From: Euglena gracilis
Taxonomy: Eukaryota
DNA length: 64,000 nt
Direction: 5' to 3'
Assembly (NCBI GenBank): GCA_039621445.1
Contig: CP154954.1
Location: 39,641,816-39,705,815, forward strand
Positions within the stretch are counted from its first letter, which is position 1. Each line of letters opens with the position of its first letter. The notes under the pieces were generated by a model, which saw nothing but the letters and a program-made list of their open reading frames with translations, was not told the origin of the DNA and made no database searches. Below are positions 1 through 64,000 of this stretch, one piece after another. The position numbers were made by a program, and so were the translations under genes.

Positions 1-1059
1 GTCCGAGCGTCTGCTACATGCGTGACACATTCTATGCCCGACTCTGCCCAAGACCTGTCCCACCCAGGGGAATCTTGTGGGTTTCCCGAACCCCCGGTGG
101 GCATGCTGGGCTGGGCTATCAAACTCGCGGTGGGTTTGGGCAAAGCTGAAACCAATGGAATGGGGGGCTGGGGTTCGGCCTCAACCCCCACTAAATCCTC
201 CCCCCTCCCTGCTGCCTTCGCCCCGATTCCTATCACAGGAAATCGTCCTGTGACGGCAGGACATTCACTGGATGGAAGATTGAAATTCTGCTGGCTGCCC
301 CACTGGACTAGCTCTTGAACTGTCGGTTCTGGCCGAGCCGTCGGTTCTGGCTGGGCTGGCCCCCCTGCAGCTTGCTGGGGCTGAGTTGGCAAGGGCTGGG
401 CTGCCCCCTGCCCACTCGACACGTGACACATGTCTTGTGAACTCGCAGAAGGGGTGGCTGGGGAAAAAAGACCAGGTGGACTGTGACTCGGAAGTTGCTC
501 ACCCAATTCCCTCAGAGAATGCATGCGATCCGAACAAGACCGCAACATTTCAGATTATGCCAACCTCTTTTTCTTGCAATTTTCAGCCTCCGCACGAAAT
601 GTTTCCTCCCTTTCAGAAGCCAGACGCATTCTGTTGGCCCAGCCAGCAGGACTGACGTCTGTGCCTGCCGTCCCTGCCGACATTGCAAACCCTGCCTGAA
701 ATTGCAATTCTGATTCTGGCTCCACGACTGGACTTGAAGCTTGTTCACCGGCTGACCGCACTGACTCTGGGGCAACTGATTGGGGAGAGGCCGGATTATG
801 ATTATTTGAACATGCACTTCCCAGTTGAAATTGCTTCTCTGAAACTGGCCCATGGACCCTCCCCAACTCTGCCAATCCCAGACCATTTTCACCAAAACAA
901 TGCTGGCTGGTCGGCTGAGCTGTCTTTTGTGTTACTGACTGGAGCTGGTCTAGCTTGTCGACAGTCGGCTGTGGCTGAGCTGAGCTGTCGACCACTGACT
1001 GCTGCTGGGCTGGCCCCACGACAATTGGCTGGTGCCGGGTTGGCGATTGCACGATGGGC

Positions 1060-1650
1060 TGGGTTGGCAATTGCATAATGGGCTGGGCTGGCTTTTGCAT
1101 CATGGGCTGGGTTGGCCCCGTGATGGGCTGGGCTGTTTCTCGCATCATGGGATGGGCTGGCCCCATGATGGGCTTGGCTGGCTCTTGCATCATTCACTGG
1201 GCTGGCCCATGCATAATTAGCTGGGACAGTGCAATTTCTGGGCTCCTCTGACCCAAAAACTGCTGGCCGGTTGACTGGGCCGGCTCCTGAATGACGGGCT
1301 GGGCTGGCCCGTGCATGATTGGCTGGGGCACTGCAATTTCTGGGCTCCTCGGACCCAAAAACTGCTGGCCGGTTGACTGGGCCGGCTCCTGCATGATGGC
1401 CTGGGCTGGATCTTGCATGATTGGCTGGGCTGGCCCGTACATGACTGGCTGGGGCACTGCAATTTCTGGGCTCCTCTGACCCAAAAACTGCTGGCTGGTT
1501 GACTGGGCCGGCTCCTGCATGACGGGCTGGGCTGGACCGTGCATAATTGGCTGGGGCACTGCAATTTCTGGGCTCCTCTGACCCAAAAACTGCTGGCTGG
1601 TTGACTGGGCCGGCTCCTGCATGATGGGCTGGGCTGGCCCGTGCATGATT
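1060..1650. repeat. Coding tandem repeats: ~21-bp units nested in four ~99-120 bp units
   Basis: Repeated GCAATTTCTGGGCTCCTC(T/G)GACCCAAAAACTGCTGGC blocks. Minus-strand translation repeats QQFLGQRSPEIAVPQPIMHGPAQP. Confidence 0.9.
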
Positions 1651-2365
1651 GGCTGGGGCTGGACTGACTCCTGCGCAGCTGGCTGAGCTATCCCTTCTGC
1701 AGCTGGCTGGAGTTGGGCTGGCCCCCCGACTGCTGGCTAGGGTTGGGCTGCCCCCCCGACTGCTGGCTGGGGCTGGGCTGGCCCTGCGTTTGGCTGTGCA
1801 ATTCCCAATTGAAATTGCAAACGGGCTGCAACTCCCAAACTCTCGTGGGCAAAAACTAGCTGACTCATTTCTGCTGGCTGTGGCTGGCACTGAGCTGGCG
1901 TTGGGCTGGGCTGTGCAATTCCAATCATAAATTGCGACTCAGCCCCCCTAATTTCCAGACCCCCTGGGACTGAAAATTGTTGAACACCAGCGTCACACCT
2001 TGCCACTTCGTCGTCTTGCTTGCTGGGCTTCTGATCCCGTCGGCCTTCCTCGTTCAATTGATAATATTTCGGTCCTCGGCCAATTGGATTTGTGGCCTCC
2101 AGGCCAGGGCCTCGGTCCTCTAGGCTCTCTCGCAGCACCTGGGAATTCACAGATGATTCGATGGGGGTGTCTTGAACCATTGATGGTGATGGGGCAAGGA
2201 AAAAGGAAATTTGTCTTTCTGGCAAAGGCAAAATTGACCCTTCCACAATTACCTCCAAAGGGATCATGTCAATTGGATAAATCCCTGCTGAAAACATGTC
2301 CACCAGGGACAAAATCACTGCATCAAACTGTGCAACCTTGTCCAAGGACACAATACTTGCACCAA

Positions 2366-2455
2366 CATCTGTGACCATGTGAACGGACATGTTCAAGTCA
2401 CAAACCTCTGCGACCATGTTAACGGACATGGTCGAATCACAAACCCCTGCTACCA
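2366..2455 (-). promoter_or_regulatory. Primer binding site (tRNA-iMet-like) of element C with two degenerate tandem copies, 39-bp period
   Basis: Minus strand: TTAACA-TGGTAGCAGGGG (starts 2455), TTAACA-TGGTCGCAGAGG (2416), TTCACA-TGGTCACAGATG (2377). Confidence 0.65.
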
Positions 2456-2872
2456 TGTTAACGCGGGACGCCCACCACGTGTCCGCCCCCGCGGGGGGGA
2501 ACCCGGGGCTGACCTCCGGCGGCGTAGGATCTTTATTTCCGACCTCAGTTTCAGGGGATCCAACCCAAACTCGAATCCCTTCAGGATCTTCTTGGGGTTC
2601 CCTTTTTGGCAAAACCAGGGTAGGCTCAGGTCCCTGATTCCTACCCATCCCCATTGTCATGTCCAGGGGGGGGGGGGAAATTCCCCGCCCTCTGGATTCC
2701 TTCCCGACCCCACACCCCCGACACTCCCGGATGAAACATTTCCAGACTGTTTCTGGATATTTCAAGGTCTGTGTTGGAAAAACAAAACCCAAACAAACAG
2801 GCAAAACAACCTGACTTCGCAACCAACAAAACAAAGGAGTTGGAGGTTCACGAGTGACCGTTCAGCCAATGA
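2456..2872 (-). repeat. 3' part of the putative 5' LTR of element C
   Basis: Ends in AACA immediately before the PBS. Right boundary taken from the candidate TSD of the inserted CRE-like element. Confidence 0.5.
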
Positions 2873-3540
2873 ATGTTACCGCAGTTTCAACTTCTGACAA
2901 TGTCTTTGATTGAATTCCTTGACTTCTTTCAATGATGTTTCATAGTCCAAGAATCTTGACAACTTGCATGTTTGAGAAACTTGGAAAACTGGGAAACCCA
3001 CTGTGGAAAGTGGAACATGAAAACAAATGTGCAGAACGCGGGCAACTCAATGAGAATATGCGCAATACCAATTCCCACCTCCCAATACTGCCCACTGCCC
3101 TTTTCACACTTATGCATGTGCTGGCTGGGTTATTGGAAGGTTACTGATTAGGAATGGCCACAGATTAGGATAGGAGCCTATGCCAAGGCACTCCCTACCT
3201 TTGGCGTCTTTCTTGGTGTCTATTTTTTTCGACATATCACATGGCCGAGAAGTGAAAGCCCCTGGAGGGGTTCAAGTTACAAGTATTGGGCAAGTTTGAA
3301 GTCCCTGGTGAAGTTCAAGTTCAAGTGAAGTACAAGACGTGGAGACCGACATGGAAGAAAAGACCAGAAGTCTCCCGGAGCAGGTCGACAGATGTACAAG
3401 CTACCACTGGGGTACAAGTTTTACCAGCCAAGTACAAGTCAAGGCCAGTGGTGGTGAGAAGCTGCAGAAGCCCATCATGCTGTCCAGGGCTTCTCAGCCC
3501 TTGTGGCCTGCTGAGGCCTTTACAGTTTATCTGGTTTCCT

Positions 3541-3697
3541 TGGGCCTGAAAAGGCCCCCCCAGCCACTGGGCCTGAAAAGGCCCCCCCAGCCACTGGGCC
3601 TGAAAAGGCCCCCCCAACCACTGGGCCTGAAAAGGCCCCCCCCCCTGCCACTGGGCCTGAAAAGGCCCCCCCTGCCACTGGGCCTGAAAAGGCCCCC
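3541..3697 (+). repeat. Six ~27-bp tandem units, each with a GGGCCT-GAAA-AGGCCC hairpin
   Basis: Six copies of TGGGCCTGAAAAGGCCCC read directly from the sequence. Confidence 0.95.
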
Positions 3698-3757
3698 TCA
3701 AACATTTGTTGTCTGTTTCCATTTGTCGCCTGGGACACATTTACATTCTTCTTCTTT

Positions 3758-6700
3758 TTGTGTGCACTTGCTCACCTGACAAGGGAAAAACTTCTGCACT
3801 CATTTCAAGTTGCAGCATCCACACCCCCACCCACCAACCCACCAAGCACCCAAAACCCCCATGGTCACAAGCTGGTTCTGCTGACATGGAGCCCCAAAAC
3901 TGTCAGATACTGTTCCCTTGTTCCCCAAAAACCCACTCTGCAGTTTTGGGAACCAAAAAGTGCTCTGCAAACCCCTGGAGATTCCATTTTGCTCAAAACT
4001 GCCAGGCCCAATTTGCTGAAAGCCACCCAAGCGACACAGAAAGTCAAAGCCTCTGTTTCCCCAAAAGCTGCCAGACACACTTTCCTCCACGCAACCGGAA
4101 TAACCCCAGATCCCCAACCGCCCATTTCCTGCAGACCCCCGGAACTGGAGTTTCAAAGGAAAAGGGATAGCTGGCCCAAACGCATGCCCACCAAGAAGCG
4201 GCAAAACCCCAGCACTTGCACCGGTCACCACAGTCGCTTGGGGCGCGGGGAAGGAATTTTGTCCTGTGGTGACATTCAGCCAAACCCAGGCCCCGCAGTA
4301 CCCCCACAGACTGAAATTGACTTCAGCGAGGATCCAGCGAGGGCTGTCGGCTTCTTGATGGCAACTGCCTCGGTCCCACCCACCCTTGCCCCACTCTTGG
4401 AAACCTCTTCGCAAGGTGGCCGGAATCTACAACAGCTCCTTCTGGACCTCATTGGGGGTGACCCAGCTCAGAGCGAACAGCCTTTGAACCCTGCCTCGGC
4501 CCCATTGCCACACAGCGTCGCAATGAACATTGATGCCGCATCCCACCCCCTCTCATCACCATGCCCTGACCTTCATCCAACTTGGGAAGAAATCGCCCAC
4601 GATCTTCGTGGGTCAATCAGCCTTATCCCTCGCGGGGCCATCCAAGCAGTGGCCGAGGTCTATTGCACACTCTTGCGCCGCCTGAACGAACAAAGCACCT
4701 GGGAAGCCATGCACGCCCTTTGGTGCTTCCCAAAGGCAGTGTTGGCACCCTTTGGCCGTGGTGGGCGCGGTCACTGGGCACGTCTTGGCCACATCCTGCA
4801 GGCTCGAGCACGACAATACCTAAGCCGCCCGACGCTGGAGAGTTGGAAGGACACTTCTCCTCCAGTGGAAGAAACTAACGCACGAAAGAGACCACGTACT
4901 AGACTGGCTGCCCCGAAAGAGGAAGAAGTAACAAAAGAGGATTTTGTCTCCAGACTAGAACGACTGGTCGGCAGGGGTGCTGTATCCAAAGCGTGCAACC
5001 TGTTGACTTCCGATGGTGTTCAAAATCCCGACAACCACTTGGTACGTGAACGCCTCCGGCAATTACATCCACATGAACCGCCTCCTGGACTTGGCCCAAC
5101 GACCATGAGACGTTGGCTACCAGCTGCCACTCTTGAGGAAGACATGCAACAACGCCGGACAATAGTGCGAAAGGCAGTCTTCAGCTTTGGCCCAGAATCC
5201 TCACCAGGCCCCTCTGGCTTGAGGCCCGACCACCTTCGGTGTTTGATGGGGCATGATGCAGGTTGCCATGCAGATGACCTTTTGGACGAACTCACAACCT
5301 TCTGTTATCGCACCATTGACAGTGGTTTGCCAAAAGGACCTGCCGCAATCATGGCAGCAGCCAGACTGACAGCCTTGCGAAAAGTGAAAGCAGCCGAAAA
5401 CACCGATGATTTCGGCAACCAATGCCCACCTGCTCCAGAAGAAGAGGGAACCAGGCCCATATCAGCGGGCGAATGCCTACGTCGGCTGGTAGGAAAAGTG
5501 ATCATGAGACAGGAAGTGGTGAGAACAGCAGTTCGCAACAATCTGCCTGGACAATTTGGCGTTGGCCATTCTGATCCCTGTTCCATTGTCGCCATTGGGC
5601 TTCAGCAGCTTGTCGGCTGTCTCCATCACACAGGTGCTCAGGATTGGGGTGTGTTGCAATTAGACTTTGCAAATGCCTTCAACTGCCTGCGCCGTGAGGG
5701 TATGCTGGACGCTGTTCGAGAACGTTGCCCTGAGATGACAGCATGGATGGAGAGCTGCTACAGTGAGCATTCCACTTTGTACTGTGGGTTAACCTCCTTC
5801 CGCAGCAAAAGTGGTGTGCAACAAGGTGATCCATGTGGTCCTGCGGCGTTCGCAATTGCTGTTCAAAATCTGGTTGAAAAAGTGGGTGAGCTGGTCGGAT
5901 GGCAAGCATGGTACCTGGACGATGCCCATCTCGTGGGTACCCCAGCACAACTGGAAACAGCAGTCCGATACATTCTGCGTGAAGGACCCCTCATTGGGGT
6001 TTCCCTGAATATATCCAAGTGTCGGTTGTGGGGACCTGCCTTTGGAATGGAATGGTCCAGCCTCCCAACCAACACAACCCCGCTCCAACAAATTCCGGTG
6101 CAGGAATATTCTGAAGCAAGTGGCCTCAAGGTCCTTGGACTGCCAGTCTGCCACCTAGCAGGGGGGGCGTTCGCCTCCACTGTTTGGGCTCCACGAGTCG
6201 AAATGGTTCTGAAGGCATGCAATCTCCTACAGCTTGTGCCAAGTGCCCATGTCCAGTACACCCTTTTGCGTCAATGTTTGGATGCATGTTGCATCAATGG
6301 CCTATTGAGGGTAACTCCACTGCCGCTTGCTGGGGACCAATGCTTATTGCTGAGCCACTGTTTACGAAACACGCTGAGTTGCATCATGACAGCACCAGTT
6401 GATGACAACCAGTGGTCACAGGCCACCTTGCCACCCGTTTGGGGGGACTAGGAATTAAGGATCCGCAGGAATGCCGACTCGCTGCACGGTGGTCAGCACA
6501 ATTGGACTTCCTCCAAAGGGCTGAAACGTTGTTGGGATTTCCGGACTTCGTAATCCGCAATATGAAACCACCAGATTTTGACTCCGCACTGACATTGCTG
6601 AAGATCTTTGGAGTTGAAGGTCAACCCCTGCAGGCCTTAACAGATGACTCCACCCGTGCAACCCAACTACCACGAGAAATGGTGTCACAGAAACACTGGG

Positions 6701-7518
6701 GGAACATCTGCTCAACGCTGCACCAAAAGAAACTGCAAAAGTCCCTGTCCGGATCCGATGCCATTCGATTTTTCTGCCAAACAAGGCCTCGTGCCATGGC
6801 CTGGACGTGTGCAGTCCCCTCTGCTGGCACAAAAACCCTTGTTCCCACGAAAGAATTTGTTGCCCTCCCCCTATGGACGCTTGGCGCTCCTGTGGTAAAA
6901 ACAGAAGAGAGCCACTCTCCCGGATGTCCACGATGCATGAGCCCACTTGACACAGCCAGCCACCACCTCGTCTGCTGCCACCGTAACAACCTCGTTCGGC
7001 GGCACGGGGCAGTGCAAAGCTTTGTCCTGAACCTGGCACAGCGAGCTGGCTTTCCTGCACGTCGAGAAGAAAAAGCTGAGGACGGAACTCGACCGGGTGA
7101 TGTTTTCATCACTCGATTTGACGCAAATGGACCCGCAGCCATTGATGTCACAGTTAGACACCCACTAGCACCCTCCAGGTCACCTCCAGCTCAGGTGGAA
7201 AATTGGCACATTCGACAGGAAGAAGACAAAATCGCCACGTATGGGGACCCTTGCAAGCGACGAGGCTGGAAATTTATCCCACTGGTGATGGACTGCTACG
7301 GTGGCATGAGTGAAGCAGGCCAAGGATTCGTCTCCACATGCATCCGCCACCAAACAAGCCAACATAACGGCTGGGAGAGGCGGGGTGTGGAGGCCAGTGC
7401 ATGGCAGGGACTTGGAATGGCTTTGATGCGCGAGCTGGCAAGACAACTGGCATGGGGACAGTGCCCTGAGCAACTACTTGATTGCAATAGCGGTGGTACG
7501 CATTACCCGTACTTTTGA
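3758..7518 (+). pseudogene. CRE-like polyprotein: 2A-like motif, RT, Cys/His knuckle, RLE endonuclease; one frameshift near 6435
   Basis: RT motifs SPGPSGLRPDHL, RPISAGECLRRL, LDFANAFN, GVQQGDPCGP, WYLDD. ATLP/TRLGGLGI is split by the frameshift. CPRC..HLVCC, RRH, RPGD..IDVTV and FIPLV match the RLE pattern. True start uncertain. Confidence 0.9.
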
Positions 7519-7661
7519 GTGTGACTTCATACAGTGCACCGACCACCTCTACCACCTTCGGTGGCCCACACAGAGCAATGGCCATGAGGCCAGCTTTCTC
7601 ACCTCCACTCTCGGACGGCTCTGAAACCACCCCAGGCACAAATCAGCCAATCAGCCAATGA

Positions 7662-8451
7662 CACAAACACGCCAACAGTGGCAAGCAAAGCACACACTCC
7701 CCCCCCACCTCCCCCACCCGCCGTATATATTGAAGATGGGACTTTCCCATTTTCCTCTAACCATTGACCTCGGGACGGGCACGGCACTCCGTACAACCTT
7801 TATGTACTTTACACCCATAGTATCTACCGGCGACCTGTGGCCGCACAGGGAGTCATGAGGAGTTTCTCCTTGTGGCGAGGGCCAAAAGAGACATATCCCT
7901 GGGCCCGGGGCACGGTCTGGGTGAAGCTGTGCTACCCGCCGTGATGATGATGGCGTCGTTCCCTCCTCTCTTCCTGCGCCCTGTCCGCCAGGTCCCACAC
8001 CCTGGAAAATGAATCTGGCCATTATTCCGTATGTGAGAACCCAACTTTCAACCTGGAAGAAAAATCCAAAGTGCAAAGATATTTCTCCCCTGTCATTCCA
8101 GATCACAGGCCAGTTTAACCAACCACAGGATCACACACTGGCTCGCACAAGCTTGCAAACAAACGGTCATTCACCTTTCGGGAGGCGCAGGGGCTATGTG
8201 CGGTCATAGCGACTCCTCGCACACACACTCCCCCCCTTTTCAGCGCTCAGACAGACCTTGAATTCCCCCCCCCCTCCCGTGGGGATGCCAAGAGGCACAT
8301 TTCTTCCGCCTCGGCAGGAGGCACCCAAGGACCTGCCCTTCTCCTCACTCTTCACATTGTTCGCGGGCTGAGTGGACTTACCACGGGAAGCCTCACCCCC
8401 CCCTTCAGCGGAGTGGGTGTTCTTCCCGCAGGTTTCCCGGACCCCCCAACA
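7662..8451 (-). repeat. 5' part of the putative 5' LTR of element C
   Basis: Starts TGTT on the minus strand at the junction with the A' integrase; no convincing ORF. Joined with 2456-2872 it gives a ~1.2 kb LTR. Confidence 0.45.
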
Positions 8452-11400
8452 GGGATAGCTTTTCCGTCTAGGGGGTTTAGGTACGGTTTGAAATCGTCCA
8501 TATGGACGTCCTCAATCCCGTTGGGCAAGGCAACTTTATATCGCCCGCTACTTCCTAACCTGTCCAAAATTTCGCATGGGCCGAGCCGAAGAGGACGTAG
8601 CTTGGAAGATTGCATGCGGGTGCGGTTATTCCGTACCCACACGCGGTCACCTGGACTATACACAGGTGTTTTGAAATTTTGTAAAAACGATTTCCGTTTG
8701 TTGGAATGAATTTCTGTGATACGTGATTGGACTGCAGAGCGGAGTGATTCCACTTCTGCAAACCACGTTTCACAGCTAACACTACTTCGGGCGGGTCTCT
8801 CCGAGGGGATATCCCCTGTGGCCGGAGGGTCTCGTCCGAAAACAATTTCGTACGGTGAGTGTGGTAATACCAACCCTGGCAAGGTATTGATGTAAAATAA
8901 ACACCAATGAAGAATGGATATCCAATTCTTACCCGAGTCAGCCAGTGAAAGGCGAAGCATATTGACAACGGATTTCACGGCTGCCTCAGCTCCACCGTTG
9001 CCTTTCGGGCGGTATATAATGGACAAATGCTGCTCAATGCCGAGTAAACCGCACAAAGTTGTGAAAAACCGCGAAGAGATCAAGTGATCTTGATCATTCA
9101 CGATTTCGTTCGGTAAACCCATTAAGCAGATTCATTTCTCCAGGAATATGGATGCCAAAATTTGGGCTGTCAACCCTGCTTTCCGGCATGGAATGGCTAC
9201 TATATACCCACTCAGCCGACTGACGACAACGAAAACGTAATCGTAAATTTTGTCATCTGATCCTTTGCAAGGTTCAAGTTCCAGAAACTCCATGCAGAGG
9301 GACGTAAAAATGTCCGGTGGTACGGGGAAAAAATCCATCGTACCAGGAGGGGTACCTCTGCGCGGGTTCACAGCCTGACAAATTTGGCACCGTTGCGAAA
9401 TTCGCAAACAGCGCGAATATAAATATTTTTCACTCAGGGTTGTGCAATACCTGCGACCCACCAGTGAAAGAAGTTTGGGGGCCCCAGGGTGACCATGGTT
9501 GTGATAGCTCAAAATCACATCATCAACCAGGTCTTGGGGTATACAATATTTATAACCAGAATCATTTCGGAAAATAAGTCGCAATGGTGATAGAGAGTAA
9601 TTCTCTATGGACTCACCATTACGAAGTCCATTCACAATGGTACTATATACAGGGTCACGCGAATAATCCCATTCGCGGAAAAATAGGGGGGTAGGAGTTT
9701 CCGTACGCGTAATGCGACGGGGTCCGGCAGTGCGTCCACGCCGGCGCCTTCCACACAATGGTGAAATGGCGATGCTTCGATACACCCGGGAAACGGGTGG
9801 TGAATCGAGCATGTTGTCGGCAGCGTCGGATCGACGTGCGAACTGGTCAGCCTCATGGCTGCCATGAAAAGTCGCATCACCCTCATCCGGGTTCCCAGGA
9901 TAATACCAGGGGGCTCGGCTGAGAGGATCCGCCACTTTTTGCGTATGACCTGGGGTATATACTACCACCAGGTTAAACTGGCTCAAGAACTCTGCCATCC
10001 GGCATCTTCTGCCCACTGGCCCCCCTACCAGCCCCGCACTACAGGGAGGAAGAGGCTGTAAGTGCGAAAAAAAACTCATGCCATCGGCATCTTCTGCCCA
10101 CTGATGACATGGCCTTGTTCAGGTCCTCGGTATACCAGTGTTGAAGGCTCTCATAATCCGTCAACACCAGTATCTGGACCAGGCTGCTGGCTATCCAGCT
10201 GCGGATTTTCTGGAGAATTAGCACAATGGCATATGTCTCCTTTTCGCGAATGCTCCATTTAACCTGTCCTTTCCCATTGTCGCCCTGTAGCTTCCTGCTG
10301 AAGAAAGCCACAGGTCGGAGTTCATTTGCCGCATTATGCTGGCTAAGAACACCGCCAACAGCGTAATCGCTGCTGTCGACCTCCAGGACGTACGGCTTGT
10401 ATGGATCCGCGATATCGAGAACCACGTTCTCGAGGAGCAAGTCCTTGATTTTATTCAAGGCCTCGCGCATTTGGTTATCCAAATGACTTTTGCGTTATCG
10501 GGTGTCCGATTTTTAAGTTGTCGGGTTAGGGGTACCGCGATTTTCGCGAAATCTTTCATGTAAATCGCGTAGTATTGGGCTAATCCCAAAAATCCCTTTA
10601 AATGCGTTAAGGTCTTAATGACCTCAGGAGTCCATTTTTTAATGGCCTCCATCTTGCTGGGTGCGGCTTTACGCTGCCCGTTGCTCAGGATATGCCCGCA
10701 AAACTTAATAATTTTGCGAAACAGGTGCATTTTGGAAACATCGACAAAAAGCACATGCTTTTTGAACGCGGATAATACCGCCCGCACATCGCGATAATGC
10801 GGTTCGAGGATATCCTTGCCCGATTTCGCGGATGGCGGTTGGGTTCCCACCAGTACATCATCGATGTACACCAGAGCAAACGGTAATTCGCGCAAAACCC
10901 ACTGGATCATGCGTTGAAACATGGCTGGGCCATTCTTAACACCCATAGGGAGTACCGTCCATTGGTACACACCCTTGGATGTCACGAATGCCGTGTACGG
11001 TTGTGAATCAGGGTGCAAATGCATCTGATGAAAACCGTCTTCTAGATCAAAGATTGACCACAACCGGTTATCCGATTGTTTGGCGATCAAATCTTCGATC
11101 AGCAGTAACGGGAAGGGGTCATCCTTCGTTTGGGAGTTCAGGTACCGGTAATCCAGCACCAGCACCACTTCCGCTGGATGAGCTTCTCAATCATCTCGTT
11201 GAGAGCTTGTTCGCGTTTAACCGAACAACGGAAGAATTTCCGGTGCATGGGCTTAGCGCCATCCTTGAGCTCGATTTTGCAAATACCGAACGGACCGTGA
11301 ATCGCGGGGTTGATGTCGCGGGCGTAAACTGTGTTATCCAGTACACCATGGAATTCGCGAGTAATTCGCGAACAATAGTCAGCAGACTTGGGGTGTTGGT

Positions 11401-13522
11401 CCGCACTCTCAATAACCGCAGAAATCTGCGTTGAGAGTGTGGCATCCCTACTGGTACCAAGGTATTTTGGCACGCGCAAATCGGATATTCCGAATGCGTC
11501 CAGGAAACAAACGTGAAAAATAATTTCTTTAACAGGTGGTAATAATATACCACAAAAATCCTCGAATAGTGGTACATCAGCGGGTAAATCCCACCAATGA
11601 AAACATACATAGGAGAATTGGTGAAACCAATCCGCATTCGGATTGGCGGGTATGAGGAGAGCTCCTCGCGCTTCATCGCGGAGTACTTTCTCCACCACAT
11701 CCGGAATAAGTTTAGGGGGAGGGTTCAACCAAAGCACCGTATCACCCCAAATTTTAAGGAATGTGTTGGAGTGTCGCGACCAATGTCGCGACAAGCGTGC
11801 ATGTGCTTGTGATGAAAACGCATCAATTTCCAACGACAAATCGAAGGAATCAGCCAAAACCGCGATTTTGGAGAACCATTCCTCCAAAATACGGTATTGA
11901 CCAAAATTAAATTCGTTCCATACGCGCATCGCGTATGTGTCAACCTGGTTCGCAGGTTGAAGAGCGGTAACGCAATTCAGGGATCCGCAAACATAGGCCA
12001 AGGGTGTGTCATCCACACTCCTAAGGGGCATTCCCAAGGGTTGATGGGTTGGATGGGTGCATACCCAGTACATATCATGCCAGATGGAGGTGGGGGAGGT
12101 GTGTGACACGGATTTCGCGGTCCCAAACAACAAGGCAATTCCTCGTTGTTGCAGCACTTGATGTACGGTCGCGCATTGCGATCCGCAACCAAGTGTATGG
12201 GTTCGCGAAATCGGGATTAGTGTTGATGTTTGGACTAAACATCCACAATCGAATTCTGGCTGGGCGGAAATTCTCCTACAGTGCACACATTGGTAGGAAG
12301 TGTCGGAGTAGTGGTCCTGGTCGCGCATGTTTGTCTGGTGGGGTTGTGTGTAAAAGTTGGGTTGCGCTTGTGTAGCTGCTGGGGGGCGTACAGGTGTATC
12401 TGAAAGCGATACATCTGGTGGAAAACGGGGTATTGGTGCAGCTGGGCGACTACTCGACACCGTGATCACTTCAGGCCTTTGGGCTTTCGTCTTGTAACCC
12501 AGTGGAACGAGGGGTACCGCTACTTGCTTGCCCTGCCTCATGGGGAACGGAAGTTGGTGTGTGGATGGGCAGGGGGTGAACTCTCTCGGTACACCCGGTG
12601 TGGAAAACGTTGGTAGGTGTGGTTGGTAACGGGGTAAAAGTTTTCGAAAACGGTGTGGAAAGATTGGTGGCTGTCGTGGATGACGCCACAGGTGATGAGG
12701 GTTTGGGGGGCAATGAAGAGAATGGTGATGTGCGCAAACCGTGGGAATGGCAATCCACTACCAGCCGGTGCTGACGTAAAAAGGGGTATCCCAGAATTAA
12801 GTCAGACCCATGGATTCCGGATTCGTATCCCCAGCTATACGGAAAATTTTGCGGTTGGGGGGGGTGTGAGTGGTGCTTGGGGATGAGGGGTAGGACTAAG
12901 TCCAAAATGCATCCCAAGTCACCACCGCACATGGGGGCGTTGTCAGCCGTCGTAATTTTGATCGGCTTCTTGGCTTTCACCAAGAGGGGGGTCGGTATCA
13001 ACCCGAACCGAAAAAGTAGTGCAATGCGACAACCAGTGTCAATGAGAATTTTGACTTTTGCACAAAAAATTTGGCGTGGATCGGGCATTCCGATTCACCG
13101 ATTCCTCAAGCCGTAATAGGCTGTTGCAGAAATCTTGCAAGGTTTCTTGATTGTCAGTGAGCATTTTGTCATAAAATGCCTTGAAATCAGGGTTCTCGGT
13201 AATCCGTGAACTGGAACCTGCAGGCAAAGACTGCATTTCCGTAATTTTGGTAGACACCGATGCATACCGGGTCTGGAGTTCCCCAATAGCAGTCTGAATA
13301 CCACTAATGTCCGGAACTCGGTGGGAAAGTGCGGAAAAGCTTTGTTGCAAACCCGCAATGGCGGAGTTAATCCCGCCAATGTCGGACTGCAAATACAACT
13401 GCAGGGATTCCTGCCGTTGTGCCATTTTTGCGACTTTCACGCTCAGATTGGAGAATCCAACCTGATTCGCGTCATAATAGCAGGTTTTCTGCTCCAAACG
13501 GGGAAGTCGCTCCTCCAACTGC
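8452..13522 (-). mobile_element. pol: Truncated, internally deleted copy (A') of Ty3/gypsy family A: gag fragment, protease, MTase, RT, RNase H, integrase
   Basis: Closely matches 20141-26228 plus 39241-40868 in reverse. Motifs ILIDTGC, YIDD, EVDSSDYAVG, HNHGH..CQIC, RVWVR..GPCEI. Several frameshifts. Confidence 0.95.
11495..11900 (-). other. Dam-like / DIRS-MT-like amino-methyltransferase domain within A' pol (frame intact here)
   Basis: LEIDAFSSQAHARLSRHWS...W.DTVLWLNPPPKLIPDVVEKVLRDEARGALLIP...ADWF in ORF 11138..12541, in frame with the start of RT. Confidence 0.8.
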
Positions 13523-15150
13523 GGGGTTTTTGGAATGGGAATTTTTTGGAACAAAGTCAGCCAAAAACCTGTTAAAAACCTCATTTTTCGTGTCCGGGGG
13601 ACCCCCCGGACCCCCCCCTCGGGGGGAGGGGGGTCTAGCTAGTCCACTTTTTCCAGTGTATAGCAGATTGGCTAGCCGGTACCCCCCCGGGGGTCCTTAG
13701 GCAAAAGCCTGGTCGGGAACCAAAATCTTGTGAAATGTGTCCTAAAGCTTTTGATGCAGTCCCCGTTGGGGGATAACTGGAAAAGGAAAACCCTGTGGAG
13801 GATGTTCGCTAACCTCTCATCCTTGGGCAAGAGCACACCTCAAACCCCTTTTTGTCTGCACCCTTCGATCGAATTTCAAATACCCACATCTTTTCTGTTC
13901 ACTTCCTGGAAAATTTGCCTCAATCTCACACTTGAAAATGATCCAGTATTTCATCCAGTTCACCAATTGCCATTTTTCTGTTTGCCCCCAATTAACCCCC
14001 CCCCCCCCAATTGCCTTTGGGGCATTTGTTCAAACGGTTCCGGCAAAAATGGCGTTTTTGGTGGTGGGGAACCCAGCCGACCTGGTCCCGGGGGCTGGTC
14101 GCGTTTTTTTTTGGCACCCCCCAGTTCTTGGCATTGAGGCAATCTGGCCACGACCATCACGCCCCCGCCCTGATTTACACCGAAAAAATTACCAAGATTT
14201 CATTATTGTGGCCCGTTGAACCCTGTGATAATGGGGTTTGGGGGGGGTCAGCTGGTCCCACATTTTGGCACCCCCCCCCAAGTTCTTGGCATTGAGGCAA
14301 TCCCCGTCCCACAATTTGCCGGCTGTTTCTGGGTCAAAAAGAAACATACGTTCAGTAATTTGGCGTTTCGCACCAGGCAGGCGGGAGGGCATTTTGCCAT
14401 TGCGTCCCAGAGAACCAGTGCCCCCCGTCACTCCCCTCCTTTGGTGGTGTGCAGGTCGAGGACGTCCCCGCGTCGCCGGCGGCCCACACCCTCCCCCCCC
14501 TTCCACCGCCGCCGCCACCGCATCGACGCGTGGGGCCGGCAGGGCGGCGTAGGGCAGAACCGGTATCGGCCAAAACAGCCAGGGTGGTCGGTGGAGGGTT
14601 CCCCCCCCGCCGCCTTCTTGTATTTCAAGGAGCACCAATATTTGGACCCCAAATTTTTTTCCAGAGAATAAATCTCAGTGAAAAATTTGATTGTGCCAAG
14701 CTTTTCTTCACTTTTTTTGTCTTTCGTTTCTTTCAACCCCTTTCAAAAAAGTACCAGTTTCTGAACCGTGTTTTTCCAGTATTTTTGTGAAAAATTGTTG
14801 TTTTCCACCTAAAAAGCATGCATTTCAAACGTTTTCCCCGGCCAAAATTGTCGTTTTCTCAAAATTGGTTGGGGGGGGGCGAACGACGCCCACCAGACCT
14901 TCCCGTTCTGCCGTGGGGCAGCGGGGAAGGTGGCCAGCGTTGCCGCAGCAGTCTGCCTGGCGTCCCCTTTGGTGGTGGTTTTGCCACTGTTTGTTTTCCT
15001 CAAAGTTTTGCATTGACGTTCAATTGGCATTTCCCGAAGTTTTAGTCCGGCTTGATGTTTTTTTTCCCGCAATGCCAGGGTGCCAGTTGGGCCCATCTAT
15101 CAAACGTATGATGTACAGCCAGGCATCTATAACCATTTGCCAGGGTGGCA

Positions 15151-18100
15151 TGACCGAAGCAAGCAAATGGCCGTGTGGCCGAAGCAAGCAAATGGTTGCT
15201 AGTTTAGCCGAAGCAAGCAAATGGCTGCAAGCGTACCAAAGCAAGCAAATGTCCGGTCCGGAGCAAGCAAATGGTTGCCGGTGTGATGGAAGCAAGCAAA
15301 TTGCTGCAAGCAAATTGTCTGTCCAAAGCAAGCAAATGGCTGCTGGTGCGGCCGAACCAAGCTAATGGCGGGTGTGGACGAAGCAAGCAAATGGCTGCTA
15401 GTGTGGCCGAAGCAAGGAAATGGCTGCTAACGTTGCAGAAGCGAGCAAATGGCTGCTAGGCGGCCGAAGCTAGCAAATGGCCGGTGTTGCCGAAGCAAGC
15501 TAGTAGCTGCTGGTGTGGCTGAAGCAAGCAAATGGCTGCTAGTGCGGCCGAAGCAAGCAAATGGCTGCTACTGCGGCCGAGGCAAGCAAATGGTTGCTGG
15601 TGCGGCCGAAGCAAGCAAATGGCTGCCGGTGTGGCCGAAGCAAGCAAATTGCCGGTGTGGTCGAAGCAAGCAAATGGCTGATACGGCGGCCGAAGCAAGC
15701 AAATGGCCGGTCTGAAGCAGGCAAACGGTTGCAAGCACACCAAAGCAAGCAAATGGCTGCTGGCGTGGCCGAAGCAAGCAAATGGCTACGGGCGAGGCCA
15801 AAGCAAACAAATGGCCGCTAGTGCGGCCGAAGCAAGCAAATGGCCTGTGTGGTCAAAGCAAGCCAATGCTGGTGCGGCCGAAGCAAGCAAATGGCTATGG
15901 CTGCGAGTGCGTTTGAAGCAAACAAATGACTGCTGGTGTGGCCGAAGCAAGCAAATGGCTGCTGGTGCGGCCGAAGCAAGCCAATGGCTGCTAGTGCGGC
16001 GGAAGCAAGCAGATGCCTGCTGGCGCGGCCGAAGCAAGCAAATGGCCGGTCTGAAGTAAGCAAATGGTTGCAAGCACACCAAACCAAGAAAGTGGCCAGT
16101 CCGAAGCAGGCAAATGGCTGCTGGCGCGGCCGAAGCAAGCTAATGGCTGCTGGTGCGGCCGAAGCAAGCAAATGGCAGGTGTGGCCGAAGCAAGCAAATG
16201 GCTGCTGGTGCGGCCGAAGCAAGCAAATGGCTGCTGGTGCGGCCGAAGCAAGCAAATGGCCGCTGGTGCGGTCGAAGCAAGCAAATGGCTTCACCGGCGG
16301 CCGAAGCAAGCAAATGGCCGCTGGTGCGGCTGAAGTAAGCAAATGGCCGGTGTGGCTGAAGCAAGCTAATGGCTGCTGGCGCGGCCGAAGCAAGCAAATG
16401 GCTTCACCGGCGGCCGAAGCAAGCAAAGGGCTGCTGGTGCGGCCGAAGCAAGCAAATGGCCGGTGTGGCCGAGGCAAGCAAATGGCCGGTCTGAAGTAAG
16501 CAAATGGTTGCAAGCACACCAAAGCAAGAAAGTGCCCAGTCCGAAGCAGGCAAATGGCTGCTGGCGCGCCCGAAGCAAGCAAATGGCCGGTGTGGCCGAA
16601 GCAAGCAAATGGCTGCTAGTGCGGCCGAAGCAAGCAAATGGCTGCTAGTGCGGCCAAAGCAAGCAAAAATGGCCGAAGAAATCAAAAAAAAGTGGCTGCT
16701 ACGGCGGCCGATGCAAGCAAATGGCCGCTAGTGCGGCCGAGGCAAGCAAATGGCTGCTGGTGCGGCCGAAGCAAGTAAATGGCTGCTAGTGCGGCCGAAG
16801 CAAGCAAATGGCCGCTAGTGCGGCCGAAGCAAGCAAATGGCCGCTAGTGCGGCCGAAGCAAGCAAATGGCCTGTGTGGTCAAAGCAAGCAAATGCTGGTG
16901 CGGCCGAAGCAAGCTAATGGTTATGGCTGCGAGTGCGGTTGAAGCAGACAAATGATTGCTGGTGTGGCCGAAGCAAGCAAATGCTGCTGCGGTGAGGTTG
17001 AAGCAGACAAATGAATGCTGGTGTGGCCGAAGCAGCAAATGCTGCAAGCGCACCCGAAGCAAGCAAATGGCCGGTCCGGAGCAAGCAAATGTTTGCAGTT
17101 GCGGCCGAAGCAAGCCAAATGGCTGCTAGTGTGGCCGAAGCAAGCAAATGGCTGCAAGTGCGGTCCGAAGCAAGCAAATGGCTGCTGGTACGGCCGAACC
17201 AAGCAAATGGCAGGTGTGGACGAAGCAAGCAAATGGCTGCTAGTGCGGCCGAAGCAAGCAAATGGCTGCTAGTGCGGCCGAAGCAAGCAAATGGCTGATA
17301 CGGCGGCCGAAGCAAGCAAATGGCTGATGGTGCGGCTGAACCAAGCAAATGGCTGCTAGTGCGGCCGAAGCAAGCAAATGGATGCTAGTGCGGCCGAAGC
17401 AAGCAAATTGCCGGTGTGGTCGAAGCAAGCAAATGGCTGATACGGCGGCCGAAGCAAGCAAATGGCTGATGGTGCGGCTGAACCAAGCAAATGGCTGCTA
17501 GTGCGGCCGAAGCAAGCAAATTTCCGGTGTGGTCGAAGCAAACAAATGGCTGATACGGCGGCCGAAGCAAGCAAATGGCTGGTCTGAAGCAAGTAAATGG
17601 TTGCAAGCACACCAAAGCAAGCAAGTGGCTGCTGGCGCGGCCGAAGCAAGCAAATGGCTGATAGCGTTTCCGAAGCGTGCATATGTCCGCTAGCGCGGCC
17701 GGAGCAAGCAAATTGCCGGTGTGGTCGAAGCAAGCAAATGGCTGCTAGTGCGGCCGAAGCAAGCAAATGGCTGTGCGACCGAAGCAAGCAAATGGCTGCT
17801 AGGGCGGCCGAAGCAAGCAAATGGCTGGCGCGGCCAAAGCAAGCAAACGACCGCTAGTGCGGCCGAAGCAAGCAAATGGCTGTGTAGTCAAGCAAGCAAA
17901 TGGCTGGTGCGGCCGAAGCAAGCAAATGGCTGCTGCGGTGCGAGAAGCAAGAAATGGGTGTGCGAAGCAAGCAAATGGCTGCTGGCGGCCGAAGCAAGCA
18001 AATGAAGCGCGAAGCAAGCATGGCTGCTGGCGCGGCCGAAGCAGCAAATGGCGCCGAAGCTGGGCAAGGCGAAGCAAGCAAATGGCTGCTGTGCGCGAAG

Positions 18101-18410
18101 CAAGCAAATGCTGCGGCCGAAGCAAGCAAATGGCCGCGGCCGAAGCAAGCAAAAGCAAGCTGGTGTGGCCGCAAGCAAGCATGCTGTGGGCGTGGCGAAG
18201 CGCGAAGCAAGCAAAGGCGCTGCTCGGCAAGCAAGCAAAGGTGGCCAGTAAAAGCAATGGCTGCTGGCGGCTGTGCGCAAGCAATGCTAGTGAAAGCAAG
18301 CATGCGCTGGGCGAAGCAAGCAAATGGCTGCTGTCCGGCGCAAGGCTGCTGCGCCGAAGCAAATGCTGCTGGCAAGCAAGGCATGCTCTTGCGGCGTTGG
18401 CGCGGGAAGC
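15151..18410 (+). repeat. Satellite array, left arm; ~26-29 bp unit GCCGAAGCAAGCAAATGGCTGCT(A/G)GTGCG
   Basis: Direct tandem repetition with a near-constant GAAGCAAGCAAATGG core and short variable linkers. Confidence 0.97.
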
Positions 18411-18638
18411 TGTATAGCTGGTTTAGCGGTGGGCGATGCCCTATGCTTGTCCATGTGGTATTCTTTATCTGTTTGTGGCGCTGGACCGGGTCCCCCAGTG
18501 CATCTCCCTGCATGCTCTGTGCTCTTCTCTGGGATGGGAAAAGGGTTTCTGTTTATTCTTTCAGTTCTTCCAAGGAGCCAAGGCGAAAGCGAAGGCTTTT
18601 GGGAATTGAGAAAGAGGAATAGGGGAATCAGACGTACA
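18411..18638 (+). repeat. 5' LTR of A (deletion-riddled)
   Basis: Aligns by eye to the 3' LTR (GTGGTATTCTTTA, CCAAGGCGAAAGCGAAGGCTTTTGGGAATTG, AATCAGACGTACA) with many small gaps. Confidence 0.8.
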
Positions 18639-18640
18639 CT

Positions 18641-18791
18641 TGGTAGCAGATTAGGTTACGATCCTGGGAATTTCACAGAAGAAAAATAAGGTTACATACA
18701 CTTGGTAGCAGATTTGGTTACGATCCTACACATACTTCACAGAAAGAAAAGCTTACAGGTTTTACACTTGGTAGCAGATTGGTTCGATCCT
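18641..18791 (+). promoter_or_regulatory. Three tandem tRNA-iMet-like primer binding sites of A
   Basis: TGGTAGCAGATT(N)GGTT(A)CGATCCT starts at 18641, 18703 and 18769, each preceded by TACACT. Confidence 0.85.
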
Positions 18792-18980
18792 ACGCTGACT
18801 GGCAGCGGAGGGCCCCTGCACCGTTATCACGGTCGCAGCGTCAGCTCCCGGCTTCTAGTCAACGTCTAAGCAGACGAGCAAGCTCCGGAAGGCTCTGTAC
18901 GGTATTACCCGTTACAGCCCCTCTGGTGCCAGCACAACTGCTTAGTTTTGTGGGTTTTTGTTGTTTTTGCCATCAGAAAG

Positions 18981-21900
18981 ATGAAAAGCACAAGCCCCAA
19001 CCATCAATTCAACTATGCCTTATTACTGGCATCATTGCAAGACATTGACCAAGAAACAGGGGATTGGAAGCTATTATGTGAAAGTGCTTCCATTTCCCAC
19101 GCCGATGAGGCACAATTGGCTCAATTGTCAAGACTGCAACAATTGTCATCATTGACAGTGGTCGGCGATGAGCCCTCCACATCATTGGCCTCAGAGGCCA
19201 ATGCGGCCTCTTCCGCACTCACCTTGCCACAACGGGGGTATTCGCCTCCGTTTGCGGCAATGGTGCAGCTGCATACACCAGAGAGACCCGTGGTGATTCC
19301 GCCACCGGGCTTCTCTGGTGATGGTGGACTAAAAACCCCGTGTTTCTTTCAACCCCCACCCGCTCTTCCACCGGCAAACCCTTACAGAGCTTTGCCACCA
19401 CCACCCGATCTTGGGTGCTATCCGGCACTGCCTTGGCAAGTGGAGACTCGTCTAGTGGTACCGGAATTCTCCGGTACATCCCAACCAATGGATGGCTATG
19501 GGAAGGGCACTGGTGAGCTCCTCACTGCTGAGGATGTGCACGATATCGTTGCTCGGCTTCCAGGGGATCACCCCCTTGTGAGGCAGTTCCACCATGTGCA
19601 ACAATGCGTTGCAGAATGTGCAACCGCACTGAACAAAGTGCTTCAGTTTGATGAGGACAACCAGAAACATGTCTTCAGCAAGCTGGAACACTGCTGGAAT
19701 TACTTGCAGGAAGTTGGCAAATATTGCCAGAGGAATTTTGAAAGTGCGGGTATTGACCTTGCAAACTTTCGGGAAACCTTTGACAAAATGTGCCAACAAC
19801 TCCCGCAGAACTTCCGGCAAATTAGTAAATGCATGCATGAAGCGGAAACGCGGAATGACTCCAAGTTTCTGCACTTGCATGACTCACTACAACACCTATC
19901 GGGACAAATGGAGTCCTGTTCATCCGCGTTGTTGCATTTGCAACAACAGTTGCATGCACGAGATTCCTCGTCTGCAACATCCAGTACTGGTGGATTTGTG
20001 TCTATGGACCATTTCACCACCCTATCCGCAACTTTCCATGAATCGCAACACCCCATTATGCTGTTGTGCGATGAAACGGAAAAGTTTCGGCAATTCCAGT
20101 CACAAGCCAACGATAATTTTGCTCCCCACACGTATGTGCGGCAGTTGGAGGAGCGACTTTCCCGTTTGGAGCAGAAAACCCGCTATTGTGACGCAAATCA
20201 GGTTGGATTATCCAATCTGAGCGCGAAAGTCGCGGTAATGGCGCAACGGCAGGATTCCCTGCGATTGCAGTTGCAGTCCGACATTGGCGGGATTAACTCA
20301 GCCATTGCGGGTTTGCAACAAAGCAATTCCGCACTTTCCCACCGAGTTCCGGACATTAGCAGTATTCAGACTGCTATTGGGGAACTCCAGACCCGGTATG
20401 CATCGGTTTCTACCAAATTAACGGAAATGCAGTCTTTGCCTGCAGGTTCCAGTTCACGGAATACCTAGAAACCTAATTTCAAGGCATTTTCTGAAAAAAT
20501 GCTCGCCGAGAATCAGGAAACCTTGCAAGATTTTTGCAACAGCCTATTACGGCTTGAAGAATCGGTGAATCGGAATGCCCGATCCACGAAAGGTGAGATT
20601 ACCAGGTTGGATGAGCGAATTTCCGCGTTTTTGGATAAGCCACAACCCGGAAATTTGCCCGTGGGTACCACAAACACGTTGTCGGATGACCCTGCACCGG
20701 TTGTATCCACTACCACACCAACCAAGGTGACACCACCTTTGCAGATTCTCTCAAAAGCTGTAAAAGCATTAACGGGACAACTCCAATTACTGGATGAGTC
20801 TCACGGGAAACTTGTCCAAGATGTCACCGGAATATCCGAAAGGATTCTGCACACGGATGACTTTTCCCGTTACCGCAAGCATATTCGCGCTTTGGAGGAT
20901 GAGGTTGACCGTATTTGCGGCCAACTCCAACTCGCTGAGCATTTGCAGCATAGTGTGCATGACTTGTCTGTGGGTCTGGACAATGTGTCCAACCAACAGC
21001 GGGTTTCAAACCGAAATTCGACAGTATGCATTGCCGAAGATGCGCCAAATGTTCCAGATTCGCGTTTTCACAACCCGAATCTAGGTGCACATGCACCACC
21101 ACCACCACCCGTGTCCCGAGTGTCACAACCCGCGATTCCGCGAATTGTGCCACCATTGGCCTTGCCCACAACCCAAACCCAGTTTTCGGATGAATTTCCC
21201 AATAAGGGAACCGAATTTTCGGAAAACACGGCGATTCCGCCAAGTCTCCACCAAGAAATCCATCATTCCATGCTTGTGCGTAGAATGTGCCAAACCTGTA
21301 CACTGGGAGTGGGTCACATGTTGCATGCACGACATACCCCCACACCGGAGTGTCCCCCTATTACGGGTGACCAACAGGGTTTGCGACCGGAGATCCGGTA
21401 CCAGGATTCACCTTCACCAGAAATTTCGCGATTCCGACAAGAATCCGGAAAGGATACGCTTGGTGCTCGAGCGTACCCGGGCCCGAATCCACAGAATACC
21501 ACCGAGGGTCATTGGGTTTCTCAGAAAGACTTCAAAGGCACCATCGCAATCGCGAACAAGGTGAAACCCCAGTGGGACGGTGATCCAACCACATGAAGAC
21601 AGTTTTTCCGGGACTGGGAGTACTACTGGGCATTGAAGGGGCCAACCCAGGACACAAACCCGGAGGTGATCAAGATGGAATTCATCGATTGCCTCCCAGA
21701 GGATGAGAAGGAGCGCGCGCGACAACTCGTCATTCGCTAACGCGTTTCCTTTGATGACCTGGTGGAGCAATACGCTTCCACCAGTTCAAGTTTGGTCGCT
21801 AGGATTACTCTAGAGACCAAGTGGCGGCAATGCGCCCCACCCGATCGCAAGTGGAAGTCCATTGACCAATGGTATGCCAAATGGTTAGGACTTGCTGCTG

Positions 21901-23115
21901 AAGTGGATGAACTCAGTGAAAAGCAAATGCGCGAACAGTTTGACTCTGTTCTCATGCATTTCACGCCTAGCCTCATTAAGGATATCCACCGTGAGGAGTT
22001 GGCGAGTCATCCCATGACTCTTCACCAACGCTGGAATTATGTTTCCAAGCAGTTGAAGCTATCACAGCTTCTTGGTCAGATTCAATCCGCGTATAACGCA
22101 CACCCAACCACTGGATTACCGGCTGGTTCGGTAAACGCATTGCAAAAATCACCGGTTTCACCCACTTCACCCACCACGGGATTGAAAACGCGATACCCGC
22201 GTTCTTCGGACCAAGCCACGGATAAAGTGTGCTTTTTGTGCAACAAATCGGGACATATGTCTCGGGAGTGCCCTAATCCTGAAGCACAAAAGCGTGTTCA
22301 GAGCCCGCGAGGCTCGACCTCATCACCGGGTTTGGGTTCCTCCGCGCTTTCACGCCAATCGGGCAATTCACAGTCATCGGGTCCCCGTTCCGGTGGTATT
22401 AGCCCCCGGATCCCGTTCCGCGATGAGCGGAAACACGGTACCCCTCGGGGTAGGTCACCCGGTGCCCCGGCCAAGAAGCGTGATCCTTATCGCGAGGCAT
22501 CGCGATCGCGTTCACGAAGCGGATCATCCTCTTCGCGATCCTCATTGGGAAAACCCTGATACACCGGTCATGGTCGACGGGATACCCGGTCACCACGACG
22601 GTTTGACGGGAAATCGGGAAACCGATCCCCCCGTTATCCATATTCGCGACACAAATCTCGGTGTTCGCTTTGTGGATCGAGTGATGACCACTCATCCAAA
22701 TGTCCACGTTCTCGTTCTCCGCGCCCTGGCCAACGTCATCGCGGTATGAATCGCGGTGACAAGGGTCATTCCTCCAACCGCCATAAAGTCGGTTTCAAGA
22801 TTTCTTGTTTGGAGGATGACACCCCGGCTTCGGGCAGGGAGGGGGATGAGACCACGGATACCGATTTTGACGAAGCCCGCATGGCGGTGCGCACGTTGAA
22901 ATCCGTTTATACCTCTAAAAGGCCCATAGCCGACTATTCGGCCGGTTCGGACATGGAGCAGGGGAGCCCGAGGTCCGAGGGCACGGACCTCTGGGCTGAT
23001 GAACAGATGGAGGTAGGACCTGATCAACCCTGCCCCCCCCTGCCCATCTGCCTTCCTGGTCGGTACCCGGAAAATTTTCGGGTCCCCCACCCCCCACTCC
23101 AACTTTCCGCTCGGA
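18981..23115 (+). pseudogene. gag: gag of A (coiled-coil-like region, two zinc knuckles, RS-rich tail), with in-frame stops
   Basis: ORFs 18948..20468, 20499..21596, 21762..22559 and 22746..23267 share one frame. Knuckles CFLCNKSGHMSREC and CSLCGSSDDHSSKC. Confidence 0.8.
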
Positions 23116-26100
23116 ATGTTGTGCAAAGTAGGAAAGGGTTCATGGGAAAGCTGGCAAGAAAACGTATTTTCGCCAGACCCTTCACTTTGCTTACCCCCCA
23201 TGGAACTTTTGGTCCAAGCGGAAATCAAAATCCAAAATTTTTGTGCAAAAGTCAAAATTCTCATTGACACTGGTTGTCGCATTGCACCACTTTTTCGGTT
23301 CGGGTTGATACCAACACCCCCCTTGGTGAAAGCCAAGAAGCCGATCAAAATTACGACGGCTGACAACACCCCCATGTGCGGTGGTGACTTGGGATGCATT
23401 TTGGACTTAATCCTACCCCTCATCCCCAAGCACCACTCACACCCCCCCCAACCGCAAAATTTTCCGGATAGCTGGGGATACGAATCCGGAATCCATGGTT
23501 CTGACGTAATTCTGGGATACCCCTTTTTACGTCAGCACCGGCTGGTAGTGGATTGCCACTCCCACGGTTTGCGCACATCACCATTCTCTTCATTGCCCCC
23601 CAAACCCTCATCACCAGTGGCGTTAACCGCGACAGCCACCAATTTTTCCACACCGTTTTCGAAAACTTTTACCCCGTTACCAACCACACCTACCAACGTT
23701 TTCCACACCGGGAGTACCGAGAAAGTTCACCCCCTGCCCATTGACACACCAACTTCCGTTCCCCATGAGGCAGGGCAAGCGAGAAGCGGTACCCCCCTCT
23801 TTCCACTGGGTTACAAGACGAAAGCCCAAAGGCCTGAAGTAATTACGGTGTCGAGTAGTCGCCCAGCTGCACCAATACCCCGTTTTCCACCAGATGTATC
23901 GCTTTCAGATACATCTGTACACCCCCCAGCAGCTACAAAAGCGCATTCCAACTTTTACACACACCACCACCAGACCAACATGCGCGACCAGGACCACTAC
24001 TCCGACACTTCCTTCCAATGTGTGCACTGTAGGAGAATTTACGCCCAGCCAGATTTCGATTGTGGATGTTTAGTCCAAACGCCAAACACTAACACCGATT
24101 TCGCGTACCCATACACTTGGTTGCAGATCGCAATGCACGACCGTACATCAAGTGCTACAACAACGAGGTATTGCCTTGTTGTTTGGGACCGCGAAATCCG
24201 TGTCACACACCTCCACCACCTCCATCTGGCATGTTATGGACTGGGTATGCACCCATCCAACCCATCAACCCTTGGGAATGCCCCTTGGGAGTGTGGATGA
24301 CACACCCTTGGCCTATGTTTGCGGTTCCCTGAATTGCGTTACCGCTCTTCGACCTGCGAACCAGGTTGACACATACGCGATGCGCGTATGGAACGAATTT
24401 AATTTTGGTCAATACCGTATTTTGGAGGAATGGTTCTCCAAAATCGCGGCTTTGGCTGATTCCTTCGATTTGTCGTTGGAAATTGATGCGTTTTCATCAC
24501 AAGCACATGCACGCTTGTCGCGACATTGGTCGCGACACTCCAACACATTCCTTAAAATTTGGGGTGATACGGTGCTTTGGTTGAACCCTCCCCCTAAACT
24601 TCTTCTGGCTGTGGTGTATAAAATCCTCCGCGATGAAGCGCGAGGATCTCTCCTCATACCCGTCAATCCGAATGCGGATTGGTTTCATCAAACTATCCTA
24701 TGTATGTTTTCATTGGTGGGATTTACCCGCTGATGTACCACTATTCGAGGACTTTTGTAGATTATTTTTACCACCTGTTAAAGAAATCATTTTTCGCGTT
24801 TGTTTCTTTGACGCATACGGAATATCCGATTTGCGTGTGCCAAGATACCCTGGTACCAATGGGGATGCCACACCCTCAACGCAGATTTCTGCGGTTATTG
24901 AGAGTGCGGACCAACACCCCAAGTCTGCTGACTATTGTTCGCGTATTACTCGCGAATTCCATGGTGTACTGGATAACCCAGTTTACGCCTGCGACATCGA
25001 CCCCGCGATTCGCGGTCTGTTCGGTGTTTGCAAAATCGAGCTCAAGGATGGCGCTAAGCCCATGCACCGGAAATTCTTCCGTTGTTCGGTTAAACGCGAA
25101 CAAGCTCTCAACGAGATGATTGAGAAGCTCATCCAGCGGAAGTGGATTATCCCTTCCAAGAGCGAATGGACATCACAAGCTTTTGTGGTGCCCAAACCCG
25201 CTGACCAGTCTGGTCAGAACAAGTGGAGATTGGTGCTGGATTACCGGTACCTGAACTCCCAAACGAAGGATGACCCCTTCCCGTTACAGCTGATCGAGGA
25301 TTTGATCACCAAACAATCGGATAACAGGTTGTGGTCAATCTTTGATCTAGAAGACGGTTTTCATCAGATGTATTTGCACCCTGATTCACAACCGTACACG
25401 GCATTCGTGACATCCAAGGGTGTGTACCAATGGACGGTACTCCCTATGGGTGTTAAGAATGGCCCAGCCATGTTTCAACGCATGATCCAGTGGGTTTTGC
25501 GCGAATTACCGTTTGCTCTGGTGTACATCGATGATGTACTGGTGGGAACCCAACCGCCATCCGCGAAATCGGGCGAGGATATCCTCGAACCGCATTATCG
25601 CGATGAGCGGGCGGTATTATCCGCGTTCAAAAAGCATGTGCTTTTTGTCAAGGGTTCCAAAATGCACCTGTTTCGCAAAATTATTAAGTTTTGCGGGCAT
25701 ATCCTGAGCAACGGGCAGCGTCAAGCCGCACCCAGCAAGATGGAGGCCATTAAGAAATGGACTCCTGAGGTCATTAAGACCTTAACGCATTTAAAGGGAT
25801 TTTTGGGATTAGCCCAATACTACGCGATTTACATGAAAGATTTCGCGAAAATCGCGGTACCCCTAACCCGACAACTCAAAAATCGGACACCCGATAACGC
25901 AAAAGTCATTTGGGATGACCAAATGCGCGAGGCCTTAAATAAAATCAAGGACTTGCTCGTCGAGAACGTGGTTCTCGATATCGCGGATCCATACAAACCG
26001 TACGTCCTGGAGGTCGACAGCAGCGATTACGCTGTTGGCGGGGTTCTTATCCAGCATAATGCGGAAAATGAACTCCGACCTGTGGCTTTCTTCAGCAGGA

Positions 26101-26228
26101 AGCTACAGGGCGACAACGGGAAAGGACAGGTTAAACGGAGCGTTCGCGAAAAGGAGACATATGCCATTGTGCTAATTCTCCAGAAATTCCGCAGCTGGAT
26201 AGCCAGCAGCCTGGTCCAGATACTGGTG
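23116..26228 (+). pseudogene. pol: pol of A, 5' part: aspartic protease, Cys/His segment, MTase, RT, RNase H (cut by element B)
   Basis: ILIDTGC; WLNPP; RLVLDYRYLN, FDLEDGFHQM, LPMGVKNGP, YIDD; EVDSSDYAVG, PVAFFSRKL, EKETYAIV. Frameshifts near 24080 and 24690. Confidence 0.95.
24410..24815 (+). other. Dam-like / DIRS-MT-like amino-methyltransferase domain within A pol
   Basis: IDAFSS motif, NPPP at 24584-24595, LLIP..ADWF. One frameshift near 24690 relative to A'. Confidence 0.8.
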
Positions 26229-27315
26229 TGACGACCGTTTGAGGTCGACCGCCGGGCGGCGGAGTTTTTCCCTTTTAGAAGGCCTTTTGAGGGCGGTTTT
26301 GCTCTAATTTTAAGGCTTTCTAAAGATTTCCATTAAAATTCCCTCTCCCAGGGCGCCCATGGTTTGGTTGTGCAAGGAGAGAGATTGAGTGATGCTAGGT
26401 ATTCCCAAAGGGTGATTTTGGGTTTTTAGCACAATTTAAGCTTTTTATGCATTTCTCCTTTGGTTTTGAGGGAAAATGTTGGATTTAGTGAGAGCGCTTG
26501 CAAGCGCTTGGAACAGAATTTTAAGAGATTGGCGCCTGAGTTCCTGGAGTTTTTGCAGGGGTTTGCAAAGCTCAATAATGATGGAATTCAGCATAATTTA
26601 TCAAAATCAAGGGGGGAAACCTTGATTTTGACTTTGGTTGGTTGATTTTGATGCAATGGGCAAGAATTTGGGATTTGAGAGCGCTTAGGAATCAGCGCAC
26701 TCAATCCTAAATTTAACTGCCCATCAAGGGCATCAAAATCATTTTCTTTTCACAGGGTTTTCCTCTTTACCTTTTACACCATTGTACTTGTTGTGGCAAT
26801 TACATCCAATTACAATCAAGAATTGAGTTTGGAATTTCAATTGCAATGGAAGATCAACAAAATCAATCATTTGAAGAAGGAGAGGTTTGTCTTCCCCCCA
26901 CCTCATCTGTGGGAAAAGGGGCAGGGGGGTGGGTCTCTTCAACTCAGGCAACCACAGGCCATTTTTCACCCCAAAACCCCCTTTTTGGCCCAGAAACTGT
27001 GAGAAATGACACCCAGGGGGGGGTGTTGGCTCTCACTGGTTCAGCTGAGCAGGGAGGGGTTGAAACCCCAAAGGCACCCCCCTTGGAGATCCCAGTGACA
27101 CCCCCCTCAGGGGTCGGGGAGGGTCCACTGGGAAGTTCCTCCTTGGAAATGATGGCCCAGTTTCGGCCACAGGGGGGGCCAGAATGGGAAAAAATTTCCG
27201 ACACAAGTCGGCTCGAGGAGCCAAAAAACGACCCTACGCCGGAAACTGGCCCGGGGCGGGGGTTTCCGCTTCACCCCAGCGCTGCCGGGGGACACGGCAG
27301 CACGGGTGTGAAAAA
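26229..27315 (+). repeat. 5' LTR of B (1087 bp)
   Basis: Direct repeat of 38149-39236, with roughly ten differences seen by eye. Confidence 0.97.
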
Positions 27316-30300
27316 TGGTAAGCAGAGGTTGATCCTTCAGCCTTCTGTCGGAAATTTTGGGTTTGAAATCCCTGCTCAGAATGTTTTCTTTGATGATCAG
27401 CCAATGGCCCAATCTCAGTTGGCAAATCTGACGATTGGAGTTTCGGGGAACAGGGAGTTGGGACCCGAAACCAGTTTATCTGAACTCAGAACCCCCACAA
27501 ATATGGGACAGATGTTGGAATTTCAGGGTGGGGATGGCCAGGTTGTCATTTCCAACCAACCGTGTTTTCCAGAGCCTTTTTCAGGGGTTTTGCCTTTGCA
27601 AAATATGGGGTACGGTTTTGTGCTGCCTGAGTTGCAACCTCTCCCAGACTTTTCATGGGTACAAAATTTAGGGAATCTGCCATCATTACCCGCTTTTGCA
27701 TTGCCTTTGCCTCCAGCTCAACCAGTTTCTTCAACACCAGCCCAAGAGCCGGTGGCACTTTTGCAGTTTTCCCAACCATCCCAGGTAGATGGGCTGGCGA
27801 AGGAAACGGGAAGTGCCTCGGCAGGGCAGGGGGGTGATAACCCCAGCCCAGTTTTCTTTGAAAAGCAAGCACAGGTCAATGTGCTGGGCTTAAACGATAA
27901 TAATAACTGGGACAGCGGCGAACGGGTCAGAGCAGAAGTCGAGCAGGCAGAGGAAAACCCGAAGGACCAGCCCAGCTCTACTTCTGCTCGACGACCCCGA
28001 ACACCGGCTTCATCACCAGGCAGTGATGAAGTTCAGCAAAAACGGCTGCACCGTGAGGTTGATCACGGTCAGCCAGCAGCTGCTGCAGCCCCCCAGCCTC
28101 CTCATATTTTCATCGAGGGGGGTGAGGAGGAGGTCCAACCCCCAGCCTATGAAAGTTCTGAAGCCACCCCCAGGGGGGGTTCACAAAATCAGGGATTTGA
28201 AGACCCCTGGCGGCAATTTTTACAAAGTAACAGAGACCTCCAGTGGACTGTGCAGCACCTGACTTTTCGGGTTTTGGCTTTGGAAAAAGCCAACGAAGAG
28301 TGGGTTCTGCAACAGCAGCAGCAGCAGCAACAACCCCCCGCAGTCGACATCCACCTGGTGGAGCACATGGCTGCACGAATCGAAGAAACGGCCAGGGCTG
28401 ACTGCCTCCATATTTTTGAACTTTTTGAGAAAAAATGTGAAGCCCAGGTGCAAATTTCTGTGCAAAAAATTGACGCACAGGCACTTGAACTTTTTGTTGG
28501 GCAGGAAAAAAGTTTTGAGGAAAAACTGGCCCAGCAGTTTTCTTCGAGCCGTGATCAGTTTTTGGCCCTGAGGCAGGAATTTTTACGAATTTTGGACAAC
28601 CTGCCACAGGAAATTTTGAAACAAGTGCAAAATCAGGTGGCTGCCTTTCCAATTAAGGATCTCGTGCTTGAAAATTTTCAGCGGTTTGCTGAGAATTTTA
28701 AAGCCGCCCAGCCAGCTCAGGGGGGGGAGGCAGAAACTCTCCAGGAGCTGGCCGTTGTCGCTGCCAAAATCGTTGAAGTTCAGGCTGACCTGGTATCGCT
28801 GCGTAGTACGGTACAGGGCCAGGCTCAGCAGCTCCAGCAGTTCGCTGATTATGTTCGCCAGCTGGGTGAGCAAAATTGAGCAATGAATACGGCCCTCCAT
28901 GGTTTTGGTGGTGGTATTCAGAAACTGCACCAGAATATTTCAGATGAAGTAGGGAAACGACACTCAGAAATGCAAAAACTGTTGACGGATTGTCAGCAGA
29001 ATTTTCAGAGTGTTCATCAGCAGATTTTTTCCCAGGAGAAAAAATTTGGTGGGCTGGTGGAGGAATTAAGGCAGGGACTTGCAAAAGTTGGGGGGAACAC
29101 TTTCGAGTTGCAGAAAGTGTTGCAGGATTTACAAAAAAATGGACCCGTACACCCAACTGCAGAACCGAGAGGAGTTTTGCAGAAAATTTCTGACATGTGG
29201 TGGCTGCGGCAGGGCAGCCAGCAGCCCCTACACCCAGTGGAGCTGCCACAGCCTGGGCAGCAGCTGGCCCAGCAGCCCGTCGTCCAGCTAGCCCAGCAGC
29301 CTGGCCAGCCAGCAGGCCAGTCGCAGCCTGCTCACGGGCTGCCAAGGGGGCTGGGCCTGCCGTCGGCTGGACAGCAGCAGCCCCTGGGGCAGCCTTCCAG
29401 CTCACTGGCCAGCACGGTGCCCAGTGCTGACCCAGCATTTTCAGATCAGATTATTTCTCAGAATAAATCTGCAAGTTCAAACATTTCCCCTCCCTTAGTT
29501 ATTGAGGGGGGATTTGTTTTGGAGGACACACAAGATACGGCAGTGGTTTCTTCTGTGTCATTGTGTGTCCCCCCACATGTTCCTGCAGCCCCTGCTTTCT
29601 CGATTAGGCCCATCGGGACAGGGGGGGCTGCAGCCAACCCAGGTAACGGGTTGGGTTTTCCTTTTATCGGTGACCCAGTAGCTTTTGAAATTTTGCAGGG
29701 AGGTGCTAAGCCCTATTTTGATGAAGCGGGCAGCATTTCCTGGCAAGATTTTGAAGTAGATTGGAATCTTTACTGGGATAGGTTGACATCAGGGAAACCG
29801 TATTCTGATTTGCAAAAGCTGCAGGTTTTTGAGGCATGTTTAGGACCCAGATTAAGGGAGGAAATCAGGCTCTATCGGTTGAATGGAGCTAAATTAAGTT
29901 ACCCCACCATATTAGCCCAATTCCAGAACCGTTATGCCTCGAGTAAGGGGCTGACGGCTCGGAAAATATGGCAGGAGGTAACTATGGTAAACGAAGGAAA
30001 AATTACCCGGGCTGATCTGCAAGAATTTTGGATTAAATTTTGCAGTGCCTGGCACCATGTAAAGGATGCCACAGCTGGGGAGGCTCGGAGATTATTTTTG
30101 GAAAGAATTCCTCCTTTTTTAAGCAAGTTTTGCATAGAAGAGGAGGATAACCGAGCCCGTAAACAACCCATTGTCAGGCTCACAGGGATACCAAATCCCA
30201 CGGTGGATGGGATTAAAAGGAGTGTGAGCCAGATCACAGGGGGTATTGATCCACGGAAAGTGGTTATCAAAAACCCTGGTGCCATTTGCCTTATTTTCAG

Positions 30301-31026
30301 TTCTTCGGAGGAGGCACTGAAATTAACAGCCGTAAATGGAAGGAAATTGCAGGGAATGGAAAATTTCCTCAACGCCGAATTGGTGGAACAACTAATGACC
30401 GTTGAGGAAATGTTTGCTTTTGCCGAGGGCAGGTTGGCTCTTCGGGAGAAGCAGGATTTGGCTTTGAATCAGCACCATTTTCCCAGATTATTCAGCAAAT
30501 CGACAACAAAAGGCTCGGGGAAAATACAGGTGTTGGAAAAAGGCCAGACCCCCCCGGTGTCCCCAACATCCGTTTCAGCACCAGCGGCCGGGGGGCAGGG
30601 TCACACCTCAAAATCTGCCCCACAGCCAGCTCCAAAGGGAGATAAGGGGCCAGCCCAGCCAGCCCAGCGGGGCAGGTCCCCTTCTTCGTCTTCGCGGCCA
30701 GGTGCAGCTTCATGGTCGCGAACCCAAAGTCCAGCACCCCCAGCCCGGCAAGGCAAGGGCAGACCTGGACCCCGCAGGCATCGGGTCGGGGCAGGTCGCC
30801 ATACCCATGCTTCAACTGTGGGGAGGGTTGATATTATTTCTATGAGTGTGATAAACCGCTGAGTGAGGCCCTTGCTAAATCTAAGGAATTTTGGCAAAAT
30901 AATGGAAAAGGCAAGGGGCAGCCCAAGGGTAAAGGGCAGCCAGCCACTCAGCGAAATTCCTCAGGCAAGGGGGGTGCATGGTCAAAGGGGGGTGGGCCCA
31001 CCTCTTCTCCCCCTGGGGCCCAATAG
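26846..31026 (+). pseudogene. gag: gag of B, starting inside the LTR; internal TGA and a late frameshift
   Basis: ORFs 26846..28879 and 28883..30862 are in one frame. A degenerate knuckle, CFNCGEG*YYFYEC, lies at ~30808-30850 in a shifted frame that ends at TAG 31026. Confidence 0.8.
27316..27335 (+). promoter_or_regulatory. Primer binding site of B (tRNA-iMet-like, imperfect)
   Basis: TGGTAAGCAGAGGTTGATCC directly after the 5' LTR. Confidence 0.75.
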
Positions 31027-31300
31027 AGGGGCCAGGGGCAGTTTGAGAAGGGGGGGGGCTGCCCATGGCCGTGTCTCTCCCCCCTGTGAGGAAAACGGTG
31101 TAAATATTTCTGATTCAAAAAACTGGGTTGTACAGGATTTTATGGCTGATTCAGGGTGTGGTGAAAAACATTCTTTGGATCAGCCCCCCAGATCTTTGAA
31201 TCGGACTCGTTACTCCTGGAGGGAAGGGAAATGTTCAAGGGTTCCCATTTTGCATACAAACCTGCCACAGCCCAACCCCCCACCATCAGCCCAGCGACCT

Positions 31301-31485
31301 CAGGCATTAGACTTATTCGCTGGCACGGGTTCAGTAGGGAGGCGGTTGGCAGAACGGGGGTATGAAGTTTTGTCAATTGAAAATGCTCCTTGGACGGACT
31401 TCCACCCCCACACAGACATTTTGACCTGGGACTACAGGCGATACCCGGTTGGATTTTTTGAGGTTATTGCCGCAAGTCCCCCCTG
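31301..31485 (+). pseudogene. C5-cytosine DNA methyltransferase, N-terminal half (motifs I-IV)
   Basis: ALDLFAGTGS (motif I), SIE (II), DILTWDY (III), FEVIAASPP followed by TG of the expected catalytic Cys codon (IV). Confidence 0.9.
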
Positions 31486-34400
31486 GCTCCCGTAAATCCT
31501 TTTGCTAGGTGGGGGATCGCCACTATCCAACCGGAGTGACGATCCACACACACAAGCATGGAGTCGTAAGAATTCCCTTCCCACTCCACGAGAGGCATGC
31601 TAAACATGTCAAGGGCCATCGAATACATTACGGCTGGGGGTATGGGTGTAGATTCCACTAAACCCTTAAGACTCGCCGGCCTTCGGCACGCTTGGCAAGT
31701 CCCACAAAGGCCCATGACTCCTTTAGCAAAATCTCGAGCGAGTGAGGAATCAGCCCAATCATACCTAAGGGACATGCATTCCCATAGCCTTGGGAATCCC
31801 ACATGCCCTTGGTATGAGTGGTGATCCCGAATGAGTTTTTCTTGGAGAGATTTGGGCACACAAAGCCTCTCCTCGAAAAACATTTTGTCACCAAAAACCT
31901 TTATATTTTCAGGCCACGGCACCTTTGAATCCTGGGTAGCTTGAAAAATTGGTGACCAACGGGGACATTTTAAATATTCCTCCTTCCACGATAAATCCCA
32001 CACAGAACCAGGGGGGATGGGTGAGGAATCGGTTGTAGAAGTGGCTTCCCCCCCCCTAACCACTCAAACCACCTGAAGACAACACAGGTGATTCTCGGTC
32101 TGCCCCAGGTACCTCAGTGGTAGCCGCAGCAGCAGGTTCAGGGGTTGGCATTGTTGGCGAAGCTGGTATAGAAGTGGGTGTCAATGGAAAATGCTCCCCC
32201 CTTGGCTCTTGGACCTCCTCCACAAGACTTGTCTCATTCCCAAACTCGTCAACCCGAGTTGAGAATGAAACATGTTTTCCTTTTTCTCCCTTGGGGGTGG
32301 AGGTTGAACCCATACCCTGGGGTTTTGTTCCTCCAAGTGGTTCTGACTTCCTATCCCCCGGTCGTGTGCACCGTCCACCCGCGTCCCCGGACCCCGTGGT
32401 AGCACCACCCCGTGTGGTGACTCCACGAATGTATGTGTTGGCTGTGGTTGGTTGGTCCACCAACCGTAGCCACATACATTCGGCTTCCTCCATTTTTTCT
32501 GTTTGAATGATTTCCCTCATTTCCTCGGTGTCAAGGGCTGACCCATGCCTTGAAATGTCCTTCAAGGCTTGGGAGGCCGGGTAAGCCTATCTTGACAACA
32601 AATCGGCTATGGTATTCTCCCGCCCCGGGATATACCCAACCGACAAGTCAAATTTTGATAAAATCTGATGCCACCTAGCCCTTCTCCCAATGGGACCACT
32701 TGGCGTGTCTAGAACCTCTCTAGCCCAAGATTCTAGAGCCTTGTGGTCCGTGAGAACCAGGACGGGCTGCAGCCCAATCCATGATTCCCACTTTTGTAAG
32801 GCTAGGATTATGGCATAAGTCTCCTGTTCCCTAGGTACCCAGTTTCTTTGGCTGCCCGTTAGCTTCCTACTCATGAAGGCGACAGGCACAGTACGCTTGG
32901 CCCGTACATCTTCTGGAGTAGGAGCCCTATCCTCCCCAACCAATTGTTCAAGGGTGGCACCAACCGCATACTGGCTGGCATCCACTCTTAAAACAAATGG
33001 TTTGTCTGGCTTAACGTGTTGTAAAATTAATTCACTGCACAACAGTGATTTAATTTTTTCAAATGCCTCAATGTCGGATGGCTCCCAAGAAATCCTTTTC
33101 TTGGAACCCTTCTTGCCGTCCACTCGTGAAACTTTGAGCTTATCTTGAAGGCAAGCGACAATGTGGGCGTAATCCTTCACATAGGAGCTGTAATAATTTG
33201 TGAACCCCAAAAAAGCACGTAGACCCGTGATTGTTTGGGGTAGCTCCCATTTTTCAATGGCCATCAGCTTTCCAGGGGATGGTTTTCTCACCCCACCACC
33301 CAGAACATGGCCACAAAACTCAACTTCTTTTACGAAAAGACGGCATTTTCTTTTGTCAGCTACAAATCTGTCTTTTCGTAAAACTTCAAGGACTCTTCGC
33401 AAATCCTTGTCGTGTGCTGCGAGTAAATCCTCACCAGGACCCACTCGAGTTCCAATCAAAATGTCGTCGATGTAAGGATCAGCCACGTCCCCCACTGGGA
33501 AGAGGCGATCCTCCATCATTTGTTGAAACTGCTGGCTTGCGTTTGTTAGACCCATCACATTAACCCTCCACTGAAAAAGACCGAGGGGGGTACTACAACA
33601 TGTGATGGGCCGGCTTTCCGGATCCAACGGCTGTTGGTGGAAAGCCTGCCGTAAATCCAAGATGGAAAACATCATGTTTCCACCTTGTTTTACCAGGAGG
33701 TCTTCAATTACGGGAAGGGGGTAGGACACACGCCTAGTTTGACTGTTAGGCCCCCGCATGTCTACCACTCCCCTCCATTCACCTCCTTTTTTCGGCACTA
33801 CAAACGTTACGGACAGCCATTCCGAAACTGTTCCCTTGGGTAATCGCTCAACAAATTTCCGGTCCCACCATTCCTGTGTGACCTTTTTGTGAGCTTCAAA
33901 TCTTTCACCATGTAAGACAAAGGGTTTTTGCCTTGTGGGTACAGCCCCCTCCTTCAGAGGAATCTGGGCGTAACCATAAGGTCCCCGTACGGGAGGGTCA
34001 GGGGGTACCTCCGTACCCAACACCTCCCCTTCATAATCCTGAAAAATTTTATCCCGAAATGCTACCACCCTGGGGTCCTCCTTCTCACCCGAATCGCGAG
34101 CCTGGATTATGGCATTCACTGCCTTGTCCTCGGCTGGCGATTCGTTGAGATGCTTGGCTATGGTATGCAATTCCTTCTTGCCAAGGAATTTTGGTTGCAT
34201 ATCAAAGCCTTGCAAGGGTAGGTGCAAATTCATTTTTTGCAGGTCCAACCACACCTTTTCTTTTTCCAGGGACTCCGTGGTTGGTGCGTTTTCAGGGGAT
34301 TCACCGGAGTCAGAAACCACAACCCCAATTCTTTTTTGTGAATTGTGTTTTTTCTTCCCCTTATGGGATTTCCGTTTCTGATTTCTTGTATCCCACCCGT

Positions 34401-35322
34401 ACAAGAAAGTCAGATTAGGATTGTCAAAAACCAAAGCCTTATGGTGTGGGAACACACCCAGACCATGTTCGGCTAACCATGGAAATGATAATATAGCATC
34501 TACCTCAATATCCGCGAGGTAGAATTCCCCTTCGAGGTACAAGGCCTGGGTGCCCCCCTGCCCCGTACCCCTGCGTTGAAAACCCAACTCCAACTTAATA
34601 CACTGGTCGCCCCCCAAAACACATTGGCCGTTGGCAGCCACCAGCTGAATTGGCATTTGCGGTGACCTGGCCAAATGTTTTGGGACGATGGACCTTTTGA
34701 CCAGGTTCACCTGGGCTCCCGTGTCAACCAAAATTCTGAGCTGCCTGGCATCTCCGTTAGGGAGATACGTCTGTGATGACATCAAAAGTTGCAGCTCGTT
34801 TTCAATGGGCAACACCTGATTAACCTTCAAGGTGTTGGCCAAATGACGACAACGGTCTGTAATTTCCCATTCCTCAAAATCCTGGGAATTTTGGGAAATT
34901 TCTTTGGGCTGGCCCCCCAGAATATCCCCAGCACTTAGGAGATAATCAATCACCAGGGGGGGTATCCTTCCTTTTTGTCGGGAGGTAAACTTCATTTTTC
35001 TGCCCCCCAACAATTCACGGTGCCGGAACTGCCCATTGTCCCCCATCACCAGGTTAGGACATGATTCGCCATCACACAACACCGACCGTAGTTGTGAAAT
35101 GGCTGGGCAGCACCAGAAACGTGTGGGCTTTTTATAACCCCAATCCGAAAACTGACAATAATCAATGTCGATAAAGGGCAGGTTTTTCACCACCTCCCTA
35201 TTTCGCAAGAGACCAGTGCGGGGGTTCTCCAACCACCACAACTTTGGCTGAAAATAATTTATAATTTCCAGGGCTTTCTCCACCAGGGCATCCGCCTGGG
35301 AGAAATCCCTCGGCCTGGGGTT
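31486..35322 (-). pseudogene. pol: Inverted segment of B pol: MTase C-half, protease, RT, RNase H, linker, integrase N-part
   Basis: ORF 32587..35370 holds WWLENP, ILVDTGA, LDLRQAFHQ, YIDD, VDASQYAVG and LTDH. ORF 31464..32063 holds HHSYQGH..CGTC and ALDMFS..VCVDRHSG. Confidence 0.95.
34935..35322 (-). pseudogene. C5-cytosine DNA methyltransferase, C-terminal half (motifs VI-X), in frame with the protease
   Basis: RDFSQADALVEKALEIINYFQPKLWWLENP (motif VI), YCQFSDWGYKKPTRFW (VIII-like), RIPPLVIDYLL (X-like). Confidence 0.85.
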
Positions 35323-36268
35323 CAAGCAAATGCTGTTGCATGCTTGGCGACCTTTTGGCGTCCCTTCCATTATTACTTCCGATCTGGGCTCACATTTTGT
35401 CGCCGGTTGGTGGCAGACAATGTGTGCCTTGATGGGAATTAGGCAAGCCTACTCCCAGGCCTACCATCACCAGGCGAATGGTAGGGTGGAGAGGGCTGGC
35501 CAACAAATAATGGAACGGCTTAAGAAAATTCAGGTTGAGGACAAGCTGAATTGGGTCGAAGCCCTCCCCCAAGCACTAGACCGTATTCATGATACGCCGG
35601 GGGAGAGTGGCCTCAGCCCATTTCAAATCTTGTTCGGTCGACACCGTTCATTGGGTGGTTTACCTTATGAACCGTTAAGGGATTGTGAAGATGCCAGATC
35701 ATTTTTCTCTCGGCAAAGAGAAATTGATTTGGTAGTAGCTGGCAAAATGAATAATTTGCATGCCAAGCAATGTGCTCGGGCCAACCGTGGTTTGGACGGT
35801 TGGGAGCCATTGGAGGTGGGGAATCTGGTGTGGTACCTGAGACCCCCCGATAGTGGCACGAAATTGGATTCCCGTTGGTTGGGCCCTTGCAAGGTTACCG
35901 CGAGGGAGGGAATTCATTCCTACCTGATTGAGGTTAAACCGGGCCATATTATGAAGGCCCATCGGAAGGCTTTGAAGGTATATGTGGAGGACCCCACATC
36001 CGATAAGCCTATCCCCCTGTTTTTCCACCGGCGGACGGTACCTGAGGCGGAAGGTGCCCCAGATACCTGGTTAGTGGATAAAATCCTAAACCACAAGTTC
36101 GTTAAGGGAAAAATGTTTTTCTTAACGAAGTGGCAAGGGTTTGAGGAGGCGAATTGGGAACCGGTGGAACATTTTTTCCAGGAGTACAATAGTGACGTAA
36201 TAGCGTATTGCCTGGGAAAAGGGTTGCCGTTAGATGTCTCTAAGGATTTAAAGGCAACGGCAACCTGA
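35323..36268 (+). pseudogene. pol: Integrase core/C-terminus and chromodomain of B
   Basis: FGVPSIITSDLGSHF, HHQANGRVER, LDSRWLGP. Chromodomain WLVDKILNHK...FLTKWQGFEEANWEP. Confidence 0.93.
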
Positions 36269-37559
36269 AAAAGGGGGAAAAGGATTGGTGAAAAAGGGCC
36301 TGGAGTGGTTGCCTGGGGAGGGGGAGGTCCGCTCTATGCCTCTTCACAGATGCAGGTGGACACCATCACAGGGCTGAGGCCCTGGGAAAAATGACGGGAG
36401 TTTCCTCGTCATTGGTTTCATTTTTTTATTTCTCCCCCTGAAGTTTTCATTCACCACTACACCCTGGTTTGGGTGAGGCTGGTGTGGGCAATCGAGGATA
36501 TTTCATTGCCCCTGTTGATTTTTCTGCCATTTTCCATTGAACTCCCGTGAAAGGATTTCAAGGGTGAATGAAGGATTCTCGTGGCTAGGGGGAAACTAGC
36601 CAGGGATCTTATTCTATTTTTTTTAGGTGGGTGTTTTCCAATCAAAGGATCCCACCCCGGAACGGGAAGGGATATTGCCAACAACAACAAAAGCAAAACG
36701 TTGAATGAGTGCATGATTGCCACCTGTTTTGTTTATGTTGTTGTGGGTGGATTCCGGTTTGGAAGTTTCACCAAAAATTCTTAAAGAAGACAAACCACCG
36801 GAAGCACCACCGAGGGTTTGTTCTTTTGACAGCCTCCTCCAAGTATTGGAGGGGGGGGGTAATGACAATGTGGTTTTGGGATTGCCCTGTCGGTTTGGCT
36901 GGGCTAAGCCACATTGGTAAATTTTCAATTGGGGAAAGGAACCCCCACATAACGGTGTGCATGGTTTGCCACCACACTAAGGGGAGGCAAACCGGCACCC
37001 AAGGAAGACGCCGAAGCCCAACACCCCGAACTTCGACGAGGCGTTTGGCTCTAGCAACCATCACCATCCGTTTCGTTCACCTACTCAGGACGGATTATCA
37101 ATTTGAAGTCTGGGACTCTGAATTGGATGAACTGAAGACGGAGTTCAAACTATTTCAAGGAGTTGCTTTCTGGTATCAGTGTACGAGGAGCACGTGGAGT
37201 GAGCACGTGGAGATGGTAATTTTGCCGTTCTACCCATGCCGCTAGCCATCCTGACCTCGACACCACACACTTTTTGTTTGCACCCTTGTCCTGAAAGAGG
37301 AATCTGTGAATTTGTTTCAATTGGGGGGGGGCGACCCAGATTCAAGGCGGTGGGCTTTGAATGGGTGGTTCCACCCTCCTTTCCCTTCCCACGGGTCGGT
37401 GGCACTCGTGGGGGGGGGTCCCTTTCTCCAATCGGTTTGATTGGCTATTTTATCATACCCCCACCTTTGGGCAAGTGAGGCCCGAAACCCCGGTCGGCTT
37501 GATCGGGGGGGGGGGGCTATGTTATTATTTCCCAAAAAAATGAAGTGAGTTGTCTTCTT

Positions 37560-37870
37560 CAACCTCCCCGCCAGGGGGGGGGGCAAGGCAAGCCCTCCCT
37601 TTGCCTGGGGGGGGGGCGGTTGCCCAAGGCTTTCCCCTGGGGGGGGGGCAAGTCAAGCCCACCTCTCGCCAGGGGGGGGGGCAATCATTTCCCCAAGTCT
37701 TTCCCCTCGGGGGGGGCAAGTCAAGCCCTCCTCTCACCGGGGGGGGGCAAGCTTTTCCCCAAGGCCTTCCCCTCGGGGGGGGGGGCTGATTTTCATCTAT
37801 CACTGAAAGGAATTTTGGTGATAATGGACCCTCCATTCCCTTCACGGTTGGGAATACCGTGGGGGGGGGG
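37560..37870. repeat. G-run/C-run tandem repeat in the 3' UTR of B
   Basis: Recurrent CCCC(T/TC)G9-11CAAGTCAAGCCC and CCAG9-10CAA units. Confidence 0.85.
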
Positions 37871-38137
37871 CTGATTTTTATCCATTCAAAAAAGGATTTT
37901 TTTTGAGTGGTGTTGGACCCCCATTTCCCTTCACGGTGGTGAGAACGGTGGGAGGGGCAGGCTCGGTGTGGTTGGAATAGAATCTATGGCCTAATAGATT
38001 CCTCCACACCGTTCCGCCACTTATGCACGATCTCGAATGATGTTATCGCAATTGCGTTGCAAAAATTCAAAGTGTCTTTCATTCCCATCCCAAGGAAAGC
38101 GAGAAGGAGGGGGGGTGAAACCCCCGACTTTCGTCGC

Positions 38138-38148
38138 AAGGGGGGGAG
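38138..38148 (+). promoter_or_regulatory. Polypurine tract of B
   Basis: AAGGGGGGGAG immediately before the 3' LTR. Confidence 0.9.
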
Positions 38149-39236
38149 TGACGACCGTTTGAGGTCGACCGCCGGGCGGCGGAGTTTTTCCCTTTTAGAA
38201 GGCCTTTTGAGGGCGGTTTTGCTCTAATTTTAAGGCTTTCTAAAGATTTCCATTAAAATTCCCTCTCCCAGGGCGCCCATGGTTTGGTTGTGCAAGGAGA
38301 GAGATTGAGTGATGCTAGGTATTCCCAAAGGGTGATTTTGGGTTTTTAGCACAATTTAAGCTTTTTATGCATTTCTCCTTTGGTTTTGAGGGAAAATGTT
38401 GGATTTAGTGAGAGCGCTTGCAAGCGCTTGGAACAGAATTTTAAGAGATTGGCGCCTGAGTTCCTGGAGTTTTTGCAGGGGTTTGCAAAGCTCAATAATG
38501 ATGGAATTCAGCATAATTTATCAAAATCAAGGAGGGAAACCTTGATTTTGACTTTGGTTGGTTGATTTTGGTGCAATGGGCAAGAATTTGGGATTTGAAA
38601 GCGCTTAGGAATCAGCGCACTCAATCCTAAATTTAACTGCCCATCAAGGGCATCAAAATCATTTTCTTTTCACAGGGTTTTCCTCTTTACCTTTTACACC
38701 ATTGTACTTGTTGTGGGCAAATACATCCAATTACAATCAAGAATTGAGTTTGGAATTTAAATTGCAATGGAAGATCAACAAAATCAATCATTTGAAGAAG
38801 GAGAGGTTTGTCTTCCCCCCACCTCATCTGTGGGAAAAGGGGCAGGGGGGTGGGTCTCTTCAACTCAGGCAACCACAGGCCATTTTTCACCCCAAAACCC
38901 CCTTTTTGGCCCAGAAACTGTGAGAAATGACACCCAGGGGGGGGTGTTGGCTCTCACTGGTTCAGCTGAGCAGGGAGGGGTTGAAACCCCAAAGGCACCC
39001 CCCTTGGAGATCCCAGTGACACCCCCCTCAGGGGTCGGGGAGGGTCCACTGGGAAGTTCCTCCTTGGAAATGATGGCCCAGTTTCGGCCACAGGGGGGGC
39101 CAGAATGGGAAAAAATTTCCGACACAAGTCGGCTCGAGGAGCCAAAAAACGATCCTACGCCGGAAACTGGCCCGGGGCGGGGGTTTCCGCTTCACCCCAG
39201 CGCTGCCGGGGGACACGGCAGCACGGGTGTCAAACA
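38149..39236 (+). repeat. 3' LTR of B (1088 bp)
   Basis: TGACGACC...GTGTCAAACA, followed by the TSD. Confidence 0.97.
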
Positions 39237-41103
39237 GGTGTTGACGGATCATGAGAGCCTTCAACACTGGTATACCGAGGACCTGAACAAGGCCATGTCA
39301 TCAGTTGGCAGACGATGCCGATGGCATGAGTTCTTGAGCCAGTTTAACCTGGTGGTAGTTTATACCCCAGGTCATACGCAAAAAGTGGCGGATCCTCTCA
39401 GCCGAGCCCCCTGGTATTATCCTGGGGACCCGGATGAGGGTGATGCGACTATTCATGGCAGCCATGGGGCTGACCAGTTCGCACGTCGATCCGACGCTGT
39501 GGACAACATGCTCGATTCACTACCCGTTTCCCGGGTGTATCGCAGCATTGCCATTTCACCATTGCGTGGAAGGCGCCGGCGTGGACGCACTGCCGGACCT
39601 CGTCGCATTACGCGTACGGAAACTCCTACCCCCCTGTTTTTCCGCGAATGGGATTATTCGCGTGACCCTGTGTATAGTACCATTGTGAATAGACTCCGTA
39701 ATGGTGAGTCCATAGAGAATTACTCTCTAGCACCATTGCGACTTTTTTTCCGGAATGATTCTGGTTATAAATATTGTATACCCCAAGACCTGGTTGATGA
39801 TGTGATTTTGAGCTATCACAACCATGGTCACCCTGGGGCCCCCAAACTTCTTTCACTGGTGGGTCGCAGATATTGCACAACCCTGAGTGAAAAAGATTTA
39901 TATTCGCGCTGTTTGCAAATTTCGCAGCGGTGCCCAATTTGTCAGGCTGTGAAACCGCGCACAGGTACCCCCCCTGGTACGATGGACTTTTTCCCCGTAC
40001 CACCGGACATTTTTACGTCCCTCTGCATGGATTTTCTCGAACTCGAACCTTGCAAAGGATCAGATGACAAAATTTACGATTACGTTTTCGTTGTCGTCTG
40101 TCGGCTGAGTGGTACATAGTAGCAATTCCATGCCGGAAAGCAGGGTTGACAGCCCAAATTTTGGCATCCATATTCCTGGAGAAATGTATCTGCTTAATGC
40201 GTTTACCGAACGAAATCGTGAGTGATCAAGATCACTTGATCTCTTCGCGGTTTTTCACAACTTTGTGCGGTTTACTCGGTATTGAGCAGCATGTTTCCAT
40301 TATATACCGCCCGAAAGGCAACGGTGGAGCTGAGGCAGCCGTGAAATCCGTTGTCAATATGCTACGCCTTTCACTGGCTGACTCGGGTAAGAATTCGATA
40401 CCCATTCTTCATTGGTGTTTATTTTAAATCAATACCTTGCCAGGGTTGGTATTACCACACTCACCGTATAAAATTGTTTTCGGACGAGACCCTCCGGCCA
40501 TAGGGGATATCCCCTCGGAGAGACCCGCCCAAAGTAGTGTCAGCTGTGAAACGTGGTTTGCAGAAGTGGAATCAACTCCGCTCTGAAGTTCAATCACGTA
40601 TCACAGAAATTCATTCCAACAAACGGAAATCGTTTTTACAAAATTTCAACACACCTGTGTATAGTCCAGGTGACCGCGTGTGGGTACGGAATAACTGCAC
40701 CCGCATGCAATCTTCCAAGCTAGACCCTCTTTGGCTCGGCCCATGCGAAATTTTGGAGAGGTTAGGTAGTAGCGGGCGATATAAAGTTGCATTGCCCAAC
40801 GGGATTGAGGACGTCCATATGGACGATTTCAAACCATACCTAAACCCCCCTGACGGAAAAGCTATCCCCTGCTTATATTTCAAGCCCCGTTCCAGATTAC
40901 CTGAAACGGACGACTTTGTGGTTGATAATATAATAGACCACAAGGTCGACAGGGGTGTGCACTACTAGAAAGTTCGCTGGAAAGGGTATGGGCCAGAGGA
41001 GGACACCTGGGAGCCAGCATCAAGTTTTGTTGGATACGTCCAACAGGATTGGAAGCTGTGGAACAAGCGCAATAACATAGACATAAACATAAACACTTTC
41101 TGA
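39237..41103 (+). pseudogene. pol: pol of A, 3' part: RNase H end, integrase, chromodomain
   Basis: LTDHESL, VADPLSR, HNHGH..CPIC, IVSDQD, KGNGGAE. Chromodomain FVVDNIIDHK..Y*KVRWKGYGPEEDTWEP. Several stops and frameshifts. Confidence 0.93.
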
Positions 41104-41295
41104 AACGATTTCGTTTTGGAGAATGTGTGTGTTTTATGTGAATTTTTCGCGTTTATACCCCCCCCTGCACTGCATCTTCTGTCTTTCTCACAGAGTTTTT
41201 GATAAGGATAGAAGCATCTCCTTTTTCAGTGCCTAGCACTCAAAGCGACTGACAACAAGGTTATCCTTCGTTGTCGTCGTCGTTCGGGTAGCATC

Positions 41296-44200
41296 ATGCT
41301 GCCTTGACGCGGACCAGGACCAGGTCCAATATGGCCGCAGCCTCCGGGCGCGCCATACCCCCAGTACCCTCAGTATGGTGAGGTCCCGATTCCGGGTGCC
41401 CCACATGCTGAAAGGGTTCCAGCCCCCGTATTCGCCGCGGCTACCAGCAGCCGGTCCGCATATGCGGTACCAGATCCATCAGCCGTCCATCAGCCGGCAC
41501 CCCAGCCACCAGTGCAGCGCAGATTGCGGCTGCCCCCGTATGCGGGAGAGATGATCTTCCGCACTACGGAGACGTTGGAGCGGGCGATGCGTATGTGCGC
41601 ACACCCTCCAACGGAGCCCTTTATGCAAGCCCTTTGGGATGCATACTGCGCTCAGTTGTTGGTGGTAGCCAACACCCCTGTGGCTCATTGGTGTCCCTGT
41701 GGTCAGGCCCTGATGACAGGGAGACGGTGTTTCTCGTCGGCATTCGATTCCGATTCGAGCCTGGCGAGACCATGATGGACCTGGGCGTGTATGTGCCGCC
41801 CATGCTGCAAACGCAGACGCCGGTGGGATCCCACACCGTGCACATGCGTGAGCACACGCCCCCACCGGTAGGTGAGGCTGTGCATGTCCCACCTGGGATG
41901 ACGAGAATATTTGCTCGCCCGCCCTCGCCGCAGCGAATGCCGCCGCACGTGCCGCCAGCGGAGCAATTTGCCCCGCAGTACGCGACGCACGCGGACTACC
42001 CACGTGGCGCACGCGTGCTCCCATCCGGACAGTCGGACGTGCCCCCTGAGGCATACGTCCAACACATGTTCACGCACTGGATGCCAGAGGCATCACCGGT
42101 CGCCCCTGCCCCTGGAGTTGAGCCACGGCGGCAGGTGGAGCCCATAGTGGTGGAGGATGAACCTCCCCACCGTGTGGCAACCCGACCGCCCAGTGCACCT
42201 CCTGTCCAAACCGGGGATGTCCCGCGTCGGCAGGAGGCTCCCTACTACCACATGACACCTCCGGGAACCGAGCAGGATGAACTTGCTCGGCATTTCCTGC
42301 AGGAGCCAGTATTCGCGTCTGAAGAGCACCGGGCGAGGTATTATTCCTGGCTGGCTGCCCTTCAGGGCCGTGGATACACCCCATACCATCCGTACAAACC
42401 GCAGCTGCGGGTGGCAACCCCGGTATTACCCGGTGAGCCCCCGGCAGGAGCGGCAGGATTACCTGCCACCCTGAAGCGCTATAGGGCTACGGAGGACCTT
42501 ACCCCACAGCCCAGGCGACCCACCCCAGGGGACGCGGAAGGCGGTATGGCAATGCAGGTGGAAGCCAGCCAGGATACCCTGGCTAGACAACCAGCGGCAG
42601 AGGCACAGGCAGCAATGAGCCGTCCTGTTGCCGCAATGCCACCGCCGATCCCTCCGGTATGGAAGGAGCCGCGACCCACTACGCCGAAACCAAGCCCACG
42701 CCAGGCTCCTAGCCAGCGCCCAGCCACGCCATCACCGCGACGTGCAGCGGAACGGCAAGGCCCCTCCCCAGAGAAGGAATGGGAAGGTACCGAACCGACT
42801 GCTGCCGCACCGAGCGCCCGACCTGCTGGTATTCACCAGACGGGGAAGGACAAAGGTAAGGCTGAGGGCAAAGGCAAGGGAGAAGGCAAAGGTGTGGCCG
42901 GCAAAGGCAAAGGTGAGGGCAAGGGTAAGGGTACAGCCCGTGAGGAGGAGGAAGAACCAGCAGAAGTCCTCTCGGACTTTGAGCATATGCTCAGGTTCAA
43001 GGAGGAGCTGGAAGACGAAGGCTGGCGAATGCAGCATGATTACCATGTTGCAGGAAACCGCCCCGTCACTCCTCCAGAGACAGTCATCGATGTGGTATTA
43101 CACCACAGCGAGAACAGAGTCAGACTATTCCATTACGGAATAGATCTGTACGCCTTCGAAGGTGAAGGTGCAGACCTTTGCTGGATGCCCAGCCGGGCTT
43201 TTGGGAGCTATGGTTTTGGCTGGGATACCCCTGCCAGAACTGGGGTCTCTTCAGCGACTCCACTGGTCGCAGTTATCTGCACCAGTTGGGACTGGCATTC
43301 CGGGACCAGCAGGTGTTGGCCCGGATGCTGAAGGCCTACCTCGAATGTATCCATTCAGTAGGACCCCTCGGAGTCCAGTGGAGATACTTTCCGCTGCACC
43401 CCGAAGTAGGACGCCTGATTGAGGTGTTGTGGTGCAACATCCTCCAGGTGCGGCTGGTGAGCCATTACGGCTCAACCTTCCGCGTTCAGCGCGTTTCCCT
43501 GGCTTACCCACAGAGGTATGACCTCTGTTGTAAGTATTGCCTGCAGTAATTTCCTGTCGACTTCTGGGGATTCGGCTTGCGTGGAAGCCTTCCACCGCCT
43601 CGGGATAACCCGGGCCTGGGGATGGGACGCCGCATGCTTATGCATGTGTGCCGCGACGCCCCGGATGTCCAGGGCAGAAGTCGCCGCGTCCACAAGCAGC
43701 GTATTTTTATGCTGCAGCAGTTCTGGTGGCGAGCCTGGACCACCTACGTCATGGACGTGTATATACGTCTCCGTGACCCCCAGGACGATGGACCTGGTAT
43801 GGAAAGTCTGCCACCAGACTACGGCGACCCCGTTGAGGGACCTCGTCGTCGTCGGGTCATCGCCGACCTGCGCCCCAACTGGCACCTGGCCGGTATCGAC
43901 CTGGAAGAACATTTGAGGCGACAGTTTGGCGGTACCCTCGACTGGGAGGTATTCCTCCAGCTGATGAATTACCCGAAGGCCATCCTCGACCTGGGTATGC
44001 CGTTTTTGGCATGCGTGCAGGAGTTCGAGGAAGGGTTTTTCGAGGTCTGGGAAGACACGCGTTACCGCGGATTCCTGGGCCCGAACAGGCCTGCCAACGC
44101 CTGGGTGCAGCCATCATGGCCACCACCCTGGCCCAACCGCCCCAGCAGCAGCACGCTGGCCTTTTACAGGCTGGCGGATGCTCAAGGATGCCGATGGCAC

Positions 44201-46620
44201 CCCGACGATCCTCGTTCACTCGAGGATCTGCGCGCCTTCATCGCCCCGGAGGATGAACCTCTGGCGCGAAGGAGACGTGAGGCGTCCGTCGCTTCCACCA
44301 CCGCGATTCCGCGGCGGGAGGAACGCGAACGCAGCCCCTCCGTCACCATTCTGGAGGCAGCGCCGCCATCTCCGACAGGAACGGCAGTGTCCTTCGTCTC
44401 TGCCCCGCGAGTGGCAGGGGAACGATCAGTTTCCCCGGCCCCTGCGACGGCTCCCGTCTGTCCACCGACAGGTGGAGACGAGGAACTCCCCCAGGAGGAA
44501 GGCGAGAACGTCGAGGATATCCTCTACGCTGCTCTGCCTACTCCGGCACAGCCTCGGCCAGACGAAGCACCCATGGGGGATACACCTATGGCTGCAGCGC
44601 CTGTGTCGACGGCTGAGCCTGAAGCCGTGGTGACTGGTGTGGTCGTCGAGGATATCCCCGAGGAACCCGCCAGCCCCACAGCACGAACCTCATTAGGAGG
44701 CCGTGTACTCGGCGCCGTGGTCACTGGCATTACTGCCGTGGCTGCTGCACTAACGCCACGAGGTGGAGGCGTAGCATCAAGCTCCGCCGCCGAGGTCGTG
44801 GAGACACCAGATGTCGGTGTCCCCGCACCCCCATCTCCGGCACCAGTGCAACCACCATCAGGAGATGAACGCCAGCCGACAGAGCCATCTGTCGTAACGG
44901 CTACAACGGAGGATCAACCTCCAGTAGCACCTGCGCCAGCGGTTGTGGAGGATCAACCTCCTCGGCCAGACGTCGAAATGGAAGTGGAGGAAATACCCCC
45001 ACGACCACCGACACCGCGCAGACCCTCTGACACCCCGACGACAATGGGAGAGTTTCCGGGAGTGTCAGGGCCTGTGGAAGCACCGGTTCCGGTGACAACC
45101 ACAGTCCCACGCCCCCGCGGGAAGGATGAACCTGCTCGACGGACGCCGGCTGAACAACCCCAGGAACGCGTACCAACGCCTCGGAGCGTCATGCGCGATC
45201 CAGCGGTCATGATGCCCGCTTCGCCCTGACGACAATCGTCTGCTCCAGCGAAACCTGCTCCTGATACCAGGAGTAAGCCGCAGCCATCGCCTCCTGATTC
45301 CGGGAGTGCGAAGCCGAAAGGAGGCAAGCCGGGTGCTGCACCCTGTAAGCCCCCTGTCCAAGGCGGTGATGGGAAACCACCACCGAAAGGTGGCGCTGGA
45401 GGCCAGACCGGCGGACAGCCAAAAGGCCCTACGACATTGCACGACTATTCGGCCGTGCCATCGTCCGGGTACGGCCAGAGCAAACCGAAAGGTAAGGCTC
45501 GTGGTCGACAGACCCAATCTTCCGCCGGTTCGACGGATGAGGAGCAGGATGAACCTGCTTCACCTCCCGTGTCTGCGGATGCCCAGCTCTGGGCTCAGGA
45601 TATCCTGACCAGCCTAGGCACCGTGGAACAAAGGACGAGGAAGCTGGCTGCTATTCGGCACCAGAAATGGTCACTGAATCGATGGATTTAGCCCCTCTTC
45701 GTCCGAGGAGAACCTTTCCACTATGTCCCGGAACACACCTGGACATTTTGGAACAGGCGCTCACCCCAAGCACTGGCAAAGTACTTCGGTGAGGACTGCG
45801 TGTTGGATTTCCAGCACGGCACGTCCTTTGCCTGGACGTGCACCGTGTGCCACCATGTGCGGCACAACCAGCCACTTGTGCATGTGTGCAAGCGGCAGGT
45901 GCAATCCACGACGTTCCATCACAGGGCATTTGTGCCGAACTGTGTGGCGCTCGTATGTGGCGAGTGCCACACAGCGACTTCCGAAAGGTAGAAAGCTACC
46001 GCCACACGGGAATGGCCCGTGAGTTCCAGATCGACGCTGGGGCAATGCGCCTCGCCGTCGAGGAACACGCCAGGGTAAGAGTGCCTTACCTCTGGACTGA
46101 TGGCGACTGGGATACACAGGTTTACCCCCTGTTCTTCAAGCGTCAGCATGGCGGATACGCCTTGCCACTTTGGCCTCCTGAAGAACACGATTTGGTGGAC
46201 TTCAGAGGTTGGTTGGCGGCTGTATTACGGCCCCATACCGCAAGAGCTCGGACAGCGAGGTGGGCGTATGACGTCAACTTCAAGCAGACCCCGGGGATGC
46301 CCCCGCAGGTGCCTGCGAATCACCCCCGGATGAATTACATCATCTGGCCGGTGATGCTGCCCAGAATTTTCTGGGAGCACCTCCAACGGTACCTTCAGCA
46401 TCATGCTGACCGTACCAGGGAGAAGCTGCCGGACAGTTGGATCAAGGAATGGGAGACCCCTTCCTTTGATGCCAACGATCCGGAGCTCAACATCATTCGG
46501 AGTGAATCAGCTCCACCACGTTCCCCACGCCAACTGGAGTTGGTCGAGGACCCATTAGGGGACCCTCAACACGACTACTGGCGTGAGGTACGCGAACGCC
46601 CAGCCAATAGAGGCAGGTGA
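41296..46620 (+). pseudogene. Large extra ORF of unknown function between the integrase and 3' LTR of A
   Basis: Same-strand ORF pieces 41512..41775, 41595..43331, 43577..45229, 45437..45691 and 45838..46620 tile the region. Pro/Glu-rich linkers separate Trp/Tyr/His-rich blocks. Confidence 0.65.
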
Positions 46621-47430
46621 GGTGTCTGTCAGCGCCAATGCGGCGTCTTTCAGAACCCTCGTCAGGTATTCGCCTGAACCCTTGTTCGGGTATTCGCCCG
46701 AGCAACCCTTCGAAGACCCTTTGCGGTATTCGCCGCTAGTAAGTTCCCACCGGGATGCTGCCATGTGCAGGATTCCGTGCGCATGCATGCACATCCCCCT
46801 CCCCTCTCCCCTCTCGCGGGCTTGCGACACGCAGCGCACAGGGCCGAAGGCCTCTTTTCTTTCCTTTCCCTTTTTCTTTTTGGCCGTTTGAGGCCTTCAG
46901 GCTGCCAGGCAGCACCTTTTCTGGCCTAAGCCAACCCCCCACTCCTCTCTACTTTCCCCCCGGGACAAATGCTGTCGCCGGCAGTTGGTTTTGTAGAGTA
47001 GGACTTTTCTTTTGCGTGGTCAGGTTTGACTGGCCATGCGCCCTGCCCAGTTTTGACTGGTCAGAGGCCCCCTCCTTCCACACCCTCCCCATGGGTATTC
47101 CCGGAATGCCCATGGACCAACCCCAAGTGCCTTTAGCACACCCAAACTGGGTGGATGGGTTTGCTTGGCAAGGAAACCTGCCAGCCCCATTTTCACCAGT
47201 GGGCTATAGTATACTATACACCCATAAGCCACCGCAAAGTAGGTGAAACCATTTTGCTCGTTTTGGGCTTTTGGGTCCCCCTCCTTTCCGCCCCCCTTTT
47301 TGAGTGGACCCCTGTGCGACGGAAAGGGCCCCTGTGGATGCGCCAGGGTGCACCTCCCACAGACCAGGTCTGTGTCCGAAAGGCCTGTGGCCAGAATGCC
47401 TGGTCCAAAGAGGAAATCGGGCATAGCCCT

Positions 47431-47440
47431 GGGAGGGGGA
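47431..47440 (+). promoter_or_regulatory. Polypurine tract of A
   Basis: GGGAGGGGGA immediately before the TG of the 3' LTR. Confidence 0.85.
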
Positions 47441-47750
47441 TGTGTACCAGGCGTATGCTTCTGTCCCCTTCCGTTGAGGAAGTTAGGATGGAAGCAGATC
47501 CTATTAGGATTTCCTAATGGGTGCCCCTTCTCTCTCCACAGGTGGTATTCTTTATTCTGTTTGTCTTCCTTTTCTCCAGACCGGACTTGGATATCCAGTC
47601 CGTCCTCCCTGCATTGCTCTGTGCTTTGCTTCTTGGGAAGTGGGAAAAGGGTTTTCTGTTACTCTGATTTTCAGTTCCCAAGTAAGTGCGCCAAGGCGAA
47701 AGCGAAGGCTTTTGGGAATTGGGAAAGGGCAATTGGGAATCAGACGTACA
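47441..47750 (+). repeat. 3' LTR of A (310 bp)
   Basis: TGTGTAC...GACGTACA, after which the satellite resumes. Confidence 0.88.
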
Positions 47751-50700
47751 CTCGCGGCCGAAGCAAGCAAATGGCTTCACCGGCGGCCGAAGTAAGCAAA
47801 TGGCCGCTGGTGCGGCTGAAGTAAGCAAATGGCCGGTGTGGCCGAAGCAAGCACCTGACTGCTGGTGCGGCCGAAGCAAGCAAAAAAAAATGGCTGCGCA
47901 CGGCGGCCGATGCAAGCAAATGGCCGCTAGTGCGGCCGCAGGAAGCAAATGTCTGCTCTTGCGGCCGAAGCAAGCAAATGGCTGGGAGTGTGGCCAAAGT
48001 AAGCAAATGGCTGCTAGTGCGGCCGAAGCAAGCAAATGGCGACTAGTGCGCTGAAGCAAGCAAATGGCTTCTACGGCGGCCGATGCAAGCAAATGGCTGC
48101 TGAAGCAAGCAAATGGCCGGTGTGACCGAAGCAAGCAAATGGCTTCTAGTGCGGCCGAAGCAAGCAAAGGGTTGCTGGTGCGGCTGAGCAAGCAAATGCC
48201 TGTATTGCGCTGAACCAAGCAAATGGCTTCTACGGCGGCCGAAGCAAGCAAATGGCTGCTAGTGCGGCCGAGGCAAGCAAATGGCTGCTAGTGCGGCCGA
48301 AGCAAGCAAAAATGGCCGAAGCAAGCAAAAAAAAAGTGGCTGCTACGGGGGCCGATGCAAGAAAATGGCTGCTGGTGCGGCCGAAGCAAGCAAATGGCTG
48401 CTGGTGCGGCCGAAGCAAGTAAATGGCTCCTAGTGCAGCCGAAGCAAGCAAATGGCTGCTGGTGCGGCCAAAGCAAGCAAATGGCCGGAGTGGCCGAAGC
48501 AAGCAAATGGTGGCTGAAGCAAACAAATGGCCGGTGTGGCCGAAGCAAGCAAGTGGCTGCCAGTGCGGCCGAAGCAAGCAAATGGCTGCTAGTGCAGCCG
48601 AAGCAAGCAAATGGCTGCCACGGCGGCCGATGCAAGCAAATGGCCGCAAGTGCGGCCGAAGCAAGCAAATGGCTGCTAGTGCGGCCGAAGAAAACAAATG
48701 GCCGGTGTGGTCGAAGCAAGCAAATGGCTGCTAGTGCGGCCGAAGCAAGCAAATGGCTGCTGGTGCGGCCGAAGCAAGCAAATGGCCGGAGTGGCCCAAG
48801 CAAGCAAATGGTTGCTGAAGCAAACAAATGGCCGGTGTGGCCGAAGCAAGCAAATGGCTGCTAGTGCGGCCGACGCAAGCAAATGGCTGCTGGTGCAGCT
48901 GAAGCAAGCAAATGGCAGCTGGCGCGGCCGAAGCAAGCAAATGGCTGCTAGGGCGGCCGAAGCAAGCAAATGGCACATTGCTGAATGGCTGCTGGTGCGG
49001 CCGAAGCAAGCAAATTGCCAGTCCGAAGCAAGCAAATGGCCGCTGGTGCGGTCAAAGCAAGCAAATGACTGCTGGTGCGGCCAAAGCAAGCAAATGGCTG
49101 CTGGCGCAGCCGAAGCAAGCTATTGGCTGCTAGAGCGGCCGAAGCAAGCAAATGCCTGCTGGTGAGGCCGAAGGACGCAAATGGCTGCTGGTGCGGCCGA
49201 AGCAAGCAAATGGCTTCACCGGCGGCCGAAGCAAGCAAATGGCCGCTGGTGCGGCTGAAGTAAGCAAATGGCCGGTGTGGCCGAAGCAAGCAAACGGCTG
49301 CTAGTGCGGCCGAAGCAAGCAAACAAATATGGCTGCTGCGGCGGCCGATGCAAGCAAATGGCCGCTAGTGCGGCCGAAGCAAGCAAATGGCTGCTAGTGC
49401 GGCCGAAGCAAGCAAATTGCTGCTAGTGTGGCCGAAGTAAGCAAATGGCTGCTAGTGCGGCCGAAGCGAGCAAATGGCCGCTGGTGCGCTGAAGCAAGCA
49501 AATGGCTTCTACGGCGGCCGAAGCAAGCAAATGGCTGCTGAAGCAAGCAAATGGCCGGTGTGGCCGAAGCAAGCAAATGGCTGCTAGTGCGGCCGAAGCA
49601 AGCAAATGGCTGCTGAAGCAAGCAAATGGCCGGTGTGGCCGCAGCAAGCAAATGGCTTCTAGTGCGGCCGAAGCAAGCAAATGGCTGCCAGCGCGGCCGA
49701 AGCAAGCAAATGGCTGCTACGGCTGCCGATGCAAGCAAATGGCCGCAAGTGCGGCCGAAGCAAGCAAATGGCTGCTAGTGCTGCCGAGGCAAACAAATGG
49801 CCGGTGTGGTCGAAGCAATCAAATGGCTGCTAGTGCGGCCGAAGCAAGCAAATGGCTGCTGGTGCGGCCGAAGCAAGCAAATGGCCGGAGTGGCCCAAGC
49901 AAGCAAATGGTTGCTGAAGCAAACAAATGCCCGGTGTGGCCGAAGCAAGCAAATGGCTGCTAGTGCGGCCGAAGCAAGCAAATGGCTGCTGGTGTGGCTG
50001 AAGCAAGCAAATGGCAGCTGGCGCGGCCGAAGCAAGCAAATGGCTGCTAGGGCGGCCGAAGCAAGCAAATGGCACATTGCTGAATGGCTCCTGGTGCGGC
50101 CGAAGCAAGCAAATTGCCAGTCCGAAGCAAGCAAATGGCCGCTGGTGCGGTCAAAGCAAGCAAAGGGCTGCTGGTGCGGCCGAAGCAAGCAAATGGCTGC
50201 TGGCGCAGCCGAAGCAAGCTATTGGCTGCTACGGCGGCCGAAGCAAGCAAGTGGCTGCTGGTGCTGTTGAAGCAGGCATATTGCCAGTCCGAAGCAAGCA
50301 AATGGCTGCTGGTGCGGCGGAAGCAAGCAAATGGCTGCTAGTGCGGCCGAAGCAAGAAAATGGCTGCTGGTGCGGGCAAAGCAAGCAAAGGGCTGCTGGT
50401 GCGGCCGAAGCAAGCAAATGGCTGCCAGTGCTGCCGAAGCAAGCAAATGGCTGCTGGCGGTGCCGAAGCAAGCAAATGGTTCCTGGCCGAAGCAAGCAAA
50501 TGGCCGCTGGCGCGGCCGAAGCAAGCAAATGGCCGGTGTGGCCGAAGCAAGCAAATGGCTGCTAGTGCGGCCGAAGCAAGCAAATGGCTGCTAGTGCGGC
50601 CGAAGCAAGCAAATGGCTGCTAGTGCGGCCGAAGCAAGCAAATGGCCGCTAGTGCGCTGAAGCAAGCAAATGGCTTCTACGGCGGCCGAAGCAAGCAAAT

Positions 50701-52310
50701 GGCTGCTGGAAGCAAGCAAATGGCCCGTGTGGCCGAAGCAAGCAAATGGCTTCTAGTGCGGCCACAGGAGGCAAATGGCTGCCAGCGCGGCCGAAGCAAG
50801 CAAATGGCTGCTACTGCGGCCGAAGCAAGCAAAGGGCTGCTGGTGCGGCCGAGCAAGGAAATGGCTGCTAATGCGGCTGAAGCAAGCAAATGGCTTCTAC
50901 GGCGGCCGAAGCAGGCAAATGGCTGCTAGTGCGGCCGAAGCAAGCAAGAATGGCCGAAGCAAGCAAAAAAAATGGCTGCTACGGCGGCCGATGCAAGCAA
51001 ATGGCCGCTAGTGCAGCCGAGGCAAGCAAATGGCTGCTGGTGCGGCCGAAGCAAGCAAATGGCTGCTGGTGCGGCCGAAGCAAGCAAATGGTTGCTGAAG
51101 CAAACAAAATGGCTGGTGTGGCCGAAGCAAGCAAATGGCTGCTAGTGCGGCAGAAGCAAGCAAATGGCTGCTGGTGCGGCCGAAGCAAGCAAATGGCTGC
51201 TACTGCGGCCGAAGCAAGCAAATGGCTGCTGGTGCGGCCGAAGCAAGCAAATGGCTGCTAGTGCGGCCGAAGCAAGCAAATGGCTGCTGGTGCGGCTGAA
51301 CTAAGCAAATGGCTGCTACTGCGGCCGAAGCAAGCAAAGGGCTGCTGGTGCGGCCGAAGCAAGCAAAAGGCCGGGAGTGGCCGAAGCAAGCAAATGGTTG
51401 CTGAAGCAAACAAAATGGCCGGTGTGGCCGAAGCAAGCAAATGGCTGCTAGTGTGGCCGAAGCAAGCAAATGGCTGCTACTGCGGCCGAAGCAAGCAAAG
51501 GGCTGCTGGTGCGGCCGAAGCAAGCAAATGGCCGAAGTGGCCCAAGCAAACAAATGGCTGCTAGTGCGGCCGAAGCAAGCAAATGGCTGCTGGTGCGGCT
51601 GAACCAAGCAAATGGCTGCTACTGCAGCCGAAGCAAGCAAATGGCTGCTAGTGCGGCCGAAGCAAGCAAATGGCTGCTGGTGCGGCCGAAGCAAGCAAAA
51701 ATGGCTGGAGTGGCCGAAGCAAGCAAATGGTTGCTGAAGCAAACAAAATGGCCGGTGTGGCCGAAACAAGCAAATGGCTGCTAGTGCGGCCGAAGCAAGC
51801 AAATGGCTGCTGGTGCGGCTGAACCAAGCAAATGGCTGCTACTGCGGCCGAAGCAATCAAAGGGCTGCTGGTGCGGCCGAAGCATGCAAATGGCTGGTCA
51901 GTGCGGCCGAAGCAAGCAGATGGCTGCTGGTGCGGCTGAACCAAGCAAATGGCTGCTACTGCGGCCGAAGCAAGCAAAGGGCTGCTGGTGCGGCCGAAGC
52001 AAGCAAATGGCCGGTGTGGCCGAAGCAAGCAAATGTTTGGCAGTGCTGCCGAAGCAGGCAAATGGCTGCCAGCATGGCTGCTAGGGCGGCGGAAGCAAAC
52101 TATTGGCACGTTGCTGAATGGGTGTTAGCGCGGCCGAAGCAAGCAAATGGCCGGTGTGGCCAAGGAAGCAAATGGTTGCCAGTGGCCGAAGCAATCAAAT
52201 GTCTGGTGGTGTGGCCGAAGCAAGCAAATGGCTGCCAGCATGGCTAAAGCAAGCAAATGACCGGCAAGGCCGATGCAAACAAATGGCCGGTCCGGTGCAA
52301 GCAATCAGTG
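47751..52310 (+). repeat. Satellite array, right arm, with higher-order duplications
   Basis: Same unit and orientation as the left arm. The block near 48676-49130 recurs at +1099. Confidence 0.97.
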
Positions 52311-52754
52311 CGGTGAGTGCCCAAGGCGGCAGAATGTTTGTTGTGAGAGATGATCTCAGTTTGGCAAAGCGCTGCCACAAGCTACATTACCAAAGCAAAT
52401 GTCCTTCTTGGTGATTTCTATTGAATAGGTGGTGCAAAAATTCAGGGGCAGGTTATAGGTGCCTGGCCAGCAATTGCATTGCCACGGAACCGACCCATCT
52501 TGACAGCCCTGCTGATGTTTGATGGTGGTCAGTATTGGGCCACTCACAAGTTACGTGGTGCTTTGTGCATATTTCGCTTGTGTTGTTTTCGGAGCAATTC
52601 TGCTTGCAGGTTCGGCAACTTTATCAGACGGCATTTTCGCTTTTTGTTGTGCTTTTTTGTGGGGGTTTGTGTTCTGCGGGACACACTTTGGGGGATGCCA
52701 GGCGGCAAGCAGCGCCACCGCTGGCTGCTGGCGCGGCAGAAGTGGCAGGATGGC

Positions 52755-53316
52755 TTTCAAGCACTGTTTTGAGAATTTCCAGATGTTCTGGGCGTTCCCC
52801 AACAACAAGGCGCAGTACCCGCACCCCAGGGATGTATGGGAAGCCCTTCATTTTGGGGTAGAAGGTGGGTTGGCGGGGGTCCCAACCCCCTGCCCCCCAA
52901 TGGGCTGCAGGGTGCCCCCCAAGTCCAGACCCCTCTGGTTCCAAAAACATCGGACAGTTTTCTGCCAGCGCTGCATCTCAGAAAATGCAAAATTTACTCC
53001 CCCCCTCATTTTTCAGGAATTTCCACATTGTCAGTGCTTTGATGTTTTCCGGAAGGGGAAAAAATGGTTAGAAATGCGCATTCTTTGTGTCTGTTTTAGA
53101 GAAGAATCAAAACACTGTTGAACAGTTTTGGTTTGTCATCCGGCCTTTTGACAATTCATATGATCCCTCCCCCCTCCATCTTTGGAGGCAGGTGGGGGGG
53201 TGTTGGACTCCCCCTCGGCTTCCCATACATCCCTGCCGCACCCACGGTTCTTCCCCGAGAAGGTGTGGCAATGCTGTTATGCTGTCAAGAGCTCTAATTT
53301 GATTGGGCGGGGTGGG
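52755..53316 (+). repeat. ~550-bp interspersed direct repeat, copy 1
   Basis: Collinear with 62509-63057 (e.g. CTCTGGTTCCAAAAACATCGGACAGTTTTCTGCCAGCGCTGCAT). Confidence 0.9.
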
Positions 53317-54118
53317 AGGGGGTTGAATCCCAGCTTGCCAGCCCCATTGCTGGGTCTGCTTTTTTGCGGCGGAGGACTGACTGGTTTTTTATCTCCAAAG
53401 TGATTCTTTGTTGTTTTGCCCAGTCAGGAGTGCTTTTAGTCTTGGACCCTGAGTGGGGGGGGTAGGGTGGGTGGTTGGGTCTGGCCAACCGCCCCCCCGG
53501 GATATATTTTTCGGCGCCGAAGGCAGGAGCCTTTTTTTTTTTAGGATTTTCTTTATTTTTTGGTCAATTTCATGGAAAAGTGTGTGGGGCCCATGGGGGG
53601 GACCCCCCGGTCTTAGTCCCCCCGTGTGTGAATTTCTGTTTTATTTGGAGCAGTGGAAGTGATCATGTGTGTGGGGAGGGGGGAGGGGAAATGTGTGCAA
53701 GTTTGTCGAAAATTTTTTTCCCGTTGCCAGGTGCTGAAGGCATTGGACACTGTGGTCGAAAAATAATCTTCATGCAGGTGGGCTTTGCACAAGGTATGTC
53801 TCCAAATAAATAGATCCCGTTCCTGCAGCCATTTTCAGCCGGTCTTTGCTGTTGGTTGGCAGACAACGTTAGGAGAGAAGGGTGAGCTGGGGCTCTCTAG
53901 GGCCAGAATGATTTTCAAAAAAAGTGGCTGATTGTTCATTTTTGAAAATCAATAGTGTTCGTCAGCGCCAGCATGGTAGCGTGCACGTGGGGGTGGGGGT
54001 GGGGGTGGGGGTGGGGGGGGGGTTCGGTCGGAGCGGTGAGGGGGACCTCACCGCGGGGCGCTGTCTAGGCCGTGATGACCGTGATCACCACGATGCTAAG
54101 CGCCCCATCCCTTTTCCA

Positions 54119-57100
54119 TCAGGTCGGTGGACCCTCAGCCGCTCGCCCATGACGGGGTAGCGGTGCCCTCGCAGGTTGCCGCCAACAGTCCAAGGTGGAC
54201 TGACGCTTTGGTGGGGGCACATCCGCCTCGGCGTCCGGAGACCGCGCCCTGGTTGACGACCTCGGCAGGGCGGGGGGCTTGGCTGACGCTGCTCGTGCCG
54301 GAGGGGCTGTCCGCCGTCTCTTCACTGGAGCCAGGTCCTCCACCGCTCGAGCCCGCCGGTGATCCGCCTCCTCCGGCGGCGCCGAGACGCGCAAAGACGA
54401 CAGATACTCCTTCCACCGTTGCTGGAACAGCTCGTACCAGGCAGCTGGCTCCCCGGGGGCGGGCGTCACGATCTGCACCGGCCAGCGCTGGTTGTGGCTG
54501 TCCCGCAGGCCCGGTCCCAAAGCGCCGACCACATCTCGGGGGATCATGTAATCCCGCAGCTCGTCGTCCAGGCCCACCTGGCGACGCAGGCGTCGGGTGA
54601 AGCCCAAGACCAGCGCGGACTCCGAGCTGCCCGCGGTGGACGGGAAGGGCATGCCCTTGTCCACCTCCCACAACAGAAGGAGCGCTTTGCTCGGCAACCC
54701 CTGCTCCACCGCCGCCGCCCGCAGGTGGGGGTGATACCGCAGCCAAGCAGCAAGGCCTGCGTCCACCTCCTCGATGGTTGCCGCTGGTCGGGGTACCGGA
54801 CGGGCAGCTAGTTCGCGTTCAGCCCGCTGGCGCCATCGGTCCGCATCCCAATGCATGCTGGGGGTGCGGTTATACAGCCACCAAACCGCCACCCAAGGAG
54901 TTCCGCTGGAGGGGGGGGCTCAGGTCCGCGGCGCCCACCAGATTGGCCAACGCCTTGGCGAAGCCGGACAGGCGGTGAGCTGGCAAGGAGCCAGGTGTCG
55001 TGGTGTAGTGCTCCCCCACCAACTCCTCAAAGAGATCCAGAAAAACCTCCGACCGGCAGCCGCGGCTGGCAGGGCAGACCACCGTATGCTCCCGCAGCAG
55101 CACGACCAAGCGGGACTGCAGCCACCGACGGCGGGGGCTTCCACACCGGGGGGGCCCGCGGGGGGCCTGCAGGGGGCGGCGGAGCAGGGTGCTGCTGTCG
55201 CTGCCGCAGCTCCAGGGACCGCAGCTCGGGGACGCTGAGACGCAGCCCCGGGGGGAGTGCGTAGGAGGGACTGCTTGCTGCTGGCGTCGTCGACAGGTCC
55301 GCGTCGTCAGCAGGTGGTCGGTCAGAGGGCGCTGCTGCCACCACAGGGGAGGTGGCGATGAGCTCACCGCGACGGCGGAGGAGTTCAGCCGTGCGCTCAG
55401 CCAGGGCCATGTGCAGCGCCAGCATGAACCGTGCCGCATCCGCCGTGGGAAGGGCGTGGTGGTGCAGCACAGTGGAGGGGATGAGCGCCGCCAGCAGAGG
55501 GAAGCAGTGTGCCGTCAGCCAGGTCGTCGGGGGGAGCGGCACGCCGAGATTCGAGGTGGCACAGGCCAGCGCCCACACGTCCATCAGGGCCGGGAGTGGG
55601 GGGGCAGCGCCGGTGGCCGGATAGCTCGCCAGCACGTGGGCGTCGTCCTCCGCCTCCACCCCGCAGCAGAGGCAGACAGGGGACACCACGCCGCCGATGC
55701 CGTGTCGTGCCAGACGCCCCCGAGTAGCGAGACAGCCACCACGTACACGGGCGACCCACTTGATCACCCGCGGGGCCACCTTGTGCACAAAGCCGCCGGG
55801 CTGGACCACCGGCCGGCGGAAGATGGCGGTGGAGGAGGCCCAGTCGAAGTCCAAGCCCACAGGGAAGAGGATGTCCAGCCGGGGGCGAGGTCCCTTGGAG
55901 GACCACAGTCGCCGACAACGTCGCCACCACGCCGCCGGGAAAGAGGAGGGGACGCTGAGCACCACCGAACCACTGCCATCCAGCAGCACAACCGGGTCGC
56001 CCGCCGGGCCCACCATCGGGACGTCCTCCGGGGGCTGGACAGACGGTGAGGTCGTCCCCGCCGCAGCCTGCTTGGCCAGGGCATCGGCAGCATCATTGCC
56101 CACCGCCTTCGGCAGTCCACGCTGGAGCCCGCGGTCGTCATGGGCCCGCACCTTCTCCAGCACCACGGGCAGGATGCACGCCTTGGCTGCTGCCAGTACC
56201 CGACGCACTTCCACTCGATCCAGGCAGCATAATCGCCGCGTCTCCGACATCGAGCCCCAGCCACGGAGGAGCTGCAGCGCGCACAGCGAGTCGGTGAGGA
56301 CCTGAGATGGCTGCAAGCTCAGCGCCAGCTCCAGGGCGAGCAGTTCGCAGTGGGTGCTGCTGCGCGGGGCTGGGACGTGGAGCAGCAGGGACTCGCCATC
56401 CATTGGACGCCACACCGCGGCTCCCCCTCCTCCAGCGCAAACCGAGCCGTCCGTGAACACCGCCTGCTCATGGGGGTCGTTGATGTCGTCCATGGTAAAC
56501 AGGGACACGCCCGTAAGTGACGGCTCCGGGAGCAACCGTGGCCAGGATGCGGATCGGCTGCACTGCGCGTTCCGCTCGATGGACCAGCCCACCGCCGCCA
56601 GAGCAGACCGCAGCGCCAGGGAGGGCTCGCGCCACACCATGGAAGGGCAGGCCACAGCCCGGTGGATGATGCTCGCGATGCCCTCGCCGTTCGCCAGGAG
56701 GTGCAGCCAACGCAGTTGGAGCAGGCGGGCGAAGGCCATGGGGTGCAGCGGCGCGGAGTCCCCCAGCCGCCAGCCCAGCGCCACCTCCGGTGCGTTCCAA
56801 GCATTCAGCGCCAGCGGCGGCTTGGTGCACACAGCAGACTTTGCCGCAGCCACCAGTGGGGCCAGCTGTGTGGCCGTGATGTTGCGCAGCTCACAGCCGT
56901 AGAGGGCCTTGGGCAGCACTGTCGTCCACCACAGAACCGCGTTCAGGGCGGCGGGCAGCGGGAGGCAGCGCAATCGTTGAGCCGCGGACAGCGCCTTGTC
57001 CAGCCTGGGCAGCCAATGCGCGGAGTCCCCCACCCGGTTGGGCAGACCCAGCTCCACCCCGACGAAGCGGAACTCGGCCGTGGTCAGGACGGAGGAGTCG

Positions 57101-59616
57101 CCGATGGACACAGCCTGCCCCGGGCCCAGCGTGGACCAGACCTGGACCTTCGTGACCTTCACGCCCAGCAATGCGCACCACTCCAGGTACGCCGCGATCA
57201 GCGCCTCCACTGCCGGTTGGGATGGGGCCAGCAGCACCAGGTCGTCGGCGAAGCTGACGGATGCCACGTGGAGGCCCGCCACCTCCACCCCCAGGCGCTG
57301 AGCGGCGGCCCACCGATGGAAGGTCTCGAACAGGATGTTCAGCAAGTCGGGGCTTGCCGGGCAGCCCTGCGCGAGGCCGTCGCATGCCTGCCACGGCTCG
57401 CCGAAGACGGTGCCATAGCGGAACCGCCTGCGCACGTCCCGGTAGAACGCGGGGAATGTGGCCACCACGTCCTCCGGCACGCCCGCCTGCCACAGGACCC
57501 GGAACACAGCCCACCACGGCAAGCTGTCGTAGCACTTCGCCAGGTCGAAAGAGGCCACCCACAGCTCCGCGCGGCGGTGGCGCTGCAGGCGCATGATGTC
57601 CTGAACCACCTGCGCAGCATGCAGGGTACCGCGGCCCGCGCGGAAGCCGAAGGCGGTGTCCGAGAGGTAGACGGTCTGCAGAGTTGGTGTCCACGCGGTC
57701 ACGATCCCCTTTGCCCACAGCCGGTACAGGACCTCGAGGACGGTGATGGGGCGTTGGTCTTGTGGGCGCGCACCTCCGGACGCCTTGGGGATCATGGCCA
57801 CGTACGCGTCCAGCCAGCAGGAGGGCCACCGCTGCTGCGCCTGCACCAGCGTCAGCAGACGCGCGACGGCCTCCGGCCACGGAGGTGGCAGCGACCTCCA
57901 CACCGCGATGGGGACCCCGGCCAGACCCGGCGCAGCACCTTCCCGCATCGAACGCAGGGCCGCAGACACCCGCGCTGCAGTCCAGGGCGAGGAGGGCCAT
58001 GTGGTGACGGGAATGTAGGTGCCGAAGCGGGAGCCGATGAACGCCCTCCAGCGCTCCTCTTCATCTAGCCCCGCATGTTGCCGCAGCACCTAGTCGACCC
58101 AGAAAGCGCGCACAGCCCCATCCACAGCCGCCGCGGTGAGGCACTGCTGCCCCGAGGCGTCCAGGACAGGGCGCGAGCCCCACGGCACCCCAGGGGTCTG
58201 CAGCCACCGTTGGATCACGCCCAGGTCCTCCTTCCACAAGCGGGGCAGCACAGCCTTGAACCGCTTGCAACGCTCCGCACGATGGCGCCGCAGGAGGGCT
58301 TGCAGGTCTGGGAGTCGGGCAGAGATGGCGTTCTGCACTGCCGCTGCCAGCACAGCCACCGGCACATCCCGCAGCAGGGGCCACCCCACGGCGCTCCAGG
58401 TCGTCGAGCAGAGCCATCCAGTGGTGTGGCCAGCAGCCGGGGGACGAGGCATCCAGCAGCGCGCGGGGGCACTGCGCAGCCAGGCGGTGAAGGACATCCA
58501 GCTGGCCGCGGAGGCAGCGTACCTCCTTGGAGTCGTACGCCAAGCGCCGCTTGCGGGGCCGCACAGTCCAGCCGCCAGCCAACGACACCAGGTGCTCCAG
58601 CGCCGCACGGAGAGCAGCCGCGAGGGAGTCGAGCGACTCGCAGGTTGGGGATGGAGTGCCACGACAGCCGGGGAGAGCAGCCAGCGCTCCACGAGGTCGG
58701 ACCACTACGCAAGGTCGGAGGAGGCTTCATAGAGCAGCGGCGGGGGGCGAGGGCGAGGCGGCTGCCAGTCAATGCGGCCCGCGTCGAGGGACAAAGACAC
58801 CAGCACAGGGCAATGGCCGCCGTCATTGAGCCCCTCGAGGACCGAGGCCTCCCGAACCAGCCGCATCGCCGCGATGTTGGCCAGGACCAGATCGATCCGT
58901 GATGCCATTGTCGATCCACCAGAGCCGGGCTGGTGGTACGTGAAGGGCAGTGGCGCCGGCAGCAGCAGTCGATGGACATCCACCCAGGGACGACCAGGGC
59001 CAAGGAGATCGGCGAGCAGGCTGCAGGGAGGGCGGCGGCCGGAGTTGAGGAAGTCGGTTGCTGGGCTCAGGGACCCATTGAAGTCGCCCAGCAGCAGCGT
59101 GGGCACCTGCATGTCCAGGGCGAAGACCAGCGCTGCGAACTCCAGGTCGAAGGGGCGGCGCTCTGCTTGGTGTGCGAGTGGCGCGTAGACGGACAGCAAG
59201 AGCAGCCCCAGCGGCAGTCCGGGACGTGGGGCGAGACGCACTCCATGCAGTCGTCGCATCGCGTGCAGGCGACGCCATGCGGGGCAGGCCGGCATGGCAG
59301 GGAGGACGGCGATGTCCTGGCGCCAGAGGAAGCCCACGCCGCAAGACTTCCCGTGCTCGGAGCGGTTGGTCGACTGCACAGGACGCCCATGGTGCAGATG
59401 AAGACCAGCATTTGCCGCTGTCGTGTGGGCGGAGAGCAGCGGCACCTGCGCCAGGTGCGTCTCCTGCACCGCCAGCACGTCAGCCGACACCAAAGCAGCC
59501 ACCATGGACACCTTCGCAGCCGTCCAGTGGCTCATGTTCCAGGTCGCGACCCGCAGCACCGAGGCCGGGACTCCTCCAGGGGGGGCAGCAGCCCCCGACA
59601 GCAAGTTCTCAGGCAT
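54119..59616 (-). pseudogene. LINE ORF2: AP endonuclease, RT, RNase H, zinc knuckle, long C-terminal extension
   Basis: ATWNM, VQETHL, LLGDFN, RIDLVL, GHCPV; QRPITVL, FDLAKCYD, GLAQGCPASP, FADD; FTDGS, TDS, KVRAH, GNDAADALAK; CLCC..EDDAHV. In-frame TAGs at 58705 and 58090, frameshifts near 55140 and 54890. Confidence 0.93.
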
Positions 59617-61975
59617 CGCGCCGCGCCCCCTCCGAGGCAGCGCGCACTGGCTTCTTCAGCGCCGGCTTCTCCGGGGTGAGCTCGCCAGCATCCCGAGTGC
59701 GACCGCGGCTGTCCTCCTCCGGGCCCTCCATCGGCAGGGCACCTCCACAGGGCACCACCTGTCCTCGAGGAGTTTTCGGGGCTGCCGCCAGCTCGGCCGC
59801 CACCCGCTCATCCTGGCTCAAAAGCGCCGCAGCATCCGGCCGATGAGGGACAGGGACACCAGCAGGAGACGGGAGGGCGTACGGCTGATGCTGGAAGTGC
59901 TCGGCGTGCTCCACCGCATGCCCCCGTCGCGACGCCGCGAGCTGGGCCCGCAGGTCGGCGTTCTCCCGGCGCAGCTCCTCCAGCTGCCACTGCTGCCGCT
60001 CCATAGCCTGGCGCAGAGCCCGCATCTCTGCCAGCACAGCATCCAAGGGGGATGACGAGGGGGAAGCCGGAGCCACGAAGGGGACGATCTCGGTGACCGA
60101 CGCTTTCTTGGCCGCACGGCGAGCAGCACGACAACCTGGTGCTGGCAGTAGAGATGCCGGACATTGGCCAGGATCCGGCGGTCGTGGCGCCCGCGACGGC
60201 TGCGACGGTGGTGACTGTCGATGGTTGGTGGCGGGGGCCTGCCGCGGAGCGGAAATCTTCCGCGCACCACCCCAGGTCGACGAGGATGGCAGGCCAGGCG
60301 CTGCAGAGCTCTGCGAGGGAGCTGGCCGGGCAGTTGACGGAGTACGTGCAGTCGGCGGGCGTCGTTGTGGAGGACTGGCCGGAGACAACTGCGCACTGCA
60401 GGACCGCTGCCCCCAGCCACCATCGTCCAGGGAGGTCCGCGTTGGCTGCCCAGCCGCTTGGAAGAAGGCCACCCGGCGGAATGGCCCCGCAGCACCGAGA
60501 CGCACTTCACCCCGGAGAGGGTCCAAGCCCACCATCGCGATGAGCTCCCGCACTCGGAAGACGTCGGCGTCCGTCAGGGGGCCCAGCCTCCACCACGACG
60601 CCCCAGGCGTGGGCTGCCGCAGGGCCGCATTGGGGTCGTTCAGCACCGCGCGGACCTTCCCCTGGATGACCGCAGGGTCTGCCCCACCCCGCACGCTGAT
60701 CCGCACCGCGAGGTCCTTCTCCGCAGGGAGAAGACCGACGACACCCGGCACGTCGTGAAGGGCGTCCCACAGCGCTGCGGCATCCGCCCTCCGGCCTCGC
60801 AGGTACAGCAGGTTGAACTGCTCCCGCTGCAAGGCTGGTGCCGTCTCCTTCGTCCAGAACGGCCGAATGAACAGGCCGCCACTGCCGCTGCCGCGCATCC
60901 ACAGCAGCGCTTCCGCCCGCGGCACGACGAGGATGGCGAGGACCTAGCCACTGTGTAGGGTCTGCAGACCCTGCACGCGATGGGCCGCCCCGAACACCAC
61001 GCCCACCGCGCCAGCCAGCTTGCCCAGCGCGCGCCGCAGCTCACGCTCCGCATTCCGTTGCCGCACTGTCGGTGGCAGCTGGAACTCCACCCGCAGCAGC
61101 TCCAAGCCGCTCGGCTCCGGGTCGGGGAGTGTCCCCCGCACCCAGCGGTTGGCCACCTCCACCTCAGCCGCGGGGCGCCGCAGGTTGAGGAAGAGCAGCA
61201 CTTGACTGCGGGGCAGGAACCCCGGCTCCCACTTCTCAGGCGGCAAGCACTTCACCGTGGCGGGGATGCGTAGCACCGGCGCACGCTCAGCCAAGGCCAC
61301 CACCTCCACCTGCAAGCGGGGGTCGTCGAACAGGGCGGCAGCCTCTCCAAGCTGGGGACGCAAGGCGGCCACGTCCAAGTCGGCAGGGCACCGGTGGCGA
61401 TCCACGAGGACCGCCAAAGAGATCAGCGACGCTGGGTGTTCCACCTCGGCGCGCCGCCGCAGGGCCAAGACCAGCTCCCGCAGGTGAGGTCGCGGCGGGA
61501 TCACCAGATGGCGGGGCTCGTCGGACCATCGCTTCGTGTCGGGGCACGCCGCGACGTCCGCATCGGTCAGGTCGGCTCCCGAGGCGAAATCGCCTCGCAC
61601 CACCCAAGCCTTGTCGGACTCGTCCAGGCTTCGGAGGTCGGCTGCCAGCTGCAGCAGCCACTCCTTCGGGATGCGAGTGTCGTACACCCGCACCGGCAGC
61701 TTGTTGTCGACAGCGGCGGGAAGCGTCCAGCCAGCCGCACGCAGCTTGCCCGCCCCCTGCAGCTTCTGCAGCTGCTGCCGGTCGAGGAGGCCGGGGCGTT
61801 GCGTCGGGGGTGCGTTGCCGTTGAGCGCGTGCTGCAGCCGGTTGCGGGCCTTGTGGCTGAGGGCCCAGGCCACCGCAGTGGGGGGCAGCACAACGCAGGT
61901 GTCGTGGTCGAACGAGGCCGGGACAGGGGTACCAAGCAGTCGGAGCGTGTCGGTGGAGTCCAATTCGGTCAGCAT
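59609..61975 (-). pseudogene. LINE ORF1, unknown fold, one frameshift near 60950
   Basis: ORFs 60944..62185 (first ATG inside the element at 61975) and 59609..60925. Coiled-coil-like LAEMRALRQAMERQQWQLEELRRENADLRAQL. Stop overlaps the ORF2 start (ATGCCTGA). Confidence 0.75.
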
Positions 61976-62508
61976 CAGGAGGAGGGGCTCCGATCGAACC
62001 AAGCCGCTCACGCGGCTTCCAAACGTGGGGGTGGGGGTGGGGGTTGGTGGGTGGCTGTGCATGTGTTCGCATGTGTTTTTGATGGTGTCCACCACCATAC
62101 ATCTCCCCATTCTCAGGTGAAGAAACGGCAGATGGAGGAGGCGCATTTTGTTCCCCCACAAGAAGCAGTCACTGGACCAGACCATTGCTTAACACCTGTC
62201 CCCCCCCCCCAGGGTGGTGACTGACTGATTTTTTTTGCGGGGGGGGCAGAAATCACCCAAAAAGTGGCTGAGTGGCCAACCCCGAAGGCGCCAGAGAAAA
62301 TTTTGGCCAAGAAATGGCTTTGAAAGGCCAAAAAGTGACTGGTTTGTCTGAGTGGCCAACCTCCCCCTGGGGGGGTAAAGTGACTGAATGGCTTGGCCGA
62401 ATAAAGTGACTGACTGTTTTTTTTTGGAGTGGAAGTGACCCCCTCCCCCCCCCCAGGGGATCGCTAAGCTATGGTATGTACTGGACCTGGGTGGCTGCAG
62501 CAGGTGGA

Positions 62509-63057
62509 TTTCAAGCCCTGTTTTGAGAATTTCCAGATGTTTGGATGCTCCCCAACAAGGAGGTGCAGAACCCGCACCCCAGGGATGTATGGGAAGCCCT
62601 TCAATTTGGGTAGATGGTGGGTGGAGGGTCCCAACCCCCTGCCCCGCCCCAATGGGGAATGGTGGTTGGGTCCAGCCCCCTCTGGTTCCAAAAACATCGG
62701 ACAGTTTTCTGCCAGCGCTGCATTTCAAAATTTGCCCCCCCCCCTCATTTTTTCAGGATATTGCACATTGTCAGTGCTCTGATGTTTTCCGCAGGGGAAA
62801 AAATGGTTAAAAGTGAACATTTTTTTGTGTTTATTTTAAAGAAGAATCAAAAAAACTGTTGTTGAACATTTTTGGTTTGTCATCCGGCCTTTTGACAGTC
62901 CATATGATCCCTCCTCCTTCCATCTTCGGAGGCAGGGGGGGGGTTTGGACTCTGCCTCGGCTTCCCATACACCCCTGCTGCACCCACGGTTCTTCCCCGA
63001 GAAGGTGTGACAATGTTGTTATGCTATCAAGAGCTCTAATTTCATTGGGAGGGTGGG
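62509..63057 (+). repeat. ~550-bp interspersed direct repeat, copy 2
   Basis: Collinear with 52755-53316. Confidence 0.9.
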
Positions 63058-64000
63058 GGGCACTCGATGATAAAATGAACTTTTGCAAGGCATCACCATG
63101 TCTTTTGGGGGTGGAGAAGCATTAAGGGAGAGCATTTGTTTTATTTCTGTGAGGACCGCCCCTCTCCCCTCTCCCTCTCCCTTTCGGGCAAAGGGCCGGC
63201 TAAAGGCCTCGAACGGGGGCAAAATAGAAACATTCGAAAAACACAGTTTTTGATGATTTGGGTGGATGTCTAAGGGTGACAGGAATCAATTTTTTCCCTA
63301 CACCGAACCCCCGAATCTTTCGCAATTCACACCGTATTGTTTTGCACTTCCGGTGAATATTTTTTGCAATTTATCTCAAAAAGGTTTGCATTTTATCTCA
63401 AAAATATTTGTCTCCGTTCCGAAAATTTTTGCACACGGATCGGGTTTTTTGCACAGTTGGCTTTAAGTCTGCGTTTTAGGTGCAAGATCTCAGGACTGCA
63501 TCTAAGGCGCTGGACTTCAGGCATGAGGTCTGTGTCTTAAGGCGGAGATTCTGTCCAAAGTACTGCGCTTTGAATAATGGTTTTGTTGGAGCCCCCCGAA
63601 ATCGACGAAAATGGTTTAGAATGCGCATTGAAGCGGAGATGTCATTGCTGCAAAAGCTGGTTCACCGCAGAATTTGTGATTTCATTCCAACTTTTAACAA
63701 ATGAGTCACATTGGACCGTTTCAAGCCTTCTTGATCTGTTTTTTTTTCTTTCAAATTTAATGAAGCAGAAACAATGAAACTCCAATGCCAACACGCGGTT
63801 TTGCGAAAAATCAAAGGAGTTTTTTTTTACATTTCCAAAGGCCGAAAAATCAAAGAAAGGAGTTTTTTGACATTTCCAAAGGCTGAAAACCCAAAGAAAG
63901 GAGTTTTTTAACATTTCCAGAGGCCAATTTTGGTTTTGGACGACTTTTCGCATGCATTCATGGTTGTGAAAAATCTTGACCATCACAAATGCATTACTCA

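Follow-up and report, generated by a model that had tools for sequence, protein, structure and literature searches.

The 64,000-nucleotide stretch of Euglena gracilis contig CP154954.1 that we analysed (the window) probably records, with a likelihood that we put near 0.8, a satellite array entered by a chromovirus with a Dam-like domain (element A), which decayed and was entered in turn by a chromovirus with a C5-DNA methyltransferase (C5-DNMT; element B), itself rearranged by an inversion; the mechanism proposed for the two families is one already published.

Nesting of elements A and B in the satellite

The window consists almost wholly of repeats (two LINE-like elements, the family A copies A1 and A2, element B, two tandem arrays and further repeats), and the features discussed here are collected in Table 1. 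A 29-bp satellite unit, GCGGCCGAAGCAAGCAAATGGCTGCTAGT, lies on the same strand in two arms at 15154-18114 and 47754-52259 (TRF), the left arm continuing, on direct reading of the sequence, as a degenerate tail from ~18115 up to 18410. The arms (15154-18410 and 47753-52259) are interrupted by element A at 18411-47752, and A is interrupted within its RNase H by element B at 26229-39236. The initial annotation had proposed this nesting, and it is confirmed by the satellite arms, the LTR pairs, the target-site duplication of B and an empty site in A2; the ends it gave for A agree with a TG start at 18411 and a ...GTACA(CT) end at 47750/47752. It had also called the satellite CpG- and GGCC-rich. 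GGCC density is 25-32 per kb versus 2-6 per kb in the elements, and CpG density is 63-68 per kb versus a window mean of 56; because CpG o/e is only 0.76-0.84, the array is GGCC-rich and CpG-dense, but its CpG content does not rise above the expectation from base composition.

Element A is a Ty3/gypsy chromovirus in which the Dam-like domain is positioned between protease and RT. In A1, the PBS-like TGGTAGCAGA, which we take to match the 3′ end of initiator tRNA-Met, stands in a repeated region (self-BLAST pairs 18632-18729 with 18694-18793 at 82.7%), and a purine-rich tract, GGGAGGGGGA, lies directly ahead of the 3′ LTR; a search at the ends of A for a target-site duplication found none. The protease region gave no Pfam protease match at E ≤ 0.01, and in tblastn residues 23-138 of protein P0092 align to 23719-24078 in frame 1. 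This copy is decayed: gag has at least four in-frame stops (20466, 21594, 21738 and 22557, located by script), pol has three frame changes and two stops (39241..40902 is frameshifted and contains a stop at 40425), and the chromodomain is broken by a TAG at 40966-40968. The stretch at 41104..47440 may be the 3′ region of A itself or another insert; it has no Pfam match and no self-similarity inside the window, and its sole database match is 66 aa, at 86%, to the tail of eukprot EG_transcript_9304.

The second copy, A2, is 92-97% identical to A1 in four nucleotide blocks (95.6% over 4930 aligned nt) and preserves the empty site for B, with A1 26228 aligning to A2 10165 and A1 39241 to A2 10164. 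Excising B in silico restores the continuity of A's reading frame. Element B is a chromovirus whose C5-DNMT domain lies upstream of the protease. A PBS-like TGGTAAGCAGAGG begins at 27316, right after the 5′ LTR, and a polypurine tract lies at ~38137-38148; a Pfam search of the gag-like frame returned no match, and the integrase/chromodomain end is 57% identical over 320 aa to P0012, a PF00385 carrier. The 1.09-kb LTRs of B differ by 8 mismatches in 1087 aligned positions (K2P 0.0074). Because this distance is set against A LTRs that are at most 82% identical, and because A carries stops and frameshifts, sequence divergence indicates that the B insertion is younger than the A insertion. Divergence within the A1 LTR pair far exceeds that between A1 and A2, which is unexplained by a simple age model; dN/dS between A1 and A2 (0.6-0.77) is near neutral and says little about selection.

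The nesting could instead reflect chance or survival rather than targeting, with no special part played by the chromodomains, an explanation that we find plausible though somewhat doubtful. In a mostly-repeat genome, insertions land in repeats by default, and those in satellites or dead elements escape selective removal; the window is nearly all repeats, and A1 is the single insertion inside the satellite (n=1, within the window). A2 ends ~1.6 kb from the satellite with unrelated sequence in between, and a GC-rich LINE that has no chromodomain is found ~2.8 kb from the array's other end. However, both nested elements bear chromodomains that keep the conserved aromatic positions, and it is established that chromoviruses are steered by their chromodomains into gene-poor or heterochromatic DNA, as cited in the text of Fernandez-Moreno et al. 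(2026 preprint, bioRxiv 10.64898/2026.05.21.726589).

Table 1. Positions of the repeats, elements and domains in the window, with the basis for each.
Feature	Position	Strand	Basis and remarks
A2, second family-A copy, truncated and internally deleted	8452..13522	-	Dam-like domain (NPPP); PF05869 20.1 bits
Satellite, left arm	15154..18410	+	TRF period 29, 102.6 copies, 74% matches; GGCC 25.2 per kb; CpG o/e 0.84
A1 5′ LTR	18411..18640	+	begins TGTATAGC; 70-82% identity to 3′ LTR, indel ~80 nt
A1 PBS-like TGGTAGCAGA..GATCC	18641..18793	+	three tandem copies, ~62 bp each
A1 gag-like frame, CCHC zinc knuckle	18870..22559	+	PF00098 26.1 bits
A1 protease region (LIDTG) and Cys-rich linker	23017..24078	+	ORF translation
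A1 Dam-like amino-methyltransferase domain	24086..24709	+	PF05869 22.2 bits, E 1.3e-4, below 28.1-bit cut-off
A1 RT and first part of RNase H, interrupted by B	24684..26228	+	PF00078 E 3e-25; PF17919 E 1.3e-24; tblastn P0092 frame 3
B target-site duplication GGTG	26225..26228 and 39237..39240	+	alignment; A2 holds single copy
B 5′ LTR (TG...)	26229..27315	+	LTR alignment; gag ATG within, at 26846
B gag-like frame	26846..30862	+	ORFs; in-frame TGA at 28877 and 30860
B C5-DNMT N-terminal half (motif I LDLFAGTGS ... ASPP)	31304..31484	+	aligned with 45 homologous domains; stops at left inversion breakpoint
B inverted segment	31485..35322	-	ORFs; PF00078, PF17917, PF17919, PF17921; junction sequences; comparison with P0002, P0012, P0009
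B integrase core (DDE part) and C-terminal chromodomain (~36071-36230)	35323..36268	+	PF00665 E 1.2e-4, PF00385 21.7 bits, both under cut-off
B 3′ untranslated region	37576..37957	+	TRF; G8-G10 runs in 66-68-bp and ~85-bp tandem repeats
B 3′ LTR (...CA)	38149..39236	+	alignment to 5′ LTR
A1 RNase H remainder and integrase (H2C2, core, SH3-like)	39241..40902	+	PF17921 E 1.5e-7; PF24626 E 4e-7; tblastn P0092
A1 chromodomain	40903..41103	+	PF00385 27.1 bits on 40969-41100, above 25.1 cut-off
GC-rich (60%) 6.3-kb stretch	41104..47440	+	Pro-rich plus-strand ORFs; between A's pol and 3′ LTR
A1 3′ LTR	47441..47752	+	alignments; start approximate, within 1-2 nt
Satellite, right arm	47753..52259	+	TRF period 29, 153.9 copies; GGCC 31.7 per kb; CpG o/e 0.76

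Methyltransferase-fold domains of the two families

The Dam-like domain of family A scores 20-23 bits against PF05869, always under the Pfam cut-off of 28.1; a library search with it returned 307 proteins at E ≤ 1e-3, and it is conserved at 38-49% identity across many proteins. The structure predicted for the A1 domain (pLDDT 84.6) has N6-adenine MTases as its closest folds (PCIF1, Z 10.4; METTL5, 8.9; T4 Dam, 8.5; M.TaqI, 8.3; EcoDam, 8.3). A1 and A2 share 89% aa identity here, and A1 has a SAM-motif-like IDAFSS and, as motif IV, NPPP (24584-24595). The commonest motif IV is NPPF, present in 61 of 169 Dam domain hits. The canonical [ND]PP[FWY] occurs in 2 of the 17 nearest relatives of A and in 23/46, 43/75 and 18/19 proteins of more distant score bins, with the caveat that many database relatives are probably translated decayed copies, so that part of the motif variation may stem from random damage and not mark lineages. 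Tetrapeptides of A's clade are NPPP, NPPI, NPPV, NPPL and HPPL, and D-x-F is retained in 16 of the 17. Since the clade keeps the MTase fold and DAF[AS]S but not the aromatic position in its catalytic tetrapeptide, we regard the domain of family A as more probably altered or non-catalytic than as a standard 6mA writer. A comparable case is METTL14, which pairs with METTL3 and is itself inactive: its MTase fold bears a tetrapeptide without the aromatic residue (EPPL). The parallel illustrates how such a domain could serve as a scaffold and is not a sign of kinship; METTL14 differs in belonging to the MT-A70 family, acting on RNA and forming a heterodimer. In contrast to NPPP in A, the aromatic residue after Asn-Pro-Pro is mostly conserved in the DAMs described in the preprint's text, which also notes no increase in 6mA when dam-deficient E. 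coli expressed eukaryotic DAMs (bioRxiv 10.64898/2026.05.21.726589); therefore even DAMs with the canonical motif are unproven as writers.

The DNMT of B was identified through its relatives. Searched alone, its N-terminal half gave no PF00145 match; all 11 relative domain stretches match this family (best E 1.7e-7), and B is 85% identical to the relative P0002. An alignment of 47 rows (45 homologous domains and B's two halves) shares LDLFsGtGSV, aSpPC, ENPR and DYCQF..KPTRiW, and in the PDB the profile of the domain matches DNMT1 catalytic domains (E ~1e-3). Across 11 relatives, 43-54% identical to the first sequence, 44 columns are invariant, including motif I, PC and ENP; the domain was found in 47-50 of the 91 proteins examined. 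Database relatives of sequences at the locus include the E. gracilis transcripts eukprot:EG_transcript_113, _9304 and _11683 (partial matches, 59-93% identity). The relatives of B vary in composition (DNMT only, DNMT-DAM and DAM-DNMT orders), and a quick RT tree places A and B in one 100%-supported clade whose members arrange DNMT and DAM in various orders. From these comparisons the distribution of MTases looks more like shuffling and loss inside one MTase-bearing lineage than like double capture, and the proposal in the initial annotation that MTases were captured twice is doubtful.

It had further been proposed that each element pairs a chromatin reader with a DNA-modification writer. Both families do join an integrase chromodomain with an MTase-fold domain in pol, but A's writer is doubtful given its NPPP and the rarity of the canonical motif in its relatives. 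The pairing would be meaningless if the MTase domains were functionless passengers, relics of one old capture decaying in all lineages. We consider this unlikely: the absence of the canonical catalytic tetrapeptide from A's clade, the broken window copies, the patchiness of DAM among B's relatives and the failed heterologous DAM methylation speak for it, whereas the invariant columns and wide presence of the DNMT, the PPC kept in other B copies, and a Dam-like domain that stays recognisable in many proteins with a confidently modelled fold speak against it. For other retrotransposon DNMTs, moreover, purifying selection and de novo CG methylation are described (de Mendoza et al. 2018, PMC5890265).

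CpG content provides indirect support for different cytosine-methylation histories of the two elements. CpG o/e is 0.49 in B and 0.59 and 0.43 in its relatives L001 and L002, versus 0.91 and 0.92 in A1 and 0.98 in A2. B's halved CpG fits a long history of cytosine methylation, and the preprint describes CG sites of E. gracilis as carrying 5mC almost by default; the low CpG could instead be a sequence bias of the family. Between A1 and A2, CpG transitions amount to only 6.3% per CpG position versus 4.0% at other C/G positions.

The inversion within element B

A 3.8-kb inversion splits the DNMT of B at the catalytic Pro-Cys motif, and the integrase too. Read on the minus strand, the inverted segment runs from the C-terminal half of the DNMT (35322-34780, with ENPR and DYCQF..KPTRFW) through protease (LVDTGAQ), RT (YIDDIL) and RNase H to the zinc-binding N-part of the integrase (32063-31485). 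At the breaks, the DNMT has lost 22 nt, among them what remained of the catalytic Cys codon, and the integrase 8 nt; across the first, the intact relative P0002 reads ASPPCNVYSTAYNPRPRDF, and across the second integrase relatives read TGAKLAK.. The un-inverted order is present in four of four public runs, with contigs in which 31484/5 adjoins 35321-35323 on the opposite strand; one public-run contig has 22 extra letters at the un-inverted joint, and hand translation of loose contig ends gives PPCNIYYTAYN and GFTGAKAAKQMLLHA. Other B-family copies with normal order and intact PPC are present in all four runs.

That the nesting or the inversion is an artefact of assembling a highly repetitive region is very improbable. 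Both families are multicopy and polymorphic in the public runs (5678 and 5548 contig pieces, 90-100% identical, on 6 kb), none of the contig matches listed bridges the window's own inverted junctions, and support for the inversion comes from the assembly and the deletions at its junctions. However, losses of 22 and 8 nt are typical of break-and-rejoin and not of a read mis-join, and the nesting is marked by a perfect 4-bp duplication, an empty site that keeps the frame, and the independent empty-site copy A2. With A1 killed by in-frame stops, frameshifts and the chromodomain TAG, and B by an inversion through DNMT and integrase, both window copies are dead, and therefore nothing acts at this locus.

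Known systems and proposed history

The two elements resemble plant, fungal and algal chromoviruses (e.g. centromeric CRM) in their PR-RT-RH-INT order and C-terminal chromodomain. Classical chromoviruses insert into satellite or heterochromatin and nest within each other; to our knowledge, they carry no DNA methyltransferase. DIRS elements with Dam-like domains share with A a retroelement-encoded member of the PF05869 family, whereas A, with its LTRs, DDE integrase and chromodomain, lacks a tyrosine recombinase and split or inverted repeats.

E. gracilis DAM-LTRs, and “EpiLTRs” that combine DAM, DNMT and chromodomain, are described in the 2026 preprint. Like the DAM-LTRs, A is a Ty3/gypsy-like euglenid LTR element with a Dam-like domain in pol; like the EpiLTRs, B has a DNMT module and an integrase chromodomain, its DNMT being 47-54% identical to that of DAM-carrying relatives, and the role proposed in the preprint's text, engaging the host 5mC and 6mA landscape, is the same. 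Neither A nor B holds both methyltransferases, and so neither is an EpiLTR. As set out in that text, the DAM-first screen would not list B, which is DNMT-only; A's clade, with Pfam E values of 1e-4 to 8e-4 for the Dam-like domain that are weaker than the 1e-5 threshold, may have been missed. The DNMT-carrying retrotransposons SymbioLINE-DNMT, SymbioDIRS-DNMT3 and KnitGypsy-DNMT3 (PMC5890265) resemble B in having a C5-DNMT inside a retrotransposon pol polyprotein, in a heavily CG-methylated host and in the self-methylation proposed for new copies. They differ in host lineage, and B adds an integrase chromodomain, a term with 0 occurrences in the main text of that paper; the E. gracilis DNMT module is given in the preprint as sister to DNMT4, not DNMT3.

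We propose that a ~7.7-kb array of the 29-bp satellite, in a repeat-rich part of the euglenid nuclear genome, would have received a family A chromovirus with a Dam-like domain, and that this copy would then have decayed. A family B chromovirus with a compact C5-DNMT would later have entered A's RNase H region, with a 4-bp duplication, and this copy would have undergone, or been born with, the two-break 3.8-kb inversion. Competition between the two families, as envisaged in the initial annotation, is not supported. Its idea of a retroelement-encoded epigenetic system finds support at the family level, where intact PPC copies of B exist, but the copies in the window are dead, and such a toolkit is not new: it is largely published as the thesis of the preprint (bioRxiv 10.64898/2026.05.21.726589) and of PMC5890265, as far as their texts go. 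Possibly new are B as a DNMT-only sibling of the EpiLTRs (relative to the preprint's text; its supplements may list these families), a Dam clade in A without the canonical NPP[FWY], with NPPP here, and the CpG o/e of 0.49 in B versus 0.91-0.98 in A. At the family level, the integrase chromodomain would tether integration to repressive chromatin, favouring satellites and other elements, and the pol-encoded DNMT would methylate CpG on new cDNA or on the integrated copy.

Organization of the nested insertion

The initial annotation placed one chromodomain LTR element (B, with a C5-DNA methyltransferase (DNMT) domain) inside another (A1, with an amino-methyltransferase domain, here identified as Dam-like) and the latter inside a satellite, and this arrangement is confirmed: the ends of A match, a GGTG target-site duplication lies on both flanks of B, and a second family-A copy, A2, supplies an empty site. 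Specifically, the A reading frame is continuous after removal of B and one GGTG, which together with the duplication indicates that the nesting is a real integration. A2 and A1 are 95.6% identical across 4930 aligned bases, with A1 position 26228 aligning to A2 position 10165 and A1 position 39241 to A2 position 10164; because A2 is unbroken at B's insertion point, it represents the empty site. For this pair of copies, dN/dS is close to neutral and uninformative. The two LTRs of B differ at 8 of 1087 aligned positions (K2P 0.0074, 99.3% identical), and the B insertion is much younger than A.

Features of the window, with positions within it
Feature	Position	Strand	Details
Tandem array	1164-1662		102/228-bp units
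Tandem array	3541-3701		27-bp unit TGGGCCTGAAAAGGCCCCCCCAGCCAC; start of LINE-like ORF
A2	8452-13522	minus	truncated, internally deleted family-A copy
Satellite arms	15154-18114 and 47754-52259	same strand	29-bp unit GCGGCCGAAGCAAGCAAATGGCTGCTAGT; Tandem Repeats Finder
A1	18411-47752	plus	first letters TGTATAGC at 18411; last ...GTACA(CT) at 47750/47752
B	26229-39236		LTRs 1087 and 1088 bp, TG...CA
B gag and DNMT first half	ends 31484	plus	LDLFAGTGS ... ASPP
B DNMT second half to integrase zinc-binding part	35322 down to 31485	minus	ENPR, DYCQF..KPTRFW; protease, RT, RNase H, integrase zinc-binding part
B integrase core and chromodomain	from 35323	plus
GC-rich stretch between A1 pol and 3′ LTR	41104-47440	plus	6.3 kb, 60% GC, long Pro-rich ORFs
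LINE	55030-59655	minus	APE endonuclease PF03372, RT, RNase H PF00075; 70% GC

The window is eukaryotic and consists almost entirely of repeats, with a GC content of ~50-58% apart from a 70% GC block at 54-62 kb. A methyltransferase domain is present in three of its five retroelement copies (A1, A2 and B); none was detected at E<=0.001 in the LINE-like element at 3515-7518 or in the LINE. The latter lies ~2.8 kb past the right end of the satellite, and 575-bp direct repeats that are 85% identical (52745-53319 and 62500-63060) lie on both sides of it. Scans of the window against Rfam and for tRNAs returned no matches.

The left satellite arm has a degenerate tail reaching 18410, and the sequence between the arms is retroelement throughout. 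The satellite had been described as rich in GGCC and CpG. It contains 25-32 GGCC per kb versus 2-6 in the elements, and 63-68 CpG per kb versus a window mean of 56, so both descriptions stand as densities, but its CpG observed/expected ratio is just 0.76-0.84. A literature search found no paper on this 29-bp satellite, and the support for satellite targeting amounts to one insertion.

A1 fits the Ty3/gypsy chromovirus order PR-RT-RNase H-integrase with a C-terminal chromodomain. It encodes gag with a CCHC knuckle (PF00098), protease (LIDTG), a Cys-rich linker, the Dam-like domain and RT/RNase H (PF00078, E 3e-25; PF17919, E 1.3e-24), followed beyond B by the remaining RNase H, integrase (PF17921, PF24626) and a chromodomain that scores above the cut-off (PF00385, 27.1 bits). 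A1 is a dead copy: stops at 20466, 21594, 21738 and 22557 interrupt the gag frame, pol passes through frames 1, 2 and 3 in succession relative to an intact database protein, P0092, the integrase has further frameshifts and a stop at 40425, and a TAG at 40966-40968 breaks the chromodomain. The Cys-rich motif YQC.HCRRI....DFDCGC between protease and Dam-like domain is conserved in family A (23900-24080) and in P0092 (residues ~105-135), and may be a zinc-binding linker.

The A1 LTRs measure 230 bp (18411-18640) and ~312 bp (47441-47752) and run TG...CA(CT); different alignments put their identity at 70-82%, and an indel of ~80 nt sets them apart. Set against the internal identity of A1 and A2, this divergence is not accounted for by a simple age model; recombination between subfamilies or conversion are possible causes. 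No target-site duplication was found for A1, although this is a weak test because its flanks (GAAGC and CTCGC/CGCGG) lie in the satellite. Directly after the 5′ LTR is a PBS-like TGGTAGCAGA...GATCC in three tandem copies; the segment (ACACTTGGTAGCAGAT..GGTTACGATCC; 18632-18793) has a period of ~62 bp. The GC-rich stretch upstream of the 3′ LTR shares 66 aa, at 86% identity, with the C-terminal tail of the eukprot protein EG_transcript_9304, which suggests a dispersed repeat. The stretch has no Pfam match; an ESM Atlas search with the ORF at 45793-46620 was uninformative (top score 0.79), and a homologue search with the ORF at 43550-45229 gave two partial matches only.

An inverted DNMT-bearing element

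Read along the window, B is non-collinear, an arrangement that from its sequence we interpret as a 3.8-kb inversion; once this is read back, its pol follows the Ty3/gypsy chromovirus order. We also considered whether the minus-strand segment could be a second, reversed insert, and rejected this, since its three pieces complement one another exactly to make up a single element. At the DNMT break, P0002 (a database protein 85% identical to B over the DNMT domain) reads ASPPCNVYSTAYNPRPRDF, whereas B passes from ASPP to NPRPRDF and is missing the catalytic Cys and seven further residues. At the other break, where integrase relatives read TGAKLAK..., B is three residues short. B has lost 22 nt and 8 nt at its two breaks, losses that fit breakage and rejoining better than mis-assembly. 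Among the contigs listed from public runs, none spans the inverted junctions of B itself, which tells neither way.

When contigs from four public runs were aligned to 30500-36500, every run yielded contigs that connect 31484/5 with 35321-35323 on opposite strands and so reproduce the normal order; one contig has 22 extra letters at this joint. Translated by hand, the loose ends of contigs read PPCNIYYTAYN and GFTGAKAAKQMLLHA. Together, the joints and loose ends indicate that other B-family copies are un-inverted and keep the Pro-Cys. Most contigs differ from B by small indels. Runs marked 'RNA?' (a guess) contain 0.44-0.59 of sampled words, a figure that carries no weight for transcription, and a scan of metagenomes for B relatives gave only two short loci, without useful flanks.

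Neither half of the B DNMT alone matches PF00145, and the corresponding stretches of 11 of 11 relatives do (best E 1.7e-7). Roughly half of the 91 related proteins that were compared share the domain. When 45 homologous domains and the two halves of B are aligned (47 rows), motif I, Pro-Cys, ENP and the DYCQF..KPTR block prove to be conserved; B itself has motif I (LDLFAGTGS) and ENPR and lacks the motif IV Cys, while the Pro-Cys is invariant in the 11 relatives and PPC is also found in contigs of other B-family copies. A profile of the relatives' stretches matches DNMT1 catalytic domains in the PDB (E ~1e-3); a single-sequence PDB search with one relative's stretch gave matches at E 0.38 only. 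By these motifs, the B domain appears to be a compact, divergent C5-DNMT. In addition, a C...C...H set is invariant among the relatives (C167, C172 and H185 in the first row of their alignment); it follows the KPTR block, ahead of the C-terminal helix, and may form a small insert that binds metal and stands in for a large target-recognition domain.

Several other features of B merit description. The first ATG of gag (26846) lies ~470 bp inside the 5′ LTR, and the ORF crosses the LTR end and the PBS; this 160-codon gag start recurs in the 3′ LTR, where it reads in frame into the A RNase H. The gag-pol frame contains TGA codons at 28877 and 30860, which might have arisen from CGA by mutation at methylated CpG or might serve as read-through sites. 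The chromodomain scores below the cut-off (21.7 bits) and is 57% identical to a relative with PF00385. The 3′ untranslated region has, at 37500-37960, tandem repeats of 66-68 bp and ~85 bp rich in G8-G10 runs, possibly a G-quadruplex-forming sequence. The proposed pairing of a chromatin reader with a DNA-modification writer finds partial support, confined to the families as such; in the window, both copies are wrecks.

The Dam-like domain of family A

The Dam-like domains score below the PF05869 cut-off of 28.1 bits (A1 22.2, E 1.3e-4; A2 20.1 and 22.6; P0092 19.6). Despite this, Dam homology is indicated by 307 library proteins matched at E<=1e-3, the majority of which carry NPPF or NPPW; among 169 aligned domain matches, NPPF is the commonest motif IV (61), followed by NPPW (19). 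The domain's AlphaFold model has a mean pLDDT of 84.6, with values of at least 93 per 10-residue block over residues 61-191. Its best structural matches are N6-adenine methyltransferases, led in VIA-align by PCIF1 (Z 10.4, rmsd 3.1, 130 aligned), with METTL5 (8.9), T4 Dam (8.5), M.TaqI (8.3) and EcoDam (8.3) also matched. A Foldseek search of the PDB returned nothing at E<=0.001, the best match being PCIF1 at E 4e-3. The model shows a Class I SAM-methyltransferase fold class, and fold class only, as Z values of ~8 are common there.

The catalytic tetrapeptide [DN]-P-P-[YFW] is altered in this clade. A1 and A2, whose domains share 89% amino acid identity, both have NPPP, and P0092, the closest full-length relative, has HPPL. 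[ND]PP[FWY] is kept in only 2 of the 17 nearest relatives, versus 23/46, 43/75 and 18/19 in more distant score bins; the D-x-F of the SAM-motif-like DAF[AS]S is retained in 16 of those 17. The aromatic residue of the tetrapeptide is commonly understood to stack against the adenine that is to be methylated. Because this residue has been lost, the A-clade domain is more likely a non-catalytic or altered module, as judged from its motifs, although some of the variants may be mere damage in decayed copies. In a preprint (bioRxiv 10.64898/2026.05.21.726589), a heterologous assay of eukaryotic DAMs is described as negative.

A probable shared lineage with different CpG content

The initial annotation proposed that methyltransferases had been captured twice, which the phylogeny makes doubtful. 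The RT-RNase H regions of A and B are 39% identical, and in a quick maximum-likelihood tree of 35 rows (SH-aLRT support, midpoint root), A1, P0092 and 24 B-type rows fall into a single clade (100% support), which a long branch separates from nine other Ty3/gypsy rows. Domain orders within this clade are mixed: DNMT-PR-RT (B, P0002, P0004, P0005 and others), DNMT-DAM-PR-RT (P0003, P0006, P0008), PR-DAM-DNMT-RT (P0020-P0022) and RNase H-DNMT-integrase (P0035). Family A, with PR-Dam-RT, has its Dam placed as in the PR-DAM-DNMT-RT type. Many of the compared rows are N-terminally truncated, which makes domain absences uncertain. The mixed orders suggest that domains were shuffled and lost in a single lineage bearing methyltransferases, rather than captured twice independently. 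The protein eukprot:EG_transcript_113 is 59% identical to B pol and has Dam, RT, integrase and chromodomain, and fragments of EG_transcript_9304 and _11683 match at 86-93%; we take these names to denote Euglena gracilis transcripts, and the host to be that species or one closely related to it.

Both methyltransferases in one element is a feature of the EpiLTRs, but A is without DNMT and B without DAM; P0002, the nearest relative of B, is also DNMT-only as far as its sequence extends. The preprint (10.64898/2026.05.21.726589) records LTR retrotransposons with DAM from many eukaryotes, E. gracilis among them, defines EpiLTRs by DAM, DNMT and chromodomain, and describes CG 5mC as almost the default state in E. 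gracilis. Its screen, as given there, began from DAM matches at E<=1e-5, and thus B, and perhaps the weak-scoring A clade, may be missing from its families. A 2018 paper (PMC5890265) describes retrotransposons in dinoflagellates and in a charophyte that contain DNMTs, and reports that these enzymes methylate CG de novo. The central idea of a retroelement-encoded epigenetic system is therefore already in print; in the literature as far as it could be viewed, our search found no paper on a DNMT-only Euglena chromovirus apart from the preprint.

The two families differ in CpG content. At the same GC (~50%), the CpG observed/expected ratio is 0.49 in B and 0.59 and 0.43 in the DNA of two B relatives (L001 and L002), versus 0.91 and 0.92 in the left and right parts of A1 and 0.98 in A2. 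By these ratios, the DNMT-bearing family appears to have lost half its CpGs and the Dam-bearing family not, an indirect indication that fits different cytosine-methylation histories. Between A1 and A2, transitions affect 6.3% of CpG positions versus 4.0% of other C/G positions, a mild excess.

One reading, to which we give a probability of roughly one in five, is that A and B occupy opposite epigenetic niches in one genome, with the Dam-derived domain of A turned non-catalytic clade-wide. The DNMT-only B lineage would live under, and perhaps write, CpG methylation, having lost half its CpGs. The A lineage would remain near its expected CpG content, and its Dam-derived domain would be a METTL14-like scaffold rather than a 6mA writer, recruiting a host adenine methyltransferase or binding modified DNA. 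If true, this would be the first pseudo-methyltransferase kept by a retrotransposon, and would also account for the failed heterologous DAM assays.

Retrotransposons with their own chromatin reader and DNA methyltransferase are mobile elements that engage the host epigenome directly, a point that earlier publications make for Euglena, green algae, dinoflagellates and charophytes. The present locus makes a small but tangible addition. It offers a clean case of nesting in which an empty site serves as control, and a sibling of the Euglena EpiLTRs that has DNMT only; its Dam clade lacks the canonical catalytic motif, and the CpG contents of the two families differ two-fold on the same DNA. The DNMT-only lineage, the Dam clade and the CpG contrast are worth following, and the last two make cheap, testable predictions for existing long-read methylation data.

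Follow-up and report, generated by a model that had tools for sequence, protein, structure and literature searches.

Can a Ty3/gypsy retrotransposon carry a Dam-type DNA methyltransferase domain as a regular part of its pol polyprotein, and is that domain likely to be an enzyme where its catalytic motif has changed? The question is raised by a 64-kb stretch of the Euglena gracilis genome (contig CP154954.1; hereafter the window, whose own numbering is used for all coordinates). A sequence-only reading of the window had proposed a Dam-like domain between the protease and the reverse transcriptase (RT) of a chromovirus-type pol, had regarded this arrangement as undescribed and had suggested that the domain might be inactive or altered. 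The best joint explanation, to which we assign a probability of about 0.78, is that the window holds decayed copies of a DAM-LTR chromovirus and that in their sub-clade the domain is more likely a non-canonical or non-catalytic module.

Two decayed copies of one chromovirus-type family

A single chromovirus-type Ty3/gypsy family is present twice in the window, as the decayed copies A on the forward strand and A' on the reverse strand. The order of pol is protease (DTG), a CxxCx11CxC (Cys4) knuckle, a disordered linker, the Dam-like domain, RT, RNase H, integrase (H2C2, core, SH3) and a chromodomain. Copy A opens with two gag-like, coiled-coil-rich ORFs (18870..20468 and 20469..21596, +), which have weak Pfam matches only (Retrotrans_gag, E 0.28) and are probably gag, judging from their position 5' of a nucleocapsid CCHC zinc knuckle at 22230..22271 (+; within ORF 21741..22559; PF00098 zf-CCHC, E 8.3e-6, 26.1 bits with a cutoff of 20.8). 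The region at 23017..23700 (+) contains DTG at 23266-23274 and ILGYPFL at 23509, which we take to be the motifs of an aspartic protease; because it had no Pfam match at E ≤ 1, it was named from these motifs and from relatives, where 16 of 19 polyproteins have LxDTG[AC] 5' of Dam and RVP or Peptidase_A3 is weakly matched in P0014, P0038 and P0005. The Cys4 knuckle follows at 24019..24069 (+), and then the Dam-like domain at about 24359..24839 (+), with the motif I-like IDAFSS from 24482 and NPPP at 24584-24595; the C-terminal half of the domain lies in a different frame from about 24690. RT and RNase H occupy 24860..26231 (+; RVT_1, E 3e-25; RT_RNaseH_2, E 1.3e-24). Copy A is split between RNase H and integrase by an unrelated nested LTR element of ~13 kb (26225..39234, +), whose LTRs (26225-27313 and 38145-39234, 1090 nt) are 99.17% identical, and in self-BLAST the homology of copy A' skips across this element, from 26233 to 39302. 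The integrase of copy A is spread over three frames at 39241..40965 (+; Integrase_H2C2, E 7.8e-8; rve, weak at E 0.024; SH3_Tf2-1, E 4e-7). Directly after SH3, within a chromodomain region at 40882..41103 (+) that also holds an in-frame TAG (40966-40968), PF00385 Chromo matches 40969-41100 with 27.1 bits (cutoff 25.1), so that the chromovirus-type assignment made beforehand holds.

Copy A' (8452..13522, −) is truncated at its 5' and 3' ends, carries a 2.6-kb internal deletion and is 92-97% identical to copy A by self-BLAST (A' 13075-13522 to A 20588-20141; A' 11165-13074 to A 25145-23232; A' 10159-11170 to A 26233-25221; A' 8452-10018 to A 40868-39302). Its Cys4 knuckle lies at 12239..12289 (−) and its Dam-like domain, which is uninterrupted, at 11471..11950 (−), with NPPP at 11725-11714. 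The domain is contained in a 539-aa ORF (11138..12757, −) that is open from the protease-RT linker via Dam into the start of RT. In copy A, ORF 24074..24733 (+) reads ...EIDAFSSQAHARLSRHWSRHSNTFLKIWGDTVLWLNPPPKL...RDEARGSLLIPVNPNADWFHQ, and the peptide beginning IDAFSS that the sequence-only reading had quoted is present in both this ORF and that of A'. Its placement of the domain between a DTG protease and RT was likewise correct, and the coordinates that it gave were right in location and slightly too narrow in extent, as judged from the structure model and the HMM. A six-frame scan with the profile of alignment A1 found only these two copies of the domain in the 64-kb window. BLAST of the flanks within the window found no LTR pair flanking A or A'; the sole flank match is 146 nt long at 81% identity (18495-18640 and 47595-47752) and lies beside satellite arrays. 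The region is repeat-rich, with many nested elements.

Both copies are dead and nothing functions at this locus, since A is frameshifted and split by the 13-kb nested element, while A' lacks both ends, has an internal deletion and is frameshifted in the RT-IN region. Among DNA contigs of 'organism A', only eight are without the frame-shifting base at 24690 (depth 15,810/275,500), which indicates that most matching copies share the broken form of A. No variant at the fourth codon of motif IV (24593-24595) was present among the 40 of 429 variants listed. RNA reads matching the family numbered 91, 66 and 193 in three runs; they were mostly partial, and 75%, 86% and 35% of matched reads, respectively, ran on into unlike sequence. 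RNA support for the window copies is thus minimal, and we do not claim expression. The dN/dS ratio between A and A' was near neutral (0.74 for Dam, 0.86 overall), a value that is uninformative on the family because the differences are few and both copies are dead.

A predicted phage Dam-type methyltransferase fold

Profile searches and structure prediction indicate that the ~160-aa domain of A and A' is a phage Dam-type Rossmann methyltransferase fold of the PF05869 kind. PF05869 (Dam) was the sole Pfam family matched in both Dam ORFs (E 1.3e-4 and 5.4e-4; 22.2 and 20.1 bits). The window domain scored below the gathering score of 28.1 (22.2, 20.1 and 22.9 bits), but four of ten long relatives exceeded it (P0020 with 37.9, P0027 with 39.7, P0021 with 31.6 and P0029 with 29.5), and as these were reached from the window domain at E 1e-17 to 1e-22, the homology to PF05869 is transitive. 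Within alignment A1, 60 of 68 sequences match PF05869 at E ≤ 0.001 (best 2.1e-18), and the PHROG family phrog_111, annotated 'DNA methyltransferase', matches the window domain at E 6.1e-7. A phmmer search of 1.84 billion representatives returned 278 matches at E ≤ 1e-3, 76 at ≤ 1e-10 and 7 at ≤ 1e-30. The ESM Atlas gave matches to eukaryotic clusters only (top score 0.92), and word-index searches found one Dam relative of near length and three longer ones that match with the profile. Searches of the PDB gave one chance match by sequence (E 0.43) and none by profile.

The AF2 model of the domain is confident (pLDDT 91.0, pTM 0.84). A fold search of BFVD with this model gave 18 matches at E ≤ 1e-3, headed by phage DNA N-6-adenine-methyltransferases (E 6.9e-9, TM 0.63-0.67), so the structural check supports a Rossmann methyltransferase fold and, together with PF05869 and phrog_111, bears out the Dam-type identity first suggested from the letters. 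In Foldseek against the PDB, PCIF1 came closest at 2.1e-3, and nothing reached E ≤ 1e-3. VIA-align ranked PCIF1 (Z 9.8), METTL5 (8.6), KsgA (8.6), T4 Dam (8.0), M.TaqI (7.4) and EcoDam (7.2) among its matches; Z values of 7-10 are barely above the level that this tool rates as common, and nearly all of the 50 matches listed are SAM methyltransferases. In the model and the alignment, the motif I-like D-x-F and the N-P-P each terminate one of two neighbouring strands, and the ten positions that hardly vary in the family are all kept (D49, F51, W63, F70, W74, W80, P83, P84, K94 and P107).

The domain in one RT lineage

Comparison with related polyproteins shows that the family belongs to a monophyletic RT lineage whose pol regularly includes the Dam-like domain in frame. 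Among the 29 nearest RT relatives, 26 carry a Dam domain 5' of RT and the other three begin at RT, so the domain is far from missing in most family members. The order Dam-RVT_1-RNaseH-IN was found in P0017, P0029 and P0111, and a chromodomain is among the precomputed annotations of P0154-P0160. In the RT tree, the Dam-bearing sequences fall together in a single 32-member clade (SH-aLRT 100) and the window lies in a clade of nine (SH-aLRT 100); the Dam tree groups the window likewise (14-sequence clade, SH-aLRT 97). The relatives P0155-P0161, which are metagenome proteins whose intactness is judged from ORF length only, are uninterrupted over 1313-1805 aa. Identity to them is 40-45% for Dam and 66-78% for RT-RNase H, which at the level of the lineage argues against a neutrally evolving domain.

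A full-text literature search for Dam in LTR elements other than DIRS led to one source, a preprint of May 2026 by Fernandez-Moreno et al. (bioRxiv 10.64898/2026.05.21.726589), which defines DAM-LTR retrotransposons, including chromovirus-like ones, and whose authors call theirs the first such report; its figures and supplements may already show the protease-Dam-RT order, the sub-clade or the Cys4 knuckle. The arrangement in the window can therefore no longer be called undescribed. Because the Dam-like domain is in frame and constant in a monophyletic lineage, the family is DAM-LTR as that preprint uses the term: Dam and a Ty3/gypsy RVT_1 share one ORF, and copy A has a DDE-type integrase, with the domains H2C2 and SH3 along with a weak rve. 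According to the preprint text, DAM-LTR elements and the window family have in common a Ty3/gypsy pol with a prokaryote- or phage-like Dam, a chromodomain ending the integrase, a compact predicted fold (described there as a five-stranded sheet with flanking helices) and the Asn-Pro-Pro triplet. They differ in the residue after NPP, which in the preprint is mostly Tyr or another aromatic and is never so in the window copies and their eight nearest relatives, and in the Cys4 knuckle, of which the preprint text makes no mention. The window sub-clade may have escaped the screen reported there (hmmsearch, E ≤ 1e-5; five lineages), since it scores 17-25 bits against PF05869.

DIRS elements place their methyltransferase domain after RT-RNase H. 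DIRS1-like elements share a PF05869-type domain on a retroelement with the window family but have a tyrosine recombinase, whereas copy A has the domain 5' of RT and an integrase of the H2C2/SH3/chromo type. Closest in fold are the phage N-6-adenine-methyltransferases of PF05869 and phrog_111 (BFVD, E 6.9e-9 to 1e-5); unlike them, at 12-20% identity, the window domain is embedded in a polyprotein and has Pro as the fourth residue of its motif.

Loss of the motif IV aromatic and gain of a Cys4 knuckle

In both A and A', motif IV is encoded by AAC CCT CCC CCT and reads NPPP, as had been noted from the sequence, which departs from the motif IV definition (D/N/S)-P-P-(Y/F/W). The 130 aligned relatives include 52 with NPPF, 6 with NPPW and 5 with NPPY. 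None of the 9 members of the window sub-clade has an aromatic residue in motif IV, where the pattern is (N/H)P(P/S)(I/L/A/S/P) (HPPL, NPSL, HPPA, HPPA, HPPS, NPPI, NPPL, NPPI and NPPP); in neighbouring clades, 11 of 12 members do have one. The window copies share an N at the first position with 4 of their 8 nearest relatives, and 4 members of the sub-clade have H there. The same sub-clade has a CxxCx11CxC knuckle 5' of Dam in 7 of 8 relatives versus 0 of 11 elsewhere; it is kept in P0003-P0007, P0018, P0153, P0155-P0158, P0160 and P0161, and was modelled by AF2 with a pLDDT of 69-79.

The loss of the aromatic across the whole sub-clade strengthens, as far as sequence comparison goes, the suggestion that the domain is inactive or altered. 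The last residue of the consensus (D/N/S)PP(Y/F/W) stacks on the target base, and METTL14 (EPPL) and MTA9 (NALW) are cited as eroded, non-catalytic partners (PMC7544214). Like the sub-clade, METTL14, the partner of METTL3, has a motif IV eroded at the aromatic and at the first position while the fold is kept. This is an analogy of working only; such partners belong to another family, the class beta MT-A70. In METTL3, zinc fingers N-terminal to the methyltransferase domain are needed for RNA binding, according to the same source. We consider it somewhat likelier that the sub-clade retains the domain as a module binding nucleic acid or SAM, non-catalytic or at any rate non-canonical, than as a standard adenine methyltransferase.

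Weighing the explanations

A more specific form of this reading, which we hold only tentatively, is that the sub-clade domain is a pseudo-enzyme: motif IV would be eroded, the Asn after motif I replaced by His, the Cys4 knuckle gained and the whole kept by purifying selection in polyproteins of 1,300-1,800 aa, where it might act by binding cDNA or an RNA:DNA hybrid or through the host 6mA machinery; such elements may also lie under the detection threshold of the sole published screen. Aliphatic residues (I/L/V) could still pack on the base, which counts against a pseudo-enzyme. So does the preprint's result that other transposable-element Dam domains, of the NPPF type, did not produce 6mA in dam- E. 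coli (bioRxiv 10.64898/2026.05.21.726589), as the motif may then not predict activity. An alternative explanation is that intact members still encode an active amino-methyltransferase, in which a fourth residue of I/L/V/A/S/P changes the efficiency, the substrate (RNA:DNA hybrid, ssDNA, RNA or N4-cytosine) or the sequence context. We regard this as rather unlikely, even with the fold and the ten positions preserved, N-P-P kept in the window copies, P0159, P0160 and P0161, the domain held at 40-45% identity in long open polyproteins, and the RNA N6-adenosine enzymes PCIF1, METTL5 and KsgA among the nearest solved folds. Against it stand the absence of the base-stacking aromatic in every sub-clade member, the replacement by H, in four of them, of the N that abstracts a proton (residue role from PMC7544214), the non-catalytic state of the comparably eroded METTL14 and MTA9, and the preprint's account of Dam-carrying transposable elements, in which their domains are so far without demonstrated activity.

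Two further explanations concern the origin and the reality of the domain. The Dam stretch could be a fragment of a DIRS-type or other mobile element that inserted into one gypsy copy and has since been propagated with it. It was in DIRS elements that Dam domains first became known, many nested elements lie in the window, and the preprint considers DIRS-borne Dam the likely source of LTR-borne domains, infers DIRS-to-LTR transfers and cautions about nested or chimeric cases in Euglena. Such an insertion is nonetheless largely refuted and very improbable, given the single open frame from linker through Dam to RT in A', the protease-Dam-RT order in 16 of 19 polyproteins, the presence of Dam in 26 of 29 nearest RT relatives, the agreement of the RT and Dam trees on the sub-clade, and an H2C2/SH3/chromo-type integrase with no RT or RNase H 5' of the domain. 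Chance resemblance, by which a low Pfam match would reflect a short NPP stretch with no methyltransferase fold, could appeal to scores under the gathering threshold and to the absence of a PDB match by sequence beyond chance; it is refuted by hundreds of homologues with transitive links to proteins that pass Pfam, by the confident AF2 model and by the match of phage Dam model folds at E 7e-9, and its probability is negligible.

With a DAM-LTR chromovirus as the preferred reading, intact relatives would make the domain within Gag-Pol, and inside the particle it would adjoin RT. Where a relative has a canonical NPPF, its domain could plausibly N6-methylate adenine on the product of reverse transcription, and new insertions would then resemble the permissive chromatin that the host marks with 6mA, as predicted by the model in the preprint. 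The sub-clade of the window copies appears to have lost the base-stacking aromatic of motif IV, and often the Asn too, and to have gained a Cys4 knuckle 5' of the Dam domain.

Implications

The locus itself is ordinary: both copies are dead and nested, and their surroundings are rich in repeats. What the comparison of sequences adds to the Dam-carrying LTR elements first recognised in 2026 is a domain fixed in a monophyletic RT lineage, an aromatic loss throughout one sub-clade and the Cys4 knuckle of that sub-clade, and it suggests that profile screens with strict E-values undercount such elements. The adaptation of mobile elements to host epigenomes is illustrated by retrotransposons with DNA-modification domains of their own. 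With the fold retained, the base-stacking residue lost and a zinc knuckle added, the sub-lineage would be a natural experiment on whether the value of the domain is catalytic.

A Dam-like domain between protease and RT in two decayed copies

The ORF 24074..24733 (+) of copy A encodes EIDAFSS...WLNPPPKL...RDEARGSLLIPVNPNADWFHQ, and the same peptide lies in copy A' within a 539-aa ORF (11138..12757, minus strand) that is uninterrupted between the protease-RT linker and the beginning of the RT. The peptide quoted in the sequence-only reading is thus present in both copies, as is its odd motif IV: NPPP is coded by AAC CCT CCC CCT in A (24584-24595) and in A' (11725-11714). A six-frame scan with the domain profile found no further Dam-like domain in the window beyond these two. 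On the plus strand, copy A comprises gag-like ORFs (18870-21596), a CCHC knuckle (22230-22271; zf-CCHC, E 8.3e-6), a protease recognised by motifs and relatives (DTG at 23266-23274; without a Pfam match), a Cys4 motif (24019-24069), the Dam-like domain (about 24359-24839), RT and RNase H (to 26231; RVT_1, E 3e-25), an integrase (39241-40965; H2C2, E 7.8e-8; rve weak; SH3_Tf2-1, E 4e-7) and a chromodomain with an in-frame TAG (40882-41103; Chromo 27.1 bits, cutoff 25.1). A 13-kb nested LTR element (26225-39234; 1,090-bp LTRs, 99.2% identity by self-BLAST) separates the RNase H of copy A from its integrase; inside it are a minus-strand RT-RNase H ORF (32590-35448) and a plus-strand rve/Chromo ORF (35258-36265), so it may itself be composite.

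By self-BLAST, A' (8452-13522, minus strand) and A share 92-97% identity. The 5' part of A is missing from A' (homology stops at A 20141), as is a 2.6-kb segment (A 20589-23231), and A' stops at A 40868, within the integrase C-terminus. Compared with A', copy A is frameshifted at about 24084 and at about 24690, the second shift placing the C-terminal half of the Dam-like domain in another frame, while RT, RNase H and integrase of A' are spread over several frames. Both copies are dead, and no LTR pair of their family was found in the window. Their dN/dS (0.74 for the Dam-like domain, with 27 differences in 170 codons; 0.86 overall) is that expected for two decaying copies and is uninformative on the family.

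The domain has a methyltransferase fold

The sole Pfam family matched by the domain was PF05869 (Dam), at 20-23 bits and under the gathering score of 28.1, and PHROGs returned phrog_111 'DNA methyltransferase' (E 6.1e-7). Searched with phmmer against 1.84 billion representatives, it matched 278 proteins at E<=1e-3, 76 at <=1e-10 and 7 at <=1e-30. PF05869 was matched at E<=0.001 by 60 of the 68 sequences in an alignment of domain relatives (A1; best 2.1e-18), and its gathering score was passed by four of ten long relatives. Searches of the PDB by sequence and by profile gave no useful match. An AF2 model with A1 as input is a compact alpha/beta domain (pLDDT 91.0, pTM 0.84). It had 18 BFVD matches at E<=1e-3, the best being phage DNA N-6-adenine-methyltransferases (E 6.9e-9, TM 0.63-0.67), and none in the PDB by Foldseek at that threshold (closest PCIF1, 2.1e-3). 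VIA-align against 48,161 PDB representatives, where a best score of Z 7-8 is commonplace, ranked PCIF1 (9.8), a putative RNA methyltransferase (9.8), METTL5 (8.6), KsgA (8.6), T4 Dam (8.0), M.BseCI (7.9), M.TaqI (7.4) and EcoDam (7.2), and nearly all of the 50 matches listed were SAM-dependent methyltransferases. Together, the evidence favours a methyltransferase fold of the Rossmann type, and the initial assignment as Dam-like was borne out by profiles and structure comparisons.

The domain is a conserved part of pol

Longer proteins related to the RT-RNase H ORF of A were sought (186 matches at E<=1e-20), and scanning the best 120 with the Dam profile revealed the domain in 32. It was present in 26 of the 29 most RT-similar proteins (P0153-P0181); the other three (P0154, P0165, P0178) begin no more than 20 residues from where the RT match starts and are therefore truncated proteins, not domain losses. 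Of 19 relatives, 16 have an LxDTG[AC] protease motif upstream of the domain. With the A' ORF, these relatives confirmed the proposed position in pol between protease and RT. A 48-row tree of RT-RNase H placed all strongly Dam-bearing rows in one clade of 32 (SH-aLRT 100, stem 1.79; 27 labelled with a Dam motif), with the window in a nine-row sub-clade (SH-aLRT 100). Two proteins outside the clade and tagged 'noDAM' in the tree, P0201 and P0241, have weaker Dam matches; Dam therefore occurs on other RT backgrounds too, as a recent preprint reports (bioRxiv 10.64898/2026.05.21.726589). Copia-type polyproteins (P0148, P0108) also carry a Dam-like domain, in the orders rve - Dam - RVT_2 and Dam - RVT_2.

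The window domain is 40-45% identical to those of P0155-P0161 and 72% to that of P0153, compared to 66-78% and 83%, respectively, for RT-RNase H; these relatives are open proteins of 1,313-1,805 aa. Judged by these identities, the Dam-like domain evolves faster than RT yet is clearly conserved.

An eroded motif IV and a Cys4 knuckle mark one sub-clade

In 130 aligned relatives, motif IV was most commonly NPPF (52), followed by CPPF (8), NAPF (6), NPPW (6), NPPI (5), NPPY (5) and HPPD (5), and the NPPP of the window was the only one. When the Dam domains of RT relatives were aligned to one profile, motif IV of the window and of its eight closest relatives was NPPP, HPPL, NPSL, HPPA, HPPA, HPPS, NPPI, NPPL and NPPI, with no aromatic fourth residue (0/9) and His replacing Asn in four, compared to 11 of 12 aromatic residues in the next relatives (NPPF in eight, then NPPY, CPPF, HPPF and NPPP). 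These nine also share DAFSSxAH, where the others have DAFAxxxN. The Dam-domain tree was concordant: a 14-row clade (SH-aLRT 97) has I (five), V (two), L (one) or P (two) as fourth residue, and its remaining rows are one fragment and three with F/Y whose motifs are defective in other ways. P0011, a relative from a Logan assembly (64-70% identical), reads HPPP.

The domain is preceded, at a distance of about 115 residues, by a CxxCx11CxC motif (24019-24069, plus strand; 12239-12289, minus strand) with the consensus (F/Y)QCxxCxRI(S/T)xQPx(F/Y)DCGC. This motif is limited to the sub-clade with a non-aromatic motif IV, occurring in seven of the eight nearest relatives compared to none of 11 others; its carriers are P0003-P0007, P0018, P0153, P0155-P0158, P0160 and P0161. 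In the AF2 model it forms a small hairpin knuckle (pLDDT 69-79), after which comes a disordered linker.

The family in host reads and the surrounding window

Contigs of host DNA run X1 aligned on A as 57,694 pieces at >=90% likeness, covering all 30 bins, so the host carries the family in high copy number. The frame-shifting base of A at 24690 is absent from just 8 contigs (depth 15,810 of 275,500), so that most aligned copies have the broken form and A' the minority form. Amplification of a defective master may lie behind this majority, or the use of A as the reference may have biased the count. The codon for the fourth residue of motif IV is absent from the 40 of 429 variants listed for host DNA contigs on A. 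Three RNA runs gave 91, 66 and 193 reads on A, of which 75%, 86% and 35% continue into unlike sequence, and we do not claim expression of the family. Reads piling at 22977-23035 and 24194-24264 (runs X21, X22) match just 60-70 nt before unrelated sequence with consistent flanks, and seem to be short element fragments embedded in other transcripts.

Long tandem arrays (15146-18339 and 47750-52300; 74-84% similarity mutually and internally by self-BLAST) border the region of copy A, and their inner edges share a 146-nt match (81%; 18495-18640 and 47595-47752). Directly 3' of the chromodomain, 41412-46620 (+) holds three long ORFs (639, 559 and 275 aa; about 60% GC) with no Pfam match at E<=0.01. 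A 70% GC block (54000-62000) contains a 1,020-aa minus-strand ORF of non-LTR type (55030-58089; RVT_1 and RNase_H), and 3515-6448 holds a further RT ORF of 978 aa. None of the ten largest ORFs that were scanned in the window was recognisable as a host gene.

Discussion

The sequence-only reading had considered the arrangement undescribed. This was not borne out, since the one directly relevant paper found in full-text literature, the same preprint, reports Dam in Ty3/gypsy LTR elements, by its own account 'the first identification' in non-DIRS LTR retrotransposons, and the window family belongs to these DAM-LTR elements. The preprint counts 10,030 eukaryotic Dam proteins, with LTR elements bearing about half of those associated with TEs, and describes five DAM-LTR lineages (chlorophyte chromovirus-like, chloro-ochrophyte, ichthyosporean, Pyropia and Euglena). 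Its available text mentions neither the protease nor a Cys4 motif nor non-aromatic sub-clades; as far as could be seen from that text, neither the erosion of motif IV nor the additional Cys4 knuckle appears to have been published. The preprint screen (hmmsearch, E<=1e-5) may have missed this sub-clade, because its 17-25 bits against PF05869 would correspond to E above 1e-5 in a proteome- or ORF-scale hmmsearch.

According to a review, amino-methyltransferases share (D/N/S)PP(Y/F/W), whose final residue stacks against the target base and whose initial residue abstracts the proton; METTL14 (EPPL) and MTA9 (NALW) are eroded, non-catalytic partners, and METTL3 depends for RNA binding on zinc fingers that precede its methyltransferase domain on the N-terminal side (PMC7544214). 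For DAM-LTR elements, the preprint states that Asn-Pro-Pro is conserved and mostly precedes an aromatic residue, that expressing such domains in dam- E. coli brought no gain of 6mA, and that DAM-LTR insertions are enriched in 6mA in three species. Read against the review, the motif IV and Cys4 data suggest a retained binding or non-canonical module as a likelier reading of the sub-clade's domain than a standard adenine methyltransferase. Against this, aliphatic residues could still pack on a base, and A and A' retain each of the ten positions that are nearly invariant in the family. Beside the sub-clade with its putative binding or non-canonical module, other non-canonical forms of motif IV (CPPF 8, NAPF 6, HPPD 5, HPPN 3) fill whole clades of transposon-borne Dam. 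From the aligned motifs, erosion of the catalytic motif may be common among transposon-borne Dam domains.
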